Source: Escherichia coli
GTDB taxonomy: Bacteria > Pseudomonadota > Gammaproteobacteria > Enterobacterales > Enterobacteriaceae
Reading direction: 5' to 3' (one strand)
NCBI RefSeq assembly: GCF_036507355.1
Contig: NZ_AP027877.1
Length of the DNA: 64,000 nucleotides
Part shown: piece after piece, positions 1 to 64,000 of the stretch
Layout of the letters: the number at the start of each line of letters is the position of its first letter
How positions within the stretch are numbered: position 1 is the stretch's first letter
Notes under the pieces: generated by a model
The model's database searches: none
What the model saw: only the letters and a program-made list of their open reading frames with translations
Told to the model about the DNA's origin: nothing
Translations under genes and position numbers: made by a program

Positions 1-222
1 GCTATGGCTTAAGTTGAACCATAGCGGCGTTTCCGGCGCGAATGCAGGTTTGCCTTGTTCGCCATAGATGATCTCCGGTAGCGGGGAAAGCGTGTGCGAA
101 AGTAATGCACGCCCCGCCAGCCAGCGTTGGCGTCGTGGACCTTGCGGTGCTTGCTCGCGTAAACCTGGTGGCAGTGGAGCTGCGCTTAAGGTCGAAACTT
201 TCCCCAGAACTATCCGATACAT
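1..222 (-). CDS. acpT: Holo-ACP synthase AcpT, N-terminal 74 codons; gene runs off the window start
   Basis: Minus-strand translation from ATG at 222 reads MYRIVLGKVSTLSAGPLPPGLREQAP..., matching my memory of AcpT; in frame to position 1. Confidence 0.8.
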   Translation of the reverse strand, partial: MYRIVLGKVSTLSAAPLPPGLREQAPQGPRRQRWLAGRALLSHTLSPLPEIIYGEQGKPAFAPETPLWFNLSHS

Positions 223-276
223 ATCAGGGCCAACGTTTAATGGAAAATGAAAGTGCGTATCGTATCACTTGTCGCC

Positions 277-1326
277 TCATCCCGGTAACCGACTTTTCGG
301 TCTGCCCGGCCCCAGTAAAATCGCCAGTTTGCTGCCGCCTTTCGTCGTTTCCATCCAGATTTTACACACGCTGGTTAATGGCACCGAAAGTAGCATCCCT
401 ACCGGGCCGAGCAGCCATCCCCAAATTAACAATGAAAGAAATACCACCATGGTGGACATCCCCAGGCGATGGCCCATCATCCGTGGTTCTAAAATATTGC
501 CGATGACCATATGGACCACTAAAAACAATGCGCCGACCAGAATACATTCGTAAACACCATTAAACAGCAGCACCTGAATCATTGGCGGTACGGCGGAAAT
601 TACCGCGCCGATATTGGGCACGTAGTTGAGCAAAAACGCCAGTACTGCCCACATCAGCGCAAACTGCACCCCCATCAGCTCCAACCCCAGCCAGACGATG
701 ACACCTGTCCATAAACTGAGTAGCGTCTTTAACGCCAGATAATGCGAAACGCCTTTAAGTGCGCGGTGTAATCCTGCGATATGAATCTGTGGATTATTCA
801 ATGCAAAACGCATTTTGTAAGGGACGTGGCGCACTTCAAATAGCATGAAAACAACGGTCATCACCAGCAAAAGTACGCTTGCCATTGCTCCGGACAGCCC
901 GGTCATTAGCGCCGTGGTGAAGGTAACCACTTTTTCCGAGTCCATCCGCTGCAGCATTCGCTCCGGCGACATATGCAAATTAAGAAAAGGCAACATCTCC
1001 TGCAATTTAAAAAGTTTGCGCGTCAGCTCCTTATTAAACTTCGGCAGCATAGAGATAAATTCGTTAAACGATGCCGCCAGTACGCCGACCAGCGCGGTTA
1101 GTGCGATCAGCATCACCACCACTACAATCGTAATGGCAACGGGGCGTTGTACTCCCCGACGAATAAACCAGGTGACGAGCGGGTTGAGGACGATGGCAAA
1201 AAACAGCGCCAGTAACAGCTGCACAATGATATCTGCCGCTGCGTGAATGCCCGCGAGGATCACTACCAGCGAGGCCAGCTTGAGCAGAATGTGCATGCCC
1301 GTTTTATCGGGTTGAGGGGTTTCCAT
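277..1326 (-). CDS. yhhT: AI-2E family transporter YhhT (349 aa)
   Basis: ORF 277..1407; trimmed to the internal Met (METPQPDKTGMHILL...) giving 349 aa; multi-TM protein. Confidence 0.9.
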   Translation of the reverse strand: METPQPDKTGMHILLKLASLVVILAGIHAAADIIVQLLLALFFAIVLNPLVTWFIRRGVQRPVAITIVVVVMLIALTALVGVLAASFNEFISMLPKFNKELTRKLFKLQEMLPFLNLHMSPERMLQRMDSEKVVTFTTALMTGLSGAMASVLLLVMTVVFMLFEVRHVPYKMRFALNNPQIHIAGLHRALKGVSHYLALKTLLSLWTGVIVWLGLELMGVQFALMWAVLAFLLNYVPNIGAVISAVPPMIQVLLFNGVYECILVGALFLVVHMVIGNILEPRMMGHRLGMSTMVVFLSLLIWGWLLGPVGMLLSVPLTSVCKIWMETTKGGSKLAILLGPGRPKSRLPG

Positions 1327-1457
1327 TGGGGCTTCCTTGTGACTTTTTGTATTAAGTGTAGCGGGAGTCACGCCAGCAATATTCTGATTCTTACTGCTGA
1401 TTTTCACGTCAGCACGTGGTAAAAATGAAACACTGTTGTAAAAATGTGGTGATCCTC

Positions 1458-2675
1458 ATGCCCGAACCCGTAGCCGAACCCGCGCTAAACGGATTGCGCC
1501 TGAATTTGCGCATTGTCTCCATTGTCATGTTTAACTTCGCCAGCTACCTCACCATCGGGTTGCCGCTCGCTGTATTACCGGGCTATGTCCATGATGTGAT
1601 GGGCTTTAGCGCTTTCTGGGCAGGATTGGTTATCAGCCTGCAATACTTCGCCACCTTGCTGAGCCGCCCTCATGCCGGACGTTACGCCGATTTGCTGGGA
1701 CCCAAAAAGATTGTCGTCTTCGGTTTATGCGGCTGCTTTTTGAGCGGTCTGGGATATCTGACGGCAGGATTAACCGCCAGTCTGCCCGTCATCAGCCTGT
1801 TATTACTTTGCCTGGGACGCGTCATCCTTGGGATTGGGCAAAGTTTTGCCGGAACGGGATCGACCCTGTGGGGCGTTGGCGTGGTTGGCTCGCTGCATAT
1901 CGGGCGGGTGATTTCGTGGAACGGCATTGTCACTTATGGGGCGATGGCGATGGGTGCGCCGTTAGGCGTCGTGTTTTATCACTGGGGCGGCTTGCAGGCG
2001 TTAGCGTTAATCATTATGGCCGTGGCGCTGGTGGCCATTTTGTTGGCGCTCCCGCGTCCGACGGTAAAAGCCAGTAAAGGCAAACCGCTGCCGTTTCGCG
2101 CGGTGCTTGGGCGCGTCTGGCTGTACGGTATGGCGCTGGCACTGGCTTCCGCCGGGTTTGGCGTCATCGCCACCTTTATCACGCTGTTTTATGACGCTAA
2201 AGGTTGGGACGGTGCGGCTTTCGCGCTGACGCTGTTTAGCTGTGCGTTTGTCGGTACGCGTTTGTTATTCCCTAACGGCATTAACCGTATCGGCGGCTTA
2301 AACGTAGCGATGATTTGCTTTAGCGTTGAGATAATCGGCCTGCTACTGGTTGGCGTGGCGACTATGCCGTGGATGGCGAAAATCGGCGTCTTACTGGCGG
2401 GGGCCGGGTTTTCGCTGGTGTTCCCGGCATTGGGTGTAGTGGCGGTAAAAGCGGTTCCGCAGCAAAATCAGGGGGCGGCGCTGGCAACTTACACCGTATT
2501 TATGGATTTATCGCTTGGCGTGACCGGACCACTGGCTGGGCTGGTGATGAGCTGGGCGGGCGTACCGGTGATTTATCTGGCGGCGGCGGGACTGGTCGCA
2601 ATCGCGTTATTACTGACGTGGCGATTAAAAAAACGGCCTCCGGAACACGTCCCTGAGGCCGCCTCATCATCTTAA
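1458..2675 (+). CDS. yhhS: MFS transporter YhhS (405 aa)
   Basis: ORF 1416..2675; start set at MPEPVAEPALNG; hydrophobic 12-TM-like sequence. Confidence 0.9.
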   Translation: MPEPVAEPALNGLRLNLRIVSIVMFNFASYLTIGLPLAVLPGYVHDVMGFSAFWAGLVISLQYFATLLSRPHAGRYADLLGPKKIVVFGLCGCFLSGLGYLTAGLTASLPVISLLLLCLGRVILGIGQSFAGTGSTLWGVGVVGSLHIGRVISWNGIVTYGAMAMGAPLGVVFYHWGGLQALALIIMAVALVAILLALPRPTVKASKGKPLPFRAVLGRVWLYGMALALASAGFGVIATFITLFYDAKGWDGAAFALTLFSCAFVGTRLLFPNGINRIGGLNVAMICFSVEIIGLLLVGVATMPWMAKIGVLLAGAGFSLVFPALGVVAVKAVPQQNQGAALATYTVFMDLSLGVTGPLAGLVMSWAGVPVIYLAAAGLVAIALLLTWRLKKRPPEHVPEAASSS

Positions 2676-2678
2676 AAC

Positions 2679-3236
2679 TTACTGAATAACCAGCGTATTA
2701 ATGATGTTTTCTGCGGTTGTCTGCGCTTTTTGCTGATCGTCAGCTGGCAGCGTAATTTGCATGGTTAGCAGTTGATTACCCACGTTACCCAGAATAACGG
2801 AAGAGTACGCCGTCTGGCCTTTCGCGGAGATAATACTGTCTAACTGCTGCATTTTGTGACCTTTCAGCTCAATGGCTTTATTGGTTACCACTTGCAGCTG
2901 CGGATCGCGGCTACGTTGCTGATCTTCCAGACGCTTCGCCAGCACCGCCAGATCTTCTTTCGGATCATCGCCCATGATGACGATGACTGCTTTCTGCCCG
3001 GTGGCGTCGGACCAGACATGCATGTTATTGGCCTGCGTTCCCAGCTTACCGCTCTGGTCGGTCATATCCGCTGGCAGCGAGAAACTTAACTTGCCATCAA
3101 GCAGGTTGACGGGATTCCCGGTAGCGTTACTTTCCGCGACCGAACCCTGCGCCGTAGCGTTAGTGTCTTTATCATCACAGGCCGCAAGCCCCATAACCAG
3201 CAGGCCAATTCCGACATATTTAACCAGATTGCGCAT
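2679..3236 (-). CDS. dcrB: Periplasmic lipoprotein DcrB (185 aa)
   Basis: ORF 2679..3290 trimmed to [20 protein letters not shown] (lipobox). Confidence 0.9.
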
Positions 3237-3308
3237 TGACTTCTTCCTTTCGATAAACGGCCATAACGGCTCATTCATCCATCTTATCACAACTCTGATA
3301 ACGAACCT

Positions 3309-3974
3309 TTAACTCGCCTGCAAAGCGTTGATTTCGGATTTATCTGCCAGTCTTTTCAACAGCATATTGAGTAATACGCCATACATTGGCAGGAAGAAAA
3401 CGATACTGATTAACACTTTGAAACAGTAATCGACCAGCGCGATTTCCATCCAGTGTTCAGCCATAAAGGCATCCGGGCTACGCCAGAAGGCAATGAAGAA
3501 AAAGGCCAGCGTGTCGCTGACGTTACCGAACAGTGTGGACGCTGTCGGTGCCAGCCACCAGCGGCGACTCTGACGCAGGCGGTTAAAAACGTGCACGTCG
3601 AGGATCTGCCCCAGCGCGTAGGCCATGAAACTGGCGGTGGCGATACGGGCGACAAACAGGTTGAAGTGGGCGAGTGCGCCGAATCCCTGCCATGAACCCA
3701 TATAGAATAGCGACGAGATGACGTAGGAGATCAGCAACGCCGGGATCATCACCGCAAAGATGATACGACGGGCCAGCGGTGCGCCAAAAATACGCACGGT
3801 CAGGTCGGTAGCGAGAAAGATAAACGGAAAGCTAAACGCGCCCCAGGTGGTATGGAAACCAAAAATGGAGACGGGAAGCTGAACCAGATAGTTACTGGAG
3901 GTGATCACCAGCAGATGAAATAACGATAACCAGAACAACGCCTTATAGCGTTGAGTTTGCGAGAAAACGTTCAT
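3309..3974 (-). CDS. yhhQ: Queuosine precursor transporter YhhQ (221 aa)
   Basis: 221-aa multi-TM ORF in the conserved position. Confidence 0.9.
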   Translation of the reverse strand: MNVFSQTQRYKALFWLSLFHLLVITSSNYLVQLPVSIFGFHTTWGAFSFPFIFLATDLTVRIFGAPLARRIIFAVMIPALLISYVISSLFYMGSWQGFGALAHFNLFVARIATASFMAYALGQILDVHVFNRLRQSRRWWLAPTASTLFGNVSDTLAFFFIAFWRSPDAFMAEHWMEIALVDYCFKVLISIVFFLPMYGVLLNMLLKRLADKSEINALQAS

Positions 3975-4194
3975 ATTGTACCTTTTTGATTAACCATTGG
4001 GGTGAGGGAACCCAATACGTACGACACGTCTGTTACCTTAACATAATAACGTGCTTACCCTTTTTTCGAGCCGCCGCATGATACTGCTTTACGTTGACAA
4101 TGCAATGGTTAATTTTCACGCAATCGTTAACCTGATTTGCTTACGGACTCACAGGGCGTAAACTAGCGCCGTTTTTTTATGTGATGAGAAGAAA

Positions 4195-4440
4195 ATGACC
4201 GATCTCTTTTCCAGCCCTGACCACACACTCGACGCACTTGGCCTGCGCTGCCCGGAACCCGTAATGATGGTGCGCAAAACAGTGCGCAATATGCAGCCAG
4301 GTGAAACGTTGCTGATTATTGCTGACGATCCGGCGACGACCCGCGATATTCCTGGGTTTTGTACCTTTATGGAACACGAACTGGTTGCTAAAGAGACGGA
4401 TGGACTGCCTTATCGCTATTTGATTCGTAAAGGTGGTTAA
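4195..4440 (+). CDS. tusA: Sulfur carrier protein TusA (81 aa)
   Basis: [23 protein letters not shown]... with the CPxP motif. Confidence 0.95.
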
Positions 4441-4525
4441 GGTGGATCACGGACTGTTACCCTAACCCTCTCCCCAGAGGGGCGAGGGGACCGATCGCAC
4501 TCAATGTTGCTGCTTGAAACCGGTA

Positions 4526-4566
4526 CGTAGGACGGATAAGGCGTTCACGCCGCATCCGGCAAGCAA
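4526..4566. repeat. REP (repetitive extragenic palindrome) in the tusA-zntA spacer
   Basis: gtaggacggataaggcgttcacgccgcatccggcaagcaag, typical REP consensus. Confidence 0.7.
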
Positions 4567-4584
4567 GTGTAATGGAATACACAA

Positions 4585-4893
4585 ATGGATTATTTAATTC
4601 CTGTTTGCCTGGGATTGCTGGGATTGTTCGCGATGCTCGCCCCCAATTGGCTGATGCCTGTTTTAATCGCCGTGGGGGGATGGCTGGGGGTACTTGCCTG
4701 TGGTTGGCTCTGGCTAATGCTATTTTTACCTTTACTCAACGGCGTCGGGCTTGCTTATGCCCTGTGGTTGATGTTCAAAAGGCCATCATTCACGTCCCGC
4801 TTGGTTGCTACATGTTGTGTTATCTCCGTCATTCTGATGTTAGCGCTTTATTATGCTTTCCTGACCATGCCGCCGTTCCCGCCTCAGCACTAA
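4585..4893 (+). CDS. Hypothetical small membrane protein (102 aa)
   Basis: ATG-initiated ORF, strongly hydrophobic with 3 predicted TM helices, CTG-rich codon use; sits between convergent tusA and zntA; no recognised homolog. Confidence 0.35.
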   Translation: MDYLIPVCLGLLGLFAMLAPNWLMPVLIAVGGWLGVLACGWLWLMLFLPLLNGVGLAYALWLMFKRPSFTSRLVATCCVISVILMLALYYAFLTMPPFPPQH

Positions 4894-4925
4894 GCCTGAT
4901 AGCCAGAGGCTATCAGGCAACACCT

Positions 4926-7124
4926 TTACTTCCTGCGCAACAACCTTAACGCATTCGCCGTCACCAGCACCGTCGCACCCGTATCTGCCAGCACCGCCAG
5001 CCACAGTCCGGTCATCCCCAACAGCGTCGTGACGAGGAAGATCCCTTTCAGCCCCAGTGCAATAGTGATGTTCTGACGGATATTAGCGTGAGTGGCGCGC
5101 GCCAGTTCAACCATTTGCACCAGACCGCGCAGGTGGTTATGGGTTAATGCCGCGTCGGCGGTTTCCAGTGCGACGTCTGTGCCGCTACCCATTGCAATCC
5201 CAATGGCGGCAGCTTTCATCGCTGGCGCGTCGTTAATACCGTCCCCGACCATCGCCAGCGGCGCATGTTGATTCAGCTCGGTCACCGCTTTAACTTTATC
5301 TTCCGGCAACAGGCCCGCTTTAAATTCCAGCCCCAGTTCCCCGGCGATTGCCGCCGCGGCGCGTGGATTATCGCCGGTGAGGATCACTCCTTTGACGCCC
5401 AGCGCGTTCAGTTCACTGATGGCAGTTGCAGCATCGGCGCGCAGAGTATCCTGCAATGCAATGATACCCAGCACGTCATCGTTACGTACTACCAGCACTA
5501 CCGTTTGCCCGGCGCTTTCCAGCTCGTTAATTAAACCAGCAAATGCATCAGCGGGATGTTTCCCGGCAGCGCATATCAACACGCGCTCACCGTTAACCTG
5601 TGCTTCAATGCCAGACCCGACCAGCGCCCGCTGTGATTCGGCGGCGGGAATGGCGAGTGCAGCAACCTGTGCTTCGCGCACGATGGCCTGCGCCAGTGGA
5701 TGCGTCGCGCCTTGCTCGACCGCCGCCGCCAGTGTCAGCAGTTCAGATTCACTAATACCCGTTGCCGGATGAATCGCGGTAACGCGCGGTTTACCGACGG
5801 TCAGCGTACCGGTTTTATCAAACGCCACTTGGGTAACACGACCTAGCTGCTCCAGCGCCGCACCGCCTTTAATTAACGCCCCACGACGTGCCGCTGCTGC
5901 CAGCCCGGAGGTAATCGCCGCGGGCGTGGAGATAACTAACGCACACGGGCAGCCAATCAGCAGCAGCGTCAGCCCTTTATAAATCCACTCTTGCCAGCTG
6001 GCGGCAAACAGCAGCGGCGGCACCAGCGTTACCAGCAGGGCGACGGCCATAATCGCTGGCGTATAAATACGGCTGAAACGGTCGATAAACCGCTCAATGG
6101 GGGCGCGGCGCTCTTCGGCTTCTTCGATCAGTTTCAGAATCCGGTCAATGGCGCTGGCACCCGGTTCTGACAGCACTTCCAGCGTTACCAGACGGTCTAC
6201 GCTGGTGGCTCCTGCAGGAACTTTATCGCCCGTTGCGCGCTCCACCGGAATGGATTCGCCGGTCAGGGCGCTTTCATCAAAACTGGCAAAGGGCGAGAGC
6301 AGTTTACCGTCGGCAGGCAAACGCCCGCCCGCCGCAACTTCAATCACATCGCCAGGCCGCAGGCTGTTAATCGCCACCTCTTCCCGCTCACCGTTACGCA
6401 GGCGCGTGGCGGTTTCTGGTTTCAGCGCCATTAACGCGCTAACGCCCTGACGCGCGCGGCTGGCGGCCCAGCCTTCCAGTCGTTCACCAATCAAAAACAG
6501 CAGCAACACCATCGCAGCTTCAGCCGTTGCGCCAATAAACAGCGCACCAATAGCAGCTACGCTCATTAACGTTTCAATGGCGAAGTAACTGCCTGATTTG
6601 ATCAGCCGTAATGCCTGACGAGCAATCGGGTACAGCCCAACCAGCGTGGTCGCGATAAACGCCAGTTGCCCGAACGGATGATTGAACTGCTCCAGACCCC
6701 AGCTGATTACCATCATCACGATAAGCGTAATCAGCGACAAATTCTCTTTCAGGCGTGATGTTTGCGGTTCTTCGGCGGACTGTTCATCGCGCAGGGAATA
6801 GCCCGCTTTTTGCACCGCAGATTCAACTTGTGCACGGATGTCATTGTCGGCATCAACCACCAGTTTTTCGGTGGCGAACAGTACCTGCACCTGATTCACG
6901 CCTGCAAGCTGGCGCACGGCATTTTCTACCTTGCGCGCACAGGCGGCGCAGTCCATGCCGCTGACTTTCCAGCTATAGCGGGTGCCGGAGACGTTTTCAG
7001 AGAGCGTTGGCGTGCTGGAACATGCGCCGTCGCAGCAACAGTCGTTGGCGTTCTGTACCGTGGTTAGCGGTTTGAACGCAGCAAATTGAGGGGCTTTCTT
7101 GCCGTGATTGTCAGGAGTCGACAT
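4926..7124 (-). CDS. zntA: Zn/Cd/Pb-exporting P-type ATPase ZntA (732 aa)
   Basis: 732 aa; N-terminal metal-binding CxxC region, CPC transmembrane motif, DKTGT phosphorylation motif. Confidence 0.95.
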   Translation of the reverse strand: MSTPDNHGKKAPQFAAFKPLTTVQNANDCCCDGACSSTPTLSENVSGTRYSWKVSGMDCAACARKVENAVRQLAGVNQVQVLFATEKLVVDADNDIRAQVESAVQKAGYSLRDEQSAEEPQTSRLKENLSLITLIVMMVISWGLEQFNHPFGQLAFIATTLVGLYPIARQALRLIKSGSYFAIETLMSVAAIGALFIGATAEAAMVLLLFLIGERLEGWAASRARQGVSALMALKPETATRLRNGEREEVAINSLRPGDVIEVAAGGRLPADGKLLSPFASFDESALTGESIPVERATGDKVPAGATSVDRLVTLEVLSEPGASAIDRILKLIEEAEERRAPIERFIDRFSRIYTPAIMAVALLVTLVPPLLFAASWQEWIYKGLTLLLIGCPCALVISTPAAITSGLAAAARRGALIKGGAALEQLGRVTQVAFDKTGTLTVGKPRVTAIHPATGISESELLTLAAAVEQGATHPLAQAIVREAQVAALAIPAAESQRALVGSGIEAQVNGERVLICAAGKHPADAFAGLINELESAGQTVVLVVRNDDVLGIIALQDTLRADAATAISELNALGVKGVILTGDNPRAAAAIAGELGLEFKAGLLPEDKVKAVTELNQHAPLAMVGDGINDAPAMKAAAIGIAMGSGTDVALETADAALTHNHLRGLVQMVELARATHANIRQNITIALGLKGIFLVTTLLGMTGLWLAVLADTGATVLVTANALRLLRRK

Positions 7125-7166
7125 GGCATCCTCCGGTTAAGTTTTTTCTCATTAACCGAAGGATAC

Positions 7167-7188
7167 ACTCTGGAGTCGACTCCAGAGT
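7167..7188. promoter_or_regulatory. ZntR (MerR-family) operator palindrome in the zntA promoter
   Basis: Perfect inverted repeat actctggagtcgactccagagt directly upstream of the zntA start. Confidence 0.8.
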
Positions 7189-7197
7189 CAAGTTTTA

Positions 7198-7824
7198 TCA
7201 GAGATACAGCGAGCGGACGATGAGGAAGTGACCGGCAAAGTAGCAGGCCGCAGCAATCGCGTTATCCGCACGGAAGCGTCGGCGATAGTGGCTACCCAGC
7301 CAGACAAAGTTACTGATAAACAGCAACGAAGCGCCGACAAACGCAGAGAGTGCCGGAGCGGTCGGACGGAAGAACCACAGTTCACCTGCCAGCCACACCA
7401 TCACCAGCGTCATGCCGATAAACGTGCAGATGGGCCAACGATACTCTTCCAGCCGCGTCCAGATAATCGCCAGTAACAGCGCGCCCAGAACCAGCAACAC
7501 CAGTGGTAGAGGCCAGAAGAAAGAGAGCGTCATCTGACTGGCGAAATAGATGGTGTACAGCAGGTGCGAGAGGAAAAACGCGCCGATGGCGTACATCAGA
7601 CGTTGACGTGGCAACAGGGTTAGCGCATCGCCCAGCAGTGAGGCGCACAGCCCTGCCAGCACCAGATAGCTAATGGCGTCGAACATCGGCGCTTGCCAGG
7701 CCAGTAACAACAGGAGAAGAAGGGTTAACGGTTTAAACACCCAGCGTTGCCAGGTTGGCCCACGATACGATGCATCCACAGATAGCCATGCGGAAAGACA
7801 GACAGCGATAAACGACCAAAGCAT
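7198..7824 (-). CDS. yhhN: Inner membrane protein YhhN (208 aa)
   Basis: 208-aa multi-TM ORF in conserved position. Confidence 0.9.
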
Positions 7825-7964
7825 CTTAGTTCCTTGAATTCGTTATTTTTTCGTAAGCGGAATGCCTACGGTCTTGCTTCCAGTTTAGTGGCGAGGGTGG
7901 ACGGATGACAACACCATAACTGGCAGGGTATGCTTAATTCCGCATTTTCCGATGAGGGATAAAG

Positions 7965-8324
7965 ATGAGCAAACCACCTCTTTTCTTTATTGTTATCATT
8001 GGCTTAATCATCGTCGCCGCATCGTTTCGTTTTATGCAACAGCGACGGGAAAAAGCTGATAATGATATGGCACCGCTCCAGCAAAAGCTGGTGGTGGTGA
8101 GCAACAAGCGGGAAAAACCGATTAACGATCGCCGTTCGCGCCAGCAGGAAGTGACTCCGGCAGGCACCAGTATGCGCTATGAGGCAAGCTTCAAACCGCA
8201 AAGCGGAGGAATGGAGCAGACGTTTCGCCTCGACGCCCAGCAGTACCACGCCCTGACAGTGGGCGATAAAGGTACGCTGAGCTATAAAGGAACGCGCTTT
8301 GTTAGCTTTGTTGGCGAACAATAA
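7965..8324 (+). CDS. yhhM: DUF2500 protein YhhM (119 aa)
   Basis: 119-aa ORF with N-terminal TM segment, conserved position. Confidence 0.9.
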   Translation: MSKPPLFFIVIIGLIIVAASFRFMQQRREKADNDMAPLQQKLVVVSNKREKPINDRRSRQQEVTPAGTSMRYEASFKPQSGGMEQTFRLDAQQYHALTVGDKGTLSYKGTRFVSFVGEQ

Positions 8325-8326
8325 GG

Positions 8327-8596
8327 TTATTTTTTAACTTTAAATTTCTTCTGCCAGACCAGCAGTTCAAACACGCCGAAAAGGAAAATCCGCACCTTTT
8401 CGGCGGTGGTCATCTGCGGGCCATCTTTCGGTAAAGTGGATTTCAATAGCGCCAGCTGCATACCATGCATCAGCACGGTAAAAATCAGCGCCACGTTAAC
8501 GAAAATATTCAGCGGGCGCGGGAAGGGATGCACCAGGTTGAGGATTAAAAATCCCCAAACGCAGAGCATTAACAAACGACCAATATTAATCAGCAT
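8327..8596 (-). CDS. yhhL: DUF1145 membrane protein YhhL (89 aa)
   Basis: ORF 8327..8719 trimmed to MLINIGRLLMLCVWGF...; start overlaps the rsmD 3-prime end by 11 nt. Confidence 0.8.
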   Translation of the reverse strand: MLINIGRLLMLCVWGFLILNLVHPFPRPLNIFVNVALIFTVLMHGMQLALLKSTLPKDGPQMTTAEKVRIFLFGVFELLVWQKKFKVKK

Positions 8597-9182
8597 CACT
8601 TTCTCCTTGTGCTTCGCGTTGATATAGCCGATAAGCCACCTGACCCGCCACTTTTTCCCGATGTAATGACCAGTTTGCCGGAACAGTGGGCAGACCGTTT
8701 TCGACTTCGCTTTCGACATAAATCAGGGCTTCGTCAGCCAGCCAGCCGTTATCTTCCAGTAAATTTATCGTCTCTTCTAACAAGCCACGGCGGAACGGTG
8801 GATCGACAAACACGATATTATGCGGTGTGCCTTTTTGCGCCAGGAATGACATCGCGTTGCTGTTCACCACGCGTGCATTGCCTGCTTTTAGTGTCGCCAG
8901 ATTCTTAATTAACTGCTGAGAAACTGCACGATCCATCTCAATCAACGTGGCCCCCGCAGCGTAGCGTGATAACGCTTCCAGCCCCAGCGCGCCGCTTCCG
9001 GCGAAGCAATCCAGACATTGGGCGTCAACAATGACCGGAGCCAGCCAGTTAAATAACGTTTCGCGTACGCGGTCGGTGGTGGGGCGCAGACCTGGGCTAT
9101 CAGGAACCGGGAGTTTACGGCCTCGCCACTGCCCGCCAATAATGCGGATTTGGCCGCTGCCGGAATGATTCGGTTTTTTCAT
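8586..9182 (-). CDS. rsmD: 16S rRNA m2G966 methyltransferase RsmD (198 aa)
   Basis: MKKPNHSGSGQIRIIGGQWRGRKL...; SAM-methyltransferase motifs. Confidence 0.95.
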   Translation of the reverse strand: MKKPNHSGSGQIRIIGGQWRGRKLPVPDSPGLRPTTDRVRETLFNWLAPVIVDAQCLDCFAGSGALGLEALSRYAAGATLIEMDRAVSQQLIKNLATLKAGNARVVNSNAMSFLAQKGTPHNIVFVDPPFRRGLLEETINLLEDNGWLADEALIYVESEVENGLPTVPANWSLHREKVAGQVAYRLYQREAQGESDAD

Positions 9183-9331
9183 GATAAATTGCTCAATCCG
9201 CCAGATAACACATACTTGCAGGCGGTGATGTGAATTAAGTTAAGTGATAGACTATTTCATCATTTTTTTAGCTGCTATGTACATAGCGTTAACGCTGTGC
9301 CATGAAGCAACAGCGAGGAGTGTAGTCGCAA

Positions 9332-10828
9332 ATGGCGAAAGAAAAAAAACGTGGCTTTTTTTCCTGGCTGGGCTTTGGTCAAAAAGAGCAGACCCCGGAA
9401 AAAGAGACAGAAGTTCAGAATGAACAACCGGTTGTAGAAGAAATCGTTCAGGCGCAAGAGCCTGTGAAGGCTTCTGAACAAGCCGTTGAAGAGCAGCCGC
9501 AGGCGCATACTGAAGCCGAGGCGGAAACTTTTGCTGCCGAAGTTGTGGAAGTCACTGAACAGGTTGCTGAAAGTGAAAAAGCGCAGCCTGAAGCGGAAGT
9601 CGTTGCACAGCCGGAACCGGTCGTAGAAGAAACGCCGGAGCCAGTGGCTATCGAACGTGAAGAGCTGCCGTTGCCGGAAGACGTCAACGCCGAAGAGGTT
9701 TCGCCAGAAGAGTGGCAGGCTGAAGCGGAAACCGTAGAGATTGTCGAAGCGGCGGAAGAAGAAGCGGCTAAAGAAGAAATTACCGACGAAGAGCTGGAAA
9801 CACAGGCGCTGGCTGCCGAAGCGGCAGAAGAGGCGGTGATGGTGGTTCCTCCGGCAGAAGAAGAGCAGCCGGTGGAAGAAATCGCTCAGGAGCAGGAAAA
9901 ACCGACCAAAGAAGGTTTTTTCGCGCGCCTGAAACGCAGCCTGTTAAAAACCAAAGAAAATCTCGGTTCCGGATTTATCAGCCTGTTCCGCGGTAAAAAA
10001 ATCGACGATGATCTGTTTGAAGAGCTGGAAGAACAGCTTTTGATCGCCGATGTGGGTGTGGAAACCACACGTAAAATTATCACCAATCTGACGGAAGGCG
10101 CATCCCGCAAGCAGCTTCGTGATGCCGAGGCGCTCTATGGCCTGCTGAAAGAAGAGATGGGCGAGATTCTGGCGAAAGTCGATGAGCCGCTGAATGTTGA
10201 AGGCAAAGCGCCGTTTGTGATCCTGATGGTGGGCGTCAACGGTGTGGGTAAAACCACGACGATTGGTAAGCTGGCACGTCAGTTTGAGCAGCAGGGTAAA
10301 TCGGTGATGCTGGCGGCGGGCGATACTTTCCGTGCAGCAGCGGTTGAACAGCTTCAGGTCTGGGGTCAGCGCAACAATATTCCGGTGATTGCCCAGCATA
10401 CCGGTGCGGATTCCGCCTCTGTTATCTTCGACGCCATTCAGGCAGCTAAAGCGCGTAATATCGACGTCCTGATTGCCGATACCGCCGGACGTCTGCAGAA
10501 CAAATCGCATCTGATGGAAGAGTTGAAGAAAATCGTCCGCGTGATGAAGAAACTCGACGTTGAAGCGCCGCATGAAGTTATGCTGACTATTGATGCCAGC
10601 ACCGGGCAGAACGCGGTAAGCCAGGCCAAACTGTTCCACGAAGCTGTTGGCTTAACCGGCATCACGCTAACGAAACTGGACGGCACGGCGAAAGGCGGGG
10701 TAATTTTCTCGGTGGCTGACCAGTTTGGTATCCCTATCCGCTACATTGGTGTCGGCGAACGTATTGAGGATTTGCGTCCGTTTAAGGCGGACGACTTTAT
10801 AGAGGCACTTTTTGCCCGAGAGGATTAA
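9332..10828 (+). CDS. ftsY: Signal recognition particle receptor FtsY (498 aa)
   Basis: Acidic low-complexity N-terminal region followed by SRP GTPase domain (GVNGVGKTTT, DTAGR). Confidence 0.95.
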   Translation: MAKEKKRGFFSWLGFGQKEQTPEKETEVQNEQPVVEEIVQAQEPVKASEQAVEEQPQAHTEAEAETFAAEVVEVTEQVAESEKAQPEAEVVAQPEPVVEETPEPVAIEREELPLPEDVNAEEVSPEEWQAEAETVEIVEAAEEEAAKEEITDEELETQALAAEAAEEAVMVVPPAEEEQPVEEIAQEQEKPTKEGFFARLKRSLLKTKENLGSGFISLFRGKKIDDDLFEELEEQLLIADVGVETTRKIITNLTEGASRKQLRDAEALYGLLKEEMGEILAKVDEPLNVEGKAPFVILMVGVNGVGKTTTIGKLARQFEQQGKSVMLAAGDTFRAAAVEQLQVWGQRNNIPVIAQHTGADSASVIFDAIQAAKARNIDVLIADTAGRLQNKSHLMEELKKIVRVMKKLDVEAPHEVMLTIDASTGQNAVSQAKLFHEAVGLTGITLTKLDGTAKGGVIFSVADQFGIPIRYIGVGERIEDLRPFKADDFIEALFARED

Positions 10829-10830
10829 CA

Positions 10831-11499
10831 ATGATTCGCTTTGAACATGTCAGCAAGGCTTATCTCGGTGGGAGACAGGCGCTGCAGGGCGTTACGTTCC
10901 ATATGCAGCCGGGTGAGATGGCGTTTCTGACCGGTCATTCCGGCGCAGGGAAAAGTACCCTCCTGAAGCTGATCTGTGGGATTGAGCGGCCCAGCGCCGG
11001 GAAAATCTGGTTTAGCGGCCATGACATCACGCGTCTGAAAAACCGTGAAGTTCCGTTTCTGCGCCGCCAGATTGGCATGATTTTCCAGGATCACCATCTA
11101 CTGATGGACCGTACTGTCTACGATAACGTGGCGATCCCGCTGATTATCGCCGGTGCCAGCGGTGACGATATTCGTCGCCGGGTGTCGGCGGCGCTGGATA
11201 AAGTCGGGCTACTGGACAAAGCGAAGAACTTCCCTATTCAGCTTTCTGGCGGTGAACAACAGCGTGTTGGCATTGCCCGCGCGGTGGTGAATAAGCCCGC
11301 GGTACTGCTGGCGGACGAACCGACTGGTAACCTGGACGACGCGTTGTCGGAAGGGATTCTACGTCTGTTTGAAGAGTTTAACCGCGTTGGGGTAACCGTA
11401 TTGATGGCAACGCACGACATCAACCTGATTTCACGGCGTTCCTATCGCATGCTCACCCTGAGCGATGGTCACTTGCATGGAGGCGTGGGCCATGAATAA
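10831..11499 (+). CDS. ftsE: Cell division ABC ATPase FtsE (222 aa)
   Basis: Walker [10 protein letters not shown] and ABC signature LSGGEQQR. Confidence 0.95.
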
Positions 11500-12550
11500 G
11501 CGCGATGCAATCAATCATATTCGGCAGTTTGGCGGGCGTCTTGATCGCTTCCGTAAATCGGTCGGCGGCTCAGGCGACGGCGGTCGTAACGCGCCGAAAC
11601 GCGCGAAATCCTCGCCAAAACCGGTAAATCGCAAAACCAACGTTTTCAACGAACAGGTGCGCTATGCCTTCCACGGCGCATTGCAGGATCTGAAAAGCAA
11701 ACCGTTCGCCACGTTTTTAACGGTGATGGTTATCGCCATCTCTCTGACGCTGCCCAGCGTCTGTTATATGGTGTACAAAAACGTTAACCAGGCGGCGACG
11801 CAGTATTATCCGTCACCGCAAATCACTGTTTATCTGCAAAAAACGCTGGACGATGACGCTGCTGCGGGCGTGGTGGCACAGTTGCAGGCCGAGCAAGGCG
11901 TAGAGAAAGTGAATTATCTTTCTCGTGAAGACGCACTGGGCGAGTTCCGTAACTGGTCTGGTTTTGGTGGTGCGCTGGATATGCTGGAAGAAAACCCGCT
12001 TCCGGCAGTGGCGGTGGTGATCCCGAAACTCGATTTCCAGGGTACGGAATCACTCAATACGCTGCGTGATCGTATCACGCAGATTAACGGCATTGACGAA
12101 GTACGGATGGATGACAGCTGGTTTGCCCGTCTGGCGGCGTTGACCGGGCTGGTCGGGCGCGTTTCGGCGATGATCGGCGTGTTGATGGTGGCGGCAGTGT
12201 TCCTCGTCATCGGTAACAGTGTACGCCTGAGTATCTTTGCTCGTCGTGACTCCATTAACGTGCAGAAACTGATTGGTGCAACGGATGGTTTCATCCTGCG
12301 CCCGTTCCTGTACGGTGGCGCATTGCTGGGGTTTTCTGGCGCATTGTTGTCACTAATTTTGTCAGAAATTCTGGTACTGCGATTGTCATCGGCGGTTGCG
12401 GAAGTGGCACAGGTTTTCGGAACGAAGTTTGATATCAATGGCTTATCGTTCGATGAATGCCTGCTATTGCTGCTGGTATGCTCGATGATTGGCTGGGTGG
12501 CAGCGTGGCTTGCCACGGTACAACATTTACGCCACTTTACGCCTGAATAA
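11492..12550 (+). CDS. ftsX: Cell division permease-like protein FtsX (352 aa)
   Basis: ORF 11465..12550 trimmed to [15 protein letters not shown]; overlaps the ftsE stop. Confidence 0.9.
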
Positions 12551-12674
12551 TAAAAGCGTGTTATACTCTTTCCCTGCAATGGGTTCCGTAGCAGGGAAAG
12601 AGACCCCGTTGTCTCTTCCCGGTATTTCATCTCTATGTCACATTTTGTGCGTAATTTATTCACAAGCTTGCATT

Positions 12675-12701
12675 GAACTTGTGGATAAAATCACGGTCTG
12701 A
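12675..12701 (+). promoter_or_regulatory. Sigma-E-type promoter upstream of rpoH (P3-like)
   Basis: gaactt - 16 nt - tctga, matching the sigma-E -35/-10 consensus. Confidence 0.6.
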
Positions 12702-12794
12702 TAAAACAGTGAATGATAACCTCGTTGCTCTTAAGCTCTGGCACAGTTGTTGCTACCACTGAAGCGCCAGAAGATATCGATTGAGAGGATTTGA

Positions 12795-13649
12795 ATGACT
12801 GACAAAATGCAAAGTTTAGCTTTAGCCCCAGTTGGCAACCTGGATTCCTACATCCGGGCAGCTAACGCGTGGCCGATGTTGTCGGCTGACGAGGAGCGGG
12901 CGCTGGCTGAAAAGCTGCATTACCATGGCGATCTGGAAGCAGCTAAAACGCTGATCCTGTCTCACCTGCGGTTTGTTGTTCATATTGCTCGTAATTATGC
13001 GGGCTATGGCCTGCCACAGGCGGATTTGATTCAGGAAGGTAACATCGGCCTGATGAAAGCAGTGCGCCGTTTCAACCCGGAAGTGGGTGTGCGCCTGGTC
13101 TCCTTCGCCGTTCACTGGATCAAAGCAGAGATCCACGAATACGTTCTGCGTAACTGGCGTATCGTCAAAGTTGCGACCACCAAAGCGCAGCGCAAACTGT
13201 TCTTCAACCTGCGTAAAACCAAGCAGCGTTTGGGCTGGTTTAACCAGGATGAAGTCGAAATGGTGGCCCGTGAACTGGGCGTAACCAGCAAAGACGTACG
13301 TGAGATGGAATCACGTATGGCGGCACAGGACATGACCTTTGACCTGTCTTCCGACGACGATTCCGACAGCCAACCGATGGCACCGGTGCTCTATCTGCAG
13401 GATAAATCATCTAACTTTGCCGACGGCATTGAAGATGATAACTGGGAAGAGCAGGCAGCAAACCGTCTGACCGATGCGATGCAGGGTCTGGACGAACGCA
13501 GCCAGGACATCATCCGTGCGCGCTGGCTGGACGAAGACAACAAGTCCACGTTGCAGGAACTGGCTGACCGTTACGGTGTTTCCGCTGAGCGTGTGCGCCA
13601 GCTGGAAAAGAATGCGATGAAAAAACTGCGCGCTGCTATAGAAGCGTAA
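12795..13649 (+). CDS. rpoH: RNA polymerase sigma-32 heat-shock factor RpoH (284 aa)
   Basis: [24 protein letters not shown]...; sigma-70 family regions 2 and 4. Confidence 0.97.
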
Positions 13650-13670
13650 TTTCCGCTATTAAGCAGAGAA

Positions 13671-13702
13671 CCCTGGATGCGAGTCCGGGGTTTTTGTTTT
13701 TT
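13671..13702 (+). terminator. Rho-independent terminator after rpoH
   Basis: GC-rich hairpin ccctggatgcgagtccgggg followed by a T-tract. Confidence 0.75.
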
Positions 13703-13919
13703 GGGCCTCTACAATAATCAATTTCCCCTCCGGCAAAACGCCAATCCCCACGCAGATTGTTAATAAACTGTCAAAATAGCTATTCCAATATCATAAAAAT
13801 CGGGTATGTTTTAGCAGAGTATGCTGCTAAAGCACGGGTAGTCATGCATAAAATGAAATAAAGTGCTGAACAACAACATCACAACACACGTAATAACCAG
13901 AAGAATGGGGATTCTCAGG

Positions 13920-15023
13920 ATGAACATAAAGGGTAAAGCGTTACTGGCAGGATGTATCGCGCTGGCATTCAGCAATATGGCTCTGGCAGAAGATATTAAA
14001 GTCGCGGTCGTGGGCGCAATGTCCGGTCCGGTTGCGCAGTACGGTGACCAGGAGTTTACCGGCGCAGAGCAGGCGGTTGCGGATATCAACGCTAAAGGCG
14101 GCATTAAAGGCAACAAACTGCAAATCGTAAAATATGACGATGCCTGTGACCCGAAACAGGCGGTTGCGGTGGCGAACAAAGTCATTAACGACGGCATTAA
14201 ATATGTGATTGGTCACCTCTGTTCTTCATCAACGCAGCCTGCGTCTGACATCTACGAAGACGAAGGCATTTTAATGATCACCCCAGCGGCAACCGCGCCG
14301 GAGCTGACCGCCCGTGGCTATCAGCTGATCCTGCGCACCACCGGCCTGGACTCCGACCAGGGGCCGACGGCGGCGAAATATATTCTTGAGAAAGTGAAAC
14401 CGCAGCGTATTGCTATCGTTCACGACAAACAGCAATACGGCGAAGGTCTGGCGCGAGCGGTGCAGGACGGCCTGAAGAAAGGCAATGCTAACGTGGTGTT
14501 CTTTGATGGTATCACCGCCGGGGAAAAAGATTTCTCAACGCTGGTGGCGCGTCTGAAAAAAGAGAATATCGACTTCGTTTACTACGGCGGTTATCACCCG
14601 GAAATGGGGCAAATCCTGCGTCAGGCACGCGCGGCAGGGCTGAAAACTCAGTTTATGGGGCCGGAAGGTGTGGCTAACGTTTCGCTGTCTAACATTGCGG
14701 GCGAATCAGCGGAAGGGCTGCTGGTGACCAAGCCGAAGAACTACGATCAGGTTCCGGCGAACAAACCAATTGTTGACGCCATCAAAGCGAAAAAACAGGA
14801 CCCAAGCGGCGCATTCGTCTGGACCACCTACGCCGCGCTGCAATCTTTGCAGGCGGGCCTGAATCAGTCTGACGATCCGGCTGAAATCGCCAAATACCTG
14901 AAAGCGAACTCGGTTGATACCGTGATGGGGCCGCTGACGTGGGATGAGAAAGGCGATCTGAAAGGCTTTGAGTTCGGCGTATTTGACTGGCACGCCAACG
15001 GCACGGCGACCGATGCGAAGTAA
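13920..15023 (+). CDS. livJ: Leu/Ile/Val periplasmic binding protein LivJ (367 aa)
   Basis: ORF 13863..15023 trimmed to [18 protein letters not shown] (signal peptide); paralog of the livK product. Confidence 0.95.
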
Positions 15024-15043
15024 CGGATAGATAAATGAAAATG

Positions 15044-15076
15044 CCCGATGCGCTTAACGTCCATCGGGTTTTTTTA
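15044..15076 (+). terminator. Rho-independent terminator after livJ
   Basis: Stem cccgatg...catcggg followed by ttttttt. Confidence 0.75.
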
Positions 15077-15172
15077 TGTTTGTCGAAATGGTTGTAGAAA
15101 GATTAAACAATCCAGGATATGCTTATTGTACGGTGATATGCCGTACATATTATACGGAGCAGGAGAGTTCAC

Positions 15173-15439
15173 ATGTCTGCTGTTAAAAAGCAGCGTATCG
15201 ATCTGCGTTTAACTGACGATGACAAAAGTATGATTGAGGAAGCGGCAGCGATATCTAATCAGTCCGTCAGCCAATTTATGTTGAACAGCGCTTCGCAGCG
15301 GGCTGCGGAAGTGATTGAACAACATCGGCGGGTGATCCTCAATGAGGAATCCTGGACGCGGGTGATGGATGCGCTGAGTAATCCACCGTCACCAGGTGAA
15401 AAGCTAAAACGTGCGGCAAAACGTCTTCAGGGAATGTAA
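15173..15439 (+). CDS. DUF1778-family (RHH) antitoxin, TacA/AtaR-like (88 aa)
   Basis: Small protein, 7 nt upstream of a GNAT gene; SVSQFMLNSASQRAAEVIE resembles DUF1778 antitoxins. Confidence 0.75.
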   Translation: MSAVKKQRIDLRLTDDDKSMIEEAAAISNQSVSQFMLNSASQRAAEVIEQHRRVILNEESWTRVMDALSNPPSPGEKLKRAAKRLQGM

Positions 15440-15445
15440 TAATTT

Positions 15446-15973
15446 ATGGATGATCTGACGATAGAGATTCTGACCGATGATGCAGATTATGATCTACAGC
15501 GATTCGACTGCGGCGAGGAAGCGTTAAATCTCTTTCTGACGACACATCTGGTTCGTCAACATCGCAACAAAATTCTGCGAGCGTATATCCTTTGTCGCAA
15601 CACTCCAGAACGTCAGGTGCTGGGATATTACACATTATCCGGCAGTTGTTTTGAACGAGCCGCATTGCCCTCGAAATCGAAACAGAAAAAAATTCCCTAC
15701 AAAAATATTCCCAGCGTCACTCTTGGGCGTCTGGCAATTGATCATTCAATACAGGGGCAGGGATGGGGAGCAACACTGGTTGCTCATGCCATGAAAGTCG
15801 TCTGGTCAGCCTCTTTAGCGGTAGGTATTCACGGTCTTTTTGTCGAGGCGCTGAATGAAAAAGCCCATACGTTTTATCAGTCGCTGGGCTTTATCCCGTT
15901 AGTCGGGGAAAACGAAAATGCGTTATTTTTCCCAACGAAATCCATTGAACTGCTTTTTACACAGAGCGATTAA
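15446..15973 (+). CDS. GNAT-family acetyltransferase toxin, TacT/AtaT-like (175 aa)
   Basis: GNAT fold motif (QGQGWGATLVAHAM); paired with the upstream DUF1778 gene; 3-prime end overlaps convergent panZ by 4 nt. Confidence 0.75.
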   Translation: MDDLTIEILTDDADYDLQRFDCGEEALNLFLTTHLVRQHRNKILRAYILCRNTPERQVLGYYTLSGSCFERAALPSKSKQKKIPYKNIPSVTLGRLAIDHSIQGQGWGATLVAHAMKVVWSASLAVGIHGLFVEALNEKAHTFYQSLGFIPLVGENENALFFPTKSIELLFTQSD

Positions 15974-16353
15974 CGCTTCTCCCAGCCGCCCTGCTGTGCC
16001 GTAAATCCCAGTGCCTGCATAAACGCCGTCATCACACCGCGATCTTCCACGCCTGCATCCGCCATCCACCAGCATGAAACGCCAGGATTGTTACGCAAAA
16101 CCTCTTCCAGCAGATATTGCCCCACACCGCGACGTCGGGTGACTTCCCGCACGCGCAGGGAATCCAGTGCTCCCTCGGTGCCGCTTAAGGTTACCCGTAC
16201 GGCAGCGAGCAGGCGCTCGTTAAAACGCGCGGCGTAGATACGGTGGTTATCGTCAACCTGTAACGAGGAAGGGGAATACTCCGGCCAGATCTTTTGCAGG
16301 TCAATCCGGTCCTGGTCGCTAAATTTTTCTAATCGAATGATGGTCAGCTTCAT
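15970..16353 (-). CDS. panZ: PanD maturation factor PanZ/PanM (127 aa)
   Basis: MKLTIIRLEKFSDQDRIDLQKIWPEYSP...; GNAT-like. Confidence 0.9.
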   Translation of the reverse strand: MKLTIIRLEKFSDQDRIDLQKIWPEYSPSSLQVDDNHRIYAARFNERLLAAVRVTLSGTEGALDSLRVREVTRRRGVGQYLLEEVLRNNPGVSCWWMADAGVEDRGVMTAFMQALGFTAQQGGWEKR

Positions 16354-16776
16354 GGGTAACCCGTGTAAATCACAAAAGTGGAACCAGTGTAGCGAAATAA
16401 TTTAATCGGAGGCTTTCTCTTTTTTATTTCTTTTGGCAGGTGATTAATTTTTTAACAGCAATAATTACAAAGTTAAAACATTAGAGAATGAAAAATGTCC
16501 AGCATAATCCCCTGAATGATAGTGAATTATTCCGCCCTTTATGCCGTTATTTTATGCTGACAAAGGCACTTTTTTCTGTTTATCTATCAATAAATTCAGA
16601 ATATTATCTGTTCTTAATCGACTGAAAAATAGGGGTTTTAATCGCTATCATCACAAAATACTGCGCTAACCCCTTAATCAGACAGGCAAAAACAGTGCAG
16701 TATAAAAAAAGAACAGTCTGATTTGTTAACACATAAAAACAAAGCAACACAACATCACGAATGGGGATTTTTGACT

Positions 16777-17886
16777 ATGAAACGGAATGCGAAAACTATC
16801 ATCGCAGGGATGATTGCACTGGCAATTTCACACACCGCTATGGCTGACGATATTAAAGTCGCCGTTGTCGGCGCGATGTCCGGCCCGATTGCCCAGTGGG
16901 GCGATATGGAATTTAACGGCGCGCGTCAGGCGATTAAAGACATTAATGCCAAAGGGGGAATTAAGGGCGACAAGCTGGTTGGCGTGGAATATGACGACGC
17001 CTGCGACCCGAAACAAGCCGTTGCGGTCGCCAACAAAATCGTTAATGACGGCATTAAATACGTTATTGGTCATCTGTGTTCTTCTTCTACCCAACCTGCA
17101 TCAGATATCTATGAAGACGAAGGTATCCTGATGATCTCGCCGGGGGCGACCAACCCGGAGCTGACCCAACGCGGTTATCAACACATTATGCGTACTGCCG
17201 GGCTGGACTCTTCCCAGGGGCCTACAGCGGCAAAATACATTCTTGAGACGGTGAAGCCCCAGCGCATCGCCATCATTCACGACAAACAACAGTATGGCGA
17301 AGGGCTGGCACGTTCGGTGCAGGACGGGCTGAAAGCGGCTAACGCCAATGTTGTTTTCTTCGACGGTATTACCGCCGGGGAGAAAGATTTCTCTGCGCTG
17401 ATCGCCCGCCTGAAAAAAGAAAACATCGACTTCGTTTACTACGGCGGTTACTACCCGGAAATGGGGCAGATGCTGCGCCAGGCTCGTTCCGTCGGCCTGA
17501 AAACCCAGTTTATGGGGCCGGAAGGTGTGGGTAATGCGTCGCTGTCGAACATTGCTGGCGAAGCCGCTGAAGGCATGTTGGTCACTATGCCAAAACGCTA
17601 TGACCAGGATCCGGCAAACCAGGGCATCGTTGATGCGCTGAAAGCAGACAAGAAAGATCCGTCCGGGCCTTATGTCTGGATCACCTACGCGGCGGTGCAA
17701 TCTCTGGCAACTGCCCTTGAGCGTACCGGCAGCGATGAGCCGCTGGCGCTGGTGAAAGATTTAAAAGCTAACGGTGCAAACACCGTGATTGGGCCGCTGA
17801 ACTGGGATGAAAAAGGCGATCTTAAGGGATTTGATTTTGGTGTCTTCCAGTGGCACGCCGACGGTTCATCCACGGCAGCCAAGTGA
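16777..17886 (+). CDS. livK: Leucine-specific periplasmic binding protein LivK (369 aa)
   Basis: ORF 16723..17886 trimmed to [18 protein letters not shown]. Confidence 0.95.
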
Positions 17887-17933
17887 AAATCCCACCGCCC
17901 GTGAAATGCGGGCGGGTTTAGAAAGGTTACCTT

Positions 17934-18860
17934 ATGTCTGAGCAGTTTTTATATTTCTTGCAGCAGATGTTTAACGGCGTCACGCTGGGCAGTACCTACG
18001 CGCTGATAGCCATCGGCTACACCATGGTTTACGGCATTATCGGCATGATCAACTTCGCCCACGGCGAGGTTTACATGATCGGCAGCTACGTCTCATTTAT
18101 GATCATCGCCGCACTGATGATGATGGGCATTGATACCGGCTGGCTGCTGGTGGCGGCGGGATTCGTCGGCGCAATCGTCATTGCCAGCGCCTACGGCTGG
18201 AGTATCGAACGGATGGCCTATCGCCCGGTGCGTAACTCCAAGCGCCTGATTGCACTCATCTCGGCAATCGGTATGTCCATCTTCCTGCAAAACTACGTCA
18301 GCCTGACCGAAGGTTCGCGCGACGTGGCGCTGCCGAGCCTGTTTAACGGTCAGTGGGTGGTGGGCCATAGCGAAAACTTCTCTGCCTCTATTACTACCAT
18401 GCAGGCGGTGATCTGGATTGTTACTTTCCTCGCCATGCTGGCGCTGACGATTTTCATTCGCTATTCCCGCATGGGGCGCGCGTGTCGTGCCTGTGCGGAA
18501 GATCTGAAAATGGCGAGCCTGCTTGGCATTAACACTGACCGGGTGATTGCGCTGACCTTTGTGATTGGCGCGGCGATGGCAGCGGTGGCGGGCGTACTGC
18601 TCGGTCAGTTCTACGGCGTCATTAACCCCTATATCGGCTTTATGGCCGGGATGAAAGCCTTTACCGCTGCGGTGCTCGGTGGGATTGGCAGTATTCCGGG
18701 GGCGATGATTGGCGGGCTGATTCTGGGGATTGCGGAGGCGCTCTCTTCTGCCTATCTGAGTACAGAATATAAAGATGTGGTCTCATTTGCCCTGCTGATT
18801 CTGGTGCTGCTGGTGATGCCGACCGGTATTCTGGGTCGCCCGGAGGTAGAGAAAGTATGA
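17934..18860 (+). CDS. livH: Branched-chain amino acid ABC permease LivH (308 aa)
   Basis: 308-aa permease ORF. Confidence 0.95.
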
Positions 18861-20134
18861 AACCGATGCATATTGCAATGGCGTTGCTCTCTGCCGCGAT
18901 GTTCTTTGTCCTGGCAGGCGTTTTTATGGGCGTACAACTGGAGCTGGATGGCACCAAACTGGTGGTCGACACGGCTTCAGACATCCGTTGGCAGTGGGTG
19001 TTTATCGGCACGGCGGTGGTCTTTTTCTTCCAGATTTTGCGACCTGCTTTCCAGAAAGGGCTGAAAAGCGTTTCCGGACCGAAGTTTATTCTGCCCGCGA
19101 TTGATGGCTCCACGGTGAAGCAAAAGCTGTTTCTCGTGGCGCTGCTGGTGCTTGCGGTGGCGTGGCCGTTTATGGTGTCGCGTGGGACGGTGGATATCGC
19201 CACCCTGACCATGATCTACATTATTCTCGGCCTCGGGCTGAACGTGGTTGTTGGTCTTTCTGGTCTGCTGGTGCTGGGGTACGGCGGTTTTTACGCCATC
19301 GGCGCTTACACCTTTGCGCTGCTCAATCACTATTACGGCCTGGGCTTCTGGACCTGTCTGCCGATTGCCGGGTTAATGGCGGCGGCGGCGGGCTTCCTGC
19401 TCGGTTTTCCGGTGCTGCGCCTGCGCGGCGACTATCTGGCGATCGTTACCCTCGGTTTCGGCGAAATTGTGCGCATATTGCTGCTCAATAACACCGAAAT
19501 TACCGGCGGCCCGAATGGTATCAGTCAGATCCCGAAACCGACTTTCTTCGGCCTCGAGTTCAGCCGTACCGCCCGTGAAGGCGGCTGGGACACGTTCAGT
19601 AATTTCTTTGGCCTGAAATACGATCCCTCCGATCGCGTTATCTTCCTCTACCTGGTGGCGTTGCTGCTGGTGGTATTAAGCCTGTTTGTCATTAACCGCC
19701 TGCTGCGGATGCCGCTGGGTCGCGCCTGGGAAGCGTTGCGTGAAGACGAAATCGCCTGCCGTTCGCTGGGCTTAAGCCCGCGTCGTATCAAGCTGACCGC
19801 CTTTACCATCAGCGCCGCGTTTGCGGGTTTTGCCGGAACGCTGTTTGCGGCGCGTCAGGGCTTTGTCAGCCCGGAATCCTTCACCTTTGCTGAATCAGCC
19901 TTTGTACTGGCGATAGTGGTGCTCGGCGGTATGGGCTCGCAATTTGCGGTGATTCTGGCGGCTGTTCTGCTGGTGGTATCGCGCGAGTTGATGCGTGATT
20001 TCAACGAATACAGCATGTTAATGCTCGGTGGTTTGATGGTGCTGATGATGATCTGGCGTCCGCAGGGCTTGCTGCCCATGACGCGCCCGCAACTGAAGCT
20101 GAAAAACGGCGCAGCGAAAGGAGAGCAGGCATGA
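18857..20134 (+). CDS. livM: Branched-chain amino acid ABC permease LivM (425 aa)
   Basis: 425-aa permease; start overlaps the livH stop. Confidence 0.95.
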
Positions 20135-20898
20135 GTCAGCCATTATTATCTGTTAACGGCCTGATGATGCGCTTCGGCGGCCTGCTGGCGGTGAACAACG
20201 TCAATCTCGAACTGTACCCGCAGGAGATCGTCTCGTTAATCGGCCCTAACGGCGCCGGAAAAACCACGGTCTTTAACTGCCTGACCGGTTTCTACAAACC
20301 CACCGGCGGAACCATTTTACTGCGCGATCAGCATCTGGAAGGTTTGCCGGGGCAGCAAATTGCTCGCATGGGCGTGGTGCGTACCTTCCAGCATGTGCGT
20401 CTGTTCCGCGAAATGACGGTGATTGAAAACCTGCTGGTGGCGCAGCATCAGCAACTGAAAACCGGGCTGTTCTCTGGCCTGTTGAAAACGCCTTCTTTCC
20501 GTCGCGCCCAGAGCGAAGCGCTCGACCGTGCCGCCACCTGGCTTGAGCGCATTGGTTTGCTGGAACACGCCAACCGTCAGGCGAGTAACCTGGCCTACGG
20601 TGACCAGCGCCGTCTGGAGATCGCCCGCTGCATGGTTACGCAGCCGGAGATTTTAATGCTCGACGAACCTGCGGCAGGTCTTAACCCGAAAGAAACGAAA
20701 GAGCTGGATGAGCTGATTGCCGAACTGCGCAATCATCACAACACCACTATCTTGTTGATTGAACACGATATGAAGCTGGTGATGGGAATTTCGGACCGAA
20801 TTTACGTGGTCAATCAGGGGACGCCGCTGGCAAACGGTACGCCGGAGCAGATCCGTAATAACCCGGACGTGATCCGTGCCTATTTAGGTGAGGCATAA
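20131..20898 (+). CDS. livG: Branched-chain amino acid ABC ATPase LivG (255 aa)
   Basis: Walker [10 protein letters not shown]. Confidence 0.95.
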
Positions 20899-20899
20899 G

Positions 20900-21613
20900 A
20901 TGGAAAAAGTCATGTTGTCCTTTGACAAAGTCAGCGCCCACTACGGCAAAATCCAGGCGCTGCATGAGGTGAGCCTGCATATCAATCAGGGCGAGATTGT
21001 CACGCTGATTGGCGCGAACGGGGCGGGGAAAACCACCTTGCTTGGCACATTATGCGGCGATCCACGCGCCACCAGCGGGCGAATTGTGTTTGATGATAAA
21101 GACATTACCGACTGGCAGACGGCGAAAATCATGCGCGAAGCGGTAGCGATTGTCCCGGAAGGGCGTCGCGTCTTCTCGCGGATGACGGTGGAAGAGAACC
21201 TGGCGATGGGCGGCTTCTTTGCCGAACGCGACCAGTTCCAGGAGCGCATAAAGTGGGTGTATGAACTGTTCCCGCGTCTGCATGAGCGCCGTGTTCAGCG
21301 GGCAGGCACCATGTCCGGCGGTGAACAGCAGATGCTGGCGATTGGTCGCGCGCTGATGAGCAACCCGCGTTTGTTGTTGCTTGATGAGCCATCGCTCGGT
21401 CTTGCGCCGATTATCATCCAGCAAATTTTCGACACCATCGAGCAGCTGCGCGAGCAGGGGATGACTATCTTCCTCGTCGAGCAGAACGCCAACCAGGCGC
21501 TAAAGCTGGCGGATCGCGGCTACGTGCTGGAAAACGGTCATGTGGTGCTCTCCGATACTGGTGATGCACTACTGGCGAACGAAGCGGTGAGAAGTGCGTA
21601 TTTAGGCGGGTAA
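20900..21613 (+). CDS. livF: Branched-chain amino acid ABC ATPase LivF (237 aa)
   Basis: ORF 20888..21613 trimmed to MEKVMLSFDKV; Walker A GANGAGKTT. Confidence 0.93.
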   Translation: MEKVMLSFDKVSAHYGKIQALHEVSLHINQGEIVTLIGANGAGKTTLLGTLCGDPRATSGRIVFDDKDITDWQTAKIMREAVAIVPEGRRVFSRMTVEENLAMGGFFAERDQFQERIKWVYELFPRLHERRVQRAGTMSGGEQQMLAIGRALMSNPRLLLLDEPSLGLAPIIIQQIFDTIEQLREQGMTIFLVEQNANQALKLADRGYVLENGHVVLSDTGDALLANEAVRSAYLGG

Positions 21614-21731
21614 ATTATCGATAACCCGGCAGCTAAGTTCTGCCGGGCTCTTCGTCCGTATACAGACTTGTTTCAACTGACCGGGAGGATTAAAACCAGA
21701 CCACTTATTTGCCACGGAAAGGTTCACTCCC

Positions 21732-22478
21732 ATGCATTATGCCGTTGTTGTCATGCTTGAACTGCTTTGCTGTATTCACGCTTACCGTACCGGACAAGAG
21801 CGGTACTGGATTTTTATCATTTTCTGTTTTCCGGTGATTGGCTGCGTGGCGTATTTCGTCATAGTGATGCTGCCTGAAACGGGCGCTGACCGTCACGGGC
21901 ATACTTTGCTGATGCGCCTGCAGGACAAACTCAACCCTGAGCGCCACCTGCGCAAATTAACCGAAGAACTGGCGATTGCCGAGACGAATCAAAACCATTA
22001 TGCGTTGGCTAATGAACTGGCGCGTCTGGAGCGTTACCACGAAGCCGTTCCCCATTATCAGCAGGCGTTAAGCGGGATATTCGCCCATGAAGCGGCAATG
22101 ATGTTAAGCCTGGCGCAGGCACAGTTTGCTATTCAGGAGTTCGCCGCCTGTCAGCAGACGCTGGAAGATGTGATGCGTTATAACCCTGATTTTCAGTCGG
22201 CAGACGGGCATTTGTTATTTGCCAGAACGTTAGCCGCACAAGAAAAATACGCTGATGCGGAAAGCGAGTTTGAAGTATTGATTTCTTATTACCCCGGCCC
22301 GCAGGCGCGTATTTACTATGCGGAAATGTTGGCGAAAATGAGTCGGTTACGTGAAGCCAACGAGCAGTATGTTGCTGTAGTTGATACGGCTAAACGCTCA
22401 AGACCTCATTATAGAAAACACCACCGGGAATGGATTAAGACCGCCAATGAACGGCTGAAGCAGAGTGTGGTGCAATGA
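21732..22478 (+). CDS. Hypothetical protein: PLDc_N-like two-helix membrane anchor plus soluble helical (TPR-like) domain (248 aa)
   Basis: N-terminus IHAYRTGQERYWIFIIFCFPVIGCVAYFV resembles the PLD N-terminal membrane module; remainder predicted helical; not part of the K-12 livF-ugpB junction as I recall it. Confidence 0.6.
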   Translation: MHYAVVVMLELLCCIHAYRTGQERYWIFIIFCFPVIGCVAYFVIVMLPETGADRHGHTLLMRLQDKLNPERHLRKLTEELAIAETNQNHYALANELARLERYHEAVPHYQQALSGIFAHEAAMMLSLAQAQFAIQEFAACQQTLEDVMRYNPDFQSADGHLLFARTLAAQEKYADAESEFEVLISYYPGPQARIYYAEMLAKMSRLREANEQYVAVVDTAKRSRPHYRKHHREWIKTANERLKQSVVQ

Positions 22479-22701
22479 AAATCTTCTTTGCCGTTAGACC
22501 AGTGTCGCGGCAATCTTTTGTTAAAATTGAAAAATGTAGCTCTCATCGGGCAGCAAAACTGGACGCAGAATTTGCTGCCATTTTTGCTCTTCATGGTAAG
22601 GAGTTCTGGCGATTAGCTGGCCGTTAATCGCCTCTTTTCAGTGCATTCTCGGGATATCCGTGCCCCATCTCCCATTTTCCCTCACCCGTACCGTCACCGC
22701 C

Positions 22702-22719
22702 TTGTCATCTTTCTGACAC
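22702..22719 (+). promoter_or_regulatory. Putative Pho box (PhoB site) in the ugpB promoter region
   Basis: ttgtcatctttctgacac approximates the CTGTCAT-N4-CTGTCAC consensus, ~120 nt upstream of ugpB. Confidence 0.45.
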
Positions 22720-22837
22720 CTTACTATCTTACAAATGTAACAAAAAAGTTATTTTTCTGTAATTCGAGCATGTCATGTTACCCCGCGAGCATAAAACGCG
22801 TGAATTCGCGCATTCGGTACAACAAGAGAGATAAACG

Positions 22838-24154
22838 ATGAAACCGTTACATTATACAGCTTCAGCACTGGCGCTCGGACTGGCGTTAATGGGGAATGCA
22901 CAGGCAGTGACAACCATTCCGTTCTGGCATTCTATGGAAGGGGAACTGGGTAAAGAGGTGGATTCTCTGGCCCAACGTTTTAACGCCGAAAACCCGGATT
23001 ACAAAATTGTACCGACCTATAAAGGCAACTACGAACAGAATTTAAGCGCGGGGATTGCCGCATTTCGTACCGGCAATGCTCCGGCTATTTTGCAGGTTTA
23101 TGAAGTTGGCACCGCCACCATGATGGCGTCGAAAGCCATTAAACCGGTATATGACGTGTTTAAAGAGGCGGGGATTCAATTCGATGAGTCGCAGTTTGTG
23201 CCGACGGTTTCCGGTTACTACTCCGACAGCAAAACGGGCCACTTACTCTCCCAGCCATTCAACAGCTCGACCCCCGTTCTCTATTACAACAAAGACGCCT
23301 TCAAGAAAGCAGGATTAGACCCGGAACAGCCGCCGAAAACCTGGCAGGATCTGGCGGACTATTCTGCAAAACTGAAAGCCTCCGGAATGAAGTGCGGCTA
23401 CGCCAGCGGCTGGCAGGGCTGGATCCAACTGGAAAACTTTAGCGCCTGGAACGGTCTGCCGTTTGCCAGCAAAAACAACGGTTTTGACGGCACAGACGCG
23501 GTGCTTGAGTTCAACAAGCCGGAGCAGGTGAAACACATCGCCATGCTCGAAGAGATGAACAAGAAGGGCGATTTCAGCTACGTCGGGCGTAAGGATGAAT
23601 CCACCGAGAAGTTCTATAACGGTGATTGCGCGATGACCACCGCCTCTTCCGGTTCTCTCGCTAATATTCGTGAGTACGCCAAATTTAACTATGGCGTAGG
23701 CATGATGCCTTACGACGCCGATGCGAAAGATGCACCGCAAAACGCCATTATCGGCGGGGCCAGCCTGTGGGTGATGCAGGGCAAAGATAAAGAAACGTAT
23801 ACCGGCGTGGCGAAGTTCCTCGACTTCCTCGCGAAGCCAGAAAACGCTGCCGAGTGGCATCAGAAAACCGGTTATCTGCCAATCACCAAAGCGGCGTATG
23901 ACCTGACTCGTGAGCAGGGCTTTTACGAGAAAAACCCAGGTGCGGATACCGCGACGCGTCAGATGCTGAACAAGCCGCCGTTGCCGTTCACCAAAGGTCT
24001 ACGTCTGGGCAACATGCCGCAGATCCGCGTGATTGTGGATGAAGAGCTGGAGAGCGTGTGGACCGGTAAGAAGACACCACAGCAGGCACTGGATACCGCC
24101 GTTGAGCGTGGAAATCAGTTGCTGCGCCGCTTTGAGAAATCGACGAAGTCTTAA
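22838..24154 (+). CDS. ugpB: sn-glycerol-3-phosphate periplasmic binding protein UgpB (438 aa)
   Basis: 438 aa with signal peptide. Confidence 0.95.
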
Positions 24155-24165
24155 TCAGTGTAATG

Positions 24166-24232
24166 TCGGATGCGTTTCGCTTATCTGACCTGGCATCGCG
24201 TGTAGGCCGGATAAGCGAAGCGCATCCGGCAC
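24166..24232. repeat. REP pair (BIME-like) between ugpB and ugpA
   Basis: Inverted REP units gtcggatgcgtttcgcttatctgacc / gtaggccggataagcgaagcgcatccggca. Confidence 0.7.
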
Positions 24233-24251
24233 AGTTCAGGAATTAACCGTA

Positions 24252-25139
24252 ATGTCATCATCCCGTCCGGTGTTCCGCTCGCGCTGGCTGCCTTATCTGC
24301 TGGTCGCGCCGCAGCTCATCATCACCGTTATCTTTTTTATCTGGCCTGCGGGCGAAGCGTTGTGGTACTCGCTACAAAGCGTCGATCCGTTTGGTTTCTC
24401 CAGCCAGTTTGTCGGCCTGGATAACTTCGTCGCGCTGTTTCATGACAGCTACTATCTCGACTCCTTCTGGACGACGATAAAATTCAGCACCTTTGTCACC
24501 GTCAGCGGTTTGCTGGTATCGCTGTTCTTTGCGGCGCTGGTGGAGTACATCGTGCGCGGCAGTCGTTTCTATCAAACCTTGATGCTGCTGCCGTATGCCG
24601 TGGCTCCCGCCGTTGCCGCCGTATTGTGGATCTTCCTGTTTAACCCCGGTCGCGGGCTGATCACCCATTTTCTCGCTGAGTTCGGCTACGACTGGAACCA
24701 CGCGCAAAATAGCGGTCAGGCGATGTTTCTGGTGGTGTTTGCCTCAGTATGGAAGCAAATCAGCTACAACTTCCTGTTCTTCTATGCCGCGCTGCAATCC
24801 ATTCCCCGTTCGTTGATCGAAGCCGCAGCCATCGACGGTGCAGGGCCGATTCGCCGCTTCTTTAAGATTGCGCTGCCGCTTATCGCCCCGGTGAGTTTCT
24901 TCCTGCTGGTAGTGAACCTGGTGTATGCCTTCTTCGACACCTTCCCGGTGATCGACGCCGCCACGTCCGGCGGGCCGGTTCAGGCCACCACGACGCTGAT
25001 TTATAAGATCTACCGCGAAGGCTTTACCGGACTGGATCTGGCTTCGTCTGCCGCACAGTCGGTGGTGTTGATGTTCCTCGTCATCGTGCTGACGGTGGTG
25101 CAGTTCCGCTATGTTGAAAGCAAGGTGCGTTACCAATGA
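24252..25139 (+). CDS. ugpA: G3P ABC permease UgpA (295 aa)
   Basis: 295-aa permease. Confidence 0.95.
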
Positions 25140-25981
25140 TTGAGAACCGTCCGTGGCTGACGATATTCAGCCATACCATGCTGATCCTCGGGATCGCGGT
25201 GATCCTCTTCCCGCTGTACGTGGCGTTTGTCGCGGCGACGCTGGATAAACAAGCCGTCTACGCCGCGCCGATGACGCTCATCCCCGGCACGCATCTGCTG
25301 GAAAACATCCACAACATCTGGGTAAACGGGGTTGGCACGAATAGTGCGCCGTTCTGGCGGATGTTGCTTAACAGCTTTGTGATGGCGTTCAGCATTACGC
25401 TCGGCAAAATTACCGTCTCGATGCTCTCGGCATTTGCCATTGTCTGGTTTCGTTTTCCGCTACGTAACCTCTTCTTCTGGATGATTTTTATCACCCTGAT
25501 GCTGCCGGTTGAAGTGCGTATCTTCCCGACGGTGGAAGTCATCGCCAACCTGAAAATGCTCGACAGCTACGCAGGTTTAACGCTGCCGCTGATGGCCTCG
25601 GCGACCGCTACCTTCCTGTTCCGCCAGTTCTTTATGACGCTGCCGGATGAGCTGGTGGAAGCCGCGCGGATCGACGGCGCGTCGCCAATGCGCTTCTTTT
25701 GCGACATCGTTTTTCCGTTGTCCAAAACTAATCTGGCGGCGTTGTTTGTGATCACCTTTATTTACGGCTGGAACCAGTATTTGTGGCCGTTGTTGATTAT
25801 TACCGACGTGGATCTCGGCACCACCGTGGCAGGGATCAAAGGGATGATCGCCACTGGCGAAGGCACCACAGAATGGAACTCAGTGATGGCGGCGATGTTG
25901 TTAACCCTGATCCCACCAGTAGTGATTGTTTTAGTGATGCAGCGTGCCTTCGTGCGCGGCCTGGTCGATAGTGAGAAATAA
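25136..25981 (+). CDS. ugpE: G3P ABC permease UgpE (281 aa)
   Basis: 281-aa permease. Confidence 0.95.
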
Positions 25982-25982
25982 G

Positions 25983-27053
25983 ATGGCAGGACTGAAATTA
26001 CAGGCAGTAACCAAAAGCTGGGATGGCAAAACCCAGGTGATTAAACCGCTGACCCTTGATGTGGCGGATGGCGAATTTATCGTGATGGTCGGGCCGTCAG
26101 GCTGCGGGAAATCGACGCTGCTGCGCATGGTTGCCGGGCTGGAGCGGGTGACGGAAGGCGATATCTGGATCAACAACCAGCGGGTGACCGAAATGGAGCC
26201 GAAAGATCGCGGGATTGCGATGGTGTTCCAGAACTACGCGCTTTATCCGCATATGAGTGTTGAAGAAAACATGGCGTGGGGGCTGAAAATTCGCGGCATG
26301 GGCAAGCAGCAAATTGCCGAGCGCGTTAAAGAAGCGGCGCGCATTCTGGAACTGGACGGTCTGCTTAAGCGCCGCCCGCGCGAGCTTTCCGGCGGTCAGC
26401 GTCAGCGTGTGGCGATGGGCCGCGCGATTGTGCGCGATCCGGCGGTGTTCCTGTTTGATGAGCCACTCTCTAACCTCGATGCCAAGCTGCGCGTGCAGAT
26501 GCGCCTTGAATTGCAACAGTTACACCGTCGCCTGAAAACGACTTCACTCTACGTTACTCACGATCAGGTTGAGGCGATGACCCTCGCCCAGCGAGTAATG
26601 GTGATGAACGGCGGCGTTGCCGAACAGATTGGCACACCAGTTGAAGTCTACGAAAAGCCCGCCAGCCTGTTTGTGGCGAGTTTTATCGGCAGTCCGGCGA
26701 TGAACCTGCTGGCAGGCCGCGTGAATAACGATGGCACGCATTTCGAACTGGACGGCGGTATCGCGCTACCGCTAAACGGTGGCTACCGTCAGTATGCCGG
26801 GCGTAAAATGACTCTCGGCATTCGCCCGGAACATATAGCGTTAAGCTCGCAGGCAGAAGGCGGCGTACCGCTGGTGATGGACACGCTGGAGATCCTCGGC
26901 GCTGATAATCTGGCGCACGGACGATGGGGCGAACAGAAGCTGGTGGTGCGACTGGCGCATCAGGAGCGCCCGACGGCAGGCAGCACGCTGTGGCTGCATC
27001 TGGCGGAAAATCAGCTGCATCTTTTTGATGGTGAAACAGGACAACGAGTATGA
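25983..27053 (+). CDS. ugpC: G3P ABC ATPase UgpC (356 aa)
   Basis: ORF 25944..27053 trimmed to [13 protein letters not shown]; Walker [10 protein letters not shown]. Confidence 0.93.
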
Positions 27054-27793
27054 GTAACTGGCCTTATCCCCGCATCGTCGCACATCGTGGCGGCGGTAAG
27101 CTGGCCCCGGAAAACACCCTGGCGGCAATCGACGTCGGGGCAAAATACGGTCATAAGATGATCGAATTTGACGCGAAGTTATCGAAAGATGGCGAGATCT
27201 TTCTGCTCCATGACGACAATCTCGAACGTACCAGCAACGGCTGGGGCGTCGCGGGTGAACTGAACTGGCAGGATTTACTACGTGTGGATGCAGGCAGTTG
27301 GTACGGCAAAGCGTTTAAAGGTGAGCCGCTGCCGTTGCTTTCGCAGGTGGCGGAACGCTGTCGCGAACATGGGATGATGGCGAATATCGAAATCAAACCC
27401 ACCACTGGCACTGGGCCATTAACGGGCAAAATGGTGGCGCTGGCGGCACGCGAGCTGTGGGCCGGTATGACGCCGCCGCTACTGTCATCGTTTGAGATTG
27501 ATGCTTTAGAAGCCGCACAACAGGCAGTACCAGAACTGCCGCGCGGTTTGTTGCTGGATGAGTGGCGCGACGACTGGCGAGAACTGACCGCGCGGCTGGG
27601 CTGCGTCTCTATTCATCTCAATCATAAGTTGCTCGATAAAGCGCGAGTGATGCAGTTGAAAGACGCCGGATTACGGATTCTGGTTTATACCGTCAATAAA
27701 CCCCAGCGCGCGGCAGAGTTGCTGCGCTGGGGCGTGGATTGCATCTGTACCGATGCGATTGATGTGATTGGTCCGAACTTTACGGCCCAATAG
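27050..27793 (+). CDS. ugpQ: Glycerophosphodiester phosphodiesterase UgpQ (247 aa)
   Basis: [23 protein letters not shown] (GDPD motif). Confidence 0.95.
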
Positions 27794-28220
27794 TTTTCAA
27801 CGGAATGTCAGGCTGCGGCGTGCTGGGCTGATTCAGCATGTCGCCGTTTCTCCTCTCCGGCAGCATATGCTGCTGATTCAACGAACTATCCGGATTACGG
27901 TTGCTGTTTAACATCCCGCCGTTGGTGTTGGGCAGCATTTGCTGCCGGGCGGGATTTCGCTCCCCCGGCTGTGACTGCAACACCCGCTGAGAATTATTGT
28001 TTATCTGGTTTTCTAAATGCTGCTGTTGCAACTGAGTTTGCGTTTTCAGTTGCTGATTCAGCATCCCTTTTTGCTGGATTTGCTGCGTTTGCATTTGGGT
28101 TTGCATCCGCTGCTGACTGGGGATCTGATACCCCGGCTGGTTAGGGTTATTCAGAGTATTAATGGGCTGTGCAAAGCCGACAAACGGCAGGAGTGCCGTA
28201 AGAATCAGAAGTCGTTTCAT
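27780..28220 (-). CDS. yhhA: Gln-rich secreted protein YhhA (146 aa)
   Basis: Signal peptide then Q/N-rich low-complexity sequence; conserved position. Confidence 0.8.
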
Positions 28221-28339
28221 CGCGTATCCTCCTCTGAAGATATTCTTTAAGTTTACTCCTTTCCTGCAATCATCAGGATTAATTCAGAGTTATATACCAG
28301 GCTTAGCTGGGGTTGCCCCTTAATCTCTGGAGAATAACG

Positions 28340-30085
28340 ATGATAAAACCGACGTTTTTACGCCGGGTGGCCATTGCTGCTCTGTTCACAGGAAGTTGTT
28401 TTAGTACGGTAGCCGCGCCACCTGCGCCGTCTCCTGTTTCTTACGGCGTGGAGGAAGATGTCTTTCATCCGGTACGCGCGAAACAGGGGATGGTGGCGTC
28501 TGTCGATGCTACTGCCACTCAGGTGGGGGTGGATATCCTCAAGGAGGGCGGGAATGCCGTTGATGCCGCCGTGGCTGTGGGCTACGCGCTGGCGGTAACG
28601 CATCCGCAGGCAGGGAATCTGGGCGGTGGTGGTTTTATGCTGATCCGCTCGAAAAATGGCAATACCACCGCTATCGATTTCCGCGAAATGGCACCCGCCA
28701 AAGCGACCCGCGATATGTTCCTTGATGACCAGGGCAACCCGGACAGCAAAAAATCACTCACTTCGCATCTGGCTTCCGGCACGCCCGGTACGGTCGCTGG
28801 TTTCTCGCTGGCGTTGGATAAATACGGCACAATGCCGTTGAACAAAGTGGTGCAGCCAGCGTTTAAACTGGCACGCGATGGTTTTATCGTTAACGACGCA
28901 CTGGCTGACGATCTCAAAACCTACGGGAGCGAAGTGCTGCCGAATCACGAAAACAGCAAGGCTATCTTCTGGAAAGAGGGCGAGCCGCTGAAAAAGGGCG
29001 ACAAGCTGGTGCAGGCGAACCTGGCAAAGAGCCTGGAGATGATTGCCGAAAACGGCCCGGACGAATTCTACAAAGGCACGATAGCGGAACAGATTGCCCA
29101 GGAGATGCAGAAAAACGGTGGCCTGATCACTAAAGAAGATTTAGCGGCGTATAAAGCGGTCGAACGCACACCGATAAGCGGCGATTATCGCGGGTATCAG
29201 GTTTACTCCATGCCACCGCCATCCTCCGGCGGGATCCATATCGTACAAATCCTCAATATTCTGGAAAACTTCGATATGAAGAAATACGGTTTTGGCAGCG
29301 CCGACGCGATGCAGATCATGGCAGAAGCGGAGAAATATGCCTACGCTGACCGCTCGGAATATCTTGGCGACCCGGATTTTGTGAAAGTCCCGTGGCAGGC
29401 GCTGACCAATAAAGCCTATGCCAAATCTATTGCGGAGCAAATCGATATCAATAAAGCGAAACCGTCCAGCGAGATTCGCCCTGGCAAGCTTGCGCCTTAT
29501 GAGAGTAATCAAACTACCCATTACTCAGTGGTGGATAAAGACGGTAACGCCGTGGCGGTGACCTATACGCTGAACACCACCTTCGGTACGGGTATTGTCG
29601 CGGGCGAGAGCGGTATTCTGCTTAATAACCAGATGGATGATTTCTCCGCCAAACCGGGCGTACCGAACGTTTACGGGCTGGTGGGCGGTGATGCCAACGC
29701 GGTCGGGCCGAATAAACGCCCACTGTCGTCGATGTCACCAACCATTGTGGTGAAAGACGGTAAAACCTGGCTGGTTACCGGTAGCCCTGGCGGGAGTCGG
29801 ATTATTACCACCGTGCTGCAAATAGTGGTGAATAGCATCGATTATGGCATGAACGTCGCCGAAGCGACCAATGCGCCGCGTTTCCACCATCAGTGGTTGC
29901 CGGACGAGCTGCGTGTCGAAAAAGGGTTTAGCCCGGATACGCTCAAGCTGCTGGAAGCAAAAGGTCAGAAAGTGGCGCTGAAAGAGGCGATGGGCAGTAC
30001 ACAAAGCATTATGGTTGGGCCGGACGGTGAGTTGTACGGCGCATCCGACCCGCGCTCGGTGGATGATTTAACGGCGGGGTACTAA
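28340..30085 (+). CDS. ggt: Gamma-glutamyltranspeptidase Ggt
   Basis: ORF 28313..30085 trimmed to MIKPTFLRRVAIAALF; catalytic TTHYSVVD region present. Confidence 0.95.
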   Translation: MIKPTFLRRVAIAALFTGSCFSTVAAPPAPSPVSYGVEEDVFHPVRAKQGMVASVDATATQVGVDILKEGGNAVDAAVAVGYALAVTHPQAGNLGGGGFMLIRSKNGNTTAIDFREMAPAKATRDMFLDDQGNPDSKKSLTSHLASGTPGTVAGFSLALDKYGTMPLNKVVQPAFKLARDGFIVNDALADDLKTYGSEVLPNHENSKAIFWKEGEPLKKGDKLVQANLAKSLEMIAENGPDEFYKGTIAEQIAQEMQKNGGLITKEDLAAYKAVERTPISGDYRGYQVYSMPPPSSGGIHIVQILNILENFDMKKYGFGSADAMQIMAEAEKYAYADRSEYLGDPDFVKVPWQALTNKAYAKSIAEQIDINKAKPSSEIRPGKLAPYESNQTTHYSVVDKDGNAVAVTYTLNTTFGTGIVAGESGILLNNQMDDFSAKPGVPNVYGLVGGDANAVGPNKRPLSSMSPTIVVKDGKTWLVTGSPGGSRIITTVLQIVVNSIDYGMNVAEATNAPRFHHQWLPDELRVEKGFSPDTLKLLEAKGQKVALKEAMGSTQSIMVGPDGELYGASDPRSVDDLTAGY

Positions 30086-30093
30086 GGTTAGCG

Positions 30094-30124
30094 GCCCTCT
30101 TCGTGGGAAGAGGGCTATTTTGTC
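30094..30124. terminator. Bidirectional rho-independent terminator between ggt and yrhB
   Basis: Hairpin gccctcttc-gtgg-gaagagggc flanked by T/A tracts. Confidence 0.75.
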
Positions 30125-30407
30125 AGGGCAAGCCGAAGGTAGCCTTTTTTATTTCGTAATCCTGTAGATATTCTTCCAGCGGCTTTGCCGTTCCCAGAGA
30201 ATGAATTTCACCACTGTCTTTATCAATAATAAAAGGTGCGTTACCAGCTAAGCGCGCGGCCTCATCTCCAGTTTCGAGAAATTCTCGTGCTTCGAAACAG
30301 AAATACCAGCCCTGGCTAAAGCGTCCATGTAGAGTAATGACGACCGGGAGATCTGCATCATCAAGGTAATGGTTCGCTTTCGCGAATGCGTCGTGATAAG
30401 TAATTAT
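30123..30407 (-). CDS. yrhB: YrhB homolog (93 codons read from sequence); expected initiator position is ATA, not ATG
   Basis: Minus-strand translation ITYHDAFAKANHYLDDADLPVVITLHGRFSQGWYFCFEAREFLETGDEAARLAGNAPFIIDKDSGEIHSLGTAKPLEEYLQDYEIKKATFGLP; not in the ORF track because there is no ATG/GTG/TTG before the upstream in-frame stop. Confidence 0.55.
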   Translation of the reverse strand: MITYHDAFAKANHYLDDADLPVVITLHGRFSQGWYFCFEAREFLETGDEAARLAGNAPFIIDKDSGEIHSLGTAKPLEEYLQDYEIKKATFGLP

Positions 30408-30604
30408 AATTATAATAAATATTATTGTTGAGTGTTATATTATTATTCCTGTGTGATACATTGAGCAAAGGCGCGTTCATCTTCGTCAAAGATATTATTA
30501 AATGCTGGTTTTGAAAAAAGTTCATCGGATAAGATATAGTCACGAAATAAGTATCTGCTAATATTTTGTGATTTTTTTCAGAACGTCGAACGGGATTTTC
30601 TTAT

Positions 30605-30769
30605 TTAAGATATCAGAATCTTATGATTCGGGTAAAATTCTAAATAAATCAACATGTCACTAAAATCATCATAGCCATTAGCTATTTCGGCTAAAATAGA
30701 GACTACATGTCTTCGGTCCATCTCACTTAAGGAGTGTAGTTCCGTTGTAAGTTTTTCCATAGCTTGCAT
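30605..30769 (-). CDS. Possible small ORF (54 aa)
   Basis: ATG..TAA ORF read by hand: MQAMEKLTTELHSLSEMDRRHVVSILAEIANGYDDFSDMLIYLEFYPNHKILIS; AT-rich; below the track length cutoff. Confidence 0.25.
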   Translation of the reverse strand: MQAMEKLTTELHSLSEMDRRHVVSILAEIANGYDDFSDMLIYLEFYPNHKILIS

Positions 30770-30854
30770 TGCTAAATTTCGAACAAGGAATTTTCTGGTG
30801 GTAATCTCTAAAAAGATGGTATGGTTTACAATGATTTTTGTTTCCTTTTGATTA

Positions 30855-31349
30855 TTATGAACAACTGTCCATGATTTCGTTTAAGAATGAAGAGAAATCA
30901 CTAAACGAACTGAATATATTTTCTGTGCCAATATTATCTCTAATTTCAAAAAAGTTACTTTTAATGTCATAAGTAAATATTGAAATGCTATCATCCCCGA
31001 TCACTAACCGTTCTTGTAGATCAGGGTTTATGAAATCATCATTATTTCTATAAAATTCATTTACGGCAAAAAGGTTTTTAACTGAAGGTTCTGGAATCGA
31101 GAGGCTAAATAATCGTAATCCATTAACTTCGAATCCATCCATTGCTCTTAAAAAAGTAAGATAATCAGGTTGATTCTTAAAAAGAATACTAACTTCATTA
31201 CATAACTTCTCCAGGCAATTAGTTGAATTAGAATTAAATTCTATTTGGATTATACTTTCAATAAATGATTCCTTGAGCGGTGCTTCAAATGGATAGTCTA
31301 AATCATTCATCATTTTTATTAATTTGTTTATTTGGGTTTTAGTCATCAT
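30855..31349 (-). CDS. Putative immunity protein (YrhA-like), translationally coupled to the upstream Hcp-HNH gene (164 aa)
   Basis: Start ATG overlaps the stop of the HNH reading frame (ATGA); AT-rich, acidic small protein typical of immunity genes. Confidence 0.6.
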   Translation of the reverse strand: MMTKTQINKLIKMMNDLDYPFEAPLKESFIESIIQIEFNSNSTNCLEKLCNEVSILFKNQPDYLTFLRAMDGFEVNGLRLFSLSIPEPSVKNLFAVNEFYRNNDDFINPDLQERLVIGDDSISIFTYDIKSNFFEIRDNIGTENIFSSFSDFSSFLNEIMDSCS

Positions 31350-32524
31350 TTTGTGGGTTCCATAATATTTTTCATGGGAGGATAAATTGAGCCAGATGGA
31401 ATGGCCCAGGGAGTGATTTTACTTTCACCTACTAATATTCCCTTAGCTATTCGTGATTGCATGTTAGTAAAAACTTTATGATATGGTTCGTTTTCGATTA
31501 ATACTAAATTTTCGAAATCATTAGTACCACCATCATCTAGAGATAGTTTATGGTGAACATTATAATTTAGAGGAACATAGCCCTTTCTCATTCTTAAAAG
31601 GTCTTCGGCGTTGAATCTTCCAGATGCTTCGGAGGTTTTTGCAAGTTTGATAAGAAAATTTTTTCTTACAGTTTTGTTAAACTCCTTTCGTAAGTTAGCT
31701 AAGTCTTTTGAAGGTCTCTTAATGTATATTATTTATATTATGTCTATGCCATCAAGAAGTTTTTGTTGACCTCTAAGTTTGCCTAAGTAACTATTTATTT
31801 CTGTATATGTATCAACTCTAGAACGCTTTGTTAAAAGAATAGATGCTGTTGCTATCGCTATGCCCGCTGTTTTTTCATTTAGTATTTGATCATAGCCTTT
31901 GATTGCATCTCCACCCAGTTTTTCCGCAGTATCTCTGAATCCTTCAATGTTCCCATTGTATACGCCACCAGCAGCAAGTAGCCTGCCAACAGCTTTGCTG
32001 TTTAACGTTTTGAAACGATTATTTGTTTGGTTTTTTGAATTTGGTAAAAACAAACGGTTATAATTTTCAGGGAGTGCCAAATAGCTGAACTCGGTATTTG
32101 CGATAAGATGTTGACAGAGGATAAATTCATAACTAACAGTTATTGTTTCTGTATCCAGTTGATTTTCAATGATCTGATGATGAATAGCCGATAAAAAAGC
32201 GCCTCTTAGTTGTATATAATAATACTTTTCCCATCTGCCAAATCTATTGATTCTATAAAAGTCAAATCCCATAAATAATTGCTCATTATTGTTAATGGAA
32301 TTAATAAGTAATGGAGTGCTTTTATCAATTAATTTACAAAATGTTATACCCTGTAACTGTGAACCAAGCCCCGTATTAGTAATGCTATTTGCGAGTGAGA
32401 ATGTAAATATTTCATTCTCATGCCCGCTCTGCCAGCGATTACCTATAGATTCAGTAGTCCCACAACCTGCGGAGATGCTTCCTTGTTGTTCTCCCGTTAC
32501 TGTCAGGTAAACAATATTACTCAT
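31346..32524 (-). pseudogene. yhhZ: Hcp-domain protein with C-terminal HNH nuclease (YhhZ-like Hcp-ET toxin), interrupted by an in-frame TAA
   Basis: ORFs 31733..32524 (263 aa, Hcp-like N-terminus) and 31346..31591 (HNH motif NYNVHHKLSLDDGGTNDFENLVLIENEPYH) are in the same frame, separated by one TAA at 31733..31735; the full span is 393 codons. Confidence 0.7.
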
Positions 32525-32760
32525 CCCTGAAAAGTCCTTTTATGGCATGCTATTTTATCAATGGCACTATTATGCTTGTTAATTGTTATTTATTTACTCC
32601 AGGAAATTGTAGGCGTATATATTAAAAAATAAAATATTACACTTTAGGAAGTAATTATGAGGTAAATCTCAATATATTTATTGGGAAAATAAATATATTA
32701 AAGGAAGGTATGCCGATTTTGAATGACACCCTTTTTCCATCTCAGAAAAAGGGCACTATC

Positions 32761-33249
32761 TTACTTCACCCGCGCCATATAATACGCATCGACATATTCA
32801 CCATTACGCAATGCGTACTTCTTACCAGTCCCTTCAATTTCAAAGCCGTATTTTTTATAGACCTTAATTGCCGGGGCGTTATCGACAAACACGGTTAGTT
32901 CAATGCGATCTACCCGCAACCAGTTGTCGCACATTTCAATCATCTCTCGCATAAGGGCGCTGGCGACGCCGCGATTCTTCCAACGGGAGTCGACACAGAT
33001 ACCAAAATCGGCAACATGACTGCGGCGTGGGCGCTGTTGCACGTCAATGGTGAGATGACCCACGACGTCTCCATCAATACAGGCGACGAGTTGCTTGATG
33101 CCGGGACGATCGGCGAGTCGCTCCTGCCACATATGATCGGAAGGATGAGGCACCTGTAGTGTGTTGTAATACACCTCCGGCTGGGCGTGAATCTGCCTGA
33201 TGGCCTCGTAATCGCGCGTTTCAGCATGGCGTATCACTATCTCACTCAT
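32761..33249 (-). CDS. yhhY: GNAT N-acetyltransferase YhhY (162 aa)
   Basis: ORF 32761..33327 trimmed to MSEIVIRHAETRDYEAIRQIHA. Confidence 0.9.
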   Translation of the reverse strand: MSEIVIRHAETRDYEAIRQIHAQPEVYYNTLQVPHPSDHMWQERLADRPGIKQLVACIDGDVVGHLTIDVQQRPRRSHVADFGICVDSRWKNRGVASALMREMIEMCDNWLRVDRIELTVFVDNAPAIKVYKKYGFEIEGTGKKYALRNGEYVDAYYMARVK

Positions 33250-33346
33250 TCCTTTGTCCTCTTTGGGGGAAATGTCCCTTTCAACATCATTGACTTTCGA
33301 ATGCGAGTCAAATGCATTTTTTTGCAAAAAGTGTTGGACAAGTGCG

Positions 33347-33365
33347 AATGAGAATGATTATTATT
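33347..33365 (+). promoter_or_regulatory. Fur box overlapping the ryhB promoter
   Basis: aatgagaatgattattatt resembles the Fur consensus GATAATGATAATCATTATC, immediately upstream of the RyhB start. Confidence 0.6.
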
Positions 33366-33370
33366 GTCTC

Positions 33371-33466
33371 GCGATCAGGAAGACCCTCGCGGAGAACCTG
33401 AAAGCACGACATTGCTCACATTGCTTCCAGTATTACTTAGCCAGCCGGGTGCTGGCTTTTTTTTTT
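33371..33466 (+). ncRNA. ryhB: RyhB iron-responsive small RNA
   Basis: gcgatcaggaagaccctcgcggagaacctgaaagcacgacattgctcacattgcttccag...gccagccgggtgctggc plus T-tract terminator, matching my memory of RyhB; in the yhhY-yhhX spacer. Confidence 0.9.
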
Positions 33467-33582
33467 GATCTTTCGTTCTCAATTTATCCACGGGAGTGCT
33501 TGTGTTCGTTATGCGCACTCCAGTAGGAACCACGCCCGCTTTGCGCTAAGGTGTAAATAACCACCTTAAAAAGGACGAAATT

Positions 33583-34620
33583 ATGGTCATCAACTGCGCC
33601 TTTATTGGCTTCGGCAAAAGCACCACCCGTTACCATCTGCCGTATGTACTTAACCGCAAGGATAGCTGGCATGTCGCGCATATTTTTCGTCGCCATGCGA
33701 AGCCGGAAGAACAGGCTCCCATTTATTCCCATATCCATTTCACCAGCGATCTCGACGAAGTGCTAAACGATCCCGATGTTAAGCTGGTTGTTGTCTGCAC
33801 CCATGCGGATAGCCACTTCGAGTACGCGAAGCGCGCGCTGGAAGCCGGGAAAAATGTGCTGGTCGAAAAACCGTTCACTCCGACGCTTGCGCAGGCGAAA
33901 GAGCTGTTTGCTCTGGCGAAAAGTAAAGGGCTGACCGTCACGCCATATCAGAATCGTCGCTTTGATTCCTGCTTCCTGACGGCGAAAAAAGCGATTGAAA
34001 GCGGCAAGCTGGGAGAGATTGTCGAAGTGGAAAGCCATTTTGACTATTACCGCCCGGTGGCAGAAACCAAACCTGGGCTGCCGCAGGATGGCGCGTTCTA
34101 TGGCCTTGGTGTGCATACGATGGACCAGATTATTTCTCTATTCGGTCGCCCGGATCACGTCGCTTATGACATCCGCAGCCTGCGCAATAAAGCCAATCCT
34201 GACGATACTTTCGAAGCGCAACTGTTTTATGGCGATCTAAAAGCCATCGTCAAAACCAGCCATCTGGTGAAAATCGATTATCCGAAATTTATCGTTCACG
34301 GTAAGAAAGGTTCGTTTATTAAATACGGTATCGACCAGCAGGAAACCAGCCTGAAGGCTAATATTATGCCGGGCGAACCGGGATTCGCAGCGGATGATTC
34401 GGTCGGTGTGCTGGAGTATGTCAATGACGAGGGCGTGACGGTCAGAGAAGAGATGAAGCCGGAGATGGGCGATTACGGGCGCGTTTATGATGCGTTGTAT
34501 CAAACCATCACCCACGGTGCGCCAAATTACGTCAAGGAATCTGAAGTTCTTACGAATCTGGAAATCCTTGAACGCGGATTCGAGCAAGCCTCTCCCTCCA
34601 CAGTGATTCTCGCGAAGTAA
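33583..34620 (+). CDS. yhhX: Gfo/Idh/MocA-family oxidoreductase YhhX (345 aa)
   Basis: 345 aa; N-terminal Rossmann motif. Confidence 0.92.
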   Translation: MVINCAFIGFGKSTTRYHLPYVLNRKDSWHVAHIFRRHAKPEEQAPIYSHIHFTSDLDEVLNDPDVKLVVVCTHADSHFEYAKRALEAGKNVLVEKPFTPTLAQAKELFALAKSKGLTVTPYQNRRFDSCFLTAKKAIESGKLGEIVEVESHFDYYRPVAETKPGLPQDGAFYGLGVHTMDQIISLFGRPDHVAYDIRSLRNKANPDDTFEAQLFYGDLKAIVKTSHLVKIDYPKFIVHGKKGSFIKYGIDQQETSLKANIMPGEPGFAADDSVGVLEYVNDEGVTVREEMKPEMGDYGRVYDALYQTITHGAPNYVKESEVLTNLEILERGFEQASPSTVILAK

Positions 34621-34742
34621 GTTTGATGGCCCCTCGAATAGTTCAATTTTTTTGAACAGAGGGGTCAATTTTCACCCTCTATCATCCCAGGCAGATCGGG
34701 TCCACACTAAGCCCATCGAAATCATTCAGGGGGCGAATACAA

Positions 34743-35438
34743 ATGATCTACTTACGCAAAGCAAATGAACGTGGTCATGCAAATCATGGCTGGCTGGACT
34801 CCTGGCATACTTTCTCTTTTGCCAACTATTACGATCCGAACTTTATGGGCTTCTCCGCGCTGCGCGTGATTAACGACGACGTGATTGAAGCAGGGCAGGG
34901 CTTCGGCACTCACCCGCATAAAGATATGGAAATTTTGACCTACGTGCTGGAAGGTACTGTTGAGCACCAGGACAGCATGGGCAATAAAGAGCAGGTTCCG
35001 GCGGGTGAGTTCCAGATTATGAGTGCTGGTACGGGTATTCGTCACTCAGAGTACAACCCAAGCAGCACCGAGCGTCTGCATCTGTATCAGATCTGGATCA
35101 TGCCTGAAGAAAACGGTATTACGCCGCGTTATGAACAGCGTCGCTTCGATGCCGTACAGGGCAAACAGCTGGTGCTCTCGCCGGATGCGCGAGATGGTTC
35201 ATTGAAAGTGCACCAGGATATGGAACTGTACCGCTGGGCGTTGCTGAAAGATGAGCAGTCGGTGCATCAGATTGCCGCTGAACGCCGCGTCTGGATCCAG
35301 GTGGTGAAAGGCAATGTCACCATTAACGGCGTGAAAGCCTCGACCAGCGATGGTCTGGCAATCTGGGATGAGCAGGCAATCTCCATCCATGCGGATAGCG
35401 ACAGCGAAGTGTTACTGTTCGATCTGCCGCCGGTTTAA
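34743..35438 (+). CDS. yhhW: Pirin-like quercetin 2,3-dioxygenase YhhW (231 aa)
   Basis: 231 aa; cupin His motifs (HPHKDMEIL). Confidence 0.92.
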   Translation: MIYLRKANERGHANHGWLDSWHTFSFANYYDPNFMGFSALRVINDDVIEAGQGFGTHPHKDMEILTYVLEGTVEHQDSMGNKEQVPAGEFQIMSAGTGIRHSEYNPSSTERLHLYQIWIMPEENGITPRYEQRRFDAVQGKQLVLSPDARDGSLKVHQDMELYRWALLKDEQSVHQIAAERRVWIQVVKGNVTINGVKASTSDGLAIWDEQAISIHADSDSEVLLFDLPPV

Positions 35439-35661
35439 AGCTCAACGGCATCTTTGAAGCCTGCCTTTTTGCAGGCTTCCTCGCTCGCTCCGGTCGCGTG
35501 CTGATGTACGCTTCCGGGGGGTTGCCGCGTCGTTAGCACAATGCGATACAATTGATTTAGTGTATATCTAATAATTGTAAACAAGCACTGTTTTCCCCGG
35601 GAAGGTTCTGATGCGTCCGTGTTAAACTAAGAGAATCTATCTCTTTTGTACCTTCAGGACG

Positions 35662-36657
35662 ATGAAAAAGAAAAGACCCGTACTTCAGGATGTGGCTGAC
35701 CGTGTAGGCGTGACCAAAATGACGGTCAGCCGTTTTTTACGCAACCCGGAGCAGGTTTCCGTCGCTCTACGCGGCAAGATTGCCGCGGCTCTTGATGAAC
35801 TGGGCTATATTCCCAATCGTGCGCCCGATATCCTCTCTAACGCCACCAGCCGGGCGATTGGCGTCCTGTTACCTTCTCTCACCAACCAGGTTTTCGCGGA
35901 AGTATTACGCGGAATCGAAAGCGTCACCGACGCGCACGGTTATCAGACCATGCTGGCGCACTACGGTTATAAACCGGAAATGGAGCAAGAACGCCTCGAA
36001 TCCATGCTCTCCTGGAATATCGACGGACTTATCCTCACCGAACGTACGCACACGCCGCGCACCTTAAAGATGATTGAAGTGGCGGGGATCCCGGTGGTGG
36101 AGTTGATGGACAGCCAGTCGCCGTGTCTCGATATCGCCGTCGGTTTTGATAACTTTGAAGCGGCACGCCAGATGACCACAGCCATTATTGCTCGCGGGCA
36201 TCGCCACATTGCCTATCTCGGCGCACGTCTCGACGAACGTACTATCATCAAACAGAAGGGATACGAACAGGCGATGCTGGATGCAGGCCTGGTGCCATAT
36301 AGCGTGATGGTTGAGCAATCTTCTTCTTACTCTTCCGGTATTGAACTGATTCGCCAGGCACGGCGGGAATATCCGCAGCTGGATGGCGTGTTCTGTACTA
36401 ATGATGATCTGGCGGTCGGCGCGGCGTTTGAATGTCAGCGTCTGGGGTTGAAAGTTCCTGACGATATGGCGATTGCCGGTTTCCACGGTCATGACATTGG
36501 CCAGGTGATGGAGCCACGGTTGGCGAGCGTGCTGACGCCGCGTGAGCGGATGGGCAGTATTGGCGCTGAACGCCTGCTGGCGCGTATTCGTGGCGAATCT
36601 GTGACACCGAAAATGTTAGATTTAGGTTTCACCTTGTCACCGGGCGGATCTATTTAA
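35662..36657 (+). CDS. gntR: Gluconate repressor GntR, LacI family (331 aa)
   Basis: N-terminal HTH (VTKMTVSRFL), LacI-type periplasmic-binding fold. Confidence 0.95.
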   Translation: MKKKRPVLQDVADRVGVTKMTVSRFLRNPEQVSVALRGKIAAALDELGYIPNRAPDILSNATSRAIGVLLPSLTNQVFAEVLRGIESVTDAHGYQTMLAHYGYKPEMEQERLESMLSWNIDGLILTERTHTPRTLKMIEVAGIPVVELMDSQSPCLDIAVGFDNFEAARQMTTAIIARGHRHIAYLGARLDERTIIKQKGYEQAMLDAGLVPYSVMVEQSSSYSSGIELIRQARREYPQLDGVFCTNDDLAVGAAFECQRLGLKVPDDMAIAGFHGHDIGQVMEPRLASVLTPRERMGSIGAERLLARIRGESVTPKMLDLGFTLSPGGSI

Positions 36658-36736
36658 GCCCACAAATTTGAAGTAGCTCACACTTATACACTTAAGGCAC
36701 GGATGGATATTGCTTCTGATATTGTCCGGTCGGACA

Positions 36737-36765
36737 ATGTTACCGATAACAGTTACCCGTAACAT
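36737..36765 (+). promoter_or_regulatory. Putative GntR operator upstream of gntK
   Basis: Inverted repeat atgttaccgataacagttacccgtaacat. Confidence 0.6.
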
Positions 36766-36795
36766 TTTTAATTCTTGTATTGTGGGGGCACCACT

Positions 36796-37323
36796 TTGAG
36801 CACGACTAACCATGATCACCACATTTACGTCTTGATGGGCGTATCGGGCAGCGGCAAATCTGCGGTCGCCAGTGAAGTGGCGCATCAACTTCATGCCGCG
36901 TTTCTTGATGGCGATTTCCTCCATCCACGGCGCAATATCGAAAAAATGGCGTCTGGCGAACCACTGAATGACGACGATCGCAAACCGTGGTTGCAGGCGC
37001 TGAACGACGCCGCGTTTGCTATGCAGCGCACTAATAAAGTGTCGCTGATCGTCTGTTCTGCATTGAAAAAACACTATCGCGACTTGCTGCGTGAAGGTAA
37101 TCCGAATCTCTCTTTCATCTACCTGAAAGGCGATTTTGATGTGATTGAAAGCCGCCTGAAAGCGCGCAAAGGCCATTTCTTTAAAACCCAAATGTTGGTA
37201 ACGCAGTTTGAAACGCTGCAGGAGCCGGGTGCGGACGAAACCGATGTACTGGTGGTAGATATCGATCAACCGCTGGAAGGTGTTGTGGCAAGCACCATTG
37301 AGGTTATTAAAAAAGGCAAATAA
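36796..37323 (+). CDS. gntK: Gluconokinase GntK (175 aa, probable TTG start)
   Basis: ORF 36775..37323; start set at TTG giving MSTTNHDHHIYVLMGVSGSGKSAV (P-loop). Confidence 0.88.
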   Translation: MSTTNHDHHIYVLMGVSGSGKSAVASEVAHQLHAAFLDGDFLHPRRNIEKMASGEPLNDDDRKPWLQALNDAAFAMQRTNKVSLIVCSALKKHYRDLLREGNPNLSFIYLKGDFDVIESRLKARKGHFFKTQMLVTQFETLQEPGADETDVLVVDIDQPLEGVVASTIEVIKKGK

Positions 37324-37326
37324 GTA

Positions 37327-38667
37327 GTGACTACATTAACGCTTGTTTTAACAGCAGTAGGGTCTGTTTTACTGCTGCTGTTTTTAGTCATGAAGGCGCG
37401 TATGCACGCTTTCCTGGCTTTGATGGTGGTGTCCATGGGGGCTGGCCTTTTTTCTGGTATGCCGCTCGATAAAATCGCAGCGACGATGGAAAAAGGGATG
37501 GGAGGCACCCTCGGCTTCCTGGCGGTGGTTGTCGCCCTGGGAGCCATGTTTGGCAAGATCTTACATGAAACCGGCGCAGTCGATCAGATTGCCGTCAAAA
37601 TGCTCAAATCCTTCGGTCACAGCCGCGCGCATTATGCCATCGGCCTTGCGGGGCTGGTCTGTGCGCTACCGCTGTTCTTTGAAGTGGCGATTGTTCTGCT
37701 GATTAGCGTTGCTTTCTCAATGGCGCGCCACACCGGTACGAACCTGGTGAAGCTGGTAATCCCATTATTCGCAGGCGTGGCGGCAGCGGCGGCGTTCCTG
37801 GTGCCAGGGCCAGCGCCAATGCTGCTGGCATCGCAGATGAACGCCGATTTTGGCTGGATGATCCTGATTGGCCTGTGTGCGGCAATTCCGGGAATGATTA
37901 TTGCCGGGCCGCTGTGGGGTAACTTCATCAGCCGTTACGTTGAGCTGCATATTCCTGACGACATCAGCGAGCCGCATCTCGGCGAAGGCAAAATGCCGTC
38001 CTTCGGATTCAGCCTGTCGCTGATCCTGCTGCCGCTGGTGCTGGTGGGGCTGAAAACCATTGCCGCGCGTTTTGTGCCGGAAGGCTCTACCGCTTACGAA
38101 TGGTTCGAGTTTATTGGTCATCCGTTTACCGCGATTCTGGTTGCTTGTCTGGTAGCGATTTATGGCCTGGCAATGCGTCAGGGCATGCCAAAAGACAAAG
38201 TGATGGAGATTTGCGGTCACGCGCTGCAACCGGCGGGGATCATTCTGCTGGTGATTGGTGCGGGCGGCGTGTTCAAACAGGTGCTGGTTGACTCTGGCGT
38301 AGGTCCGGCACTGGGCGAAGCGTTAACCGGCATGGGCCTGCCGATTGCTATCACCTGCTTCGTGCTGGCCGCTGCAGTGCGCATCATTCAGGGGTCTGCC
38401 ACCGTTGCCTGTTTAACGGCGGTGGGGCTGGTGATGCCGGTCATTGAACAACTGAACTATTCCGGTGCGCAAATGGCGGCGCTGTCGATTTGTATCGCCG
38501 GTGGTTCAATTGTTGTCAGCCACGTTAACGATGCCGGTTTCTGGTTGTTCGGTAAATTTACCGGCGCGACCGAAGCCGAAACGCTGAAAACCTGGACCAT
38601 GATGGAAACCATCCTCGGCACTGTCGGTGCCATCGTTGGGATGATTGCGTTCCAGCTGTTGAGTTAA
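37327..38667 (+). CDS. gntU: Low-affinity gluconate transporter GntU (446 aa)
   Basis: 446-aa GntP-family permease. Confidence 0.95.
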   Translation: MTTLTLVLTAVGSVLLLLFLVMKARMHAFLALMVVSMGAGLFSGMPLDKIAATMEKGMGGTLGFLAVVVALGAMFGKILHETGAVDQIAVKMLKSFGHSRAHYAIGLAGLVCALPLFFEVAIVLLISVAFSMARHTGTNLVKLVIPLFAGVAAAAAFLVPGPAPMLLASQMNADFGWMILIGLCAAIPGMIIAGPLWGNFISRYVELHIPDDISEPHLGEGKMPSFGFSLSLILLPLVLVGLKTIAARFVPEGSTAYEWFEFIGHPFTAILVACLVAIYGLAMRQGMPKDKVMEICGHALQPAGIILLVIGAGGVFKQVLVDSGVGPALGEALTGMGLPIAITCFVLAAAVRIIQGSATVACLTAVGLVMPVIEQLNYSGAQMAALSICIAGGSIVVSHVNDAGFWLFGKFTGATEAETLKTWTMMETILGTVGAIVGMIAFQLLS

Positions 38668-38723
38668 GTTTGTTCGCCCGGTAGTTGTGACGCTACCGGG
38701 CTCTTTTCGAAAAACTCTCCTCG

Positions 38724-39317
38724 TTACCCCTTCATCCACATTCGAATGCCGTCGAGGAACATCTGGGTTGCCATCATCACCAGAATCAATCCCATCAGGC
38801 GTTCAAGTGCGTTCACCCCTTTCTCGCCCAGCAGACGTAAAAATAGCGAAGACTGTAGCAGGATGACAAAGGTGCCGCCCCAGGCCAGCAGCAGAGCAAT
38901 CACCAGATGTCCCATCTGATTCGGGTACTGATGAGACAACAACATCAGCGTGGCGAGAATAGTTGGCCCGGCGACCAGCGGAATTGCCAGCGGCACGATA
39001 AATGGCTCTTCACCTGCCGGAAGCCCGCTGCTATTTCCTGAAGCGCTGGGGAAAATCATCTTAATGGCAATTAGAAACAGAATGATGCCGCCAGAAATGG
39101 AGACGGTTTCTGCTCGTAGGCTGAGAAATGCCAGAATTTTCTCACCCGCAAACAGGAACACCAGCATCACCAGGAGAGCAATAAGCAACTCTCGCACCAT
39201 GATTGCCCGCCGTCTTTTCGGTTCAGTATGTTTCAGTACGGACATGAAAATAGGTAGGTTTCCGAGCGGATCCATAATCAGGATCAATAAAACTGCTGCA
39301 GAAATGATTTCATTCAT
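38724..39317 (-). CDS. yhgN: MarC-family membrane protein YhgN (197 aa)
   Basis: 197-aa multi-TM ORF. Confidence 0.9.
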   Translation of the reverse strand: MNEIISAAVLLILIMDPLGNLPIFMSVLKHTEPKRRRAIMVRELLIALLVMLVFLFAGEKILAFLSLRAETVSISGGIILFLIAIKMIFPSASGNSSGLPAGEEPFIVPLAIPLVAGPTILATLMLLSHQYPNQMGHLVIALLLAWGGTFVILLQSSLFLRLLGEKGVNALERLMGLILVMMATQMFLDGIRMWMKG

Positions 39318-39508
39318 AACTCAAATTCCCTGATAATTGCCGCGGACTTTCTGCGTGCTAACAAAGCAGGATAAGTCGCATTACTGATGGCTTCGCTATC
39401 ATTGATTAATTTCACTTGCGACTTTGGCTGCTTTTTGTATGGTGAAAGATGTGCCAAGAGGAGACCGGCACATTTATACAGCACACATCTTTGCAGGAAA
39501 AAACGCTT

Positions 39509-40612
39509 ATGAAAAATGTTGGTTTTATCGGCTGGCGCGGTATGGTCGGCTCCGTTCTCATGCAACGCATGGTTGAAGAGCGCGACTTCGACGCCATTCG
39601 CCCTGTCTTCTTTTCTACTTCTCAGCTTGGTCAGGCTGCGCCGTCTTTTGGCGGAACCACTGGCACACTTCAGGATGCCTTTGATCTGGAGGCGCTAAAG
39701 GCCCTCGATATCATTGTGACCTGTCAGGGCGGCGATTATACCAACGAAATCTATTCAAAGCTTCGTGAAAGCGGATGGCAGGGTTACTGGATTGACGCAG
39801 CATCGTCTCTGCGCATGAAAGATGACGCCATCATCATTCTTGACCCCGTCAATCAGGACGTCATTACCGACGGATTAAATAATGGCATCAGGACTTTTGT
39901 TGGCGGTAACTGTACCGTAAGCCTGATGTTGATGTCGTTGGGTGGTTTATTCGCCAATGATCTTGTTGATTGGGTGTCCGTTGCAACCTACCAGGCCGCT
40001 TCCGGCGGTGGTGCGCGACATATGCGTGAGTTATTAACCCAGATGGGCCATCTGTATGGCCATGTAGCAGATGAACTCGCGACCCCGTCCTCTGCTATTC
40101 TCGATATCGAACGCAAAGTCACAACCTTAACCCGTAGCGGTGAGCTGCCGGTGGATAACTTTGGCGTGCCGCTGGCAGGTAGCCTGATTCCGTGGATCGA
40201 CAAACAGCTCGATAACGGTCAGAGCCGCGAAGAGTGGAAAGGGCAGGCGGAAACCAACAAGATCCTCAACACATCTTCCGTAATTCCGGTAGATGGTTTA
40301 TGTGTGCGTGTCGGGGCATTGCGCTGCCACAGCCAGGCATTCACTATTAAATTGAAAAAAGATGTGTCTATTCCGACCGTGGAAGAACTGCTGGCTGCGC
40401 ACAATCCGTGGGCGAAAGTCGTTCCGAACGATCGGGAAATCACTATGCGTGAGCTAACCCCAGCTGCCGTTACCGGCACGCTGACCACGCCGGTAGGCCG
40501 CCTGCGTAAGCTGAATATGGGACCAGAGTTCCTGTCAGCCTTTACCGTGGGCGACCAGCTGCTGTGGGGGGCCGCGGAGCCGCTGCGTCGGATGCTTCGT
40601 CAACTGGCGTAA
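39509..40612 (+). CDS. asd: Aspartate-semialdehyde dehydrogenase Asd (367 aa)
   Basis: ORF 39449..40612 trimmed to [16 protein letters not shown]. Confidence 0.95.
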
Positions 40613-40884
40613 TCTTTATTCATTAAATCTGGGGCGCGATGCCGCCCCTGTTAGTGCGTAATACAGGAGTAAGCGCAGATGTTTCATGATTTACCGGGAG
40701 TTAAATAGAGCATTGGCTATTCTTTAAGGGTGGCTGAATACATGAGTATTCACAGCCTTACCTGAAGTGAGGACGACGCAGAGAGGATGCACAGAGTGCT
40801 GCGCCGTTCAGGTCAAAAAAATGTCACAACCAGAAGTCAAAAATCCAATTGGATGGGGTGACACAATAAAACAGGAAGACAAGC

Positions 40885-43071
40885 ATGTCCGATCGTATCG
40901 ATAGAGACGTGATTAACGCGCTAATTGCAGGCCATTTTGCGGATCCTTTTTCCGTACTGGGAATGCATAAAACCACCGCGGGACTGGAAGTCCGTGCCCT
41001 TTTACCCGACGCTACCGATGTGTGGGTGATTGAACCGAAAACCGGGCGCAAACTCGCAAAACTGGAGTGTCTCGACTCACGGGGATTCTTTAGCGGCGTC
41101 ATTCCGCGACGTAAGAATTTTTTCCGCTATCAGTTGGCTGTTGTCTGGCATGGTCAGCAAAACCTGATTGATGATCCTTACCGTTTTGGTCCGCTAATCC
41201 AGGAAATGGATGCCTGGCTATTATCTGAAGGTACTCACCTGCGCCCGTATGAAACCTTAGGCGCGCATTCAGATACTATGGATGGCGTCACAGGTACGCG
41301 TTTCTCTGTCTGGGCTCCAAACGCCCGTCGGGTCTCGGTGGTTGGGCAATTCAACTACTGGGACGGTCGCCGTCACCCGATGCGCCTGCGTAAAGAGAGC
41401 GGCATCTGGGAACTGTTTATCCCTGGGGCGCATAACGGTCAGCTCTATAAATACGAGATGATTGATGCCAATGGCAACTTGCGTCTGAAGTCCGACCCTT
41501 ATGCCTTCGAAGCGCAAATGCGCCCGGAAACCGCGTCTCTTATTTGCGGGCTGCCGGAAAAGGTTGTACAGACTGAAGAGCGCAAAAAAGCGAATCAGTT
41601 TGATGCGCCAATCTCTATATATGAAGTTCACCTGGGCTCCTGGCGTCGCCACACCGACAACAATTTCTGGTTGAGCTACCGCGAGCTGGCCGATCAACTG
41701 GTGCCTTATGCTAAATGGATGGGCTTTACTCACCTCGAACTACTGCCCGTTAACGAGCATCCCTTCGATGGCAGTTGGGGTTATCAGCCAACCGGCCTGT
41801 ATGCACCGACCCGCCGTTTTGGTACTCGCGACGACTTCCGTTATTTCATTGATGCCGCACACGCAGCTGGTCTGAACGTGATTCTCGACTGGGTGCCAGG
41901 TCACTTCCCGACTGATGACTTTGCGCTTGCCGAATTTGATGGCACGAACTTGTATGAACACAGCGATCCGCGTGAAGGCTATCATCAGGACTGGAACACG
42001 CTGATCTACAACTATGGTCGCCGTGAAGTCAGTAACTTCCTTGTCGGTAACGCGCTTTACTGGATTGAACGTTTTGGTATTGATGCGCTGCGCGTCGATG
42101 CGGTGGCGTCGATGATTTATCGTGACTACAGCCGTAAAGAGGGGGAGTGGATCCCGAACGAATTTGGCGGGCGCGAGAATCTTGAAGCGATTGAATTCTT
42201 GCGTAATACCAACCGTATTCTTGGTGAGCAGGTTTCCGGTGCGGTGACAATGGCTGAGGAGTCTACCGATTTCCCTGGCGTTTCTCGTCCGCAGGATATG
42301 GGCGGTCTGGGCTTCTGGTACAAGTGGAACCTCGGCTGGATGCATGACACCCTGGACTACATGAAGCTCGACCCGGTTTATCGTCAGTATCATCACGATA
42401 AACTGACTTTTGGGATGCTCTACAACTACACTGAAAACTTCGTCCTGCCGTTGTCGCATGATGAAGTGGTCCACGGTAAAAAATCGATTCTCGACCGGAT
42501 GCCGGGCGACGCATGGCAGAAATTCGCTAACCTGCGCGCCTACTATGGCTGGATGTGGGCATTCCCGGGCAAGAAACTGCTGTTCATGGGGAACGAATTT
42601 GCCCAGGGCCGCGAGTGGAACCATGACGCCAGCCTCGACTGGCATCTGTTGGAAGGCGGCGATAACTGGCACCACGGTGTCCAGCGTCTGGTGCGCGATC
42701 TGAACCTCACCTACCGCCACCATAAAGCGATGCATGAACTGGATTTTGACCCGTACGGCTTTGAATGGCTGGTGGTGGATGACAAAGAACGCTCGGTGCT
42801 TATCTTTGTGCGTCGCGATAAAGAGGGTAACGAAATCATCGTTGCCAGTAACTTTACGCCGGTGCCGCGTCATGATTATCGCTTCGGCATTAATCAGCCG
42901 GGCAAATGGCGTGAGATCCTCAATACCGATTCCATGCACTATCACGGCAGTAATGCAGGCAATGGCGGCACGGTACACAGCGATGAGATTGCCAGCCACG
43001 GTCGTCAGCATTCACTAAGCCTGACGCTACCACCGCTGGCCACTATCTGGCTGGTTCGGGAGGCAGAATGA
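40885..43071 (+). CDS. glgB: 1,4-alpha-glucan branching enzyme GlgB (728 aa)
   Basis: 728 aa; GH13 family. Confidence 0.97.
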
Positions 43072-45041
43072 CACAACTCGCCATTGGCAAACCCACTCCC
43101 CTCGGCGCGCATTACGACGGTCAGGGCGTCAACTTCACACTTTTCTCCGCTCATGCCGAGCGGGTAGAGCTGTGTGTCTTTGACGCCAATGGCCAGGAAC
43201 ATCGCTATGACTTGCCAGGGCACAGTGGCGACATTTGGCACGGTTATCTGCCGGATGCGCGCCCGGGTTTGCGTTATGGTTATCGCGTTCATGGCCCCTG
43301 GCAACCCGCCGAGGGGCATCGCTTTAACCCGGCGAAGTTGTTGATTGATCCTTGCGCGCGGCAAATTGACGGGGAATTTAAAGATAACCCGCTGCTGCAC
43401 GCCGGTCATAATGAACCTGACTATCGCGACAACGCCGCCATTGCGCCGAAATGCGTAGTGGTGGTTGATCACTATGACTGGGAAGATGATGCTCCGCCGC
43501 GCACGCCGTGGGGCAGCACCATCATTTATGAAGCCCATGTCAAAGGATTAACGTACCTGCACCCGGAGATCCCGGTCGAGATCCGTGGCACTTATAAAGC
43601 CCTCGGGCATCCAGTGATGATCAACTATTTGAAACAGTTGGGCATTACCGCGCTGGAACTGCTGCCGGTGGCGCAGTTTGCCAGTGAACCACGTCTGCAA
43701 CGCATGGGACTAAGTAACTACTGGGGTTACAACCCGGTGGCGATGTTTGCGCTGCATCCGGCGTATGCCTGCTCGCCAGAAACGGCGCTGGATGAGTTTC
43801 GCGATGCAATCAAAGCACTGCATAAAGCGGGTATCGAAGTCATTCTTGATATCGTGCTCAACCATAGTGCGGAACTGGACCTCGACGGCCCGTTATTCTC
43901 GCTGCGTGGGATCGACAACCGTAGCTATTATTGGATAAGAGAAGACGGCGATTATCACAACTGGACCGGTTGTGGCAACACGCTCAATTTGAGTCACCCG
44001 GCGGTGGTGGATTATGCCAGCGCCTGCCTGCGTTATTGGGTAGAAACCTGCCACGTCGATGGTTTCCGCTTTGATCTGGCGGCAGTCATGGGCCGTACGC
44101 CAGAGTTCCGTCAGGATGCGCCGTTGTTTACCGCTATCCAGAACTGCCCGGTGCTCTCGCAGGTGAAGTTAATTGCTGAACCGTGGGATATCGCTCCTGG
44201 TGGTTATCAGGTGGGAAATTTCCCGCCGCTGTTTGCCGAGTGGAACGATCATTTCCGCGATGCTGCCCGTCGTTTCTGGCTGCATTATGATTTGCCTCTG
44301 GGGGCGTTTGCCGGGCGTTTTGCTGCCTCCAGCGATGTTTTTAAACGTAATGGTCGTCTGCCGAGTGCCGCGATTAATCTCGTCACCGCGCATGACGGTT
44401 TTACGCTTCGCGACTGCGTTTGTTTCAACCATAAACACAATGAAGCAAACGGAGAAGAAAATCGCGACGGGACCAACAACAATTACAGTAACAATCATGG
44501 TAAAGAAGGGTTAGGCGGTTCTCTTGACCTGGTTGAACGGCGGCGCGACAGCATTCATGCCCTGTTAACAACGTTGTTGCTCTCCCAGGGTACGCCGATG
44601 TTACTGGCCGGTGACGAACATGGTCACAGCCAGCATGGCAATAACAATGCCTACTGTCAGGATAACCAATTAACCTGGTTGGACTGGTCGCAGGCAAGCA
44701 GTGGTTTAACCGCATTTACCGCCGCGTTAATCCATCTGCGCAAGCGTATTCCCGCTTTGGTGGAGAATCGCTGGTGGGAAGAAGGCGACGGCAATGTCCG
44801 TTGGCTAAATCGATATGCTCAACCCTTAAGCACGGATGAGTGGCAAAACGGGCCGAAACAGCTGCAAATTCTGCTCTCGGATCGCTTTTTGATCGCAATT
44901 AACGCCACGCTTGAGGTAACAGAGATTGTTTTACCTGCTGGGGAGTGGCACGCCATTCCCCCATTCGCTGGAGAGGATAACCCAGTGATTACGGCTGTCT
45001 GGCAGGGACCTGCACACGGATTGTGTGTGTTCCAGAGATGA
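43068..45041 (+). CDS. glgX: Glycogen debranching enzyme GlgX (657 aa)
   Basis: 657 aa; overlaps the glgB stop. Confidence 0.97.
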
Positions 45042-45058
45042 TAAAAAAGGAGTTAGTC

Positions 45059-46354
45059 ATGGTTAGTTTAGAGAAGAACGATCACTTAATGTTGGCGCGC
45101 CAGCTGCCATTGAAATCTGTTGCCCTGATACTGGCGGGAGGACGTGGTACCCGCCTGAAGGATTTAACCAATAAGCGAGCAAAACCGGCCGTACACTTCG
45201 GCGGTAAGTTCCGCATTATCGACTTTGCGCTGTCTAACTGCATCAACTCCGGGATCCGTCGTATGGGCGTGATCACCCAGTACCAGTCTCACACTCTGGT
45301 GCAGCACATTCAGCGCGGCTGGTCATTCTTCAATGAAGAAATGAACGAGTTTGTCGATCTGCTGCCAGCGCAGCAGAGAATGAAAGGGGAAAACTGGTAT
45401 CGCGGCACCGCAGATGCTGTCACCCAAAACCTCGACATTATCCGTCGTTATAAAGCGGAATACGTGGTGATCCTGGCGGGCGACCATATCTACAAGCAAG
45501 ACTACTCGCGTATGCTTATCGATCACGTCGAAAAAGGCGCACGTTGCACCGTTGCTTGTATGCCAGTACCGATTGAAGAAGCCTCCGCATTTGGCGTTAT
45601 GGCGGTTGATGAGAACGATAAAATTATCGAATTCGTTGAAAAACCTGCTAACCCACCGTCAATGCCGAACGATCCGAGCAAATCTCTGGCGAGTATGGGT
45701 ATCTACGTCTTTGACGCCGACTATCTGTATGAACTGCTGGAAGAAGACGATCGCGATGAGAACTCCAGCCATGACTTTGGCAAAGATTTGATTCCCAAGA
45801 TCACCGAAGCCGGTCTGGCCTATGCGCACCCGTTTCCGCTCTCTTGCGTACAATCCGACCCGGATGCCGAGCCGTACTGGCGCGATGTGGGTACGCTGGA
45901 AGCTTACTGGAAAGCGAACCTCGATCTGGCCTCTGTGGTGCCGGAGCTGGATATGTACGATCGCAATTGGCCAATTCGCACCTACAATGAATCATTACCG
46001 CCAGCGAAATTCGTGCAGGATCGCTCCGGTAGCCACGGGATGACCCTTAACTCACTGGTTTCCGGCGGTTGTGTGATCTCCGGTTCGGTGGTGGTGCAGT
46101 CCGTTCTGTTCTCGCGCGTTCGCGTGAATTCATTCTGCAACATTGATTCCGCCGTATTGTTACCGGAAGTATGGGTAGGTCGCTCGTGCCGTCTGCGCCG
46201 CTGCGTCATTGATCGTGCTTGTGTTATTCCGGAAGGCATGGTGATTGGTGAAAACGCAGAGGAAGATGCACGTCGTTTCTATCGTTCAGAAGAAGGCATC
46301 GTGCTGGTAACGCGCGAAATGCTACGGAAGTTAGGGCATAAACAGGAGCGATAA
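45059..46354 (+). CDS. glgC: Glucose-1-phosphate adenylyltransferase GlgC (431 aa)
   Basis: ORF 45023..46354 trimmed to [33 protein letters not shown]. Confidence 0.95.
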
Positions 46355-47787
46355 TGCAGGTTTTACATGTATGTTCAGAGATGTTCCCGCTGCTTAAAAC
46401 CGGCGGTCTGGCTGATGTTATTGGGGCATTACCCGCAGCACAAATCGCAGACGGCGTTGACGCTCGCGTACTGTTGCCTGCATTTCCCGATATTCGCCGT
46501 GGCGTGACCGATGCGCAGGTAGTATCCCGTCGTGATACCTTCGCCGGGCATATCACGCTGTTGTTCGGTCATTACAACGGGGTTGGCATATACCTGATTG
46601 ACGCGCCGCATCTCTATGATCGTCCGGGAAGCCCGTATCACGATACCAACTTATTTGCCTATACCGACAACGTATTGCGTTTTGCGCTACTGGGGTGGGT
46701 TGGGGCAGAAATGGCCAGTGGGCTTGACCCATTCTGGCGTCCTGATGTGGTGCATGCGCACGACTGGCATGCAGGCCTTGCGCCTGCGTATCTGGCGGCG
46801 CGCGGGCGTCCGGCGAAGTCGGTGTTTACTGTGCACAACCTGGCCTATCAAGGCATGTTTTATGCACATCACATGAATGACATCCAATTGCCATGGTCAT
46901 TCTTTAATATTCATGGGCTGGAATTCAACGGACAAATCTCTTTCCTGAAGGCCGGTCTGTACTATGCCGATCACATTACGGCGGTCAGTCCAACCTACGC
47001 TCGCGAGATCACCGAACCGCAGTTTGCCTACGGTATGGAAGGTCTGTTGCAACAGCGTCACCGTGAAGGGCGTCTTTCCGGCGTACTGAACGGCGTGGAC
47101 GAGAAAATCTGGAGTCCAGAGACGGACTTACTATTGGCCTCGCGTTACACCCGCGATACGTTGGAAGATAAAGCGGAAAATAAGCGCCAGTTACAAATCG
47201 CAATGGGGCTTAAGGTTGACGATAAAGTGCCGCTTTTTGCAGTGGTGAGCCGTCTGACCAGCCAGAAAGGCCTCGACCTGGTGCTGGAGGCCTTACCGGG
47301 TCTTCTGGAGCAGGGCGGGCAGCTGGCGCTACTCGGCGCGGGCGATCCGGTGCTGCAGGAAGGTTTCCTTGCGGCGGCAGCGGAATACCCCGGCCAGGTG
47401 GGCGTTCAGATTGGCTATCACGAAGCATTTTCGCATCGCATTATGGGCGGTGCGGACGTCATTCTGGTGCCCAGCCGTTTTGAACCGTGCGGCTTAACGC
47501 AACTTTATGGATTGAAGTACGGTACGCTGCCGTTAGTGCGGCGCACCGGTGGGCTTGCTGATACGGTTTCTGACTGTTCTCTTGAGAACCTTGCAGATGG
47601 CGTCGCCAGTGGGTTTGTCTTTGAAGATAGTAATGCCTGGTCGCTGTTACGGGCTATTCGACGTGCTTTTGTACTGTGGTCCCGTCCTTCACTGTGGCGG
47701 TTTGTGCAACGTCAGGCTATGGCAATGGATTTTAGCTGGCAGGTCGCGGCGAAGTCGTACCGTGAGCTTTACTATCGCTTGAAATAG
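46354..47787 (+). CDS. glgA: Glycogen synthase GlgA (477 aa)
   Basis: [22 protein letters not shown]. Confidence 0.97.
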
Positions 47788-50253
<2,466 letters not shown>

Positions 50254-50270
50254 TTTCACCAATAAATAGA

Positions 50271-50298
50271 ACGGGGCCAAAGGGTCCCGTTTTTTTTC
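50271..50298 (+). terminator. Rho-independent terminator after glgP
   Basis: Hairpin acggggcc-aaag-ggtcccgt then tttttttt. Confidence 0.75.
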
Positions 50299-50369
50299 GC
50301 CATCATTTCGGAAAAGTGTCCAGAAGGGGCAAGGGGACTCGGGGAGTATAATTTCGCCATTCAGAAAGA

Positions 50370-51887
50370 ATGGAAAGAATAATGCAAAACAGAAAATGGA
50401 TTTTGTCCTCGCTGGTAATGACTTTTTTCGGCATCCCCATACTGACGCAATTTTTGGCGGCGGTTGTTGCTATGCTGGGTGTCGGACTTGCCGGTATTAT
50501 TGAAGTTTGTAATATCCTTATCACGCCAACAATTTACCTTCTGCTCAACATTTTTATGCTGGCGCTGGGCGCATTAATGCTATTTTTCTCGGGGCGAGTA
50601 TGGGCAGGCGATAGTGCACCAGAAAAAAGAGAAATAGCCGTCTGGCGGCAATGCTTTTTTCTCTTACCCGCGCTATTAACCCTGGTTGGCTGGATAATCA
50701 CGCTACATCTGGCAGATTATCAATTTCGCCAGATGGGAGCTGGTTGGTTGGCAAACCTTATGCTTCCCTGGTTGGGCGTTTTTTTAGTCTCATTAGTGGG
50801 TGGTGAGTACTGGTGGATGGTCATTATTCCCGTTGGGGCGCATATCAGTTTTTCGCTGGGATACGCCTGGCCGACCAGATATCCTTTATCCGGCACGTCC
50901 GGACTACGTTGCCGTAACTTACTCCTGTTTCTACTTCTCTTACTTGGTATTGTCGCCGGGTATCAGGCCCATTTATATAAGCAGCAAAATCCTGGTGTCG
51001 GTGTACGCGAAAATATTGATATCTGGGCCTGGCGACCCGATAAACTCAATAATCGACTGACGCCGCTGCGTGGCAAACCGCAAATTCAGTTTAGGCAAAA
51101 CTGGCCGCGAATCGATGGCGCCACGGCTGCGTACCCAATTTATGCTTCTGCATTTTATGCATTAAGCGTAATACCAGAGGATTTTCACGTTTGGGATTAT
51201 CTGGAAAACTCTCGTACGCCAGAAGCATATAACAAAATCGTTAAGGGCGATGCTGATATTATTTTCGTGGCGCAACCTTCTGGTGGGCAAAAAAAACGTG
51301 CAAAGGAATCTGGTGTCACTTTGCTGTACACCCCCTTTGCCCGTGAAGCATTCGTTTTCATCGTCAATGCGGATAATCCGGTTAATTCCCTGACTGAACA
51401 ACAGGTGCGTGACATTTTCAGTGGTGCAATTACCAATTGGCGTACTGTTGGCGGTAACGATCAGGAGATCCAGACCTGGCAGCGCCCGGAAGACTCTGGC
51501 AGCCAGACAGTGATGCAATCACAGGTCATGAAAAATGTCCGCATGATCTCGCCGCAGGAAACGGAAGTGGCAAGCGTGATGGAGGGAATGATTAAAGTCG
51601 TTGCCGAATACCGTAATACAAACAACGCAATAGGCTATACCTTCCGCTATTACGCGACGCAAATGAATGCTGATAAAAATATAAAATTGCTAGCGATTAA
51701 CGATATTACACCGACGGCGGAAAACATTCGCAACGGCAAATATGCGTACATCGTCGATGCATTTATGGTAACGAGGGAAAATACGACGTCAGAGACACAA
51801 AAATTGGTGGAATGGTTTTTAACGCCGCAGGGGCAGAGTTTGGTGGAAGATGTGGGATATGTGCCGATGTATCCAACAATGGAATAA
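50370..51887 (+). CDS. Polytopic membrane domain fused to a PstS-like (PBP_like_2) substrate-binding domain (505 aa)
   Basis: About 200 aa with ~6 hydrophobic helices, then GATAAYPIYASAFYAL...SGSQTVM...IGYTFRYYA, which resembles PstS motifs. Confidence 0.7.
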   Translation: MERIMQNRKWILSSLVMTFFGIPILTQFLAAVVAMLGVGLAGIIEVCNILITPTIYLLLNIFMLALGALMLFFSGRVWAGDSAPEKREIAVWRQCFFLLPALLTLVGWIITLHLADYQFRQMGAGWLANLMLPWLGVFLVSLVGGEYWWMVIIPVGAHISFSLGYAWPTRYPLSGTSGLRCRNLLLFLLLLLGIVAGYQAHLYKQQNPGVGVRENIDIWAWRPDKLNNRLTPLRGKPQIQFRQNWPRIDGATAAYPIYASAFYALSVIPEDFHVWDYLENSRTPEAYNKIVKGDADIIFVAQPSGGQKKRAKESGVTLLYTPFAREAFVFIVNADNPVNSLTEQQVRDIFSGAITNWRTVGGNDQEIQTWQRPEDSGSQTVMQSQVMKNVRMISPQETEVASVMEGMIKVVAEYRNTNNAIGYTFRYYATQMNADKNIKLLAINDITPTAENIRNGKYAYIVDAFMVTRENTTSETQKLVEWFLTPQGQSLVEDVGYVPMYPTME

Positions 51888-52905
51888 CGCTCGAGAGAAA
51901 GGAATCAGCGAGACGAATAAATTCACCGGTGTTTTACTATTAGGCACGGCGTTACTGGCGGGATGTGTCGACCGGGAAGGGTACTATAACAGCGTCAGGG
52001 AAGAAGAGAGCCATGGACTGACGTCTCTGCGGGGGCAACCTGCATTACGTTACAGCGATGATTGGTCAAGATGGCCGAGAGTGTACGGCGCTACAGCCTT
52101 ATACCCGCTGTATGCCTCCGCGTATTATAAATTAGTACCCGAGCCAAAAGATAAGGATCGAACCTCGCTGGCCTGGCAGGCGTATGGTTTGCAGCAAACC
52201 CGAACAGCTGAAGCCTACGATAGTCTGATTAAAGGTTCCGCGACGGTTATTTTTGTTGCACAACCGTCGGAAGGACAGAAAAAACGTGCAGAAGAAGCGG
52301 GTGTTAAACTGAAATATACCGCTTTCGCCCGCGAAGCCTTTGTCTTTATCGTTGATATTAATAACCCGGTAAATTCTCTCTCTGAGCACCAGGTTAAAGA
52401 TATTTTTAGCGGCAAAACTAGCCGCTGGAATAAAGTAGGTGGTAGTGACGAACATATAAAAGTCTGGCAGCGCCCTGAAGATTCTGGAAGCCAAACGATT
52501 ATGAAGGGGTTGGTTATGCAAGACACCCCAATGCTGCCAGCTAAAAAATCCACTGTGATTGATCTTATGGGCGGTTTAATTACTGAAGTTGCCGACTATC
52601 AAAACACGCCATCTTCCATTGGGTACACCTTCCACTATTACGTCACTCGTATGAATGACAATATGCTCAAAATGCGCAAGCAGATTAAACTTTTGGCTAT
52701 AAATGGCGTTGCGCCTACCGAGGAAAATATCCGCAACGGCACTTATCCATACATTGTGGATGCCTATATGGTGACGCGTGAAAATCCCACGCCGGAAACG
52801 CAGAAATTTGTTGACTGGTTTATAAGTCAGCAGGGGCAACAGTTGGTAGAGGATGTGGGGTATGTGCCGCTGTATGAAGCATCCCCCGAATCATCAGGAC
52901 AATAA
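51850..52905 (+). CDS. PstS-like substrate-binding lipoprotein, paralog of the upstream gene's C-terminal domain (351 aa; start uncertain)
   Basis: Lipobox LLAGC; domain collinear with the 505-aa protein; start overlaps the upstream gene by 38 nt. Confidence 0.7.
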   Translation: MWDMCRCIQQWNNAREKGISETNKFTGVLLLGTALLAGCVDREGYYNSVREEESHGLTSLRGQPALRYSDDWSRWPRVYGATALYPLYASAYYKLVPEPKDKDRTSLAWQAYGLQQTRTAEAYDSLIKGSATVIFVAQPSEGQKKRAEEAGVKLKYTAFAREAFVFIVDINNPVNSLSEHQVKDIFSGKTSRWNKVGGSDEHIKVWQRPEDSGSQTIMKGLVMQDTPMLPAKKSTVIDLMGGLITEVADYQNTPSSIGYTFHYYVTRMNDNMLKMRKQIKLLAINGVAPTEENIRNGTYPYIVDAYMVTRENPTPETQKFVDWFISQQGQQLVEDVGYVPLYEASPESSGQ

Positions 52906-53442
52906 TGATGAATATAATCAGACTTTATATTTATCCGTTATTTCTCGGCTTTGTTATTGTGCCGTTGTTGGTGTGGCCGATGGTGGTTGCGCTGGCTGCT
53001 TGTATTATCACGCTGAGTTTTCTGGGGGAAATGCTGTTCTCAATCCCGCTCATGATCAGGCGTATTTCACTTCTGCAATTACAACTTTGGTTATCGGCTG
53101 AATATGCGCTTTTCTTCTGTGTAATGTGTTGCGTTGGTTGGCAATTTACTCGTAGAACTCAATCTGAATTGAAAAGCAGGCTCCATTGTTGGTTGGTATT
53201 CGCACCGGTCTATTTATGGTTGATCCTCTGGAATATCATTTTTTACATCGCGCCAGCGAAAATTGCGTTGCTGGAAAGTATCCGCAATTTCTTTCTGCTT
53301 GTTGTCTGGCTACCCCTGAATTTTTCGCCATTTTGGCCTCAGCCGTGGACGGATTTTATCGGTCCAATAAGCGCACAGTGAGGTAGCCTGAGTTTAACGG
53401 ACACTCCTTCCTGAAATAGAATGGCATCAGAAGGAGCTAATA

Positions 53443-53745
53443 ATGAGCAGAAAAACCCAACGTTACTCTAAAGAGTTCAAAGCCGAAGCTGTCAGAACGG
53501 TTCTTGAAAATCAACTTTCGATCAGTGAAGGCGCTTCCCGATTATCTCTTCCTGAAGGCACTTTAGGACAATGGGTTACCGCCGCCAGAAAAGGGCTCGG
53601 TACTCCTGGTTCCCGCACGGTGGCTGAACTGGAATCTGAAATTCTGCAACTGCGTAAGGCGTTAAATGAAGCTCGCCTTGAGCGAGATATATTAAAAAAA
53701 GCAACAGCGTATTTTGCACAGGAGTCGCTGAAAAATACGCGTTAA
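53443..53745 (+). CDS. IS3-family transposase OrfA (HTH, 100 aa)
   Basis: MSRKTQRYSKEFKAEAVRTV...; typical IS3 OrfA with leucine zipper. Confidence 0.85.
   Translation: MSRKTQRYSKEFKAEAVRTVLENQLSISEGASRLSLPEGTLGQWVTAARKGLGTPGSRTVAELESEILQLRKALNEARLERDILKKATAYFAQESLKNTR
53694..53701 (+). promoter_or_regulatory. Probable -1 programmed frameshift site (A6G) for the OrfAB transposase
   Basis: aaaaaaag near the 3-prime end of orfA, upstream of the orfB frame. Confidence 0.55.
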
Positions 53746-53780
53746 TCGAACAATGGCGACAACAATTTCCCATTGAAGCG

Positions 53781-54599
53781 ATGTGTCAGGTATTTGGTGT
53801 ATCCAGGAGCGGTTATTACAACTGGGTACAGCATGAACCCTCAGACAGAAAACAAAGTGATGAGCGGCTAAAACTGGAGATTAAGGTGGCACATATCCGC
53901 ACTCGCGAAACATATGGAACCCGGCGGCTCCAGACGGAGCTGGCAGAGAATGGCATCATCGTTGGTCGTGACCGACTGGCACGTCTTCGTAAGGAGCTAA
54001 GGCTACGCTGTAAGCAGAAACGCAAGTTCAGAGCGACTACGAACTCGAACCACAATCTGCCAGTTGCGCCAAATCTGCTGAACCAGACGTTCGCTCCTAC
54101 AGCACCAAATCAGGTCTGGGTGGCGGACCTGACGTATGTTGCCACACAGGAGGGATGGTTGTACCTCGCTGGCATCAAAGATGTTTATACGTGCGAAATT
54201 GTCGGCTACGCCATGGGAGAGCGCATGACAAAAGAGCTGACAGGTAAAGCCCTGTTTATGGCGCTCAGGAGCCAGCGCCCACCTGCCGGGCTAATCCACC
54301 ACTCTGATCGAGGTTCACAGTACTGCGCATACGATTACCGGGTCATACAGGAGCAGTTTGGTCTGAAAACATCAATGTCGCGTAAAGGTAACTGTTACGA
54401 CAACGCTCCGATGGAAAGCTTCTGGGGAACGCTGAAAAATGAGAGCCTGAGCCACTATCGTTTTAATAACCGGGATGAAGCCATCTCAGTAATACGGGAA
54501 TACATTGAGATTTTCTACAATCGTCAGCGTCGTCACTCTCGTCTGGGGAATATCTCCCCGGCAGCCTTCAGGGAAAAATATCATCAGATGGCTGCTTAA
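53781..54599 (+). CDS. IS3-family transposase OrfB (DDE integrase core); the true N-terminus is probably fused to OrfA by frameshifting
   Basis: 272-aa ORF with an rve-type integrase core. Confidence 0.85.
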   Translation: MCQVFGVSRSGYYNWVQHEPSDRKQSDERLKLEIKVAHIRTRETYGTRRLQTELAENGIIVGRDRLARLRKELRLRCKQKRKFRATTNSNHNLPVAPNLLNQTFAPTAPNQVWVADLTYVATQEGWLYLAGIKDVYTCEIVGYAMGERMTKELTGKALFMALRSQRPPAGLIHHSDRGSQYCAYDYRVIQEQFGLKTSMSRKGNCYDNAPMESFWGTLKNESLSHYRFNNRDEAISVIREYIEIFYNRQRRHSRLGNISPAAFREKYHQMAA

Positions 54600-54827
54600 A
54601 AAAAGAACAAATGGTAGTGTCCGCTATTGCCAGTACACCTCACAGCTTGGTTTTGCGTTGGGATATTATTGCCAGTGGCGCAGCAAAAATAGATGCCAGA
54701 TACGGAAGTGGAGTGAGTGGGGAACGTGCTTAAGTTTTGTTACGTTGGGTATGATGGCGTGGGCTTTGCGGTAATTCCCTGAATCAAAAAGTAGGTCAGA
54801 TTGTTGACAACGTGGCACTTTGTTCAT

Positions 54828-54930
54828 GCCTGATGCGGCGTGAATGCCTTCTCAGGCCTACAAAATCATGCAAATTCAATATATTGCATAAACCACGTAG
54901 GCCTGATAAGCGTAGCGCATCAGGCAATTT
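54828..54930. repeat. REP pair downstream of glpD
   Basis: gcctgatgcggcgtgaatgccttctcaggccta and gtaggcctgataagcgtagcgcatcaggca. Confidence 0.7.
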
Positions 54931-54988
54931 TGTGTTTGTCATCAGTCTCAGGCCAGATTGAAATCTGACCTGATCACCTTACGTTAAT

Positions 54989-56494
54989 TTACGACGCCAG
55001 CGACAACTTCTGCTGCGTATACTCCACCAGCCACTGACTCACACGAGATTGTTGATCCGCATTCAGCCACATGCCTTGTTTTGTGCGACGCCACAGGGCA
55101 TCGTCGGCGCGGCGGACCCATTCGTGATCCACCAGGTATTTCAGCTCCGCTTCGTAGAACTCATGACCGAAATCTTCCCCGAGATCGCTTACCGTCCCCG
55201 CATTGCCGAGCAGCAACTCGCTGTTGCTGCCGTAAGTGCGCGCGTAGTGACGTGCCAGCGATTCGGTCAGGAACGGGTAGCGGCGGCGCAGGCGGGCGGC
55301 ATAATCGTCGCGGTCGCCTTCAATGGCACCACCCGGCAGCACGCTCTCTTTCGTCCATGCCGGGCCAATGCCCTGATAATACGGCGTTAGTTTTTCCAGC
55401 GCGTGCTCCGCCAGTTTGCGGTAGGTGGTCAGCTTACCGCCGAATACCGACAGCAGCGGTGCTTTGCCGTTTTCATCATGGATATCAAGGGTGTAATCAC
55501 GGGTAATGGCCTGCGGCGAGTCGGACTCATCATCACACAGCGGACGCACACCGGAGTAAGTCCAGACGATATCGTCACGGCTTAACTGCTTTTTAAAGTG
55601 CGCGTTATACACTTTCAGCAGGTAATTGATTTCACTCTCTTCAATCTTCACCGCTTTCGGATCGCCTTTGTATTCCACATCGGTGGTGCCGATGATGGAA
55701 AACTCATCCATCCACGGGATCACGAACACAATGCGTTTATCTTCGTTTTGCAGAATGTAGGCTTGCTTCTGGGTATGCACACGCGGCACCACAATATGGC
55801 TGCCTTTGATCAGGCGAATGCCATAAGGCGAAGGCAGATGCATGCCGTCGTCGAAGAACTGTTTCACCCACGGGCCGGTAGCATTCACCAGGCCGCGCGC
55901 CTGCCAGCGGTATTTTTTGCCGGTGTCGATATCTTCCGCTTCCACAATCCACAAGCCGTTTTCGCGGCGAGCAGAGGTGGCGCGAGTGCGGGTAAGCACT
56001 TCGCCGCCTTTACGCACCACCATCTGAGCGTTGGCGAGTACCAGACGGGCGTCGTCTACCCAACAGTCGGAATATTCGAATCCGCGCTTGATTTCCGGTT
56101 TTAACACTGAGTTTGCGCCAAAACGCAAGCCGGTTGATCCCGGCAGGCTGGTGCGTTTACCCAGATGATCGTACATAAACAGACCAATCCGAATCATCCA
56201 CGCCGGGCGCAGATGCGGACGATGTGGCAGGCGAAAACGCATCGGGAAGGCGATATGCGGGGCCATTTTCAGCAGCACTTCACGTTCAGCCAGCGCCTCG
56301 CTGACCAGGCGGAATTCATAGTGCTCAAGGTAGCGCAGGCCACCGTGAATGAGTTTTGAACTAGCGGAAGAGGTCGCGCAAGCGAGATCCTGCGCCTCCA
56401 GCATCAGCACGGATAAACCGCGTCCAGCGGCGTCTGCCGCGATACCAGCACCATTGATGCCGCCCCCTATCACAATCAGATCTTTGGTTTCCAT
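54989..56494 (-). CDS. glpD: Aerobic glycerol-3-phosphate dehydrogenase GlpD (501 aa)
   Basis: ORF trimmed to METKDLIVIGGGINGAGIAADAAGRG (FAD-binding motif). Confidence 0.95.
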   Translation of the reverse strand: METKDLIVIGGGINGAGIAADAAGRGLSVLMLEAQDLACATSSASSKLIHGGLRYLEHYEFRLVSEALAEREVLLKMAPHIAFPMRFRLPHRPHLRPAWMIRIGLFMYDHLGKRTSLPGSTGLRFGANSVLKPEIKRGFEYSDCWVDDARLVLANAQMVVRKGGEVLTRTRATSARRENGLWIVEAEDIDTGKKYRWQARGLVNATGPWVKQFFDDGMHLPSPYGIRLIKGSHIVVPRVHTQKQAYILQNEDKRIVFVIPWMDEFSIIGTTDVEYKGDPKAVKIEESEINYLLKVYNAHFKKQLSRDDIVWTYSGVRPLCDDESDSPQAITRDYTLDIHDENGKAPLLSVFGGKLTTYRKLAEHALEKLTPYYQGIGPAWTKESVLPGGAIEGDRDDYAARLRRRYPFLTESLARHYARTYGSNSELLLGNAGTVSDLGEDFGHEFYEAELKYLVDHEWVRRADDALWRRTKQGMWLNADQQSRVSQWLVEYTQQKLSLAS

Positions 56495-56605
56495 GCTGCC
56501 CTCATTCACTTTCGTTAAAGCTCATAAATGTTCGTTATCGAACATATTAGCAAAGAATTGCGCTTTAGGTAACATTGAAAAAACATTTTAGAGTGATATG
56601 TATAA

Positions 56606-57010
<405 letters not shown>

Positions 57011-57042
57011 CGCTTTATACTGTCCCCTTTTGTGTGGAATAA

Positions 57043-57885
<843 letters not shown>

Positions 57886-57901
57886 TTCCAGGGATTTAGA
57901 A

Positions 57902-58660
57902 ATGAAACAAACACAACGTCACAACGGTATTATCGAACTGGTTAAACAGCAGGGTTATGTCAGTACCGAAGAGCTGGTAGAGCATTTCTCCGTCAGCCCG
58001 CAGACTATTCGCCGCGACCTCAATGAGCTGGCGGAGCAAAACCTGATCCTGCGCCATCACGGCGGTGCGGCGCTGCCTTCCAGTTCGGTTAACACGCCGT
58101 GGCACGATCGCAAGGCCACCCAGACCGAAGAAAAAGAGCGCATCGCCCGTAAAGTGGCGGAGCAAATCCCCAACGGCTCGACGCTGTTTATCGATATTGG
58201 CACCACGCCGGAAGCGGTGGCGCACGCGCTGCTTAATCACAGCAATTTGCGTATTGTCACCAACAATCTCAATGTTGCTAACACGTTGATGGTAAAAGAA
58301 GATTTCCGCATTATTCTCGCCGGTGGCGAATTACGCAGCCGCGATGGCGGGATCATTGGCGAAGCGACGCTCGATTTTATCTCCCAGTTCCGCCTTGATT
58401 TCGGCATTCTGGGGATAAGCGGCATCGATAGCGACGGCTCGCTGCTGGAGTTCGATTACCACGAAGTTCGCACCAAACGCGCCATTATTGAGAACTCGCG
58501 CCACGTTATGCTGGTGGTCGATCACTCGAAATTTGGCCGTAACGCGATGGTCAATATGGGCAGCATCAGCATGGTAGATGCCGTCTACACCGACGCCCCG
58601 CCGCCAGTAAGCGTGATGCAGGTGCTGACGGACCACCATATTCAACTGGAGCTGTGCTGA
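57902..58660 (+). CDS. glpR: Glycerol-3-phosphate regulon repressor GlpR, DeoR family (252 aa)
   Basis: ORF 57851..58660 trimmed to MKQTQRHNGIIELVKQQGYVSTEEL. Confidence 0.93.
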   Translation: MKQTQRHNGIIELVKQQGYVSTEELVEHFSVSPQTIRRDLNELAEQNLILRHHGGAALPSSSVNTPWHDRKATQTEEKERIARKVAEQIPNGSTLFIDIGTTPEAVAHALLNHSNLRIVTNNLNVANTLMVKEDFRIILAGGELRSRDGGIIGEATLDFISQFRLDFGILGISGIDSDGSLLEFDYHEVRTKRAIIENSRHVMLVVDHSKFGRNAMVNMGSISMVDAVYTDAPPPVSVMQVLTDHHIQLELC

Positions 58661-60240
58661 TCCTGCACGGCTTCCCACGTCAGACCAAAACGCGCCAGGT
58701 ATTTGCGTAGCCGATCCGCGTCATTGACGCTGGCTTTGCCCTGGCGCGAAACGTCAAAAAGCTGGCGTCCGGCTGCGGAAAGCGACTTTGCCTGGCGGCA
58801 GATTGCGATAACGTGTTCCAGTTGCATACGGTCGAAGAGATCGATGTTTTCTGCCTCTGCGCCCAGCAACGCCGTAAGCGCGGAGGGGCGGCTCTCCTGC
58901 CAGTTATAGCGCAGACGGTTTATCTCATCTTCAACCACGTCCAGAGTAATGCGTCCGCTAGAGGCAAAGGTTGCCATTCGCGTGACGCTGGCAGAAAGCT
59001 CGCGAAAGTTACCGCGCCATGTTGCCTGGGGAGATGTCGCAAAGGCCAGCCAGGCGCGCCGCGCTTCGGTGTTAAAACGCACGCTGTCGCCGGTGAGTGA
59101 AGCGTGGCGCTCCACTTCATAATCCAGGTTAGGTTCAATATCTTCCTGACGCTGGCGTAGCCCCGGCAGGGTGAAGGTCCAGAGATTGATCCGCGCGTAT
59201 AGATCTTCGCGGAATTTGCCATCGGCAACCAACTGGCGTAAATCGCGCACCGTTCCGGCGATGAGCTGAAAATCACTGCTCACCTGGCGATCGCTGCCAA
59301 ACGGGTAAAAGTTTTTCTCTTCAATGGCTTTCAGCAGCATTGCCTGTTCGTCTGCGCCCAGTTCGCCAATCTCATCAAGAAACAACATCCCACCGTTGGC
59401 GCTACGTAATAATCCTTCACGGGATTCCCGCGCCCCGGTAAACGCGCCTTTTACATGACCAAACAGCGTCGACATGGCGGTATCGCCACGCAAGGTAGCG
59501 CAGTTCACTTCCACAAACGCGCCGCTAAACTGATGCCGCGCCTGTTTTAATTCGAAAATGCGTCGTGCCAGAAACGACTTACCCGCACCGGTCGGGCCGT
59601 TAAGCAGGATCGGTGCGCGGGATTTAATCGCCACTTTTTCAATCTGCTCAATCATGCGGTTGAAGTGGGGGTTACGCGTGGCAATGCCGGACTTAAGAAA
59701 ATCAAGCGTTTGCTGGCGTTCCTCGGCAAAGCGGCTGGCGATGGCGTTATAACGGCTTAGATCGAGATCGATAATCGTCACTTCACCTGAGCCGCGCGGT
59801 TGTTCTTTTTTGCGCGGAGGTGAAGATTGTATCAACCGGGCGGGTAGATAACGCGCTTCCGCCAGCAGAAACCAGCAAATCTGCGCGACGTGGGTGCCGG
59901 TGGTGATGTGAATTAAATAGTCTTCTTTTTCTGGCTGAAACTCGTAACCACGGGCGAAATCATGCAGGCAGGCGTAAACCTCTTCGAAATCCCACGGGTT
60001 ATGCAGTTCAATCTCAACGCTCACCACTTCTGTTTCTGGCGAAACGCTGGCGATATCGCGTTTAAGCGTTTCAAATAGCGAGCGCGAGCGGGCGTCATGC
60101 AATAATTCCAGTCGATCGATGACCAACGATTCTTGCTGGCATAAACAAAGCGTCGGACGCCATTTCGACCAGCGCTGACTGCCGCGCCCGGCATAATCCA
60201 GCACCGTTCCGACAAAGCCAAAAGCCACTGTTTTACGCAT
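58642..60240 (-). CDS. rtcR: Sigma-54-dependent transcriptional activator RtcR (532 aa)
   Basis: ORF 58642..60408 trimmed to [23 protein letters not shown]+ sigma-54 interaction domain (GAFTGA). Confidence 0.93.
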
Positions 60241-60374
60241 CTTAGATATCCTTATAAAAGACGATATTTCATTATCGGTAAATCGGCTTTGCGGGAAATC
60301 TCCGGTTACGGACGTAAAGATATAATCTTTTTTAAAACAATGAGTTAAAAAATTAATCTGCTTATTTAATTTTC

Positions 60375-60390
60375 TGGCACGACGGTTGCA
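60375..60390 (+). promoter_or_regulatory. Sigma-54 promoter of rtcBA
   Basis: tggcac-N5-ttgca with the conserved GG and GC, ~37 nt upstream of rtcB. Confidence 0.85.
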
Positions 60391-60426
60391 ATTATCAGGA
60401 CATACCAACGAAAAGAGAAAAACAAA

Positions 60427-61653
60427 ATGAATTACGAATTACTGACCACTGAAAATGCCCCGGTAAAAATGTGGACCAAAGGCGTGCCGGTAGAAGCCGA
60501 TGCGCGTCAGCAACTTATTAATACGGCGAAGATGCCGTTTATTTTCAAACATATTGCGGTAATGCCTGATGTACACCTGGGTAAAGGTTCCACCATTGGT
60601 AGCGTGATCCCGACCAAAGGGGCGATTATTCCGGCGGCGGTGGGCGTGGATATCGGTTGTGGAATGAACGCACTACGTACCGCTTTAACGGCGGCAGATC
60701 TGCCTGAAAACCTGGCGGAGCTGCGTCAGGCGATTGAAACGGCCGTGCCGCACGGGCGTACTACCGGACGTTGTAAACGTGATAAAGGCGCATGGGAAAA
60801 CCCGCCTGTTAACGTCGATGCGAAATGGGCTGAGCTGGAGGCCGGTTATCAGTGGTTAACGCAAAAATATCCGCGTTTCCTTAACACTAACAACTATAAA
60901 CACCTGGGAACGCTGGGAACGGGTAACCACTTTATTGAAATCTGCCTTGATGGGTCGGACCAGGTGTGGATTATGCTGCACTCCGGTTCACGCGGAATTG
61001 GTAACGCTATCGGGACTTACTTTATCGATCTGGCGCAAAAAGAGATGCAGGACCAACTTGAGACGTTGCCGTCGCGTGATCTGGCGTACTTTATGGAAGG
61101 TACGGAATACTTTGATGATTACCTAAGAGCCGTGGCCTGGGCGCAGCTTTTCGCCAGCCTTAACCGCGATGCGATGATGGAAAACGTGGTAACGGCGTTG
61201 CAGAGCATTACGCAGAAAACGGTCAGACAGCCACAAACGCTGGCGATGGAAGAGATCAACTGTCACCACAACTATGTGCAAAAAGAACAGCACTTTGGTG
61301 AAGAGATCTATGTGACGCGTAAAGGCGCGGTGTCTGCGCGTGCTGGTCAATATGGAATTATTCCAGGGTCGATGGGAGCGAAAAGCTTTATCGTCCGTGG
61401 GCTGGGAAATGAAGAGTCGTTCTGTTCGTGCAGCCACGGTGCCGGGCGGGTTATGAGCCGTACTAAAGCGAAAAAAATGTTCAGCGTGGAAGATCAAATT
61501 CGTGCCACCGCGCATGTGGAATGCCGTAAAGATGCCGAAGTGATCGACGAAATCCCGATGGCGTATAAAGATATTGATGCGGTGATGGCGGCACAAAGCG
61601 ATCTGGTGGAAGTTATCTATACCCTGCGTCAGGTGGTGTGCGTAAAAGGATAA
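60427..61653 (+). CDS. rtcB: RNA-splicing ligase RtcB (408 aa)
   Basis: 408 aa; conserved metal-binding His and Cys residues. Confidence 0.95.
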   Translation: MNYELLTTENAPVKMWTKGVPVEADARQQLINTAKMPFIFKHIAVMPDVHLGKGSTIGSVIPTKGAIIPAAVGVDIGCGMNALRTALTAADLPENLAELRQAIETAVPHGRTTGRCKRDKGAWENPPVNVDAKWAELEAGYQWLTQKYPRFLNTNNYKHLGTLGTGNHFIEICLDGSDQVWIMLHSGSRGIGNAIGTYFIDLAQKEMQDQLETLPSRDLAYFMEGTEYFDDYLRAVAWAQLFASLNRDAMMENVVTALQSITQKTVRQPQTLAMEEINCHHNYVQKEQHFGEEIYVTRKGAVSARAGQYGIIPGSMGAKSFIVRGLGNEESFCSCSHGAGRVMSRTKAKKMFSVEDQIRATAHVECRKDAEVIDEIPMAYKDIDAVMAAQSDLVEVIYTLRQVVCVKG

Positions 61654-62673
<1,020 letters not shown>

Positions 62674-62715
62674 TATAAAGATGTAAGCCGGATCCAATGC
62701 ATTATCCGGCTAAAC

Positions 62716-64000
<1,285 letters not shown>

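Follow-up and report, generated by a model that had tools for sequence, protein, structure and literature searches.

TusA-like proteins have membrane partners of the YeeE/YedE type (Pfam Sulf_transp), whose genes lie next to YeeD/YedF. Small hydrophobic accessory proteins of bacterial membrane complexes form another described set, with KdpF, MgtS, and AcrZ as examples, all single-pass and shorter than 50 aa. At the tusA-zntA locus itself, a member of the HPG1 repeat group (HPGQ no. 40) is listed between zntA and tusA in Escherichia coli K-12, HPG1 being a "G-quadruplex-hairpin-duplex switch" repeat of E. coli (Kaplan et al. 2016, PMC5100583).

We analyzed the spacer between tusA and zntA in a 64,000-nt stretch of E. 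coli DNA (the window), where an HPG1-type palindrome and a REP unit are followed by an open reading frame (ORF) for a 102-aa hydrophobic protein. In our judgement, this ORF is probably a real gene, under weak constraint and dispensable, whose product is a small protein of the inner membrane; it would belong to a family located downstream of tusA and have been lost by deletion in most E. coli. The repeats have already been described and the ORF has already been annotated; the tusA-linked family is undescribed.

Layout of the spacer and its repeats

The window is 98.3% identical to E. coli strain UTME-3 over 4 kb. The first-pass annotation described tusA and zntA as convergent and separated by about 485 bp containing a near-palindrome and a canonical REP unit, and this description is borne out: the spacer between the two coding sequences spans 4441-4925 (485 bp), and both repeats are present within it (Table 1). 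We infer that tusA is the upstream gene of an operon with the 102-aa ORF, while zntA is a convergent neighbor outside the tusA-ORF unit.

Table 1. Positions of genes, repeats, and signals in and around the tusA-zntA spacer of the window.
Feature	Position	Strand	Basis
tusA (sulfurtransferase TusA)	4195-4440	+	Pfam TusA 3.1e-23; NCBIfam PRK00299 9.8e-47; named tusA in related genomes
Degenerate HPG1 copy (hairpin / putative G-quadruplex element)	4454-4489		hairpin stem 4466-4488
REP unit	~4527-4560	-	exact 28-nt REP core 4533-4560
Weak Shine-Dalgarno-like GGAA	4574-4577	+	ends 7 nt before ORF ATG; putative function
102-aa hydrophobic protein gene	4585-4893	+	ATG ORF; RefSeq 'hypothetical protein'
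Perfect hairpin, 11-bp stem / 3-nt loop	4894-4918		100% complementary inverted repeat
zntA (Zn/Cd/Pb P-type ATPase)	4926-7124	-	732-aa ORF; named zntA in related genomes

The palindrome at 4466-4488 (CCCTCTCCCCAGAGGGGCGAGGG), which had no match in shuffles of the window, folds into an interrupted stem of 9 pairs. When the HPG1 21-mer (GGGAGAGGGTTAGGGTGAGGG) was compared to the window, it matched 4454-4474 on the minus strand with 3 mismatches and loss of the fourth G tract, so the hairpin is kept and the canonical four-tract quadruplex on that strand is not. The orthologous 101-bp spacer of K-12 carries the exact GGGAGAGGGTTAGGGTGAGGG. The window copy therefore belongs to HPG1 by descent, in degenerate form, and would not qualify by the G4 motif: it shares with HPG1 a hairpin-forming C-rich/G-rich palindrome, an intergenic position at the same locus as HPGQ no. 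40, and dispersal (E. coli genomes have a median of 12 places matching a 72-bp segment with the palindrome), and differs in its three mismatches and missing tract. HPG1 is presumably the same as the older 'Box C' intergenic repeat. In the Leclercia tusA-dctP spacer (L023:2744-3061), we also noted a similar C-rich/G-rich palindrome, CGCTCTCCTTCAGGGAGAGGGCG, together with a canonical terminator hairpin and no ORF homolog, indicating that this repeat class recurs at the tusA locus across genera.

The REP core (GCCGGATGCGGCGTGAACGCCTTATCCG) is exact on the minus strand, occurred 0 times in shuffles, and folds as a stem-loop. It lies in a ~35-bp imperfect palindrome that matches the consensus and is extragenic and multi-copy, with a 1-kb query containing it hitting a median of 20 places per E. 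coli genome. The sole hit in an Rfam scan was naRNA4 (REP-derived), which matched this REP upstream of the ORF at 32.7 bits, below gathering. As in other E. coli REP/BIME elements, the core, the between-gene position, the multi-copy nature, and the variable number (REP copy number at the tusA-zntA site differs among strains) are all seen, and the single unit here is in no way unusual. The HPG1 copy and the REP are thus ordinary, already described non-coding repeats, and the locus illustrates the splitting of an apparent operon by such elements.

Expression signals around the ORF were sparse. A consensus promoter scan of 4000-5100 found no sigma-70-like promoter, and likewise did not pick up that of tusA; promoter and terminator consensus scans of the spacer gave nothing usable, and scanning the interval between tusA and the ORF homolog at locus L011 revealed no plausible terminator or promoter. 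In every Escherichia copy, a GGAA[TG] motif is found at much the same distance ahead of the start codon. Two stable RNA structures separate the ORF from tusA, namely the hairpin of the HPG1 copy and the stem-loop of the REP. We also noted a hairpin (dG -20.6 kcal/mol, z -5.3) that the first-pass annotation did not mention, placed between the stop codons of the ORF and zntA; its stem sequence is kept in loci L006 and L009 with a different loop. Given that no T-run follows it, this hairpin is not a canonical intrinsic terminator, and is more likely an RNA 3'-end stabilizer or a barrier between convergent genes. A separate terminator-like hairpin, GGCGTAAACTAGCGCC followed by T7 (4155-4170, plus strand), lies in the divergent yhhQ-tusA spacer, ~25 nt before tusA begins; it is conserved in L006 and could act as a leader or attenuator, or mark where an upstream transcript ends.

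The 102-residue protein and constraint on its frame

The encoded protein is strongly hydrophobic (GRAVY 1.35), with hydrophobic stretches at residues 1-64 and 73-95 separated by a loop (K65-R72) that holds its sole basic residues, K65, R66, and R72. An AlphaFold2 model based on a 23-sequence alignment places helices at residues 4-18, 24-65, and 69-94 (pLDDT 73). From hydropathy and this model, the product would be a small inner-membrane protein with 3-4 transmembrane segments; the first-pass annotation was right about an ATG-initiated hydrophobic ORF, and its count of three transmembrane helices is not strictly upheld. The same annotation credited the ORF with E. coli-like codon usage, which did not hold: a CAI-like index trained on the window gave 0.49, compared to 0.69 +/- 0.05 for 31 long window genes (~4 SD below), and codon log-odds were ~0 versus 0.29-0.43 in neighboring genes, with the ORF frame still the best of six.

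Positions that are invariant or nearly so across the family (P25, G32, W33, N52, G53, G55, M63, R72, and S81) are structural, and no cysteine is conserved in the family alignment, C39 being replaced by W in other members and C77/C78 by F/S. Searches of Pfam and NCBIfam returned no match above threshold, the best being PAP2_3 at 9.6 bits (cut-off 27) and PRK12599 at 13.5 (cut-off 95), and there were zero matches in PHROGs, PADLOC, or PDB sequences. Foldseek comparison of the AlphaFold2 model to the PDB retrieved generic helical bundles only, at E > 1.

Substitution patterns nonetheless carry a coding signature. Among eight sequences, variable sites at codon positions 1/2/3 numbered 23/15/36, pairwise dN/dS ranged from 0.16 to 0.54, and no indel occurred within the 306 bp of the ORF, whereas the neighboring spacer is indel-rich. 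Pooled pN/pS was 0.39 in the ORF frame, versus 0.79 and 1.47 in the other plus-strand frames; one minus-strand frame also gave 0.39, sharing wobble positions with the ORF and holding 3-5 stops. The E. coli / E. albertii pair showed a synonymous excess in the ORF (Fisher p = 0.0004), and random placement of the observed substitutions left it intact with a probability of 0.08-0.25 per diverged lineage. For comparison, tusA had a pN/pS of 0.05 in the same genomes, and a pair of short-type homologs (loci L011 and L015, described below) gave a dN/dS of ~0.56. The frame-specific pN/pS, the Fisher test, and the low probability of staying open by chance together argue that the constraint on the ORF, as read from these comparisons, is real but weak.

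A second ORF overlaps the gene in the +2 frame (4572-4949, plus strand, 125 aa, MEYTNGLFNS...) and is open across the whole of that gene, and gene callers have used its start for the frameshifted alleles P0023-P0029. We rejected it as coding based on its pN/pS of 1.47 and regard it as a by-product of composition.

Distribution in Escherichia and homologs after tusA in other genera

The first-pass annotation supposed that the ORF might be an unannotated small membrane protein. The second half of that description is supported by the open frame across Escherichia, purifying selection in its own frame, and syntenic homologs; the first is not, as PGAP annotates the ORF as a CDS for a 'hypothetical protein', including WP_000385059.1 (UTME-3), WP_000385056.1 (CB6886), and WP_000385055.1 (SMS-3-5); UniProt lists the protein as A0A066QZ38_ECOLX, 'Uncharacterized protein'. 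These records represent the same gene at the same locus, with proteins 86-96% identical and with no name, family, or function attached, and the window holds one allele of it, its exact protein being found in 166 contigs at NCBI. A CDS was annotated under the ORF match in 60/60 carriers sampled from 317 complete carrier genomes. In the literature library searched with the three accessions, no paper cites them.

A comparison across E. coli had been proposed in the first-pass annotation. By megablast, the ORF is present in 317/5,426 complete E. coli genomes (~6%), with one chromosomal copy in each, and is missing from ~94%; both K-12 MG1655 and O157:H7 have a 101-bp tusA-zntA spacer with no ORF. 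Isolate 127 displays a third architecture, three REPs with no ORF, so REPs and ORF vary independently. In a scan of one genome per species, the 102-codon ORF was intact, with no indel, in Escherichia sp. E1V33, 'E. coli' SCPM-O-B-8794, Escherichia sp. MOD1-EC7003, E. albertii NBRC 107761, and E. whittamii, while frameshifted or truncated alleles (P0023-P0036) also exist in E. coli, E. marmotae, and E. albertii.

The E. coli alleles are not monophyletic and are interleaved with those of other Escherichia species. The window allele is nearest to Escherichia sp. E1V33 (dS 0.04), and the CB6886 allele is nearer to SCPM-O-B-8794 (dS 0.10) than to the window allele (dS 0.19). The tusA-zntA locus (window 4195-7124 compared to L001-L009) is unusually diverged among E. 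coli, two E. coli alleles differing by a dS of 0.17 for tusA and 0.19 for the ORF. Given this interleaving and the similar divergence of tusA, either inter-lineage recombination or an old polymorphism at the locus is likely. In one metagenome contig (ERZ27296531 k141_16413), we noted a chimeric protein, P0037 (L020:3001-3198), joining ORF codons 1-34 to the last 24 codons of ZntA; its junction has 7 bp of microhomology (TGGCTGG) with zntA inverted, and the contig ends in the 11-bp hairpin. The chimera reflects either a rare inversion or an error of assembly.

Using a profile of Escherichia sequences alone against 1.84 billion representative proteins, we recovered P0039 (83 aa, E = 1.9e-5) and P0042 (84 aa, E = 9.1e-4), and a wider profile added a third short homolog, P0076 (86 aa). 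A 360-aa repetitive protein matched by the Escherichia profile, P0040, was set aside as a low-complexity false positive. The three short homologs are 33-38% identical to the window protein, and P0039 ends in ...FPAQH, like the Escherichia proteins. TBLASTN, another check suggested beforehand, also matched homologs outside Escherichia, at 35-41% identity over 75-82 residues. P0042 derives from Huaxiibacter chinensis and from a genome labelled Lelliottia amnigena; the TusA beside P0076 clusters with those of Leclercia and Enterobacter (a Leclercia-like lineage), and the TusA beside P0039 with that of Superficieibacter (a Superficieibacter-like lineage). Across these genera tusA DNA is ~78% identical, and similarity of the ORF between genera is seen at the protein level only.

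At the short homolog loci, the gene order yhhT-yhhS-dcrB-yhhQ-tusA is conserved, and the small gene comes next on the tusA strand, starting 35-37 bp past the tusA stop (for L015, counted from the MRTF start codon, as in P0042), with AAGGAA ahead of its start. This position directly after tusA is shared by L010, L011-L014, L015, L006, and all Escherichia loci. On the other side, zntA is separated from the small gene by a dctPQM TRAP transporter operon in two homolog lineages (Huaxiibacter and Leclercia-like), and by a DUF2004 gene in the third homolog lineage as well as in E. albertii and MOD1-EC7003. Given that these genes intervene before zntA while the adjacency to tusA is kept, the ORF is linked to tusA and not to zntA. 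From position and sequence similarity, it appears to belong to a small, unnamed, and undescribed Enterobacteriaceae-restricted family linked to tusA. No ORF homolog or remnant was found after tusA in the examined loci of Klebsiella pneumoniae, Pluralibacter gergoviae, Pseudocitrobacter faecalis, Superficieibacter, Leclercia, and Atlantibacter hermannii.

The DUF2004-type gene (162-165 aa; L008:3369-3866 on the minus strand in E. albertii NBRC 107761, and L010:688-1176 on the minus strand) is convergent with the small ORF, L007 likewise has an extra ~680 bp, and the gene is absent from the window and the examined E. coli loci. NCBI names its product 'DUF2004 domain-containing protein', and Pfam-A gave no match at E <= 1. 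The dctPQM operon occurs between tusA and zntA whether or not the small ORF is present (L011:4423-7221, L015:4410-7208, L019, and L023-L025), and is missing at this site in Escherichia. We also considered the ORF product as a small subunit of the ZntA P-type ATPase, and rejected this given that the two genes are convergent and are separated elsewhere by dctPQM or the DUF2004 gene.

Both forms of the gene occur in tandem in one strain, E. coli SCPM-O-B-8794 (L006, NZ_JAATUR010000004.1), where the spacer between tusA and the ORF is 453 bp (2548-3000) and the order is tusA, 27 bp, a short-type copy, a REP, and the intact 102-aa gene. The short copy is nearest to P0042 by tblastn and is frameshifted at a T8 run, which could be a homopolymer sequencing error. 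The start regions of the two copies are alike, AAGGAATGGTGAAAATG and AAGGAATGGCAAAATG, with AAGGAATGG..AAAATG in common. Aligned to the long protein, the short ones cover its residues ~21-102, making the Escherichia form ~19 residues longer. The first 17 residues of the long protein are most similar to the extreme N-terminus of the short proteins (shuffle p = 0.001), and they also match its own residues 21-37 (p = 0.02). The simplest reading would be that the gene was duplicated in tandem and that, in the Escherichia form, the first transmembrane segment was also duplicated internally.

Probable history, alternatives, and comparison with known systems

In the history that we favor, the gene would have stood immediately after tusA on the same strand, most likely as the second cistron of the tusA transcript. 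Homologs in other genera have no REP between them and tusA, so the repeats (an HPG1-type palindrome with at least one REP unit) would have been inserted in Escherichia between tusA and a gene that was already there. The window ORF would now be expressed by read-through from tusA, probably at a low level: both the HPG1 hairpin and the REP stem-loop stand in the path of such a transcript and are expected to lower expression. The transcript would end at the 11-bp hairpin that the ORF shares with zntA. Presence of the gene in E. albertii, E. whittamii, and other Escherichia, together with syntenic homologs elsewhere, points to an ancestral presence, with the K-12-type spacer produced by a ~395-bp deletion; REP, gene, and hairpin would have been deleted together in most E. 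coli, including K-12 and O157:H7. The different junction of isolate 127 suggests a second, independent loss.

Several alternatives bear on whether the ORF is a gene at all. It may be a decaying relic or a fortuitously open hydrophobic frame, neutral in E. coli, open in some lineages only by recent common descent, and heading for loss, as would fit its poor codon adaptation, an omega of ~0.4 (~0.56 for the short type) versus 0.05 for tusA, its deletion in most complete E. coli genomes and absence at the locus in six other genera, the recurrent frameshift and truncation alleles, and a composition that readily gives open frames, the overlapping +2 frame being nearly stop-free as well. We consider this unlikely, however, as a relic would not readily account for the third-position bias, a pN/pS of 0.39 that no other stop-free frame shares, an indel-free frame beside an indel-filled spacer, or the improbability of staying open under random substitution. 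Nor would it readily explain amino-acid similarity and position kept across genera with tusA DNA so diverged, or that intact 102-aa clusters in protein databases hold far more member sequences than disrupted ones.

Conservation of a nucleic-acid element instead of a protein (the zntA 3' region, an antisense RNA, or a structured RNA) is suggested by the location of the ORF in the 3' flank of convergent zntA, ending 1 nt before a very stable conserved hairpin. The codon periodicity of substitutions, the similarity between genera being detectable in protein alone, the lack of any Rfam match other than the sub-threshold REP-derived one upstream, and the homologs in Huaxiibacter and the Leclercia-like lineage, which dctPQM parts from zntA while tusA adjacency stays, make this highly improbable. 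The first-pass annotation also offered REP-associated insertion as a source, with the ORF as its by-product, which would mean sequence that REP/BIME expansion carried in or generated. This reading draws on the ORF directly adjoining a REP whose number at the site varies between strains. It fails on the homologs of other genera, which lie close behind tusA with no REP between, as well as on the three REPs without an ORF in isolate 127 and the single copy of the ORF in every carrier compared to the many places hit by the REP-containing query, and we regard its chance of being correct as close to negligible.

Taking the ORF as a genuine small membrane protein gene, its product would be, with low confidence, an accessory or structural membrane protein at most loosely linked to TusA. 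A more specific role appears distinctly doubtful: as the Escherichia member of a small-membrane-protein family that works with TusA, it might, for example, anchor the TusA/IscS sulfur relay to the inner membrane or adjust its activity there, having been co-transcribed with tusA in an Enterobacteriaceae ancestor and repeatedly lost. Were this so, E. coli lineages with and without the ORF would differ, strain by strain, in how they traffic sulfur.

The analysis adds one probably real gene to the E. coli accessory genome at a well-studied locus, a gene that has never been studied given its absence from K-12. It also supplies evolutionary context in the form of an apparent ancestral tusA partner cistron, a tandem paralog, an apparent segment duplication, and probable losses by deletion. 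In practice, the benefit is confined to improving the annotation of a 'hypothetical protein' and to offering a candidate for small-membrane-protein studies in carriers such as O145:H28 and SMS-3-5, and current understanding is not challenged by the ORF.

Compared to the YeeE/YedE systems, the likeness is one of arrangement only, a TusA-family gene directly beside a same-strand gene for a membrane protein; the ORF protein is far smaller (83-102 aa across the family), has no Sulf_transp or other Pfam/NCBIfam match, and has no conserved cysteine. We considered it as a YeeE/YedE-type transporter of sulfur compounds and rejected this, as it gave no Sulf_transp hit and has no invariant Cys. With KdpF, MgtS, and AcrZ, it has in common that it is small, very hydrophobic, lineage-restricted, dispensable, and weakly conserved, and it differs from them in its 3-4 predicted helices and in a linkage to tusA rather than to a transporter.

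Follow-up and report, generated by a model that had tools for sequence, protein, structure and literature searches.

The window analysed here is a stretch of 64,000 nucleotides (64 kb) of Escherichia coli DNA. Between livJ and the convergent gene panZ (panM), two open reading frames (ORFs) are arranged in tandem on the plus strand, the first encoding an 88-amino-acid ribbon-helix-helix (RHH)/DUF1778 protein and the second a 175-amino-acid GNAT acetyltransferase. A first-pass annotation made from the sequence alone had described this two-ORF layout, and its coordinates, spacer and gene order proved accurate when checked against the ORF list and the sequence. The features of the locus are listed below, with the two genes designated ataR and ataT.

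13863-15023, plus strand: livJ as a mechanical ORF, ending at 15023 (ORF list and sequence)
15024-15969, no strand: variable segment of 946 bp, the whole livJ-panZ intergenic space (alignment, GC)
15035-15077, plus strand: probable intrinsic livJ terminator, hairpin GCCCGAUG...CAUCGGG plus seven U (inverted repeat, RNA fold)
15092-15153, plus strand: predicted ataRT promoter region (sequence; near-invariant over 10 loci)
15095-15123, plus strand: weak sigma-70-like candidate TAGAAA-N17-TATGCT (read from sequence)
15126-15153, plus strand: weak sigma-70-like candidate TTGTAC-N16-TATTAT (read from sequence)
15127-15147, no strand: putative operator palindrome TGTACGG-TGATATG-CCGTACA (inverted repeat, likeness to KacAT)
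15161-15165, plus strand: Shine-Dalgarno sequence AGGAG, 7 nt 5' of the ataR ATG (sequence)
15173-15439, plus strand: ataR, 88-aa RHH/DUF1778 protein, antitoxin and autorepressor (ORF list, ATG start)
15446-15973, plus strand: ataT, 175-aa GNAT toxin, aminoacyl-tRNA acetylation (ORF list, ATG start)
15970-15973, no strand: TTAA common to the ataT and panZ stop codons, tail-to-tail (sequence, RefSeq annotation)
15970-16353, minus strand: panZ/panM, convergent neighbour, 127 aa (ORF list, NCBIfam)

ataR ends with TAA at 15437-15439, and a 6-nt spacer (TAATTT) separates it from the ATG of ataT, which begins at 15446, the 7th base after the stop. The convergent gene was identified as PanM/PanZ with NCBIfam NF033213 (190 bits versus a cut-off of 68). 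It is a core gene outside the ataRT module, found in ataRT-plus and ataRT-minus genomes alike. The paralogues livJ (13863-15023) and livK (16723-17886) flank the module. Their mechanical ORF starts (GTG at 13863 and TTG at 16723) lie upstream of the annotated starts, that of livJ being at 13920 by comparison with RefSeq. Where a short locus includes just the initial ~325 bases of livK, the per-gene blast matched at ~75% instead, presumably to livJ.

Identification of the gene pair

Employing Pfam, we detected TacA1/DUF1778 (PF08681, E = 7.9e-26) over residues 8-86 of the 88-aa protein and GNAT families (PF13508, 4.8e-07; PF00583, 6.2e-06) over residues 92-150 of the 175-aa protein, the domains that the first-pass annotation had named. 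The 88-aa protein is identical to AtaR in PDB 6AJM_C/6GTO/6GTS at 88/88 residues. The 175-aa protein aligned with PDB 6GTS_A from end to end (1-175 with 1-175, E = 3.2e-114) and is identical to the toxin of E. coli O157:H7 at 171 of the 175 residues (97.7%); relative to the O157:H7 genome, C65S, R100H, L102I and K145Q are the only substitutions. The entries matched hold the AtaR-AtaT complex of enterohaemorrhagic E. coli; those for the O157:H7 system as a whole are 6AJM, 6AJN, 6GTO-6GTS and 7CHD. Assignment to the TacAT/AtaRT/KacAT/ItaRT family was correct, and the PDB identity sharpens it: judged by sequence, the pair is AtaR-AtaT itself, beyond mere family membership.

Names in public databases agree with this assignment. 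In NCBI, 56 contigs encode a protein identical to the AtaT of the window and named AtaT, and at least 1000 contigs encode one identical to its AtaR and named AtaR; RefSeq/PGAP names the syntenic genes ataR and ataT in all 30 of the module-covering matches listed (30/30). NCBIfam contains no HMM specific to AtaT or AtaR and gave weak, sub-threshold matches only; the RefSeq names therefore come from another source. Among the PADLOC defence-system models, no family matched AtaR or AtaT at E <= 0.001.

All the sequence-testable defining features of AtaRT were found in the window: an RHH antitoxin gene directly upstream of the toxin gene, G108 and Tyr144, the tRNA-binding surface, the palindrome and the chromosomal position. 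The locus is the well-studied AtaRT system of E. coli, present as a natural allele at the canonical livJ-panZ slot.

Conservation of functional residues

Yashiro et al. (2020) described contacts of AtaT with the tRNA acceptor stem and mutations that lower its toxicity (PMC7595197). From the structure and mutagenesis text of that paper, we picked 18 residues for comparison. F30, H34, R37, R40, N41, R71, S76, K77 and S78 are conserved in the AtaT of the window, and so are K79, K81, K82, P84, Y85, R95, G108, Y144 and K165 (18/18 in total). G108 belongs to the acetyl-CoA site and Y144 is catalytic, while helices alpha1 and alpha3 together with Y85 and R95 form the surface that binds the acceptor stem (PMC7595197). 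In AtaR, R8, D10 and R12 are present, the residues through which the homologue KacA contacts DNA (PMC6698736).

R100H and L102I are located just before the acetyl-CoA motif QGQGWG, and K145Q adjoins the catalytic Y144, so that three of the four differences from the O157:H7 toxin are near the active site. Conceivably, AtaT of this allele is attenuated or altered in substrate specificity, via R100H and L102I in the strand that runs up to the acetyl-CoA-binding motif, or via K145Q. We regard this as unlikely. All four substitutions are seen in other natural alleles, those of E. albertii and E. ruysiae included, and are common polymorphisms: S65 and Q145 are shared with alleles of E. albertii, E. 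ruysiae and numerous E. coli, and H100/I102 with an allele found on 208 contigs. Between the window and O157, ataT shows a dN of 0.010 against a dS of 0.042 with the reading frame intact, and none of the 18 listed residues is changed. The antitoxin, moreover, shows no change at all, contrary to what one would expect beside a harmless toxin. R100H, L102I and K145Q may still change the activity or specificity of AtaT quantitatively.

Since the listed residues and R8, D10 and R12 are intact and the substitutions are natural polymorphisms, we infer that the toxin of this allele is active and the antitoxin competent. Growth arrest by the toxin and its neutralisation by the cognate antitoxin were shown for the O157:H7 allele (PMC7595197); with 98-100% identity, the allele in the window would be expected to do the same, and to N-acetylate aminoacyl-tRNAs.

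Regulatory DNA upstream of ataR

Following the livJ stop codon, there is a hairpin with seven T, which is plausibly the terminator of livJ and lies inside the variable segment. The predicted fold of the RNA from 15024 to 15085 has an energy of -24.5 kcal/mol (z = -4.8), and 0 of 200 shuffled sequences were as stable. The consensus scan for terminators missed the hairpin, whose loop is probably longer than the scan allows. In the promoter consensus scan, no site was found in the module region, both sigma-70-like candidates being below threshold; the position given above for the ataRT promoter is therefore a prediction.

The palindrome at 15127-15147 is composed of two arms of 7 nt each, 100% complementary to each other. 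TGTACGG-N7-CCGTACA occurs once in the 64 kb, where 0.01 occurrences are expected. The same arms, at the same 7-nt spacing, are found in the 27-bp DNA co-crystallised with KacA4KacT2 of Klebsiella, AAATGTACGGTTATTAACCGTACATGA (PMC6698736). The palindrome of kacAT was reported to span the transcription start, and the heterohexamer of AtaRT is stated to bind a palindromic sequence in the ataRT operator (PMC6698736). Of ten loci compared (E. coli, E. albertii and E. whittamii), nine keep the arms unchanged, the exception being E. whittamii with a different outermost base, and the 7-nt spacer reads TGATATG, TGATGTG, TGACATA, TGATATA or TGATATT. Conserved arms with a drifting spacer are the pattern expected of a palindrome bound by protein. 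By analogy with KacAT, and in view of this conservation, we propose that 15127-15147 is the operator for the RHH dimers of AtaR in AtaT-AtaR4-AtaT.

The E. whittamii variant of the operator is CGTACGG-TGATATT-CCGTACA (compared locus 2681-2701), in which the change at the outermost base of the left arm abolishes perfect symmetry. The Shine-Dalgarno-proximal sequence of E. whittamii ataRT also differs.

Distribution of ataRT and the livJ-panZ junctions

The ataRT module was found in 1624 of 5426 complete E. coli genomes (~30%), always once per genome and on the chromosome, with no plasmid copies. A comparison of the livJ-panZ junction across E. coli, which had been proposed as a check, showed the full livJ-ataRT-panM context in 1623/5426 genomes and a K-12 chromosome without the module. 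Among the matches listed, ataRT-free genomes, K-12 MG1655 included, have livJ and panM with a short spacer in between. The adjacency of the two genes in K-12, stated in the first-pass annotation, was confirmed; in MG1655 they are 187 bp apart.

In the alignment with K-12 and AMSCJX03, homology breaks off directly behind the livJ TAA and is regained at CGATTAAC, around the stop codon of panZ. A single slot is filled either by the 946-bp ataRT segment or by the unrelated 187-bp spacer. No target-site duplication was seen in the junction alignment, only the short CGATTAAC at the right junction, and the annotation of the examined stretches around the module includes no integrase or transposase gene. 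The E. albertii type strain and E. whittamii have the module at the same site, collinear with the window.

Several minor features of the slot were noted. The sequence CGATTAAC is common to the right junction of ataRT-plus strains (window 15966-15973) and K-12-type strains (K-12 locus about 1300-1315); it could be chance microhomology, or the scar of a deletion or replacement. Just outside panM, K-12 keeps GAT TAA, which is the last sense codon and stop of ataT. The livJ-panM spacer of K-12 (compared locus 1125-1311) looks REP/BIME-like by eye, for example in GCCGGATGCGGCGTAAACGCCTTATCCGGCCTAC. In AMSCJX03-type strains this spacer is 11 bp longer than in K-12. Strain HH97 (NZ_CP116409.1), the one strain inspected out of 11 genomes in the 80-90% identity band, carries a decayed remnant of ataRT at the livJ-panM site (compared locus 3143-3494), which has retained an intact promoter and operator but shows frameshifts in the 5' half of ataR and an internal deletion; of ataT, only the 3' end is left.

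Origin of the module

The GC content of the module is 0.44-0.49, versus 0.52-0.58 in the flanking genes. The proposal that ataRT is an acquired module is supported, with a qualification: the locus is accessory (1623/5426) and lower in GC, its closest characterised relative, kacAT, is located elsewhere in Klebsiella, and paralogues ~68% identical are common on enterobacterial plasmids and also found in phage records. A recent, strain-specific insertion is at odds with the same site being occupied in E. albertii and E. whittamii and with the HH97 remnant. Because of this shared site and the remnant, it is reasonable to regard ataRT as an accessory locus whose acquisition was old or recurrent within the genus and was followed by losses. 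We also considered whether the module is ancestrally syntenic across Enterobacteriaceae and rejected this, as Klebsiella kacAT adjoins a cusR/sensor-kinase pair and a cupin gene.

We compared divergence in the module (window 15100-15900) with that in its flanks (13900-15000 and 16000-17900). Between the window and E. albertii, the dS values were as follows.

ataR: 0.09
ataT: 0.10
livJ: 0.38
panZ: 0.30
livK: 0.31

The dS of the module is 3-4 times lower than that of the flanking livJ, panZ and livK. Synonymous differences from E. albertii amounted to 17 of 183 sites in ataR and ataT pooled, versus 77 of 259 in livJ (Fisher p = 1.3e-7), and the dip in the 100-bp sliding count coincides with the module. 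The contrast is less marked relative to E. whittamii (ataR 0.118, ataT 0.076; panZ 0.131, livK 0.174 and livJ 0.271). The dip in dS suggests exchange of the module between lineages after their split, and the low value relative to E. albertii could reflect repeated interspecies transfer of ataRT into the same slot; alternatively, the module may be under unusual constraint.

Relation to known systems

The locus resembles AtaR-AtaT of E. coli O157:H7 (EDL933; ECs4308-ECs4307 in Sakai) in its genes, their order, the spacer between them, the livJ-ataR-ataT-panM site and the operator arms. It differs from O157:H7 ataRT in the four AtaT substitutions, in two bases of the operator spacer and in one base just upstream. 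With KacA-KacT of Klebsiella pneumoniae (PDB 5XUN, 5ZGN), it shares the architecture, the half-sites and their spacing, and R8, D10 and R12 of the RHH protein. AtaT of the window matched KacT with E = 3e-74 and AtaR matched KacA with E = 2e-38; the AtaRT and KacAT proteins are about 67-73% identical (PMC6698736). The neighbours are different: kacAT is preceded by cusR and a Cu/Ag sensor kinase gene and followed by a cupin gene, whereas ataRT has livJ and panM.

DUF1778/GNAT pairs of the 'AtaTpl' type, on plasmids and phage-plasmids of E. coli and E. albertii, consist of the same two genes, with a toxin ~68% identical over the full length. These pairs were found on plasmids and in ~108-kb phage records, whereas AtaT proper (>=95% identity) is chromosomal only. 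Paralogues of AtaT at ~68% identity are frequent on enterobacterial plasmids; they also occur in the phage records CP053388.1 and OV696614.1, and one is annotated as 'KacT acetyltransferase-type toxin'. Chromosomal AtaR has been reported to neutralise plasmid AtaT, from which an anti-addiction role was proposed; the plasmid and phage paralogues therefore bear on that proposal.

TacAT of Salmonella, ItaRT of E. coli HS and AtaRT2 of O157:H7 also combine a GNAT toxin with an RHH/DUF1778 antitoxin and act by acetylation of aminoacyl-tRNAs, but they are distant in sequence, differ in tRNA specificity and occupy other loci. AtaT2, for instance, is 29% identical to AtaT (PMC7470980). AtaRT2 (ECs4261-62) was not detectable in the 64-kb window, in which tblastn gave only a chance match at 61795-61884 inside rtcA, and no second GNAT/RHH pair was detectable in the window. 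No relevant paper turned up when the literature was searched for AtaT in combination with livJ.

Proposed mechanism

The best explanation of the locus, with a probability of about 0.95, is a chromosomal type II toxin-antitoxin operon of Escherichia, ataR-ataT, which would be autorepressed by AtaT-AtaR4-AtaT and whose toxin would impose a tRNA-directed block of translation. The mechanistic steps were shown on the O157:H7 allele, which is 98% identical; they are extended to the allele in the window by sequence identity and conservation of the listed residues.

AtaT would dimerise and, as a GNAT acetyltransferase, bind the acceptor stem of aminoacyl-tRNAs, whose acetylation would lead to a block of translation. 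Its reported substrates are the initiator Met-tRNAfMet and also Gly-, Trp-, Tyr- and Phe-tRNAs (PMC7595197). AtaR, with an N-terminal RHH domain and a C-terminal region predicted to wrap AtaT, would keep the toxin monomeric and inactive in the AtaT-AtaR4-AtaT heterohexamer. This complex would bind TGTACGG-N7-CCGTACA in the promoter and repress the operon; surplus toxin would lower the affinity for the operator and release repression. Blocking of AtaT dimerisation by AtaR, repression of the operon by the heterohexamer and reduced operator affinity with excess toxin have been described (PMC8138530, PMC6698736). In the chromosome, the module takes the place of the livJ-panZ spacer, brings along a probable terminator for livJ as well as a predicted promoter and operator, and ends inside the panZ stop codon. 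The role of chromosomal AtaRT is debated, with persistence, anti-addiction, virulence and phage defence under discussion.

Instead of tRNA-directed growth arrest, the main role of AtaT might be acetylation of protein lysines, such as K206 of EspB, with consequences for EHEC virulence. PMC7957018 reports acetylation of this type III secretion protein at K206 by AtaT and higher virulence. As the main role we consider it very unlikely: many E. coli isolated from a variety of hosts carry the module, as do E. albertii and E. whittamii, which may count against it, and specific recognition of the aminoacyl-tRNA acceptor stem is established by structure and biochemistry (PMC7595197). The two activities are compatible and do not exclude each other. 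That the pair is a universal, non-toxic housekeeping acetyltransferase with a small regulator has practically no likelihood, as it is missing from ~70% of complete E. coli genomes (K-12 among them), is decayed in strain HH97 and shares 98-100% identity with proteins of demonstrated toxicity and neutralisation. Both findings that the first-pass annotation had named as contrary to its reading, lack of similarity to GNAT toxins or DUF1778 antitoxins and universal presence, are ruled out by the Pfam and PDB matches and by the ~30% prevalence.

Recognition of the toxin-antitoxin operon ataR-ataT in the window is mainly of value for annotation, AtaRT being among the best-characterised GNAT toxin-antitoxin systems with respect to structures, tRNA targets and regulation. 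The by-products of the analysis, namely the K-12 junctions, the ~30% prevalence, the site shared within Escherichia, the reduced dS, the HH97 remnant and the KacAT-like operator arms, help, to a modest degree, to explain how toxin-antitoxin modules on chromosomes persist and move.

The shared stop codons of ataT and panZ

The overlap of 4 nt between the 3' ends of ataT and panZ, claimed previously, was borne out: TTAA at 15970-15973 contains both stop codons, that of ataT as TAA at 15971-15973 on the plus strand and that of panZ at 15970-15972 (TTA on the plus strand, TAA on the minus strand). RefSeq annotates the same layout in other strains. The further claim that the convergent transcripts necessarily overlap holds for the 4 nt shared by the stop codons; overlap beyond these is reasonable to assume. 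The consensus scan of 14900-16800 gave no terminator-like site on the plus or the minus strand, so that transcription of ataRT plausibly continues antisense into panZ, and that of panZ antisense into ataT.

Every one of the 1623 ataRT-positive complete E. coli genomes has the fused stop codons, as do E. albertii and E. whittamii. The fixed tail-to-tail layout might be functional, convergent transcription or antisense RNA coupling toxin-antitoxin expression to CoA homeostasis; together with the related possibility of repeated interspecies transfer of ataRT into the same slot, we judge this highly improbable. PanZ binds CoA/acetyl-CoA, controlling PanD and so CoA synthesis. Because PanZ binds acetyl-CoA/CoA and AtaT consumes acetyl-CoA, a functional link between the two proteins is conceivable, but the odds are strongly against it.

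At its C-terminus (15970-15975), PanZ reads ...GGWEKR in the window, O157 and AMSCJX03 and ...GGWEKC in K-12 (TTAACGC vs TTAACAC). Variation at this final residue does not follow the presence of ataRT.

Other features of the window

From 60427 to 63957, the translations read as rtcB (60427-61653), rtcA (61654-62673) and a malT-like regulator on the minus strand (62716-63957), with no AtaRT2 module in this interval. Two small RNAs scored above the Rfam gathering score, both on the plus strand: RyhB at 33400-33464 (83 bits) and ES036/CssrF at 54862-54904 (43.6 bits).

Follow-up and report, generated by a model that had tools for sequence, protein, structure and literature searches.

Does a handful of inactivated genes beside an insertion sequence mark an Escherichia coli strain as Shigella-like, that is, host-restricted and undergoing reductive evolution? 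The question is raised by a 64 kb stretch of E. coli DNA (hereafter the window), for which the initial annotation had described three independent inactivating events in non-core genes, an IS600-type element and intact housekeeping genes, and had read these together as the signature of such a lineage. The description stands: all three events were verified, they are mechanistically independent, and they strike accessory genes only. The Shigella-like inference drawn from them is not established. Pseudogenes and IS insertions in the two cassettes concerned, the yhhZ-yrhAB island and the cassette between glgP and glpD, are commonplace in E. coli, and the damage seen here is probably, in our estimate, decay of the routine, neutral kind that befalls dispensable accessory cassettes, in this case in a rare clone.

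Lesions in two accessory cassettes

Lesions were checked by aligning the window to E. coli PapM-32-1, in which the locus is intact (98.9% identity). In the island next to ggt, yhhZ (tssD; 31346..32524, minus strand) encodes an evolved Hcp whose C-terminal part is an HNH nuclease of the His-Me finger type. Codon 264 of 392 has changed from GAA to TAA (E264*, with the TAA at 31733-31735) by a single coding-strand G>T at window position 31735, and the gene shows no indels in this alignment. What remains is a product of 263 residues that keeps the Hcp domain, while the HNH portion (ORF 31346-31591) is severed. A Pfam search of the intact ortholog finds T6SS_HCP (PF05638) at residues 18-139 (E=1.1e-12), a domain also present in the truncated product from the window, and a weak HNH match at residues 322-343 (E=0.006; 17.2 bits, below the 21.4-bit cut-off). 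With the codon-264 stop between them, Hcp and HNH are no longer joined in one polypeptide, and because the truncation precedes the HNH region only an Hcp-like stub is predicted to be producible from this allele. YhhZ, an Hcp-HNH effector, belongs to His-Me finger group 32 (PMC5714182) and to the 'evolved Hcps' (PMC2907695).

Directly downstream of yhhZ, and overlapping it, yrhA (30855..31349, minus strand; 164 residues) is presumed to be its immunity gene; it is intact, with no amino acid difference from the reference, and has no Pfam match. The small ORF yrhD (30605..30760, minus strand) is likewise intact. The second event affects yrhB (30123..30407, minus strand; 94 codons), an orphan immunity gene of the Imm35 family, whose start codon at 30405-30407 has changed from ATG to ATA through a single C>T at 30405. 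There is no usable in-frame ATG, GTG or TTG upstream or ahead of codon 93 to take its place. The intact ortholog matches Imm35 (PF15567, E=4e-23); with an ATA start and no alternative, the window has no translatable Imm35 ORF at this position.

The second cassette lies between glgP and glpD. Its first PstS-like gene (PBP_like_2; 50382..51887, plus strand) was considered as a possible start-loss lesion, since the first ATG of the reference is ATA here, but an adjacent ATG is kept and the gene is therefore counted as intact. The second, a PstS-like lipoprotein gene (51913..52905, plus strand), has its native start changed from ATG to ACG (51913-51915). In the reference this ATG is preceded by an AAGGA Shine-Dalgarno sequence, and the product starts MNKFTGVLLLGTALLAGC, with a lipobox. 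This gene is a probable fourth lesion, overlooked by the initial annotation.

It is followed by a 200-residue hydrophobic ORF with at least four hydrophobic 19-mers and no Pfam match, which is split after codon 158. The 5' part (52905..53381, plus strand) retains those 158 codons and ends in a TGA made by the first bases of the inserted element, and the last 42 codons are displaced to 54643..54774 (plus strand). The element itself (53379..54642, plus strand; 1,264 bp) has TG...CA ends, starts TGAGGTAGCC and ends ACACCTCA. It carries orfA (53443-53745, 100 residues) and, in the -1 frame relative to it, orfB (53781-54599, 272 residues); an A7 run near 53700 provides the A-rich slippery site. A 3-bp target duplication, CAG, stands at 53376-53378 and 54643-54645, a triplet that occurs only once at this site in the reference, which has no insertion. 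Over 1,263 bp the element is 100% identical to copies annotated as 'IS3-like element IS600 family transposase' on S. sonnei pINV and in E. coli. By length, ends, ORF frames, target duplication and identity alike, it is IS600, of the IS3 family, as had been proposed.

The remaining ~55 genes of the window align at reference length, begin with a start codon and are free of internal stops, so that the claim of intact housekeeping genes is borne out, the liv, ugp, gnt, glg, glp and rtc genes included. Indels near ryhB were considered as possible damage and found harmless, RyhB scoring 83 bits over its full model. The lesion load thus comes to three or four lesions in ~60 genes (four being ~7%), all of them in accessory loci.

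Age of the lesions and placement of the source

No close relative of the source was found among 5,426 complete RefSeq E. coli genomes, where the best identity is 98.3-98.8%, and the window is not close to any of the complete EIEC genomes known in RefSeq. The source is closest to an O157:H7-like group: in a comparison whose genomes included no Shigella chromosome, the window groups with PapM-32-1, A30, GPT24-02 and O157:H7 at 1.0-1.2% divergence. Lineage-restricted protein alleles and exact matches to the source genome are all named Escherichia coli. The sole Shigella name among exact protein matches comes from FtsY, where the allele is the same as in S. dysenteriae Sd197 and is common to many E. 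coli contigs.

Exact protein matches did lead to draft assemblies of clonal relatives (GCA_905398585.1, GCA_021425525.1, GCA_016660925.1, SRR32181686, SRR17480487 and ERR3330519). The near-identical drafts share the yhhZ stop and the IS600 insertion, and in GCA_905398585.1 one contig halts at the left junction of IS600 while another is 100% identical to the window from 54566 outward, beginning 77 bp inside the right end of the element. The ACG at 51913 is also present in clonal relatives, where gene callers take an upstream ATG at 51850 or 51859. GCA_022725755.1 was considered as a further carrier of the insertion, but on alignment proved to be of a different lineage, with 97.7% identity and no insertion. 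Neither the IS600 junction nor the ACG allele occurs in any of the 5,426 complete genomes; IS600 as such, at 80% or more of its length, is present in 1,613 of them (30%).

The lesions differ in age, with the IS600 insertion, the ACG start and the yhhZ stop found clone-wide and the yrhB ATA in the source strain only. SRR32181686 has ATG in yrhB, and position 30405 is its sole difference from the window across 28733-32791. As ATA is also found in none of the 5,426 complete genomes, the change is private to the source strain, as judged from this one clonal relative covering the site and the complete genomes. The yhhZ stop has a wider distribution: the same GAA>TAA at codon 264, noted by PGAP as 'internal stop', occurs in two further E. 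coli, A30 and GPT24-02, at least one of them from baboon faeces (A30). Their yhhZ differs from that of the window at 4-5 positions per 1.2 kb, compared with 32-34 for K-12, and all three are of one haplotype family.

Within the clone, decay is ongoing, as yhhY, a GNAT acetyltransferase gene that is intact in the window (32761..33249, minus strand), has been struck in some relatives by an additional IS1 and by a nonsense mutation. The IS1 insertion has a 9-bp duplication, ATACGCATC, at 32783-32791, and the nonsense mutation is Q53* (33093 G>A). Near-identical isolates differ by the IS1 insertion, and two of six within-clone SNPs are null mutations, against ~5% expected for random coding SNPs. 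Together these hint at above-average IS activity and weak purifying selection. Contigs of the relatives around this region span 20-90 kb, with breaks about once per 50 kb, which suggests an intermediate, EIEC-like IS load (cf. PMC7373316). GlgP H684Y was considered as a sub-branch marker but is uninformative, as the identical protein is also found in unrelated lineages whose glgP-glpD cassette is different.

Ordinary baseline and competing explanations

How unusual is such a load? In the same ~40 kb of eight other E. coli, PGAP flags 0, 1, 1, 2, 0, 1, 1 and 2 pseudogenes, so that six of the eight ordinary strains sampled have at least one. Under a Poisson distribution with mean ~1 the probability of three or more is ~0.08, and three lesions are only marginally beyond chance; four in ~60 genes fall in the uppermost part of the sampled baseline (P ~0.03-0.1). 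The same loci are struck elsewhere. The yrhD ortholog is a pseudogene with an internal stop in O111:H8 2009C-3675 and in the canine strain UPEC957C, the latter having an internal stop in yhhY as well, and in O157:H7 the entire yhhZ-yrhA-yrhD-yrhB island is replaced. K-12 MG1655 has three lesions of its own in this stretch, namely the glpR pseudogene, an IS1E interrupting yrhA, and a deletion of the PstS-like cluster. Private SNPs show no raised nonsynonymous fraction: N/(N+S) is 0.11 (11/99), compared with 0.12-0.22 in four comparison strains and 0.08-0.45 in eight.

On the explanation we favour, with some reserve, both the orphan polymorphic-toxin island and the cassette with its PstS-like genes and hydrophobic ORF would be under relaxed selection; orphan immunity genes, like a toxin that has no secretion system dedicated to it, would be expendable. 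The GAA>TAA change would have stripped the HNH nuclease from the Hcp-HNH toxin in an allele that is probably older than the clone and circulating in related E. coli; IS600 transposition, with its 3-bp duplication, would account for the truncated hydrophobic ORF, and ATG>ACG for the lost start of the neighbouring lipoprotein gene, both of them fixed in the clone. The ATG>ATA change would have silenced yrhB in the source strain only. We infer that these lesions reflect mutation and drift, and not a genome-wide reductive programme of the Shigella type.

The reading proposed initially, in which the source comes from a host-restricted lineage resembling Shigella or EIEC and the lesions are a local sample of genome-wide IS expansion and reduction, we consider unlikely, though it accounts for a number of observations. 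The clone is rare and has no relative among the complete RefSeq E. coli, none of the 5,426 genomes has any of three of its four lesions (two of the three first described, and the ACG), IS1 and IS600 insertions are polymorphic or fixed within it, some relatives show further decay in yhhY and contigs broken at 20-90 kb, the chromosome is small (4.64 Mb), and its FtsY allele is that of Sd197. We took as reductive a lineage in which at least 5% of CDS are pseudogenes, core metabolic genes included. Against the reading, the core metabolic genes of the window are intact and N/(N+S) is not raised, lineage-restricted alleles are all labelled E. coli and IS600 is common in that species, the window holds one IS where three to six would be expected, K-12 has the same number of lesions in the stretch, and the yhhZ stop recurs in two other E. 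coli, including a commensal baboon isolate. Since ordinary E. coli, K-12 among them, are similarly damaged at the same loci, the pattern is no marker of a Shigella-like lineage. A commensal best match with intact versions of these genes, which had been named as evidence to the contrary, was found in part: among complete genomes the best match is from baboon stool and has these genes intact, but at only 98.8% identity it represents a different lineage. A narrower proposal, which we hold to be rather doubtful, is that the source and its few draft relatives form an unrecognised, recently bottlenecked clone near phylogroup E in an early, EIEC-like phase of gene decay and of IS1 and IS600 expansion; if so, it would be a host-restricted lineage at its very beginning, ahead of any large-scale reduction of the genome.

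Selection for the losses themselves, through an advantage in inactivating the Hcp-HNH toxin and immunity genes or the surface lipoprotein and membrane cassette, seems improbable to us. Possible benefits would be freedom from self-intoxication or escape from phage or immune recognition, and it is true that the lesions cluster in two cassettes, that yhhY of the relatives was struck twice (IS1 and Q53*), that null mutations are overrepresented among the six within-clone SNPs, and that the same genes have repeatedly become pseudogenes in unrelated strains. Recurrent loss is, however, expected equally under relaxed selection, a second strike on an already dead gene is a signature of neutrality, and the numbers are tiny. 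For the yrhB start alone, an error in sequencing or in the consensus of the source assembly would also explain the observation, as this is the sole lesion without an independent assembly, with ATG in SRR32181686 and no ATA among the complete genomes. Such an error would surprise us, as the change is a clean substitution outside any homopolymer and a G:C>A:T transition like the other three private SNPs of the strain in this region, which lie in well-conserved genes and give no specific ground for doubt.

The lesions carry little biological weight, and their practical use is as markers for surveillance: the IS600 junction (53376-53381) and the ACG at 51913 for the clone, and T at 30405 for the strain itself. 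A local pseudogene count is unusable for calling a Shigella-like lineage.

Comparison with known systems

The nearest parallel for the yhhZ lesion is in A30 and GPT24-02, which share the codon-264 change and the haplotype family with the window. They differ from it in that yrhB and its neighbours are intact within the ~40 kb fetched from each, a segment that excludes the PstS-like cassette and the IS600 site, and in that their gntU and yhgN are separated by a RecQ/DprA insertion, which is absent from the window. Evolved Hcps of the YhhZ type combine an N-terminal Hcp with a C-terminal, degenerate HNH and small immunity-type genes downstream (YrhA, and YrhB as Imm35). The window has the same arrangement, except that its protein stops ahead of the HNH region.

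Decay in Shigella and EIEC resembles what is seen here in that IS600 (and IS1 in the relatives) interrupts genes alongside nonsense and start-loss pseudogenes, and in that insertion sites vary between strains inside one clone. Five IS have expanded in Shigella and EIEC, IS1 and IS600 among them, and IS copies number 229-348 per Shigella chromosome and 71-164 in EIEC (PMC7373316). Unlike Shigella, with ~5-9 IS per 100 kb (Hawkey et al. 2020, PMC7373316), the window has one in 64 kb, or ~1.6 per 100 kb, where the Shigella density predicts three to six (P of one or fewer, 0.02-0.17). No core metabolic gene is struck, dN/dS-type signals are not raised, and the organism is labelled E. coli. K-12 MG1655 offers a comparison within the species: it too has an IS in the yhhZ-yrhA-yrhB island and has lost the PstS-like cluster between glgP and glpD, with a yzgL remnant among its pseudogenes at these loci. 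The means differ, with IS1 in yrhA in place of the yhhZ stop and a deletion in place of the IS600 insertion, yet K-12, which is not host-restricted, shows three lesions across this stretch of ~40 kb.

Accessory cassettes within an intact chromosomal stretch

The window is a 64-kb stretch of E. coli chromosome. Its left half runs from yhhT through zntA, ftsYEX, rpoH, liv, ugp and ggt, followed by the yrhB-yrhD-yrhA-yhhZ-yhhY island. To the right of yhhY lie ryhB, yhhX, yhhW, gntRKU, yhgN, asd and glgBXCAP, then a cassette of two PstS-like genes and a 200-aa ORF, and finally glpD-glpEGR-rtcRBA-malT. Among 5,426 complete RefSeq E. coli genomes, top identity was 98.8% for 30090-54800 and 98.3% for 1-25000. 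Alignment to PapM-32-1, an E. coli with an intact locus, confirmed the three inactivating events described in the initial annotation (a stop in yhhZ, a lost start in yrhB and an IS insertion, here IS600), as well as its description of the housekeeping genes as intact: all remaining genes in the window, including those of liv, ugp, gnt, glg, glp and rtc, keep reference length and start and contain no internal stops. The RyhB sRNA (33400-33464, 83 bits) is likewise intact despite adjacent 1-bp indels.

Several intervals vary among strains. An intact AtaR-AtaT type II toxin-antitoxin pair (15173-15973), its AtaT differing from that of PapM-32-1 by four residues, sits between livJ and panM. The tusA-zntA interval carries a 420-bp segment (4511-4930) missing from PapM-32-1 and found in other E. 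coli such as F2_81, with REP-like sequence and, at 4585-4893, a 102-aa hydrophobic ORF predicted by gene callers in relatives. The window is without the RecQ/DprA insertion that A30, GPT24-02, O157:H7 and UPEC957C carry between gntU and yhgN (38668-38723), and without the GNAT/DUF1778 toxin-antitoxin pair of PapM-32-1 and O157:H7 between rtcA and malT (62663-62711).

Lesions in the two cassettes

In yhhZ (tssD; 31346-32524, minus strand) a single substitution at 31735 converts codon 264 of 392 from GAA to TAA, leaving a 263-aa Hcp stub without the nuclease part. In the intact protein the Hcp domain is clear (PF05638, aa 18-139, E=1e-12) and the HNH match (aa 322-343) weak; the literature places YhhZ both among the 'evolved Hcps', its HNH being degenerate (PMC2907695), and in His-Me finger group 32 (PMC5714182). 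The yrhA gene, directly downstream, is intact. In yrhB (30123-30407, minus strand) a C>T change at 30405 turns ATG into ATA. No other in-frame ATG, GTG or TTG lies between the upstream stop and this codon, or within the gene ahead of codon 93. YrhB belongs to the Imm35 family of immunity proteins (E=4e-23), and the island is thus an orphan polymorphic toxin/immunity cassette.

Allele distribution was determined with 55-mers centred on each SNP, the 28-base megablast word forcing every match across the allele; in a local control the wild type gave no match. The yhhZ stop is carried by two of the 5,426 genomes, those of the baboon isolate A30 and of GPT24-02, both labelled 'internal stop' by PGAP, and the yrhB ATA allele in none. 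The window, PapM-32-1 and A30 form one yhhZ haplotype family, with 4-5 differences, versus 32-34 to K-12, C and O111. Because the A30 carrier belongs to this family, the stop probably predates the clone comprising the window strain and its near-identical draft relatives, and circulates in related E. coli otherwise undamaged in the fetched stretch.

The IS600 element (53379-54642; 1,264 bp, TG...CA ends, orfA and orfB in -1 frame relation) is 100% identical to annotated IS600, as the earlier assignment to this type had it, and is flanked by a 3-bp CAG duplication. Its junction is found in none of the 5,426 genomes. It interrupts the 200-aa ORF after codon 158; that this ORF is a membrane gene, as it had been termed, is plausible from its at least four hydrophobic 19-residue segments, and it has no Pfam match. 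A match to the ES036/CssrF sRNA lies just downstream (54862-54904).

A probable fourth lesion, putative in its functional effect, is a change of the native ATG of the second PstS-like gene to ACG (51913-51915), clone-wide and absent from all 5,426 complete E. coli genomes. Elsewhere in E. coli this ATG follows AAGGA, and the encoded MNKFTGVLLLGTALLAGC is a lipoprotein signal with lipobox. Gene callers mask the change by choosing an upstream ATG within the preceding gene, which would place a charged extension of 18 or 21 residues ahead of the signal peptide.

The first PstS-like gene and glpD (50000-52000 and 55000-56000) diverge by ~5-6% from PapM-32-1, versus 0.1-1% in flanking genes, a pattern that resembles a recombination mosaic around the variable glgP-glpD cassette. 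O111:H8 and a B2 strain have other genes in place of the second PstS-like gene and the 200-aa ORF, and in the B2 strain a fimbrial operon substitutes for the first PstS-like gene.

A rare clone and its draft relatives

In a comparison of shared genes (15.9 kb), the window differs by 1.0-1.2% from PapM-32-1, A30, GPT24-02 and O157:H7; K-12, C and O111 lie at 1.4-1.5% and a B2 strain at 2.6%. Its alleles of ZntA, UgpC, Ggt, GlgB, GlgX, GlpD, RtcR and others are mostly matched under the DDBJ protein ids BED20491-BED20544, all named Escherichia coli, and by exact-protein matching the lineage-restricted alleles occur in only ~6-10 contigs of the whole collection. Most alleles, those of ZntA and UgpC included, occur in the clone alone; the neighbouring FtsY protein (9332-10828) is the same allele as in S. 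dysenteriae Sd197 (ABB63586.1) and in many E. coli contigs.

Four drafts (GCA_905398585.1, GCA_021425525.1, SRR32181686 and SRR17480487) are separated from the window by 0-4 SNPs per 17-22 kb, and the rare ZntA allele recurs in GCA_016660925.1 and ERR3330519. All four aligned relatives have the ACG start and a contig ending at the left IS600 junction; a second contig of GCA_905398585.1 extends 77 bp into the right end. At least three (GCA_905398585.1, SRR32181686, SRR17480487) share the yhhZ stop. Over 28733-32791 SRR32181686 differs from the window solely in having ATG in yrhB, and this lesion is therefore private to the window strain.

Other damage is absent from the window strain. Contigs of SRR32181686, SRR17480487, GCA_021425525.1 and GCA_016660925.1 share one break point in the yhhY 3' end, and those of both SRA assemblies terminate in IS1 ends around a 9-bp duplication, ATACGCATC (32783-32791), while SRR32181686 and GCA_021425525.1 carry yhhY Q53* (33093). 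All six within-clone SNPs in ~24 kb (30405, 33093, 38093, 43613, 45835, 49855; two synonymous, two missense, two null) are G:C>A:T transitions, which may reflect mutational bias in a sample too small to say more.

Stepwise decay versus reductive evolution

The best explanation, and one we consider reasonably likely, is ordinary decay of two dispensable accessory cassettes, which would proceed stepwise, probably by neutral mutation, through events of differing age. The initial annotation had instead read the pattern as one expected of a Shigella-like or host-restricted E. coli lineage; it is not diagnostic of a Shigella-like one. Reductive evolution of a Shigella or EIEC kind is possible but improbable, and contradicted in part. 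What speaks for it are hints from ~150 kb of sequence rather than genome-wide: the clone is rare, with no complete RefSeq relative among 5,426 genomes; it alone carries three of the four lesions; both IS1 and IS600 are active within it; and relatives' contigs break about every 50 kb around the region, an intermediate, EIEC-like spacing. However, IS600 at 80% length or more is present in 1,613 of the 5,426 E. coli genomes, one strain having at least 40 copies. Shigella chromosomes carry 229-348 IS, up to 9.26 per 100 kb; for EIEC lineages the figure is 71-164, and the E. coli median is 32 (Hawkey et al., PMC7373316). At the density of Shigella, finding no more than one IS in 64 kb would be unlikely (P(<=1) 0.02-0.17); at that of E. 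coli or EIEC it is unremarkable. Housekeeping genes, compared over 26 kb, show no nonsynonymous excess among private SNPs (N/(N+S)=0.11, inside or under the range of comparison strains), and the metabolic genes are undamaged.

The lesions can serve as clone and strain markers. Damage to these cassettes is commonplace in E. coli. Across eight other E. coli, PGAP flags 0, 1, 1, 2, 0, 1, 1 and 2 pseudogenes in the corresponding ~40 kb, among yhhZ, yrhA, yrhD, yhhY, glpR and a RecQ gene, and three lesions against a mean of ~1 give P ~0.08. K-12 MG1655 itself carries three lesions in the same stretch: glpR is a pseudogene, yrhA is interrupted by IS1E, and the PstS-like cluster has been lost, leaving the yzgL remnant.

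Follow-up and report, generated by a model that had tools for sequence, protein, structure and literature searches.

The yrhB start codon reads ATA in one Escherichia coli genome: a probable null or strongly reduced-expression allele of recent origin

In the Escherichia coli chromosome analysed here, the yrhB homologue carries ATA at the position where its initiator ATG is expected. Most likely this allele arose recently, from a strain-private G:C>A:T transition under relaxed selection, and either is null or gives strongly reduced expression; in other words, it is a nascent pseudogene. The window (the whole 64,000-nucleotide stretch of DNA that was analysed) covers the yhhT-zntA-ftsYEX-rpoH-liv-ugp-ggt-yrhB-...-glg-glpD-rtc region. 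The lesion itself is described by four features:

30123..30407, minus strand: yrhB homologue, 94 codons plus stop, with ATA at codon 1 and otherwise intact
30405, minus strand: mutated base at the third position of the initiator, A (T on the plus strand) versus G (C on the plus strand) in relatives
30401..30416, minus strand: AT-rich hexamer tract ATTATA-ATTATA-ATTA, which spans the yrhB start codon (direct reading and alignment)
30435..30437, minus strand: in-frame upstream TAA, which bars any N-terminal extension of yrhB

Direct reading of the minus-strand frame gives TAA CAC TCA ACA ATA ATA TTT ATT ATA ATT ATA (30407..30405) ATT ACT TAT CAC GAC ... TTG CCC TGA, with the stop TGA at 30125..30123. 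The translation runs stop-HSTIIFIIII-ITYHDAFAKANHYLDD...FGLP-stop. The ATA at the expected initiator, first reported in a sequence-only reading of this DNA, was borne out by the direct reading, by the translation and by the alignment with K-12 MG1655 and strain GZ2408C. Both of these strains have ATG at the position of the ATA, and ATG>ATA is the sole difference at the start. The lesion is thus a single G>A transition at 30405 (C>T on the plus strand). The same reading had stated that no ATG, GTG or TTG start lies upstream in frame before the TAA, and the translation agrees. Its description of the upstream in-frame codons as ATT and ATA only was inexact, since CAC, TCA, ACA and TTT are also found there, none of them a canonical start. 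Between the TAA and the stop, the only canonical codon in the yrhB frame is the penultimate TTG (Leu93). An alternative in-frame start was therefore rejected, there being none upstream before the TAA nor downstream before codon 93. By the in-frame scan, the locus is not a coding gene with a canonical start, as no usable ATG, GTG or TTG was found near the conserved YrhB N-terminus. The yrhB frame is also missing from the mechanical ORF list of the window; a gene finder limited to ATG, GTG and TTG starts cannot call it because codon 1 is ATA.

Apart from the initiator, the yrhB CDS of the window is identical to that of GZ2408C, and from codon 2 onward it is 100% identical to that of PapM-32-1, the closest complete genome to the window. 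An ORF without further damage after the ATA is what a very recent event should leave, but continued low-level use would account for it equally well. The G>A change completes the second hexamer unit of the tract, which reads ATTATA-ATTATA-ATTA here versus ATTATA-ATTATG-ATTA in relatives. As a separate observation, the change turns TATGAT into the consensus -10 hexamer TATAAT, located 17 nt downstream of TCAACA (30403..30431, minus strand), resulting in a slightly better promoter-like site. The promoter scan returned 4 sites versus 3.5 expected, which is not above chance.

The homologue is orthologous to yrhB of K-12: it has the same flanking genes (ggt, yrhD and yrhA) and a near-identical sequence. 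K-12 yrhB (b3446; WP_000634159.1, 'YrhB family protein') resembles the window gene in its location between ggt and yrhD, in its Imm35 domain and in its CCC-TGA ending. Residues 2-94 are identical and only one synonymous difference separates the two, but codon 1 is ATG in K-12 and ATA in the window. Judging from the aligned homologues, the annotated yrhB start is correct. The K-12 Met1 aligns with the N-terminal Met of homologues from Escherichia, Citrobacter, Erwinia, Limnobaculum, Pectobacterium, Yersinia, Pantoea, Enterobacter and Serratia, and a conserved [IV]-[TSN]-[YF] motif directly follows Met1 in the aligned homologues. In K-12 yrhB, too, this upstream TAA is present and other starts are lacking, leaving the ATG as its sole option. 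A mis-annotated K-12 start was considered and rejected, Met1 being conserved across genera. The sequence-only reading had allowed that YrhB might start elsewhere than it assumed; its assumed start held, as Met1 is aligned across the enterobacterial genera and K-12 has no other in-frame start.

The frequency of the allele was determined with a 55-nt probe centred on the codon, designed such that the 28-nt megablast seed must cover the variant base. With ATA, the probe matched none of the 5,426 complete E. coli genomes. The control probe of the same length with ATG found matches in 3,809 of them. Low-complexity masking is not behind the negative result, because the same probe with ATG does match these genomes. 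The reference gene might itself have started with ATA or ATT, as the sequence-only reading had conceded; K-12 was found to have ATG, and the complete genomes divide into 3,809 with ATG and 0 with ATA. The same picture was obtained in metagenomes, where a 40-mer with ATA matched no contig and the ATG 40-mer matched 52. In the GTDB representative genomes neither the ATA 40-mer nor a shared 29-mer was matched, the shared sequence itself being missing from that collection.

The closest relatives were reached by exact-protein look-ups with proteins specific to the lineage, namely the truncated TssD and the strain's Ggt. Two clone-mate assemblies bear on the age of the allele. In GCA_016660925.1 (L021), 7,450 nt are identical to the window with base 30405 (G, hence ATG) as the sole exception, and in Logan SRR32181686 (L008) the same holds over 5,059 nt, again with G (ATG) at 30405 as the sole exception. 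A 94-aa Imm35 gene is called in both. SRR17480487, ERR3330519 and GCA_905398585.1 are further relatives belonging to this clone. Over the approximately 45 kb that are covered by clone-mates, there are only four window-derived differences: 4801, 30405, 43613 and 45835. The changes at 43613 (glgX Pro182) and 45835 (glgC Phe259) are synonymous, and the one at 4801 lies between tusA and zntA. Position 49855 (GlgP Tyr684) was dropped as a window singleton, since its allele is common in other lineages. By these comparisons, the ATA is one among a handful of very recent strain-specific changes and is private to one genome; the other window-specific changes look like ordinary strain divergence. A 2-bp deletion (AG, minus strand) at about 30573..30575, in the yrhD-yrhB intergenic region, is seen relative to K-12 and PapM-32-1. 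It is common to the clone-mates and as such a lineage marker.

All four window-derived changes are G:C>A:T transitions, a sample too small for any conclusion and compatible with deamination-type mutation or with template damage. Spontaneous mutation in E. coli commonly produces such transitions. The main rival explanation arises here, according to which the true genome has ATG and the A at 30405 stems from a base-call error in the consensus, from misassembly or from a minority variant that entered the assembly. A single-base singleton that occurs in no other sequence searched would fit such an error, and cytosine-deamination damage of the template can give a pattern in which all four differences are G:C>A:T, as can mutation. 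Substitution errors, however, are rare in a finished consensus and the site is no homopolymer. Moreover, the other differences have a density of about 1 per 11 kb, and synonymous third positions account for two of the three, a picture that resembles true strain divergence. An error at this base is therefore regarded as unlikely, though it is the alternative to be taken most seriously.

With the start codon lost, the expected output depends on the leader, which has the following coordinates:

30408..30450, minus strand: yrhB 5' leader, without Shine-Dalgarno sequence and predicted to be unstructured

There is no Shine-Dalgarno sequence because the 35 nt before the start codon do not contain any G; the nearest AGGA lies about 40 nt upstream (direct reading). 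The predicted folding energies are -3.8 kcal/mol with ATA and -4.7 kcal/mol with ATG, and neither differs from shuffled sequences. Both leaders are predicted to be unstructured, and the mutation would therefore act through codon-anticodon pairing only. No overlap with an Rfam family was found for yrhB or its leader. In E. coli, AUA belongs to the top four near-cognate initiators; on a strong T7 plasmid construct its initiation reaches 1-2% of that at AUG, and in lower-expression constructs the near-cognates including AUA reach 0.02-3% of AUG (Hecht et al., bioRxiv 10.1101/063800). By extrapolation from these reporter data, which also set the size of the expected loss, YrhB would be present at trace level at best in the window strain, because AUA initiates weakly and no Shine-Dalgarno sequence is available to help.

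Natural non-canonical starts do exist in E. coli, as in the AUU of infC and the AUU of pcnB. The ATA of yrhB is similar in that a near-cognate AUN stands at the initiator, where discrimination by IF3 is expected. The starts of infC and pcnB are conserved across species, however, and that of infC is tied to autoregulation, whereas the yrhB ATA is private and the homologues examined all have Met. By its distribution (0 versus 3,809 complete genomes, ATG in the clone-mates, 0 versus 52 metagenome contigs) the allele does not belong with conserved non-AUG initiators of the infC kind. It could still be proposed that the ATA is a meaningful initiator, from which YrhB is synthesized at a low and IF3-sensitive level as with the infC AUU. 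The place of AUA among the best near-cognates, the otherwise undamaged ORF and the AU-rich, unstructured leader would agree with this proposal. It is opposed by the absence of the allele from every relative, the near-identical clone-mates included, which leaves no evolutionary persistence. Nor is there a compensating Shine-Dalgarno sequence, so that the output is expected to be at most 3% of AUG, and the gene is dispensable in a decaying islet. Such use of the ATA is accordingly held to be very improbable. Slightly less credence still is given to its most specific form, a newly arisen natural AUA-initiated gene whose low, IF3-sensitive YrhB level has biological meaning while the other members of the clone still use AUG.

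A further route to YrhB involves an ORF that crosses the start codon:

30361..30543, minus strand: unannotated 60-codon ORF with GTG start (30543), in the +1 frame relative to yrhB and overlapping the yrhB start

YrhB proteins with an N-terminal extension, 118 and 125 aa long (P0001 and P0003), occur in some public isolates. There, the overlapping ORF appears to have been joined to yrhB by the loss of 1 nt from the AT tract, and the tract appears to be indel-prone. The sequence-only reading had suggested that the tract could be prone to slippage. This stands for the other isolates, where the proteins P0001 and P0003 point to 1-nt indels, but does not apply to the yrhB lesion. Slippage in (ATTATA)n was rejected as its cause, since the length of the tract is the same in K-12, GZ2408C and the clone-mates and only a substitution has taken place. 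The overlapping ORF (GTG 30543..30361) also raises the idea that YrhB might be rescued as a fusion, by ribosomes that shift frame on the A/U-rich tract. The ORF does cross the yrhB start in the adjacent frame, and the natural indel variants do fuse it to YrhB. These fused variants come from DNA indels and not from recoding, however; the ORF is unannotated in any reference and contains no recognised frameshift signal. Rescue by frameshifting is considered the most improbable of the explanations and hardly to be expected.

The reading of the ATA as a recent null or reduced-expression allele is in line with the genetic surroundings of yrhB, which forms the end of a T6SS toxin/immunity islet in the order tssD-yrhA-yrhD-yrhB:

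31346..32524, minus strand: tssD (Hcp with an HNH-like C-terminus), with an in-frame TAA; TIGR03344 on the N-terminal 263 aa
30855..31349, minus strand: yrhA, intact, 164 aa; NCBIfam NF038335, E=1.5e-36; 100% identical to PapM-32-1
30605..30760, minus strand: yrhD, an intact 51-aa ORF, annotated as yrhD in relatives
30093..30116, no strand assigned: GC-rich hairpin between the convergent ggt and yrhB, probably a shared terminator
28340..30085, plus strand: ggt; yrhB lies between ggt and yrhD

The nonsense codon of tssD is a TAA at codon 264 (31735..31733, minus strand). It precedes the HNH part, which is lost; the C-terminal fragment gives a weak HNH match. The same nonsense allele was found in the complete genomes A30 (baboon) and GPT24-02, where NCBI annotates a pseudogene ('internal stop') and yrhB is intact with ATG. 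The tssD toxin was lost before the yrhB start because these two genomes carry the nonsense allele together with an ATG yrhB. The combination of Hcp with an HNH-like C-terminus is the architecture of the Hcp-ET1 effectors (reviewed in PMC6730261). The islet shares with them the Hcp-HNH-like tssD and the small gene (yrhA) directly after it, as in effector-immunity pairs. It differs in that the tssD of the window has a nonsense codon before the HNH part and in that yrhB belongs to Imm35, a family not linked to HNH. Because yrhA comes immediately after the toxin gene, it is presumed to be the cognate immunity gene of the Hcp-HNH toxin. IS1 is found within yrhA in K-12 and between yrhD and yrhB in GZ2408C.

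YrhB matches the Pfam family Imm35 (PF15567) with E=4e-23 and 81.8 bits (cut-off 27.5), over profile positions 1-85 of 85. It has no solved structure and no NCBIfam model match. Imm35 has been tied to Tox-PL1 and Ntox40 toxins, not to HNH, and is a predicted peptidase inhibitor (Zhang et al., PMC3482391). The only experimental report on YrhB, as cited in PMC10723866, is that of a chaperone-like activity (Ahn et al. 2012). No Tox-PL1 or Ntox40 toxin gene was found beside yrhB in the islet. YrhB looks like an orphan immunity-type gene product at most, because no matching toxin gene adjoins yrhB; the immunity role is a prediction from Pfam and comparative genomics. About 30% of the complete E. 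coli genomes lack yrhB (3,809 of 5,426 match), and the gene is dispensable in nature.

The other genes of the window place the yrhB lesion in perspective. Sixty reference genes were checked, of which 57 are present and 53 of these are intact. The four that are present but not intact are yrhB (start lost), tssD (nonsense), a truncated hypothetical gene (52905..53381) and rtcA (3' divergence). None of the other 58 reference genes checked is without a usable start. A window-wide excess of start-codon lesions was rejected, as two further changes at start codons are both explained. The pstS1-like gene (50379, ATG>ATA) has an ATG at the next codon and another 9 nt upstream. The pstS2-like gene (51913..51915, plus strand), the second of the PstS family within the glgP-glpD insert, has ACG versus ATG in the reference, an allele in common with GCA_905398585.1; the upstream in-frame TAG of the reference is TGG here, and gene callers extend the ORF to the ATG at 51850 (351 aa versus 330 aa). 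This extension places 21 residues before the hydrophobic N-terminus, a putative signal peptide. The ACG allele had no match in the complete E. coli genomes (55-nt probe).

Several further observations concern the remainder of the window. Downstream of the PstS-like genes, the hypothetical membrane protein at 52905..53381 (plus strand) has 158 aa versus 200 aa in PapM-32-1. The truncated gene is adjoined by an IS3-family transposase ORF (53781..54599, plus strand, 272 aa), with rve domains on the matching contig L015, and the contigs of several draft assemblies end at the IS3-family element or the truncated gene. The RyhB sRNA (33400..33464, plus strand; RF00057, 83 bits, E=2e-15) lies between yhhY and yhhX, where it is expected in this species. 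Between livH and livF (17934..21613) the identity to the otherwise closest complete genome is 94.7-96.8%, versus about 99% elsewhere, which suggests that this segment was recombined from another E. coli lineage. For rtcA (61657..62685, plus strand), the PapM-32-1 gene is matched over nt 1-1006 of 1029 only, and a forced full-length projection runs into an internal stop and lacks the terminal one. The window ORF at 61654..62673 (339 aa) is near the 338-aa form of rtcA in other assemblies, and the GNAT and DUF1778 genes that follow rtcA in the reference are absent from the window. The rtcA of the window probably has a different natural 3' end rather than damage, and is read so because these two downstream reference genes are absent.

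Taken together, the favoured course of events begins with the strain-private G:C>A:T transition at 30405, which turned the yrhB initiator ATG into ATA. With no canonical start in frame and no Shine-Dalgarno sequence, the synthesis of YrhB would then drop to about 0.02-3% of normal. With the toxin gene already dead and about 30% of E. coli naturally without yrhB, the loss is best accounted for by mutation under relaxed selection rather than by an adaptive change to non-canonical initiation. The substitution, its restriction to this genome, the conserved Met1, the lack of other starts and the decayed surroundings were observed; how much expression is lost, the role as an orphan immunity gene and the relaxed selection are those parts of the scheme that we infer. 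The two outcomes that the sequence-only reading had put forward, a start-codon-loss pseudogene or non-canonical initiation, were the right pair to consider; the ATG in near-identical clone-mates marks a very recent loss and favours the pseudogene or reduced-expression side. The locus resembles start-codon-loss pseudogenes as a general class in its initiator point mutation, the lack of an alternative start, the dispensable gene and the presence of a pseudogene (tssD) alongside. It differs from them in that the event is extremely young, is absent from the clone-mates and shows no secondary decay of the ORF.

For annotation, the locus should be recorded as a yrhB pseudogene (start codon lost), and not be skipped or given an invented start. 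Beyond annotation the importance of the finding is small. It represents ordinary gene decay and no novel mode of translation initiation. It does provide a clean case of the recency of a lesion, with one base in more than 7 kb separating the strain from its clone-mates. Together with its ATG clone-mates, the strain offers a natural, matched comparison of AUA initiation on a native leader that has no Shine-Dalgarno sequence. The allele is also consistent with an orphan T6SS toxin/immunity islet that is decaying piece by piece, in which the toxin went first and the nearby orphan immunity-type gene followed.

What the first reader, a model, noticed from the sequence alone, without database searches (positions are those of the whole stretch)
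30605..30769. Unlisted 54-aa ORF between the putative immunity gene and yrhB
A hand-read ATG..TAA ORF on the minus strand (MQAMEKLTTELHSLSEMDRRHVVSILAEIANGYDDFSDMLIYLEFYPNHKILIS) lies in the AT-rich spacer. This spacer corresponds to where, in my recollection, K-12 carries an IS1 in yrhA. It could be a second small immunity or accessory protein, or a remnant of a longer gene.
Basis: seen in the sequence. Interest (0 to 1): 0.25.

Follow-up and report, generated by a model that had tools for sequence, protein, structure and literature searches.

The report
yrhD: decayed orphan toxin-immunity gene remnant
The small ORF is the already-annotated E. coli gene yrhD, and comparison with other bacteria indicates it is the start-less, decaying back end of an ~83-residue gene of the kind that protects bacteria against a neighbour-killing toxin, left behind in a toxin/immunity gene cluster.

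Summary
The 54-codon ORF at 30605-30769 (-) is real. It is E. coli yrhD (K-12 b4612, annotated as 51 aa from the second Met), so it is not an unlisted gene.

The ORF alone is not beyond chance: an ATG ORF this long appears in 17% of shuffles of the AT-rich spacer. However, the stop-to-stop frame 30880-30608 is the only hit in the window to a profile of an 82-84-aa protein family (E=1.6e-15). The match starts 84 nt upstream of the ATG, where there is no ATG, GTG or TTG.

In Photorhabdus, Lelliottia, Ralstonia and others, this family lies directly after, and usually overlaps, the 3' end of one conserved CdiA C-terminal toxin domain. That is the position of a CdiI immunity gene.

In E. coli no toxin remnant is present, and the family's start codon is ACA. 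Five different nonsense mutations occur among 12 sequences (none in yrhA). pN/pS is about 1.6, against 0.26 for yrhA and 0.16 for yrhB. About a quarter of genomes carrying the region annotate yrhD as a pseudogene or as truncated.

Verdict: a decaying orphan immunity-gene remnant downstream of the yhhZ (Hcp-HNH)/yrhA pair. Interest is low to moderate.

The parts
30605..30769 (-). It equals yrhD plus three N-terminal codons (MQA). The first ATG is GTG in K-12-like strains.
30605..30760 (-). Equivalent of the annotated yrhD CDS (51 aa plus stop; K-12 b4612, RefSeq WP_122992111.1). No Shine-Dalgarno-like sequence is visible upstream.
30668..30853 (-). Segment homologous to positions 4-65 of the 82-aa family profile. 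It begins 84 nt upstream of the ORF's ATG and covers predicted helices 1-3.
30608..30880 (-). Full stop-to-stop open frame (91 codons). It has no ATG, GTG or TTG before 30769. The codon aligned with the family's start Met is ACA. The 5' end overlaps the last codons of yrhA in another frame.
30855..31349 (-). yrhA. NCBIfam 'YrhA family' (E=1.5e-36). Intact and under purifying selection (pN/pS 0.26). Its position, overlapping the yhhZ stop, is that of the cognate immunity gene.
31346..32524 (-). yhhZ/tssD: an Hcp domain fused to a C-terminal HNH nuclease (Hcp-ET1-type toxin). In this window codon 264 is TAA (31733-31735; GAA in other strains), which cuts the HNH domain off.
   Evidence: PMC6730261
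30123..30407 (-). yrhB, a Pfam Imm35 immunity-family protein (E=4e-23, scored on the L001 orthologue) and a further orphan immunity gene. In this window the start codon is ATA instead of ATG (30405-30407).
30913..30942 (-). Sigma-70 promoter-like site TAGAGA-18-TATATT inside the 3' part of yrhA. The same hexamers are listed as an RpoD-holoenzyme SELEX site upstream of yrhD, with an H-NS mark, in K-12.
   Evidence: PMC3946193

Best explanation
**What it is.** The ORF is E. coli yrhD. It is not an independent small-protein gene. It is the surviving 3' part of an orphan immunity gene that is decaying.

**Ancestral form (inferred from homologues).** The ancestral gene encoded an ~83-residue, four-helix protein. 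In other proteobacteria, genes of this family sit immediately downstream of one particular ~100-residue CdiA C-terminal toxin domain and usually overlap its stop codon. By analogy with CdiI proteins, the product would bind and neutralise that toxin. The toxin may be a restriction-endonuclease-fold nuclease, but this is weakly supported.

**State in E. coli (shown).**
- The gene lies behind the yhhZ (Hcp-HNH toxin)/yrhA (immunity) pair and in front of another orphan immunity gene, yrhB (Imm35).
- The arrangement matches the displaced or orphan cassettes of polymorphic-toxin loci.
- No partner toxin remnant is present.
- The start codon is lost. The annotated 51-aa product would lack helix 1 and half of helix 2.
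- The sequence evolves without protein-level constraint and has been knocked out repeatedly in different lineages.

**Inferred steps.** The immunity function of the family rests on gene context only. The displacement history and the lack of function of any residual 51-54-aa peptide are also inferences.
For: 1. **Identity.** Synteny and 94-98% identity to annotated YrhD.
2. **Homology beyond the ORF.**
   - An exhaustive phmmer search found one non-E. coli relative, P0027, whose match covers the start-less extension. Pairwise BLASTP: 41% identity over 64 aa, E=1e-14.
   - tblastn of P0027 found homologues in Rahnella, Ralstonia, Pantoea and Streptomyces plasmids.
   - A profile search found 228 proteins, nearly all 82-84 aa.
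   - An HMM built from 38 non-E. coli members hits only frame 30880-30608 in the window, at E=1.6e-15, aligning HMM 4-65 to 30853-30668.
3. **Immunity-gene context.**
   - The gene overlaps the CdiA stop by 14 nt in Photorhabdus (L022, L023).
   - It follows an orphan 103-aa CT in Lelliottia (L018, L019).
   - It follows a degraded CT in Cedecea (L024), and CT remnants in Rahnella, Pantoea dispersa and L012.
   - It overlaps the same CT at the end of a large Ralstonia protein by 11 nt (L026), and follows an orphan CT in Paracoccus (L027).
   - These loci also carry PT-VENN, DUF637, Imm63, CdiI_5, Imm70 and SymE genes.
4. **Decay in E. coli.**
   - The family's Met position is ACA, and there is no in-frame ATG, GTG or TTG before 30769.
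   - Five distinct nonsense mutations occur among 12 sequences, and both Met codons are ATA in L003/L004. yrhA has none in 164 codons.
   - pN/pS is 1.6 (extension 0.9, ORF 4.4), against 0.26 for yrhA and 0.16 for yrhB.
   - Divergence between the window and L003 is 8.0%, against 2.2% for yrhA and 6.1% for the non-coding spacer.
   - RefSeq flags yrhD as a pseudogene, or gives a shortened CDS, in all 8 loci checked out of the 15 (of 60) evenly spaced genomes that lack the yrhD gene symbol.
   - The region is absent from 30% of 5426 complete genomes.
5. **Structure.** The family model has pLDDT 92 with four helices (3-22, 30-45, 49-63, 68-80). The annotated start maps to about position 36.
6. 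**Conserved positions.** E. coli differs from the family at nearly invariant positions: L9, F22 (in most strains), D31, and the LP..G tail.
Against: - The 51-aa ORF is intact and annotated in about three quarters of the genomes that carry the region.
- A promoter-like, RNAP-binding site lies upstream. A short product therefore cannot be excluded.
- No expression data could be consulted. The supplements of the ribosome-profiling papers are not held.
- The pN/pS values rest on 10 related sequences and few substitutions.
- The immunity function of the family is inferred from gene neighbourhood only.
- The family has no Pfam or NCBIfam model, no PDB sequence relative and no significant fold match.
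- No toxin remnant is present in E. coli to prove the cassette history.
Confidence: 0.8

Rival explanations
1. yrhD is a genuine, functional 51-54-aa small protein, as annotated. It would be translated from ATG 30760 or 30769 and have a role of its own, for example as a regulator or accessory factor of the yhhZ/yrhA system.
For: - It is annotated in K-12 and RefSeq.
- The ORF is intact in about 45 of 60 sampled genomes that carry the region.
- An RpoD-holoenzyme binding site has been reported upstream, and a matching promoter-like site is found in the window.
Against: - pN/pS is above 1 and there are five nonsense alleles. Both Met codons are lost in one lineage, while yrhA and yrhB stay constrained.
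- No Shine-Dalgarno-like sequence is visible before either ATG (printout).
- The product would be a four-helix bundle missing its first helix.
- The intact copies belong to closely related alleles (97.8% identity class), so intactness reflects shared ancestry.
- None of the 17 papers that mention yrhD reports a function in its title or abstract; the three E. coli papers opened use it only as a locus name or as a hypothetical protein of unknown function.
Confidence: 0.1
2. A near-full-length (~76-aa) immunity protein is still made in the lineages with an open frame. It would start at a non-canonical codon (ATC/ATT at IIVNH, 7-10 nt after an AAGGA motif) or arise by coupling to yrhA translation. 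It would still protect against the cognate toxin delivered by competitors.
For: - The 91-codon frame is open in the window, K-12, L006 and L013, which occurs in only 3.7% of shuffles.
- An SD-like AAGGA precedes ATC ATT in the extension (sequence).
- The L001 nonsense codon lies upstream of that point.
- Orphan immunity genes can be expressed and functional (Poole et al. 2011, PMC3150448).
Against: - pN/pS in the extension is about 0.9.
- Conserved family residues are altered and the C-terminal helix is divergent.
- Other lineages carry stops downstream of that putative start.
- ATC/ATT initiation is very inefficient (general knowledge).
- The strains with an open frame are near-identical, so the open frame needs no selection to explain it.
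Confidence: 0.07
3. The ORF is a chance open frame in AT-rich, horizontally acquired spacer DNA with no coding history.
For: An ATG ORF of at least 54 aa arises in 17% of shuffles. A meaningless 60-aa ORF lies next to it at 30361-30543. There are no Pfam or NCBIfam hits.
Against: The family HMM hit at E=1.6e-15 is restricted to this frame. Alignment to 82-84-aa proteins from many genera is near end-to-end, spanning helices 1-3, with the C-terminal tail divergent.
Confidence: 0.02

Closest known systems
E. coli K-12 yrhD (b4612; UniProt P58037, 'uncharacterized protein YrhD', 51 aa)
   Same: Same locus (between yrhA and yrhB, next to ggt) and 94-98% identical protein. The window ORF is this gene with three extra N-terminal codons.
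   Different: Public annotation treats it as a stand-alone protein of unknown function. Here it appears as the 3' part of a longer, start-less and degenerating reading frame.
Orphan cdiA-CT/cdiI and rhs-CT/rhsI modules of polymorphic toxin loci (Poole et al. 2011, PMC3150448)
   Same: It is a small gene of an immunity-type family lying downstream of the resident toxin/immunity pair in a cluster of such genes. Its homologues are found in CDI orphan arrays.
   Different: - The resident toxin is a T6SS Hcp-HNH fusion, not CdiA or Rhs.
- No orphan toxin fragment survives in E. coli.
- The immunity gene itself has lost its start and is decaying, whereas the orphan modules tested by Poole et al. were functional.
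The uncurated 82-84-aa 'FLEF' family (e.g. Rahnella UJD92436.1, Ralstonia WP_037044019.1, Pantoea WP_141495966.1). One member is named 'MafI family immunity protein' by NCBI.
   Same: Alignable over helices 1-3 at 25-42% identity, with shared motifs (IVN..IFLE, A.QA.E.L, LSE..R, EI.N.Y).
   Different: - E. coli lacks the start codon and the adjacent toxin.
- It has substitutions at nearly invariant positions, an insertion, and a divergent tail after position 65.
YrhB / Pfam Imm35 (PF15567), the neighbouring gene
   Same: Also an immunity-family gene without a partner toxin in the same island.
   Different: It is an unrelated family. It is intact in 10 of the 11 sequences compared (internal stop in L009, start codon ATA in the window) and under purifying selection (pN/pS 0.16).

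Membership tests
E. coli YrhD (RefSeq 'protein YrhD', K-12 b4612) | High sequence identity to K-12 YrhD | tested here: met
   94-98% identity to YrhD clusters. The alignment with K-12 shows 2 amino-acid differences within the 51 residues.
E. coli YrhD (RefSeq 'protein YrhD', K-12 b4612) | Position between yrhA and yrhB beside ggt | tested here: met
   Annotated regions of 10 E. coli genomes, including MG1655.
82-84-aa FLEF family (putative CdiI-type immunity proteins) | Significant similarity to a family profile built without the candidate | tested here: met
   hmmsearch of the 38-member HMM against the six-frame window gave one hit, 30880-30608 (-), at E=1.6e-15, covering HMM 4-65.
82-84-aa FLEF family (putative CdiI-type immunity proteins) | Intact ORF of about 82-84 codons with a start codon | tested here: not met
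   The aligned start position is ACA, and there is no ATG, GTG or TTG before 30769. There are nonsense alleles in other strains.
82-84-aa FLEF family (putative CdiI-type immunity proteins) | Located directly downstream of, or overlapping, the conserved CT toxin domain (...MFDELGIKNIEVKVVKE) | tested here: not met
   tblastn of the toxin CT against the window found nothing near the locus. yrhA abuts the frame instead. The feature is met in L012, L014, L017, L018, L019, L022, L023, L024, L026 and L027.
82-84-aa FLEF family (putative CdiI-type immunity proteins) | Neutralises the cognate toxin | not testable with these tools
   Needs co-expression or competition assays.
MafI family immunity protein (NCBI name carried by cluster P0093) | Match to an NCBIfam MafI model | tested here: not met
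   No NCBIfam model matched P0093, eight other family members or the E. coli frame at a meaningful score. The best hits were unrelated families at E>=0.02, far below their cut-offs.
Orphan immunity gene of a polymorphic toxin locus (sensu Poole et al. 2011) | Lies downstream of a complete toxin/immunity pair, among other immunity-family genes | tested here: met
   The gene order is yhhZ (T6SS_HCP plus a sub-threshold Pfam HNH hit, E=8.5e-4, 19.9 bits vs 21.4 cut-off), yrhA (YrhA family), this frame, then yrhB (Imm35).
Orphan immunity gene of a polymorphic toxin locus (sensu Poole et al. 2011) | Expressed and protective | not testable with these tools
   No expression data were accessible. The population-genetic signal argues against it.
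Pfam / NCBIfam curated families (any) | Hit above the curated threshold for the ORF or the extended frame | tested here: not met
   No family reached threshold.

The most novel reading that the evidence does not exclude
In K-12-like lineages the frame is not dead. A truncated (51-54 aa, helices 2-4) or non-canonically initiated (~76 aa) YrhD would still bind the restriction-endonuclease-like CdiA-CT toxin carried by Photorhabdus, Lelliottia, Ralstonia and related bacteria. E. coli would then have standing 'orphan' immunity against a weapon it does not itself encode. More broadly, the 82-84-aa family and its ~100-aa toxin would be a new, uncurated CDI toxin/immunity pair.
Probability: 0.07. Interest if true: 0.45.

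Novelty: new member of a known kind. Interest (0 to 1): 0.28.

Why it matters
- **Annotation.** yrhD is one of the remaining uncharacterised genes of E. coli K-12. These results give it an origin (an orphan immunity gene of a CdiI-type family). They also suggest the current 51-aa annotation describes a pseudogene fragment rather than a small protein. This matters for small-protein catalogues and for K-12 annotation.
- **Locus history.** The yhhZ-yrhA-yrhD-yrhB island reads as a layered record of displaced toxin/immunity cassettes at a T6SS Hcp-toxin locus, with three different immunity-type genes behind one toxin.
- **By-product.** The work points to a toxin/immunity pair with no Pfam, NCBIfam or PDB representative. 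The toxin is a ~100-aa CT domain with a possible PD-(D/E)xK-like fold, and the immunity protein is a four-helix, 83-aa protein. Members occur in alpha-, beta- and gammaproteobacterial genomes.
- **Limit.** None of this changes how such systems are understood. It is a tidy classification, not a surprise.

Tried and rejected
- **Curated families.** Pfam and NCBIfam scans of the 54-aa ORF, the extended frame and nine family members gave nothing above noise.
- **Word-indexed protein search** with the 54-aa peptide returned only E. coli variants. The same search with P0027 returned only P0027 itself.
- **P0027 context.** Its contig is only 327 bp, so it gives almost no context.
- **Genome-contig scan** with a 3-sequence alignment used very narrow patterns. 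It returned only one contig, E. coli-like DNA in a 'Flavihumibacter' MAG.
- **Downstream continuation.** I considered that the ancestral gene continued downstream in the same frame (…ILIS*IRKSRSTF*KKSQ…DEDERAFAQCITQE). This was rejected. The shared frame is specific to this window because of a 2-bp deletion near 30574 that the 11 other E. coli sequences lack. That segment also has no homologues outside E. coli.
- **Kluyvera synteny.** I considered that a Kluyvera family member sits next to a yhhY orthologue, implying ancient synteny. This was rejected, because the match is only generic GNAT similarity (35% over 51 aa).
- **PDB searches for the immunity family** (sequence and Foldseek) gave only generic helical-bundle noise.
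- **PDB and Pfam searches for the toxin** gave nothing. Foldseek gave only weak restriction-endonuclease-like and TseT-TsiT-entry hits (E about 0.05-0.6), so the toxin's activity remains a suggestion.
- **Ribosome-profiling supplements** that might list yrhD are not held.
- **Ma et al. 2017**, the Hcp-ET primary paper, is not in the library. I relied on a review.

Full report
**1. The observation**

The mechanical ORF list also contains it.

The gene order on the minus strand is:
- yhhY (32761-33327)
- yhhZ/tssD (31346-32524)
- yrhA (30855-31349)
- this ORF
- yrhB (30123-30407)

ggt lies on the plus strand at 28313-30085.

The ORF is not unlisted in public annotation. A megablast of 30090-31400 against 5426 complete E. 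coli genomes finds the region in 4089 of them, with 'yrhD: protein YrhD' annotated under the match. In K-12 MG1655 it is b4612, 'uncharacterized protein YrhD', 51 aa, starting at the second Met.

The insertion corresponds to window 30960-30968, inside yrhA and not in the spacer.

**2. Is the ORF more than chance?**

On its own it is not. The spacer is 31% G+C. An ATG ORF of at least 54 aa appears in 17% of 2000 dinucleotide-preserving shuffles. A 91-codon stop-free frame, which is what is actually present at 30880-30608, appears in 3.7%. There is no Pfam or NCBIfam hit.

**3. What it is homologous to**

- A word-indexed search with the 54-aa peptide found only E. coli proteins, several of them truncated or frameshifted variants.
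- I then ran the exhaustive HMMER search with the conceptual translation of the whole spacer frame. Among 1.84 billion representatives, it found E. coli variants and one foreign protein, P0027 (79 aa).
- The P0027 match extends into the part of the frame upstream of the ORF's ATG. Pairwise it is 41% identical over 64 residues, E=1e-14.
- tblastn of P0027 against plasmids found ~75-84-aa homologues in Rahnella, Ralstonia, Pantoea and Streptomyces.
- A profile of six sequences then retrieved 228 proteins, nearly all 82-84 aa. They come from Rahnella, Serratia, Citrobacter, Kluyvera, Cedecea, Leclercia, Klebsiella, Photorhabdus, Pectobacterium, Lelliottia, Salmonella enterica subsp. indica and others.
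- As a non-circular test, I built an HMM from 38 non-E. coli members and searched the six-frame translation of the whole window. The only significant hit is frame 30880-30608 (-), at E=1.6e-15. It aligns profile positions 4-65 to window 30853-30668.

That upstream part contains the family's most conserved motif (IVN..IFLE). It has no in-frame ATG, GTG or TTG. The codon aligned with the family's start Met is ACA.

**4. What the family does (inferred from context)**

The family has no Pfam or NCBIfam model, no PDB sequence relative and no significant fold match. AlphaFold2 gives a confident four-helix model (pLDDT 92; helices 3-22, 30-45, 49-63, 68-80).

The gene context is consistent across genera:
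- **Photorhabdus.** The gene overlaps by 14 nt the stop of a >2000-residue CdiA-like protein with TPS, Fil_haemagg and DUF637 domains (L022, L023).
- **Lelliottia.** It overlaps a 103-aa orphan C-terminal fragment, in an array that also holds a CdiA with PT-VENN/TNT, an Imm63 gene and another PT-VENN orphan (L018).
- **Ralstonia pseudosolanacearum.** It overlaps by 11 nt the end of a large protein carrying the same C-terminal domain (L026).
- **Cedecea, Rahnella, Pantoea dispersa, Paracoccus and the P0027 contig.** Degraded or orphan copies of the same toxin 3' end (…MFDELGIKNIEVKVVKE) lie directly upstream.

This is the canonical position of a CdiI immunity gene, and the loci are the orphan cdiA-CT/cdiI arrays described by Poole et al. 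2011 (PMC3150448).

The toxin domain has no Pfam or PDB sequence hit. A shallow-alignment AlphaFold model (pLDDT 77) gives only weak Foldseek matches. These are to NucS/EndoMS, BstYI and chains of the TseT-TsiT entries (E about 0.05-0.6). Together with a conserved D…D-R-K motif, this suggests, but does not establish, a restriction-endonuclease-like nuclease.

**5. State of the E. coli copy**

I aligned the window with 11 other E. coli sequences from the different identity classes. The extended frame shows the following:
- No start codon at the family position in any sequence.
- CAA>TAA in the extension in L001.
- Both candidate Met codons changed to ATA, plus TTA>TAA, in the 92%-identity class (L003, L004).
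- TAT>TAG in L005, L008, L009 and L010.
- A further stop in L010.
- TTA>TGA in L007.

That is five different nonsense codons in 84 codons among 12 sequences. yrhA (164 codons) has none. yrhB has one, in L009.

| Region | Pooled Nei-Gojobori pN/pS |
|---|---|
| yrhA | 0.26 |
| yrhB | 0.16 |
| Upstream extension | 0.9 |
| The 54 codons | 4.4 |
| Whole frame | 1.6 |

The counts behind these ratios are small and the pairs are not independent.

Between the window and L003 the frame differs at 8.0% of sites, against 2.2% in yrhA, 2.5% in yrhB and 6.1% in the non-coding spacer.

In a 60-row sample taken at even steps through 3802 genomes that carry the spacer, 45 rows carry the gene symbol yrhD and 15 do not. 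All eight of those 15 that I opened are annotated as 'internal stop', 'missing C-terminus', a shortened CDS or IS-disrupted. The region is missing from 30% of genomes.

The annotated 51-aa product begins at about family position 36. It would therefore lack helix 1 and half of helix 2 of the bundle. E. coli also departs from the family at nearly invariant positions, and its C-terminal tail no longer aligns. No Shine-Dalgarno-like sequence is visible before either ATG (sequence printed).

**6. Best explanation and rivals**

The most economical reading (confidence about 0.8) is that yrhD is a decaying orphan immunity gene. It is the leftover of a toxin/immunity cassette, now sitting behind the resident yhhZ (Hcp-HNH; Hcp-ET1-type, PMC6730261)/yrhA pair and in front of another orphan immunity gene, yrhB (Imm35, E=4e-23).

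The rivals are:
- **A genuine 51-54-aa small protein (about 0.1).** It is helped by the annotation, by intactness in the common A/B1-like alleles, and by an RpoD-SELEX/H-NS site upstream (PMC3946193; the matching site is at 30942-30913). It is contradicted by the population data.
- **A near-full-length protein from a non-canonical start (about 0.07).** An AAGGA motif precedes ATC ATT in the extension.
- **A chance ORF (about 0.02).** This is refuted by the homology.

None of the 17 papers that mention yrhD reports a function in its title or abstract. The three E. coli papers I opened use it only as a locus name or as a hypothetical protein of unknown function.

**7. Novelty and score**

The gene is known and annotated. 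What is new is its classification: a 5'-truncated member of an uncurated CdiI-type family, paired elsewhere with an uncurated CT toxin. That makes it a new member of a known kind, an orphan immunity remnant in a polymorphic-toxin locus. It is useful for K-12 annotation and small-protein lists, but it is not surprising to a specialist. Interest is 0.28.

Noticed in passing
window 31733-31735 (-), within yhhZ/tssD 31346-32524: Codon 264 of the Hcp-HNH toxin gene is TAA here, but GAA in K-12, L001 and L006. This splits the gene into a 263-aa Hcp part and an 81-aa HNH ORF, so the toxin is probably inactive in this strain. Strain SF-468 (L003) also has an 'internal stop' in tssD.
   Followed up: yes
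window 30405-30407 (-), start of yrhB: The yrhB start codon is ATA in the window, but ATG in the 10 other E. coli sequences that cover it. The ORF listing does not list yrhB for this reason. Together with the yhhZ stop, it suggests the whole island is eroding in this strain, while yrhA stays intact.
   Followed up: partly
window ~30574 (spacer between yrhD and yrhB): The window has a 2-bp deletion (AAAA--AAAT against AAAAAGAAAT or AAAATAAAT) relative to all 11 other E. coli sequences. This deletion is what puts the downstream acidic peptide frame in phase with yrhD, in this window only.
   Followed up: yes
window 30446-30577 (-): A 44-codon open stretch (KKSQNISRYLFRDYILSDELFSKPAFNNIFDEDERAFAQCITQE) lies just upstream of yrhB. 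A 34-aa fragment of it exists as a predicted E. coli protein (P0024). No homologue outside E. coli was found in the exhaustive search. It could be a remnant of the toxin once paired with YrhB/Imm35, or nothing.
   Followed up: partly
window 30361-30543 (-): A 60-aa GTG ORF of low-complexity, Asn/Ile-rich sequence overlaps the yrhB start region. It has no family hits and looks like a chance ORF in AT-rich DNA.
   Followed up: partly
L022:5649-6255, L018:5703-6255, L026:3001-3600, L027:2977-3560: A conserved ~100-aa CdiA C-terminal toxin domain (…RFDGVDGDVMIDRK…RWEVP…MFDELGIKNIEVKVVKE) is paired with the 82-84-aa four-helix immunity family in alpha-, beta- and gammaproteobacterial genomes. Neither partner has a Pfam, NCBIfam or PDB representative. 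The toxin fold is weakly restriction-endonuclease-like.
   Followed up: partly
L013 (CABHOW010000200.1, 'MAG: uncultured Flavihumibacter sp.'): A 3996-bp contig of a Bacteroidota MAG is 98.9% identical to the E. coli yrhA-yrhD region. This is almost certainly E. coli contamination of the bin.
   Followed up: no
L020/L021:6001-6252 (Kluyvera ascorbata and a metagenome contig): A subgroup of the family (motif IALEFT, 83 aa; also in Klebsiella michiganensis, Citrobacter, Phytobacter, Pseudescherichia) has members that, in the two contexts examined (Kluyvera and a metagenome contig), sit intact in a chromosomal context with no toxin gene nearby. It may be a maintained orphan immunity gene.
   Followed up: no
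window 30093-30116 (+): A terminator-like hairpin (10 pairs, then a T-run) lies directly after ggt. It faces the 3' end of yrhB and is probably shared by the two convergent genes.
   Followed up: no

Follow-up and report, generated by a model that had tools for sequence, protein, structure and literature searches.

Two genes on the minus strand, bracketed by positions 30855 and 32524 of a 64-kb stretch of Escherichia coli DNA (hereafter the window, meaning the whole stretch analysed), raise the question of whether they form a working toxin and immunity pair cut off from any type VI secretion system (T6SS), as a preliminary description held, or a known locus in some other condition. By gene identity and synteny, which agree with the annotated tssD, yrhA, yrhD and yrhB of E. 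coli genomes, the island is the chromosomal yhhZ(tssD)-yrhA-yrhD-yrhB locus on the minus strand between yhhY and ggt. The region shows 99.6% nucleotide identity to annotated E. coli tssD/yrhA, far beyond chance, and the yhhZ frame shows the same 99.6% identity to tssD of strain A16, which is intact and encodes 392 aa. The yhhZ-yrhA island is already known as an annotated and published E. coli locus. Its features are as follows.

30090..32760, no strand: AT-rich accessory island from ggt to yhhY, 33% G+C against 52% for the window.
31346..32524, minus strand: yhhZ (tssD) reading frame, 392 codons and TGA; Hcp-HNH "Hcp-ET1-type" effector gene, read as a pseudogene through an internal TAA.
32084..32524, minus strand: Hcp/TssD tube-protein domain, aa 1-147 (TIGR03344, PF05638, PDB Hcp structures).
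31736..32083, minus strand: linker or pre-toxin region, aa 148-263.
31733..31735, minus strand: premature stop TAA (E264*), GAA in intact orthologues.
31349..31732, minus strand: untranslated remnant of a putative colicin/pyocin-like HNH (His-Me finger) DNase domain, aa 265-392.
31478..31555, minus strand: HNH catalytic core VHHKLSLDDGGTNDFENLVLIENEPYH, with H324, H325, N335, N339 and H349.
31346..31349, minus strand: ATGA overlap, with the yhhZ TGA at 31348..31346 and the yrhA ATG at 31349..31347, read from the sequence.
30855..31349, minus strand: yrhA, 164 aa, intact; predicted SUKH (SMI1/KNR4)-fold immunity protein.
30605..30760, minus strand: yrhD, a small island ORF, "protein YrhD" in the annotation of syntenic genomes.
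30123..30407, minus strand: yrhB, Imm35-family orphan immunity-type gene (Pfam Imm35, E 4.6e-23).

An NCBIfam search with yrhD returned no match, and scans for promoters and terminators over 30000-33000 gave counts no higher than in shuffled sequence.

The N-terminal part of YhhZ is recognised at the level of family profiles as well as of solved structures. Residues 1-147 match NCBIfam TIGR03344 with E 3.4e-35 and 121 bits (cut-off 58.9), the N-terminus matches Pfam T6SS_HCP (PF05638) with E 1.3e-11, and among Hcp structures 3he1 (Hcp3) is found with E 4e-11 and 6a2v with E 2e-10; YhhZ hence has the N-terminal Hcp/TssD domain by which Hcp-ET proteins are recognised. The linker that comes next goes with the nuclease rather than with Hcp: residues of about 171-263 (NSKAxGRLLAAGGVYNGNIEGFR...) accompany the HNH domain even behind a non-Hcp N-terminus. 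By BLASTP, YhhZ aa 171-382 are 57-69% identical to the non-Hcp (DUF8093) toxins of loci L010 and L011, and protein P0154 has the same architecture.

For the C-terminal part, the assignment needed a family profile together with a structure model, since the single-sequence match to Pfam HNH is marginal, with E 0.015 for the whole protein and 0.003 for the isolated domain; among 35 homologues, 19 match the same Pfam family at E<=0.001. A profile built from homologues of the domain matches the ColE7 DNase with E 1.3e-4 over profile positions 20-84, and the pyocin S2 DNase is also matched. The AlphaFold (AF2) model of the domain has pLDDT 94.7, and Foldseek relates it with probability 1.0 and rmsd of 2.4-2.9 Å to the DNases of pyocin S2, pyocin AP41 and ColE7/E9 (4qko, 4uhp, 3fbd, 1mz8), the TM-scores to colicin DNases being just 0.42-0.46 with about 80 of 128 residues aligned. 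H324, H325, N335, N339 and H349 (HH...N...N...H) are all invariant columns in the 35-sequence family alignment. On the profile and the model, the last 128 codons of yhhZ encode a predicted colicin/pyocin-like HNH (His-Me finger) DNase in which all family-invariant residues are kept, and the encoded remnant has the catalytic His-His, the structural Asn and the metal-ligand His of the beta-beta-alpha-metal fold. Both the Hcp-like fold and the HNH nuclease fold that had been proposed earlier for the two ends of the gene are borne out by these matches.

In comparison with the DNases of colicins E7/E9/E2 and of pyocins S2/AP41 (Pfam Col-Pyo_DNase and HNH), the remnant resembles them in the beta-beta-alpha-metal core with its preceding helices and in the HH...N...H catalytic pattern, whereas identity is only about 20-28% over some 80 aligned residues and YhhZ, with HKVFTN, lacks the final metal-binding His that colicins have in HxxxH. 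The two types differ also in delivery, by Hcp and T6SS for the YhhZ type and by receptor and translocation domains for colicins and pyocins, and in immunity, by a SUKH fold for the former and the four-helix Im7/Im9 type for colicins.

When the C-terminal domain was searched by word index, the homologues returned were mostly E. coli fragments, and an exhaustive search of representatives revealed the family, which comprises 882 clusters at 50% identity. In all of the 150 best representatives of these clusters the domain lies at the extreme C-terminus (median 1, at most 17 residues from the end), and in a sample of 60 proteins its N-terminal partners include LXG, PT-TG, Tox-PAAR-like, DUF4280, PAAR, RHS, MuF_C, eCIS and Hcp. 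Such C-terminal placement on varied N-terminal trafficking domains is, as a matter of domain architecture, the signature by which polymorphic toxins are predicted (Zhang et al. 2012). The extra Imm35 gene, yrhB, also lies within the island.

YrhA does not differ from WP_000988496.1 of strain A16 (100% identity) and matches its own NCBI family, NF038335 (YrhA family), with E 1.5e-36. Its fold was obtained by structure prediction after sequence searches found no match: Pfam gives none even at E<=10, SMI1_KNR4 included, and a profile search of PDB sequences gave chance antibody matches only. The AF2 model of the 164-aa protein alone has pLDDT 87, and the top six distinct PDB entries in Foldseek are all SUKH/SMI1-KNR4 structures, 2icg, 2prv (YobK), 3d5p, 6qbp, 6qbq and 6qbo, with probability 0.93-1.0 and TM 0.48-0.57 for SUKH structures including yeast Knr4. 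Membership of YrhA in SUKH is therefore proposed at the level of the predicted fold, which matches 2icg, 2prv, 3d5p and Knr4 with probability 0.95-1.0 while the Pfam sequence profile does not match; some UniRef entries already name YrhA SMI1/KNR4. Immunity proteins of the SUKH (SMI1/KNR4) superfamily, such as B. subtilis YobK, belong to polymorphic toxin systems, as described by Zhang, Iyer and Aravind, and like yrhA their genes stand directly downstream of a nuclease toxin. In four loci of other Enterobacterales genera (Citrobacter, Leclercia and one other) yrhA also directly follows the HNH module, and in two of the four the N-terminal domain of the toxin is not Hcp. From the overlap, the modelled fold and this conserved adjacency, YrhA is predicted to be a translationally coupled immunity protein, which gives yhhZ the downstream cognate immunity gene of an Hcp-ET. 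The preliminary description had delimited 30855-32524 as a two-gene unit, with the second gene starting on an ATGA overlap and serving for immunity, and in each of these points it agrees with the present reading.

What departs from it is the state of the toxin gene. Position 31735 is A on the plus strand where the closest genome has C, which turns GAA into TAA at codon 264, and the longest ORF in the yhhZ frame stops after 263 aa, with the HNH part left as an in-frame remnant. An Hcp-HNH toxin gene had been claimed, of which it holds that both domains are encoded in frame; it does not hold that they form one ORF, and the fusion of toxin and Hcp in a single polypeptide that marks the Hcp-ETs is found in orthologues and not here. 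Because the TAA separates the linker from the DNase, this copy of yhhZ, judged from its reading frame, is a pseudogene that would make no working Hcp-ET effector, and its product would be at most a 263-aa Hcp-plus-linker protein. Reinitiation at M312 was considered as a source of active toxin and rejected: of the ATG-initiated ORFs that cover the HNH part, the largest (31591..31346, 81 aa) begins inside the nuclease domain, lacking the first 47 or so of its residues including modelled helices, and comes without an export domain.

The stop is rare. Among about 3,505 genomes with the region, two share the identical 70-nt context around E264* and about 3,500 others have GAA; the carriers, A30 (baboon) and GPT24-02, are complete, independently sequenced genomes, in both of which PGAP labels the same allele "tssD pseudogene, internal stop". 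They diverge from the window by 1.2-1.7% across the surrounding 5 kb, so that three non-clonal E. coli genomes have the allele in common, and since it is identical in two independently sequenced genomes this divergent, E264* is a real segregating allele. The HNH codons downstream of the stop are unchanged, hence the event is recent.

Ma et al., in a 2017 article (Virulence 8:1189), are said by secondary sources to have described the Hcp-ET family and T6SS-dependent killing of yrhA-deleted prey by the intact orthologue of yhhZ. Already in 2009 YhhZ had been described as an "evolved Hcp" whose HNH domain is degenerate (Blondel et al. 2009; PMC2907695), and it was later placed in His-Me finger group 32 (PMC5714182). 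Hcp-ET1 is reported as an HNH DNase with T6SS2-dependent antibacterial activity that is neutralised by ETI1, in strains 55989 and C227-11 (PMC6730261, PMC6099711, bioRxiv 10.1101/2024.03.05.583533), and its gene as an orphan whose product is delivered by a T6SS2 from another locus (PMC6730261; bioRxiv 10.1101/2024.03.05.583533), though in review the HNH-DNase activity is given as a prediction only (PMC6730261). In strain 55989 the same locus holds yrhA and an orthologous 392-aa gene with 17 amino-acid differences from the window besides the stop; from this locus and the secondary sources we infer that yhhZ is Hcp-ET1 and yrhA is ETI1. The window shares with YhhZ/Hcp-ET1 and YrhA/ETI1 the locus, the gene order, the build of Hcp, linker and HNH, and the overlapping immunity gene, and differs in E264*, which blocks the fusion protein, and in yrhB, which has lost its ATG. 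The other Hcp-ETs, namely Hcp-ET2 with a Tle1 lipase, Hcp-ET3/4 with pyocin S3/colicin DNases including Usp, and the papain-like Hcp-ET5, follow the same principle of a toxin at the C-terminus of a tube protein and then an immunity gene (PMC6730261, PMC6099711), but their toxin domains and immunity families are not those of YhhZ.

Regarding its distribution, 3,759 of 5,426 complete E. coli genomes (about 69%) have the island between yhhY and ggt, and in this species the site takes at least four states: it may be empty, hold the full island, have yrhB alone or carry a DUF4225 gene. The 64 kb contain no further annotated T6SS gene, the rest of the window being covered by the annotation of syntenic genomes, as had been stated earlier. 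The further statement that the pair is a "stranded" island fails: this site is its usual home, and the label misreads the biology because the orphan position is the norm in E. coli and delivery is reported from T6SS2 elsewhere. Cassette exchange at the site (e.g. of a papain-like Hcp-ET5 that would fit yrhB/Imm35) was also considered, and the sampled alternatives were only empty, yrhB-only and DUF4225, so that this sample lends exchange no support.

We therefore regard it as very probable that the locus is a T6SS polymorphic-toxin effector/immunity module, yhhZ-yrhA-yrhD-yrhB, whose toxin is here pseudogenised by E264* and whose yrhA is intact. In intact versions, the N-terminal Hcp domain would be built into the T6SS inner tube and, according to the literature, carry the C-terminal HNH DNase into neighbouring bacteria, where DNA would be degraded; YrhA, with its SUKH fold, would bind and neutralise this DNase inside producer cells and their kin, and the apparatus would be encoded elsewhere, delivery being reported for T6SS2. 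Here the change from GAA to TAA cuts the protein between linker and DNase. From toxin truncation and an intact yrhA, the prediction is therefore a cell disarmed of this effector yet still immune to it. The strain should accordingly not be scored as the bearer of a functional Hcp-ET1 weapon, and in its annotation the effector should be corrected to a pseudogene and yrhA to an orphaned intact immunity gene. For discovery the case has little value, the locus being already published as evolved Hcp, as Hcp-ET1/ETI1 and as His-Me finger group 32; it shows the frequent erosion of the island, by nonsense mutations, IS1/ISKpn26 insertions and start-codon loss, with the immunity gene persisting.

Whether E264* is a selected "disarmed but immune" state and not random decay is a related question, and an affirmative answer seems unlikely to us, as does the companion idea that yrhB is a fossil of immunity against Hcp-ET5-type papain-like effectors, the Imm35 family being associated with papain-like Tox-PL1 toxins. 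If true, E264* would be a natural case of toxin loss with immunity retention (cheater/loser-protection dynamics) at a T6SS effector locus, and the yrhB fossil would mark the yhhY-ggt site as a former cassette-exchange site. A still less likely reading takes the truncation as adaptive, the 263-aa Hcp-linker protein being kept for a structural or decoy role in the tube and the toxin shed to avoid self-damage or cost. The Hcp domain is indeed complete, the stop sits exactly on the domain boundary, the allele is common to three non-clonal genomes and the immunity gene is still intact; however, two carriers in about 3,505 genomes make the allele very rare, the unchanged HNH codons indicate a recent event, and decay of the locus takes many other forms, including IS1 in yrhA, ISKpn26 in tssD, a truncated Citrobacter copy and C-terminal ORFs called on their own as "HNH endonuclease", which have hundreds of member sequences. 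A second lesion lies in yrhB, whose start codon is ATA in the window (30405 T) and ATG elsewhere (C in other genomes); occurring in 0 of 3,706 genomes, it is private to the window and fits a general erosion of the island.

It is very unlikely that the "evolved Hcps" of the YhhZ type do not function as T6SS effectors and act instead inside the cell, in stress or biofilm physiology, for example, or together with the antitoxin YrhA in a nuclease-based defence or addiction module. Retention of the gene in the T6SS-less K-12 (PMC6730261) would suit such a role, and so would the lack of nearby T6SS genes, but in reviews Hcp-ET1 is said to have an antibacterial activity that depends on T6SS2, and to be neutralised by ETI1 (PMC6730261, PMC6099711), and the occurrence of the toxin domain on export modules (LXG, PAAR, Rhs, eCIS) speaks for a weapon that leaves the cell. 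In K-12 itself an intact yhhZ stands beside an IS1-disrupted yrhA (PMC12428005; rows H77, H80 and H86 of the genome census), a state not compatible with an addiction module; because K-12 keeps this combination, cytoplasmic YhhZ is evidently tolerated there at native expression, and the in-vivo potency of the toxin is uncertain.

The reading with which we began, that the Hcp-HNH toxin is an intact, functional orphan which together with its immunity gene is stranded from any T6SS, is now highly improbable, and for this genome refuted short of efficient TAA read-through or a sequencing error: both the domain architecture and the coupling to an immunity gene hold, every HNH catalytic residue is still encoded and the window is devoid of T6SS genes, but the in-frame TAA parts Hcp from HNH, PGAP deems the same allele a pseudogene, the sole ATG ORF over HNH is without the N-terminal helices of the fold or a delivery domain, and an orphan position is no stranding. 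Equally improbable is a sequencing or assembly error in a gene that is really intact, as a one-base difference from the nearest genome and GAA in about 3,500 others might suggest, given the same allele in A30 and GPT24-02, both complete, independently sequenced and 1.2-1.7% divergent from the window over the surrounding 5 kb.

The gene pair at 30855-32524 is, by its sequence and its neighbours, part of the yhhZ-yrhA-yrhD-yrhB island of K-12, and its first gene, yhhZ (tssD), is a pseudogene in the window genome. The features concerned are the following.

32524-31346, minus strand: yhhZ (tssD) frame, 392 codons plus TGA
31733-31735, minus strand: in-frame TAA at codon 264, from translation of the yhhZ frame
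31349-30855, minus strand: yrhA ORF, 164 aa, downstream of the yhhZ frame
TGA stop 31348..31346 and ATG start 31349..31347, minus strand: ATGA overlap, read from the sequence
30123-30407, minus strand: yrhB, Pfam Imm35 (E 4.6e-23)

Among 5,426 complete E. coli genomes, 4,348 have a match to the 2.2-kb region, chromosomal every time. In the top match (99.6% identical) the annotation names its genes tssD (Hcp1 family T6SS effector), yrhA and yrhD, with yhhY on one side and yrhB-ggt on the other. The window overall is ordinary E. coli backbone, in the order acpT-yhhT ... ftsYEX-rpoH-liv-ugp-ggt, island, yhhY-yhhX-yhhW-gntRKU-asd-glg ... glpD-rtc-malT, and G+C is 33% in the island versus 52% in the window. 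No other T6SS gene is annotated in the genomes syntenic with the window, in agreement with the preliminary description of these 64 kb; its term "stranded" does not hold, since yhhY/ggt is the normal conserved position of the module, with the full island there in 3,759 of 5,426 genomes (69%). This site is polymorphic in E. coli and shows at least four states: it holds the full island, yrhB alone or a DUF4225 gene (O157:H7), or it is empty. In O157:H7 (comparison locus L008, 1418-2329 in its own coordinates), the DUF4225 protein of 303 aa takes the place of the yhhZ island.

Because of the in-frame TAA, the longest true ORF in the yhhZ frame is 263 aa; codons 265-392, encoding the HNH part, are an untranslated in-frame remnant, across which the sole ATG ORF has 81 aa, from M312. 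Four codons of the toxin gene differ from those of strain A16, the closest genome, one being the GAA to TAA change at codon 264 (E264*), that is, C to A on the plus strand at 31735. With a 71-nt probe that had the stop at its centre, an exact match across the site came from only two of about 3,505 region-carrying genomes, A30 (baboon source) and GPT24-02. As both share the exact stop, are given a tssD pseudogene with 'internal stop' by PGAP, and diverge from the window by 1.2-1.7% across the surrounding 5 kb, the allele is real, rare and present in more than one clone. The family-invariant residues H324, H325, D330, N335, N339, P347 and H349 are every one still encoded in the window, a sign of a recent nonsense mutation. 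The earlier reading of a Hcp-HNH toxin gene at 30855-32524 is right about the architecture and the immunity pairing and wrong about an intact gene; as observation it is partly confirmed, and as interpretation partly supported.

On the architecture, the claimed N-terminal Hcp-like part is borne out by residues 1-147, matched by TIGR03344 (E 3.4e-35, far over the family cut-off), by Pfam T6SS_HCP (E 1.3e-11) and by solved Hcp structures (E about 1e-10). The C-terminal 128 residues as a single sequence match Pfam HNH marginally (E 0.015 and 0.003), and a profile from five homologues matches the colicin E7 DNase (E 1.3e-4), spanning also the helices preceding the HNH motif, as well as pyocin S2, AP41 and colicin E2. 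An AlphaFold2 model of the toxin domain from a 35-sequence alignment (mean pLDDT 94.7) was matched by Foldseek to DNase domains of pyocins S2 and AP41 and of ColE7/E9/E2 with probability 1.0 (about 80 residues at rmsd 2.4-2.9 A, TM 0.42-0.46), which supports the proposed HNH nuclease.

The toxin domain itself is a polymorphic-toxin module. Exhaustive profile search gave 882 clusters at 50% identity, and in 150 of the 150 best representatives, of 127 to 1,542 aa, the domain is the extreme C-terminus (residues after it: median 1, maximum 17). N-terminal partners in a 60-protein sample include LXG/WXG100 (T7SS), PT-TG, Tox-PAAR-like, DUF4280, PAAR, prePAAR/RHS, MuF_C, eCIS core and Hcp, and a YhhZ-like N-terminal Hcp or linker region occurs in just 7 of the 150.

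The next gene does start on an ATGA overlap with the toxin stop (31346-31349), and its assignment as cognate immunity gene gains support. YrhA of the window is 100% identical to that of A16 and is matched by NCBIfam NF038335; Pfam search gave no family and PDB sequence search no match. Its AlphaFold2 model (pLDDT 87, pTM 0.85) has a SUKH fold, the top structural matches all being SUKH/SMI1-KNR4 proteins (probability 0.93-1.0): Listeria 2icg, B. subtilis YobK (2prv), Bacteroides 3d5p and yeast Knr4. YobK is the immunity protein for the YobL toxin. Among polymorphic toxins, nucleases have SUKH as their versatile immunity superfamily (PMC3482391). Co-occurrence was examined in four loci of other Enterobacterales: in Citrobacter youngae a YrhA homologue follows an Hcp-HNH gene at the same yhhY/ggt site, and the gene preceding it in a Leclercia-type locus and in another genus encodes a DUF8093 N-terminal protein with the same linker and HNH domain. 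Since the homologues follow HNH toxins with either N-terminus, YrhA goes with the HNH module rather than with Hcp, as expected of a cognate immunity protein. The Leclercia-type surroundings (L011 4822-8501, L012 3363-7042, own coordinates) are a composite toxin/immunity neighbourhood, where these genes lie beside genes for Imm70 and Imm63 and beside the 3' end of a CdiA-like filamentous haemagglutinin/PT-VENN toxin of about 2,800-2,900 aa.

The yhhZ/yrhA system is already known. [quoted passage not shown] Reviews citing Ma et al. 2017 describe Hcp-ET1 as an orphan Hcp-HNH DNase, neutralised by ETI1, which kills competitors via T6SS2-dependent delivery (PMC6730261, PMC6099711). A preprint reports Hcp-ET1/ETI1 in 55989 and C227-11, where the immunity gene comes in tandem after an orphan hcp (bioRxiv 10.1101/2024.03.05.583533), and strain 55989 has the orthologous 392-aa tssD and yrhA at exactly the same locus; that Hcp-ET1 is the YhhZ orthologue is well supported, but indirectly.

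In intact strains, the Hcp domain would join hexameric tube rings and bring the DNase into prey, and YrhA would shield kin cells. In the window genome, at most a toxin-less Hcp-linker protein can be made. Because the fusion is broken at the linker/toxin boundary while yrhA stays intact, the prediction is that the cell cannot attack with the YhhZ effector, yet is protected from neighbours using the same one.

Erosion of the yhhZ island is common. In K-12, yrhA carries IS1 (PMC12428005), a state also seen in the survey of E. coli yhhY/ggt sites; other E. coli strains have ISKpn26 inside tssD, and in public protein sets C-terminal 'HNH endonuclease' ORFs are called separately, with hundreds of member sequences. 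The Hcp-HNH orthologue of the Citrobacter youngae ATCC copy (GCA_000155975.1; L013 2826-3941, yhhY/ggt site) is C-terminally truncated, 371 aa versus 394 aa in a related contig, a further, independent decay event of the toxin. In the window, the yrhB start codon (30405-30407) is ATA instead of ATG, with T at 30405 versus C in other genomes, a change shared by none of 3,706 region-carrying E. coli genomes. The Imm35 family of yrhB is linked to papain-like Tox-PL1 toxins.

Elsewhere in the window, an IS3-family insertion sequence of 1.26 kb at 53379-54640 (orfA 53443-53745; orfB 53781-54599, NF033516, E 7e-100), multi-copy in most E. coli genomes, splits a gene for a hypothetical membrane protein, which strain PS10-3 has in intact form. 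Between livF and ugpB, a segment of about 1 kb (~21613-22655) is missing from 55989 and present in F2_81, whose copy codes for a tetratricopeptide-repeat protein. By the annotation of a genome that is fully syntenic (98.3% identity), livJ and panM have between them (~15170-15970) the type II toxin-antitoxin pair ataR-ataT, whose toxin is a GNAT acetyltransferase.
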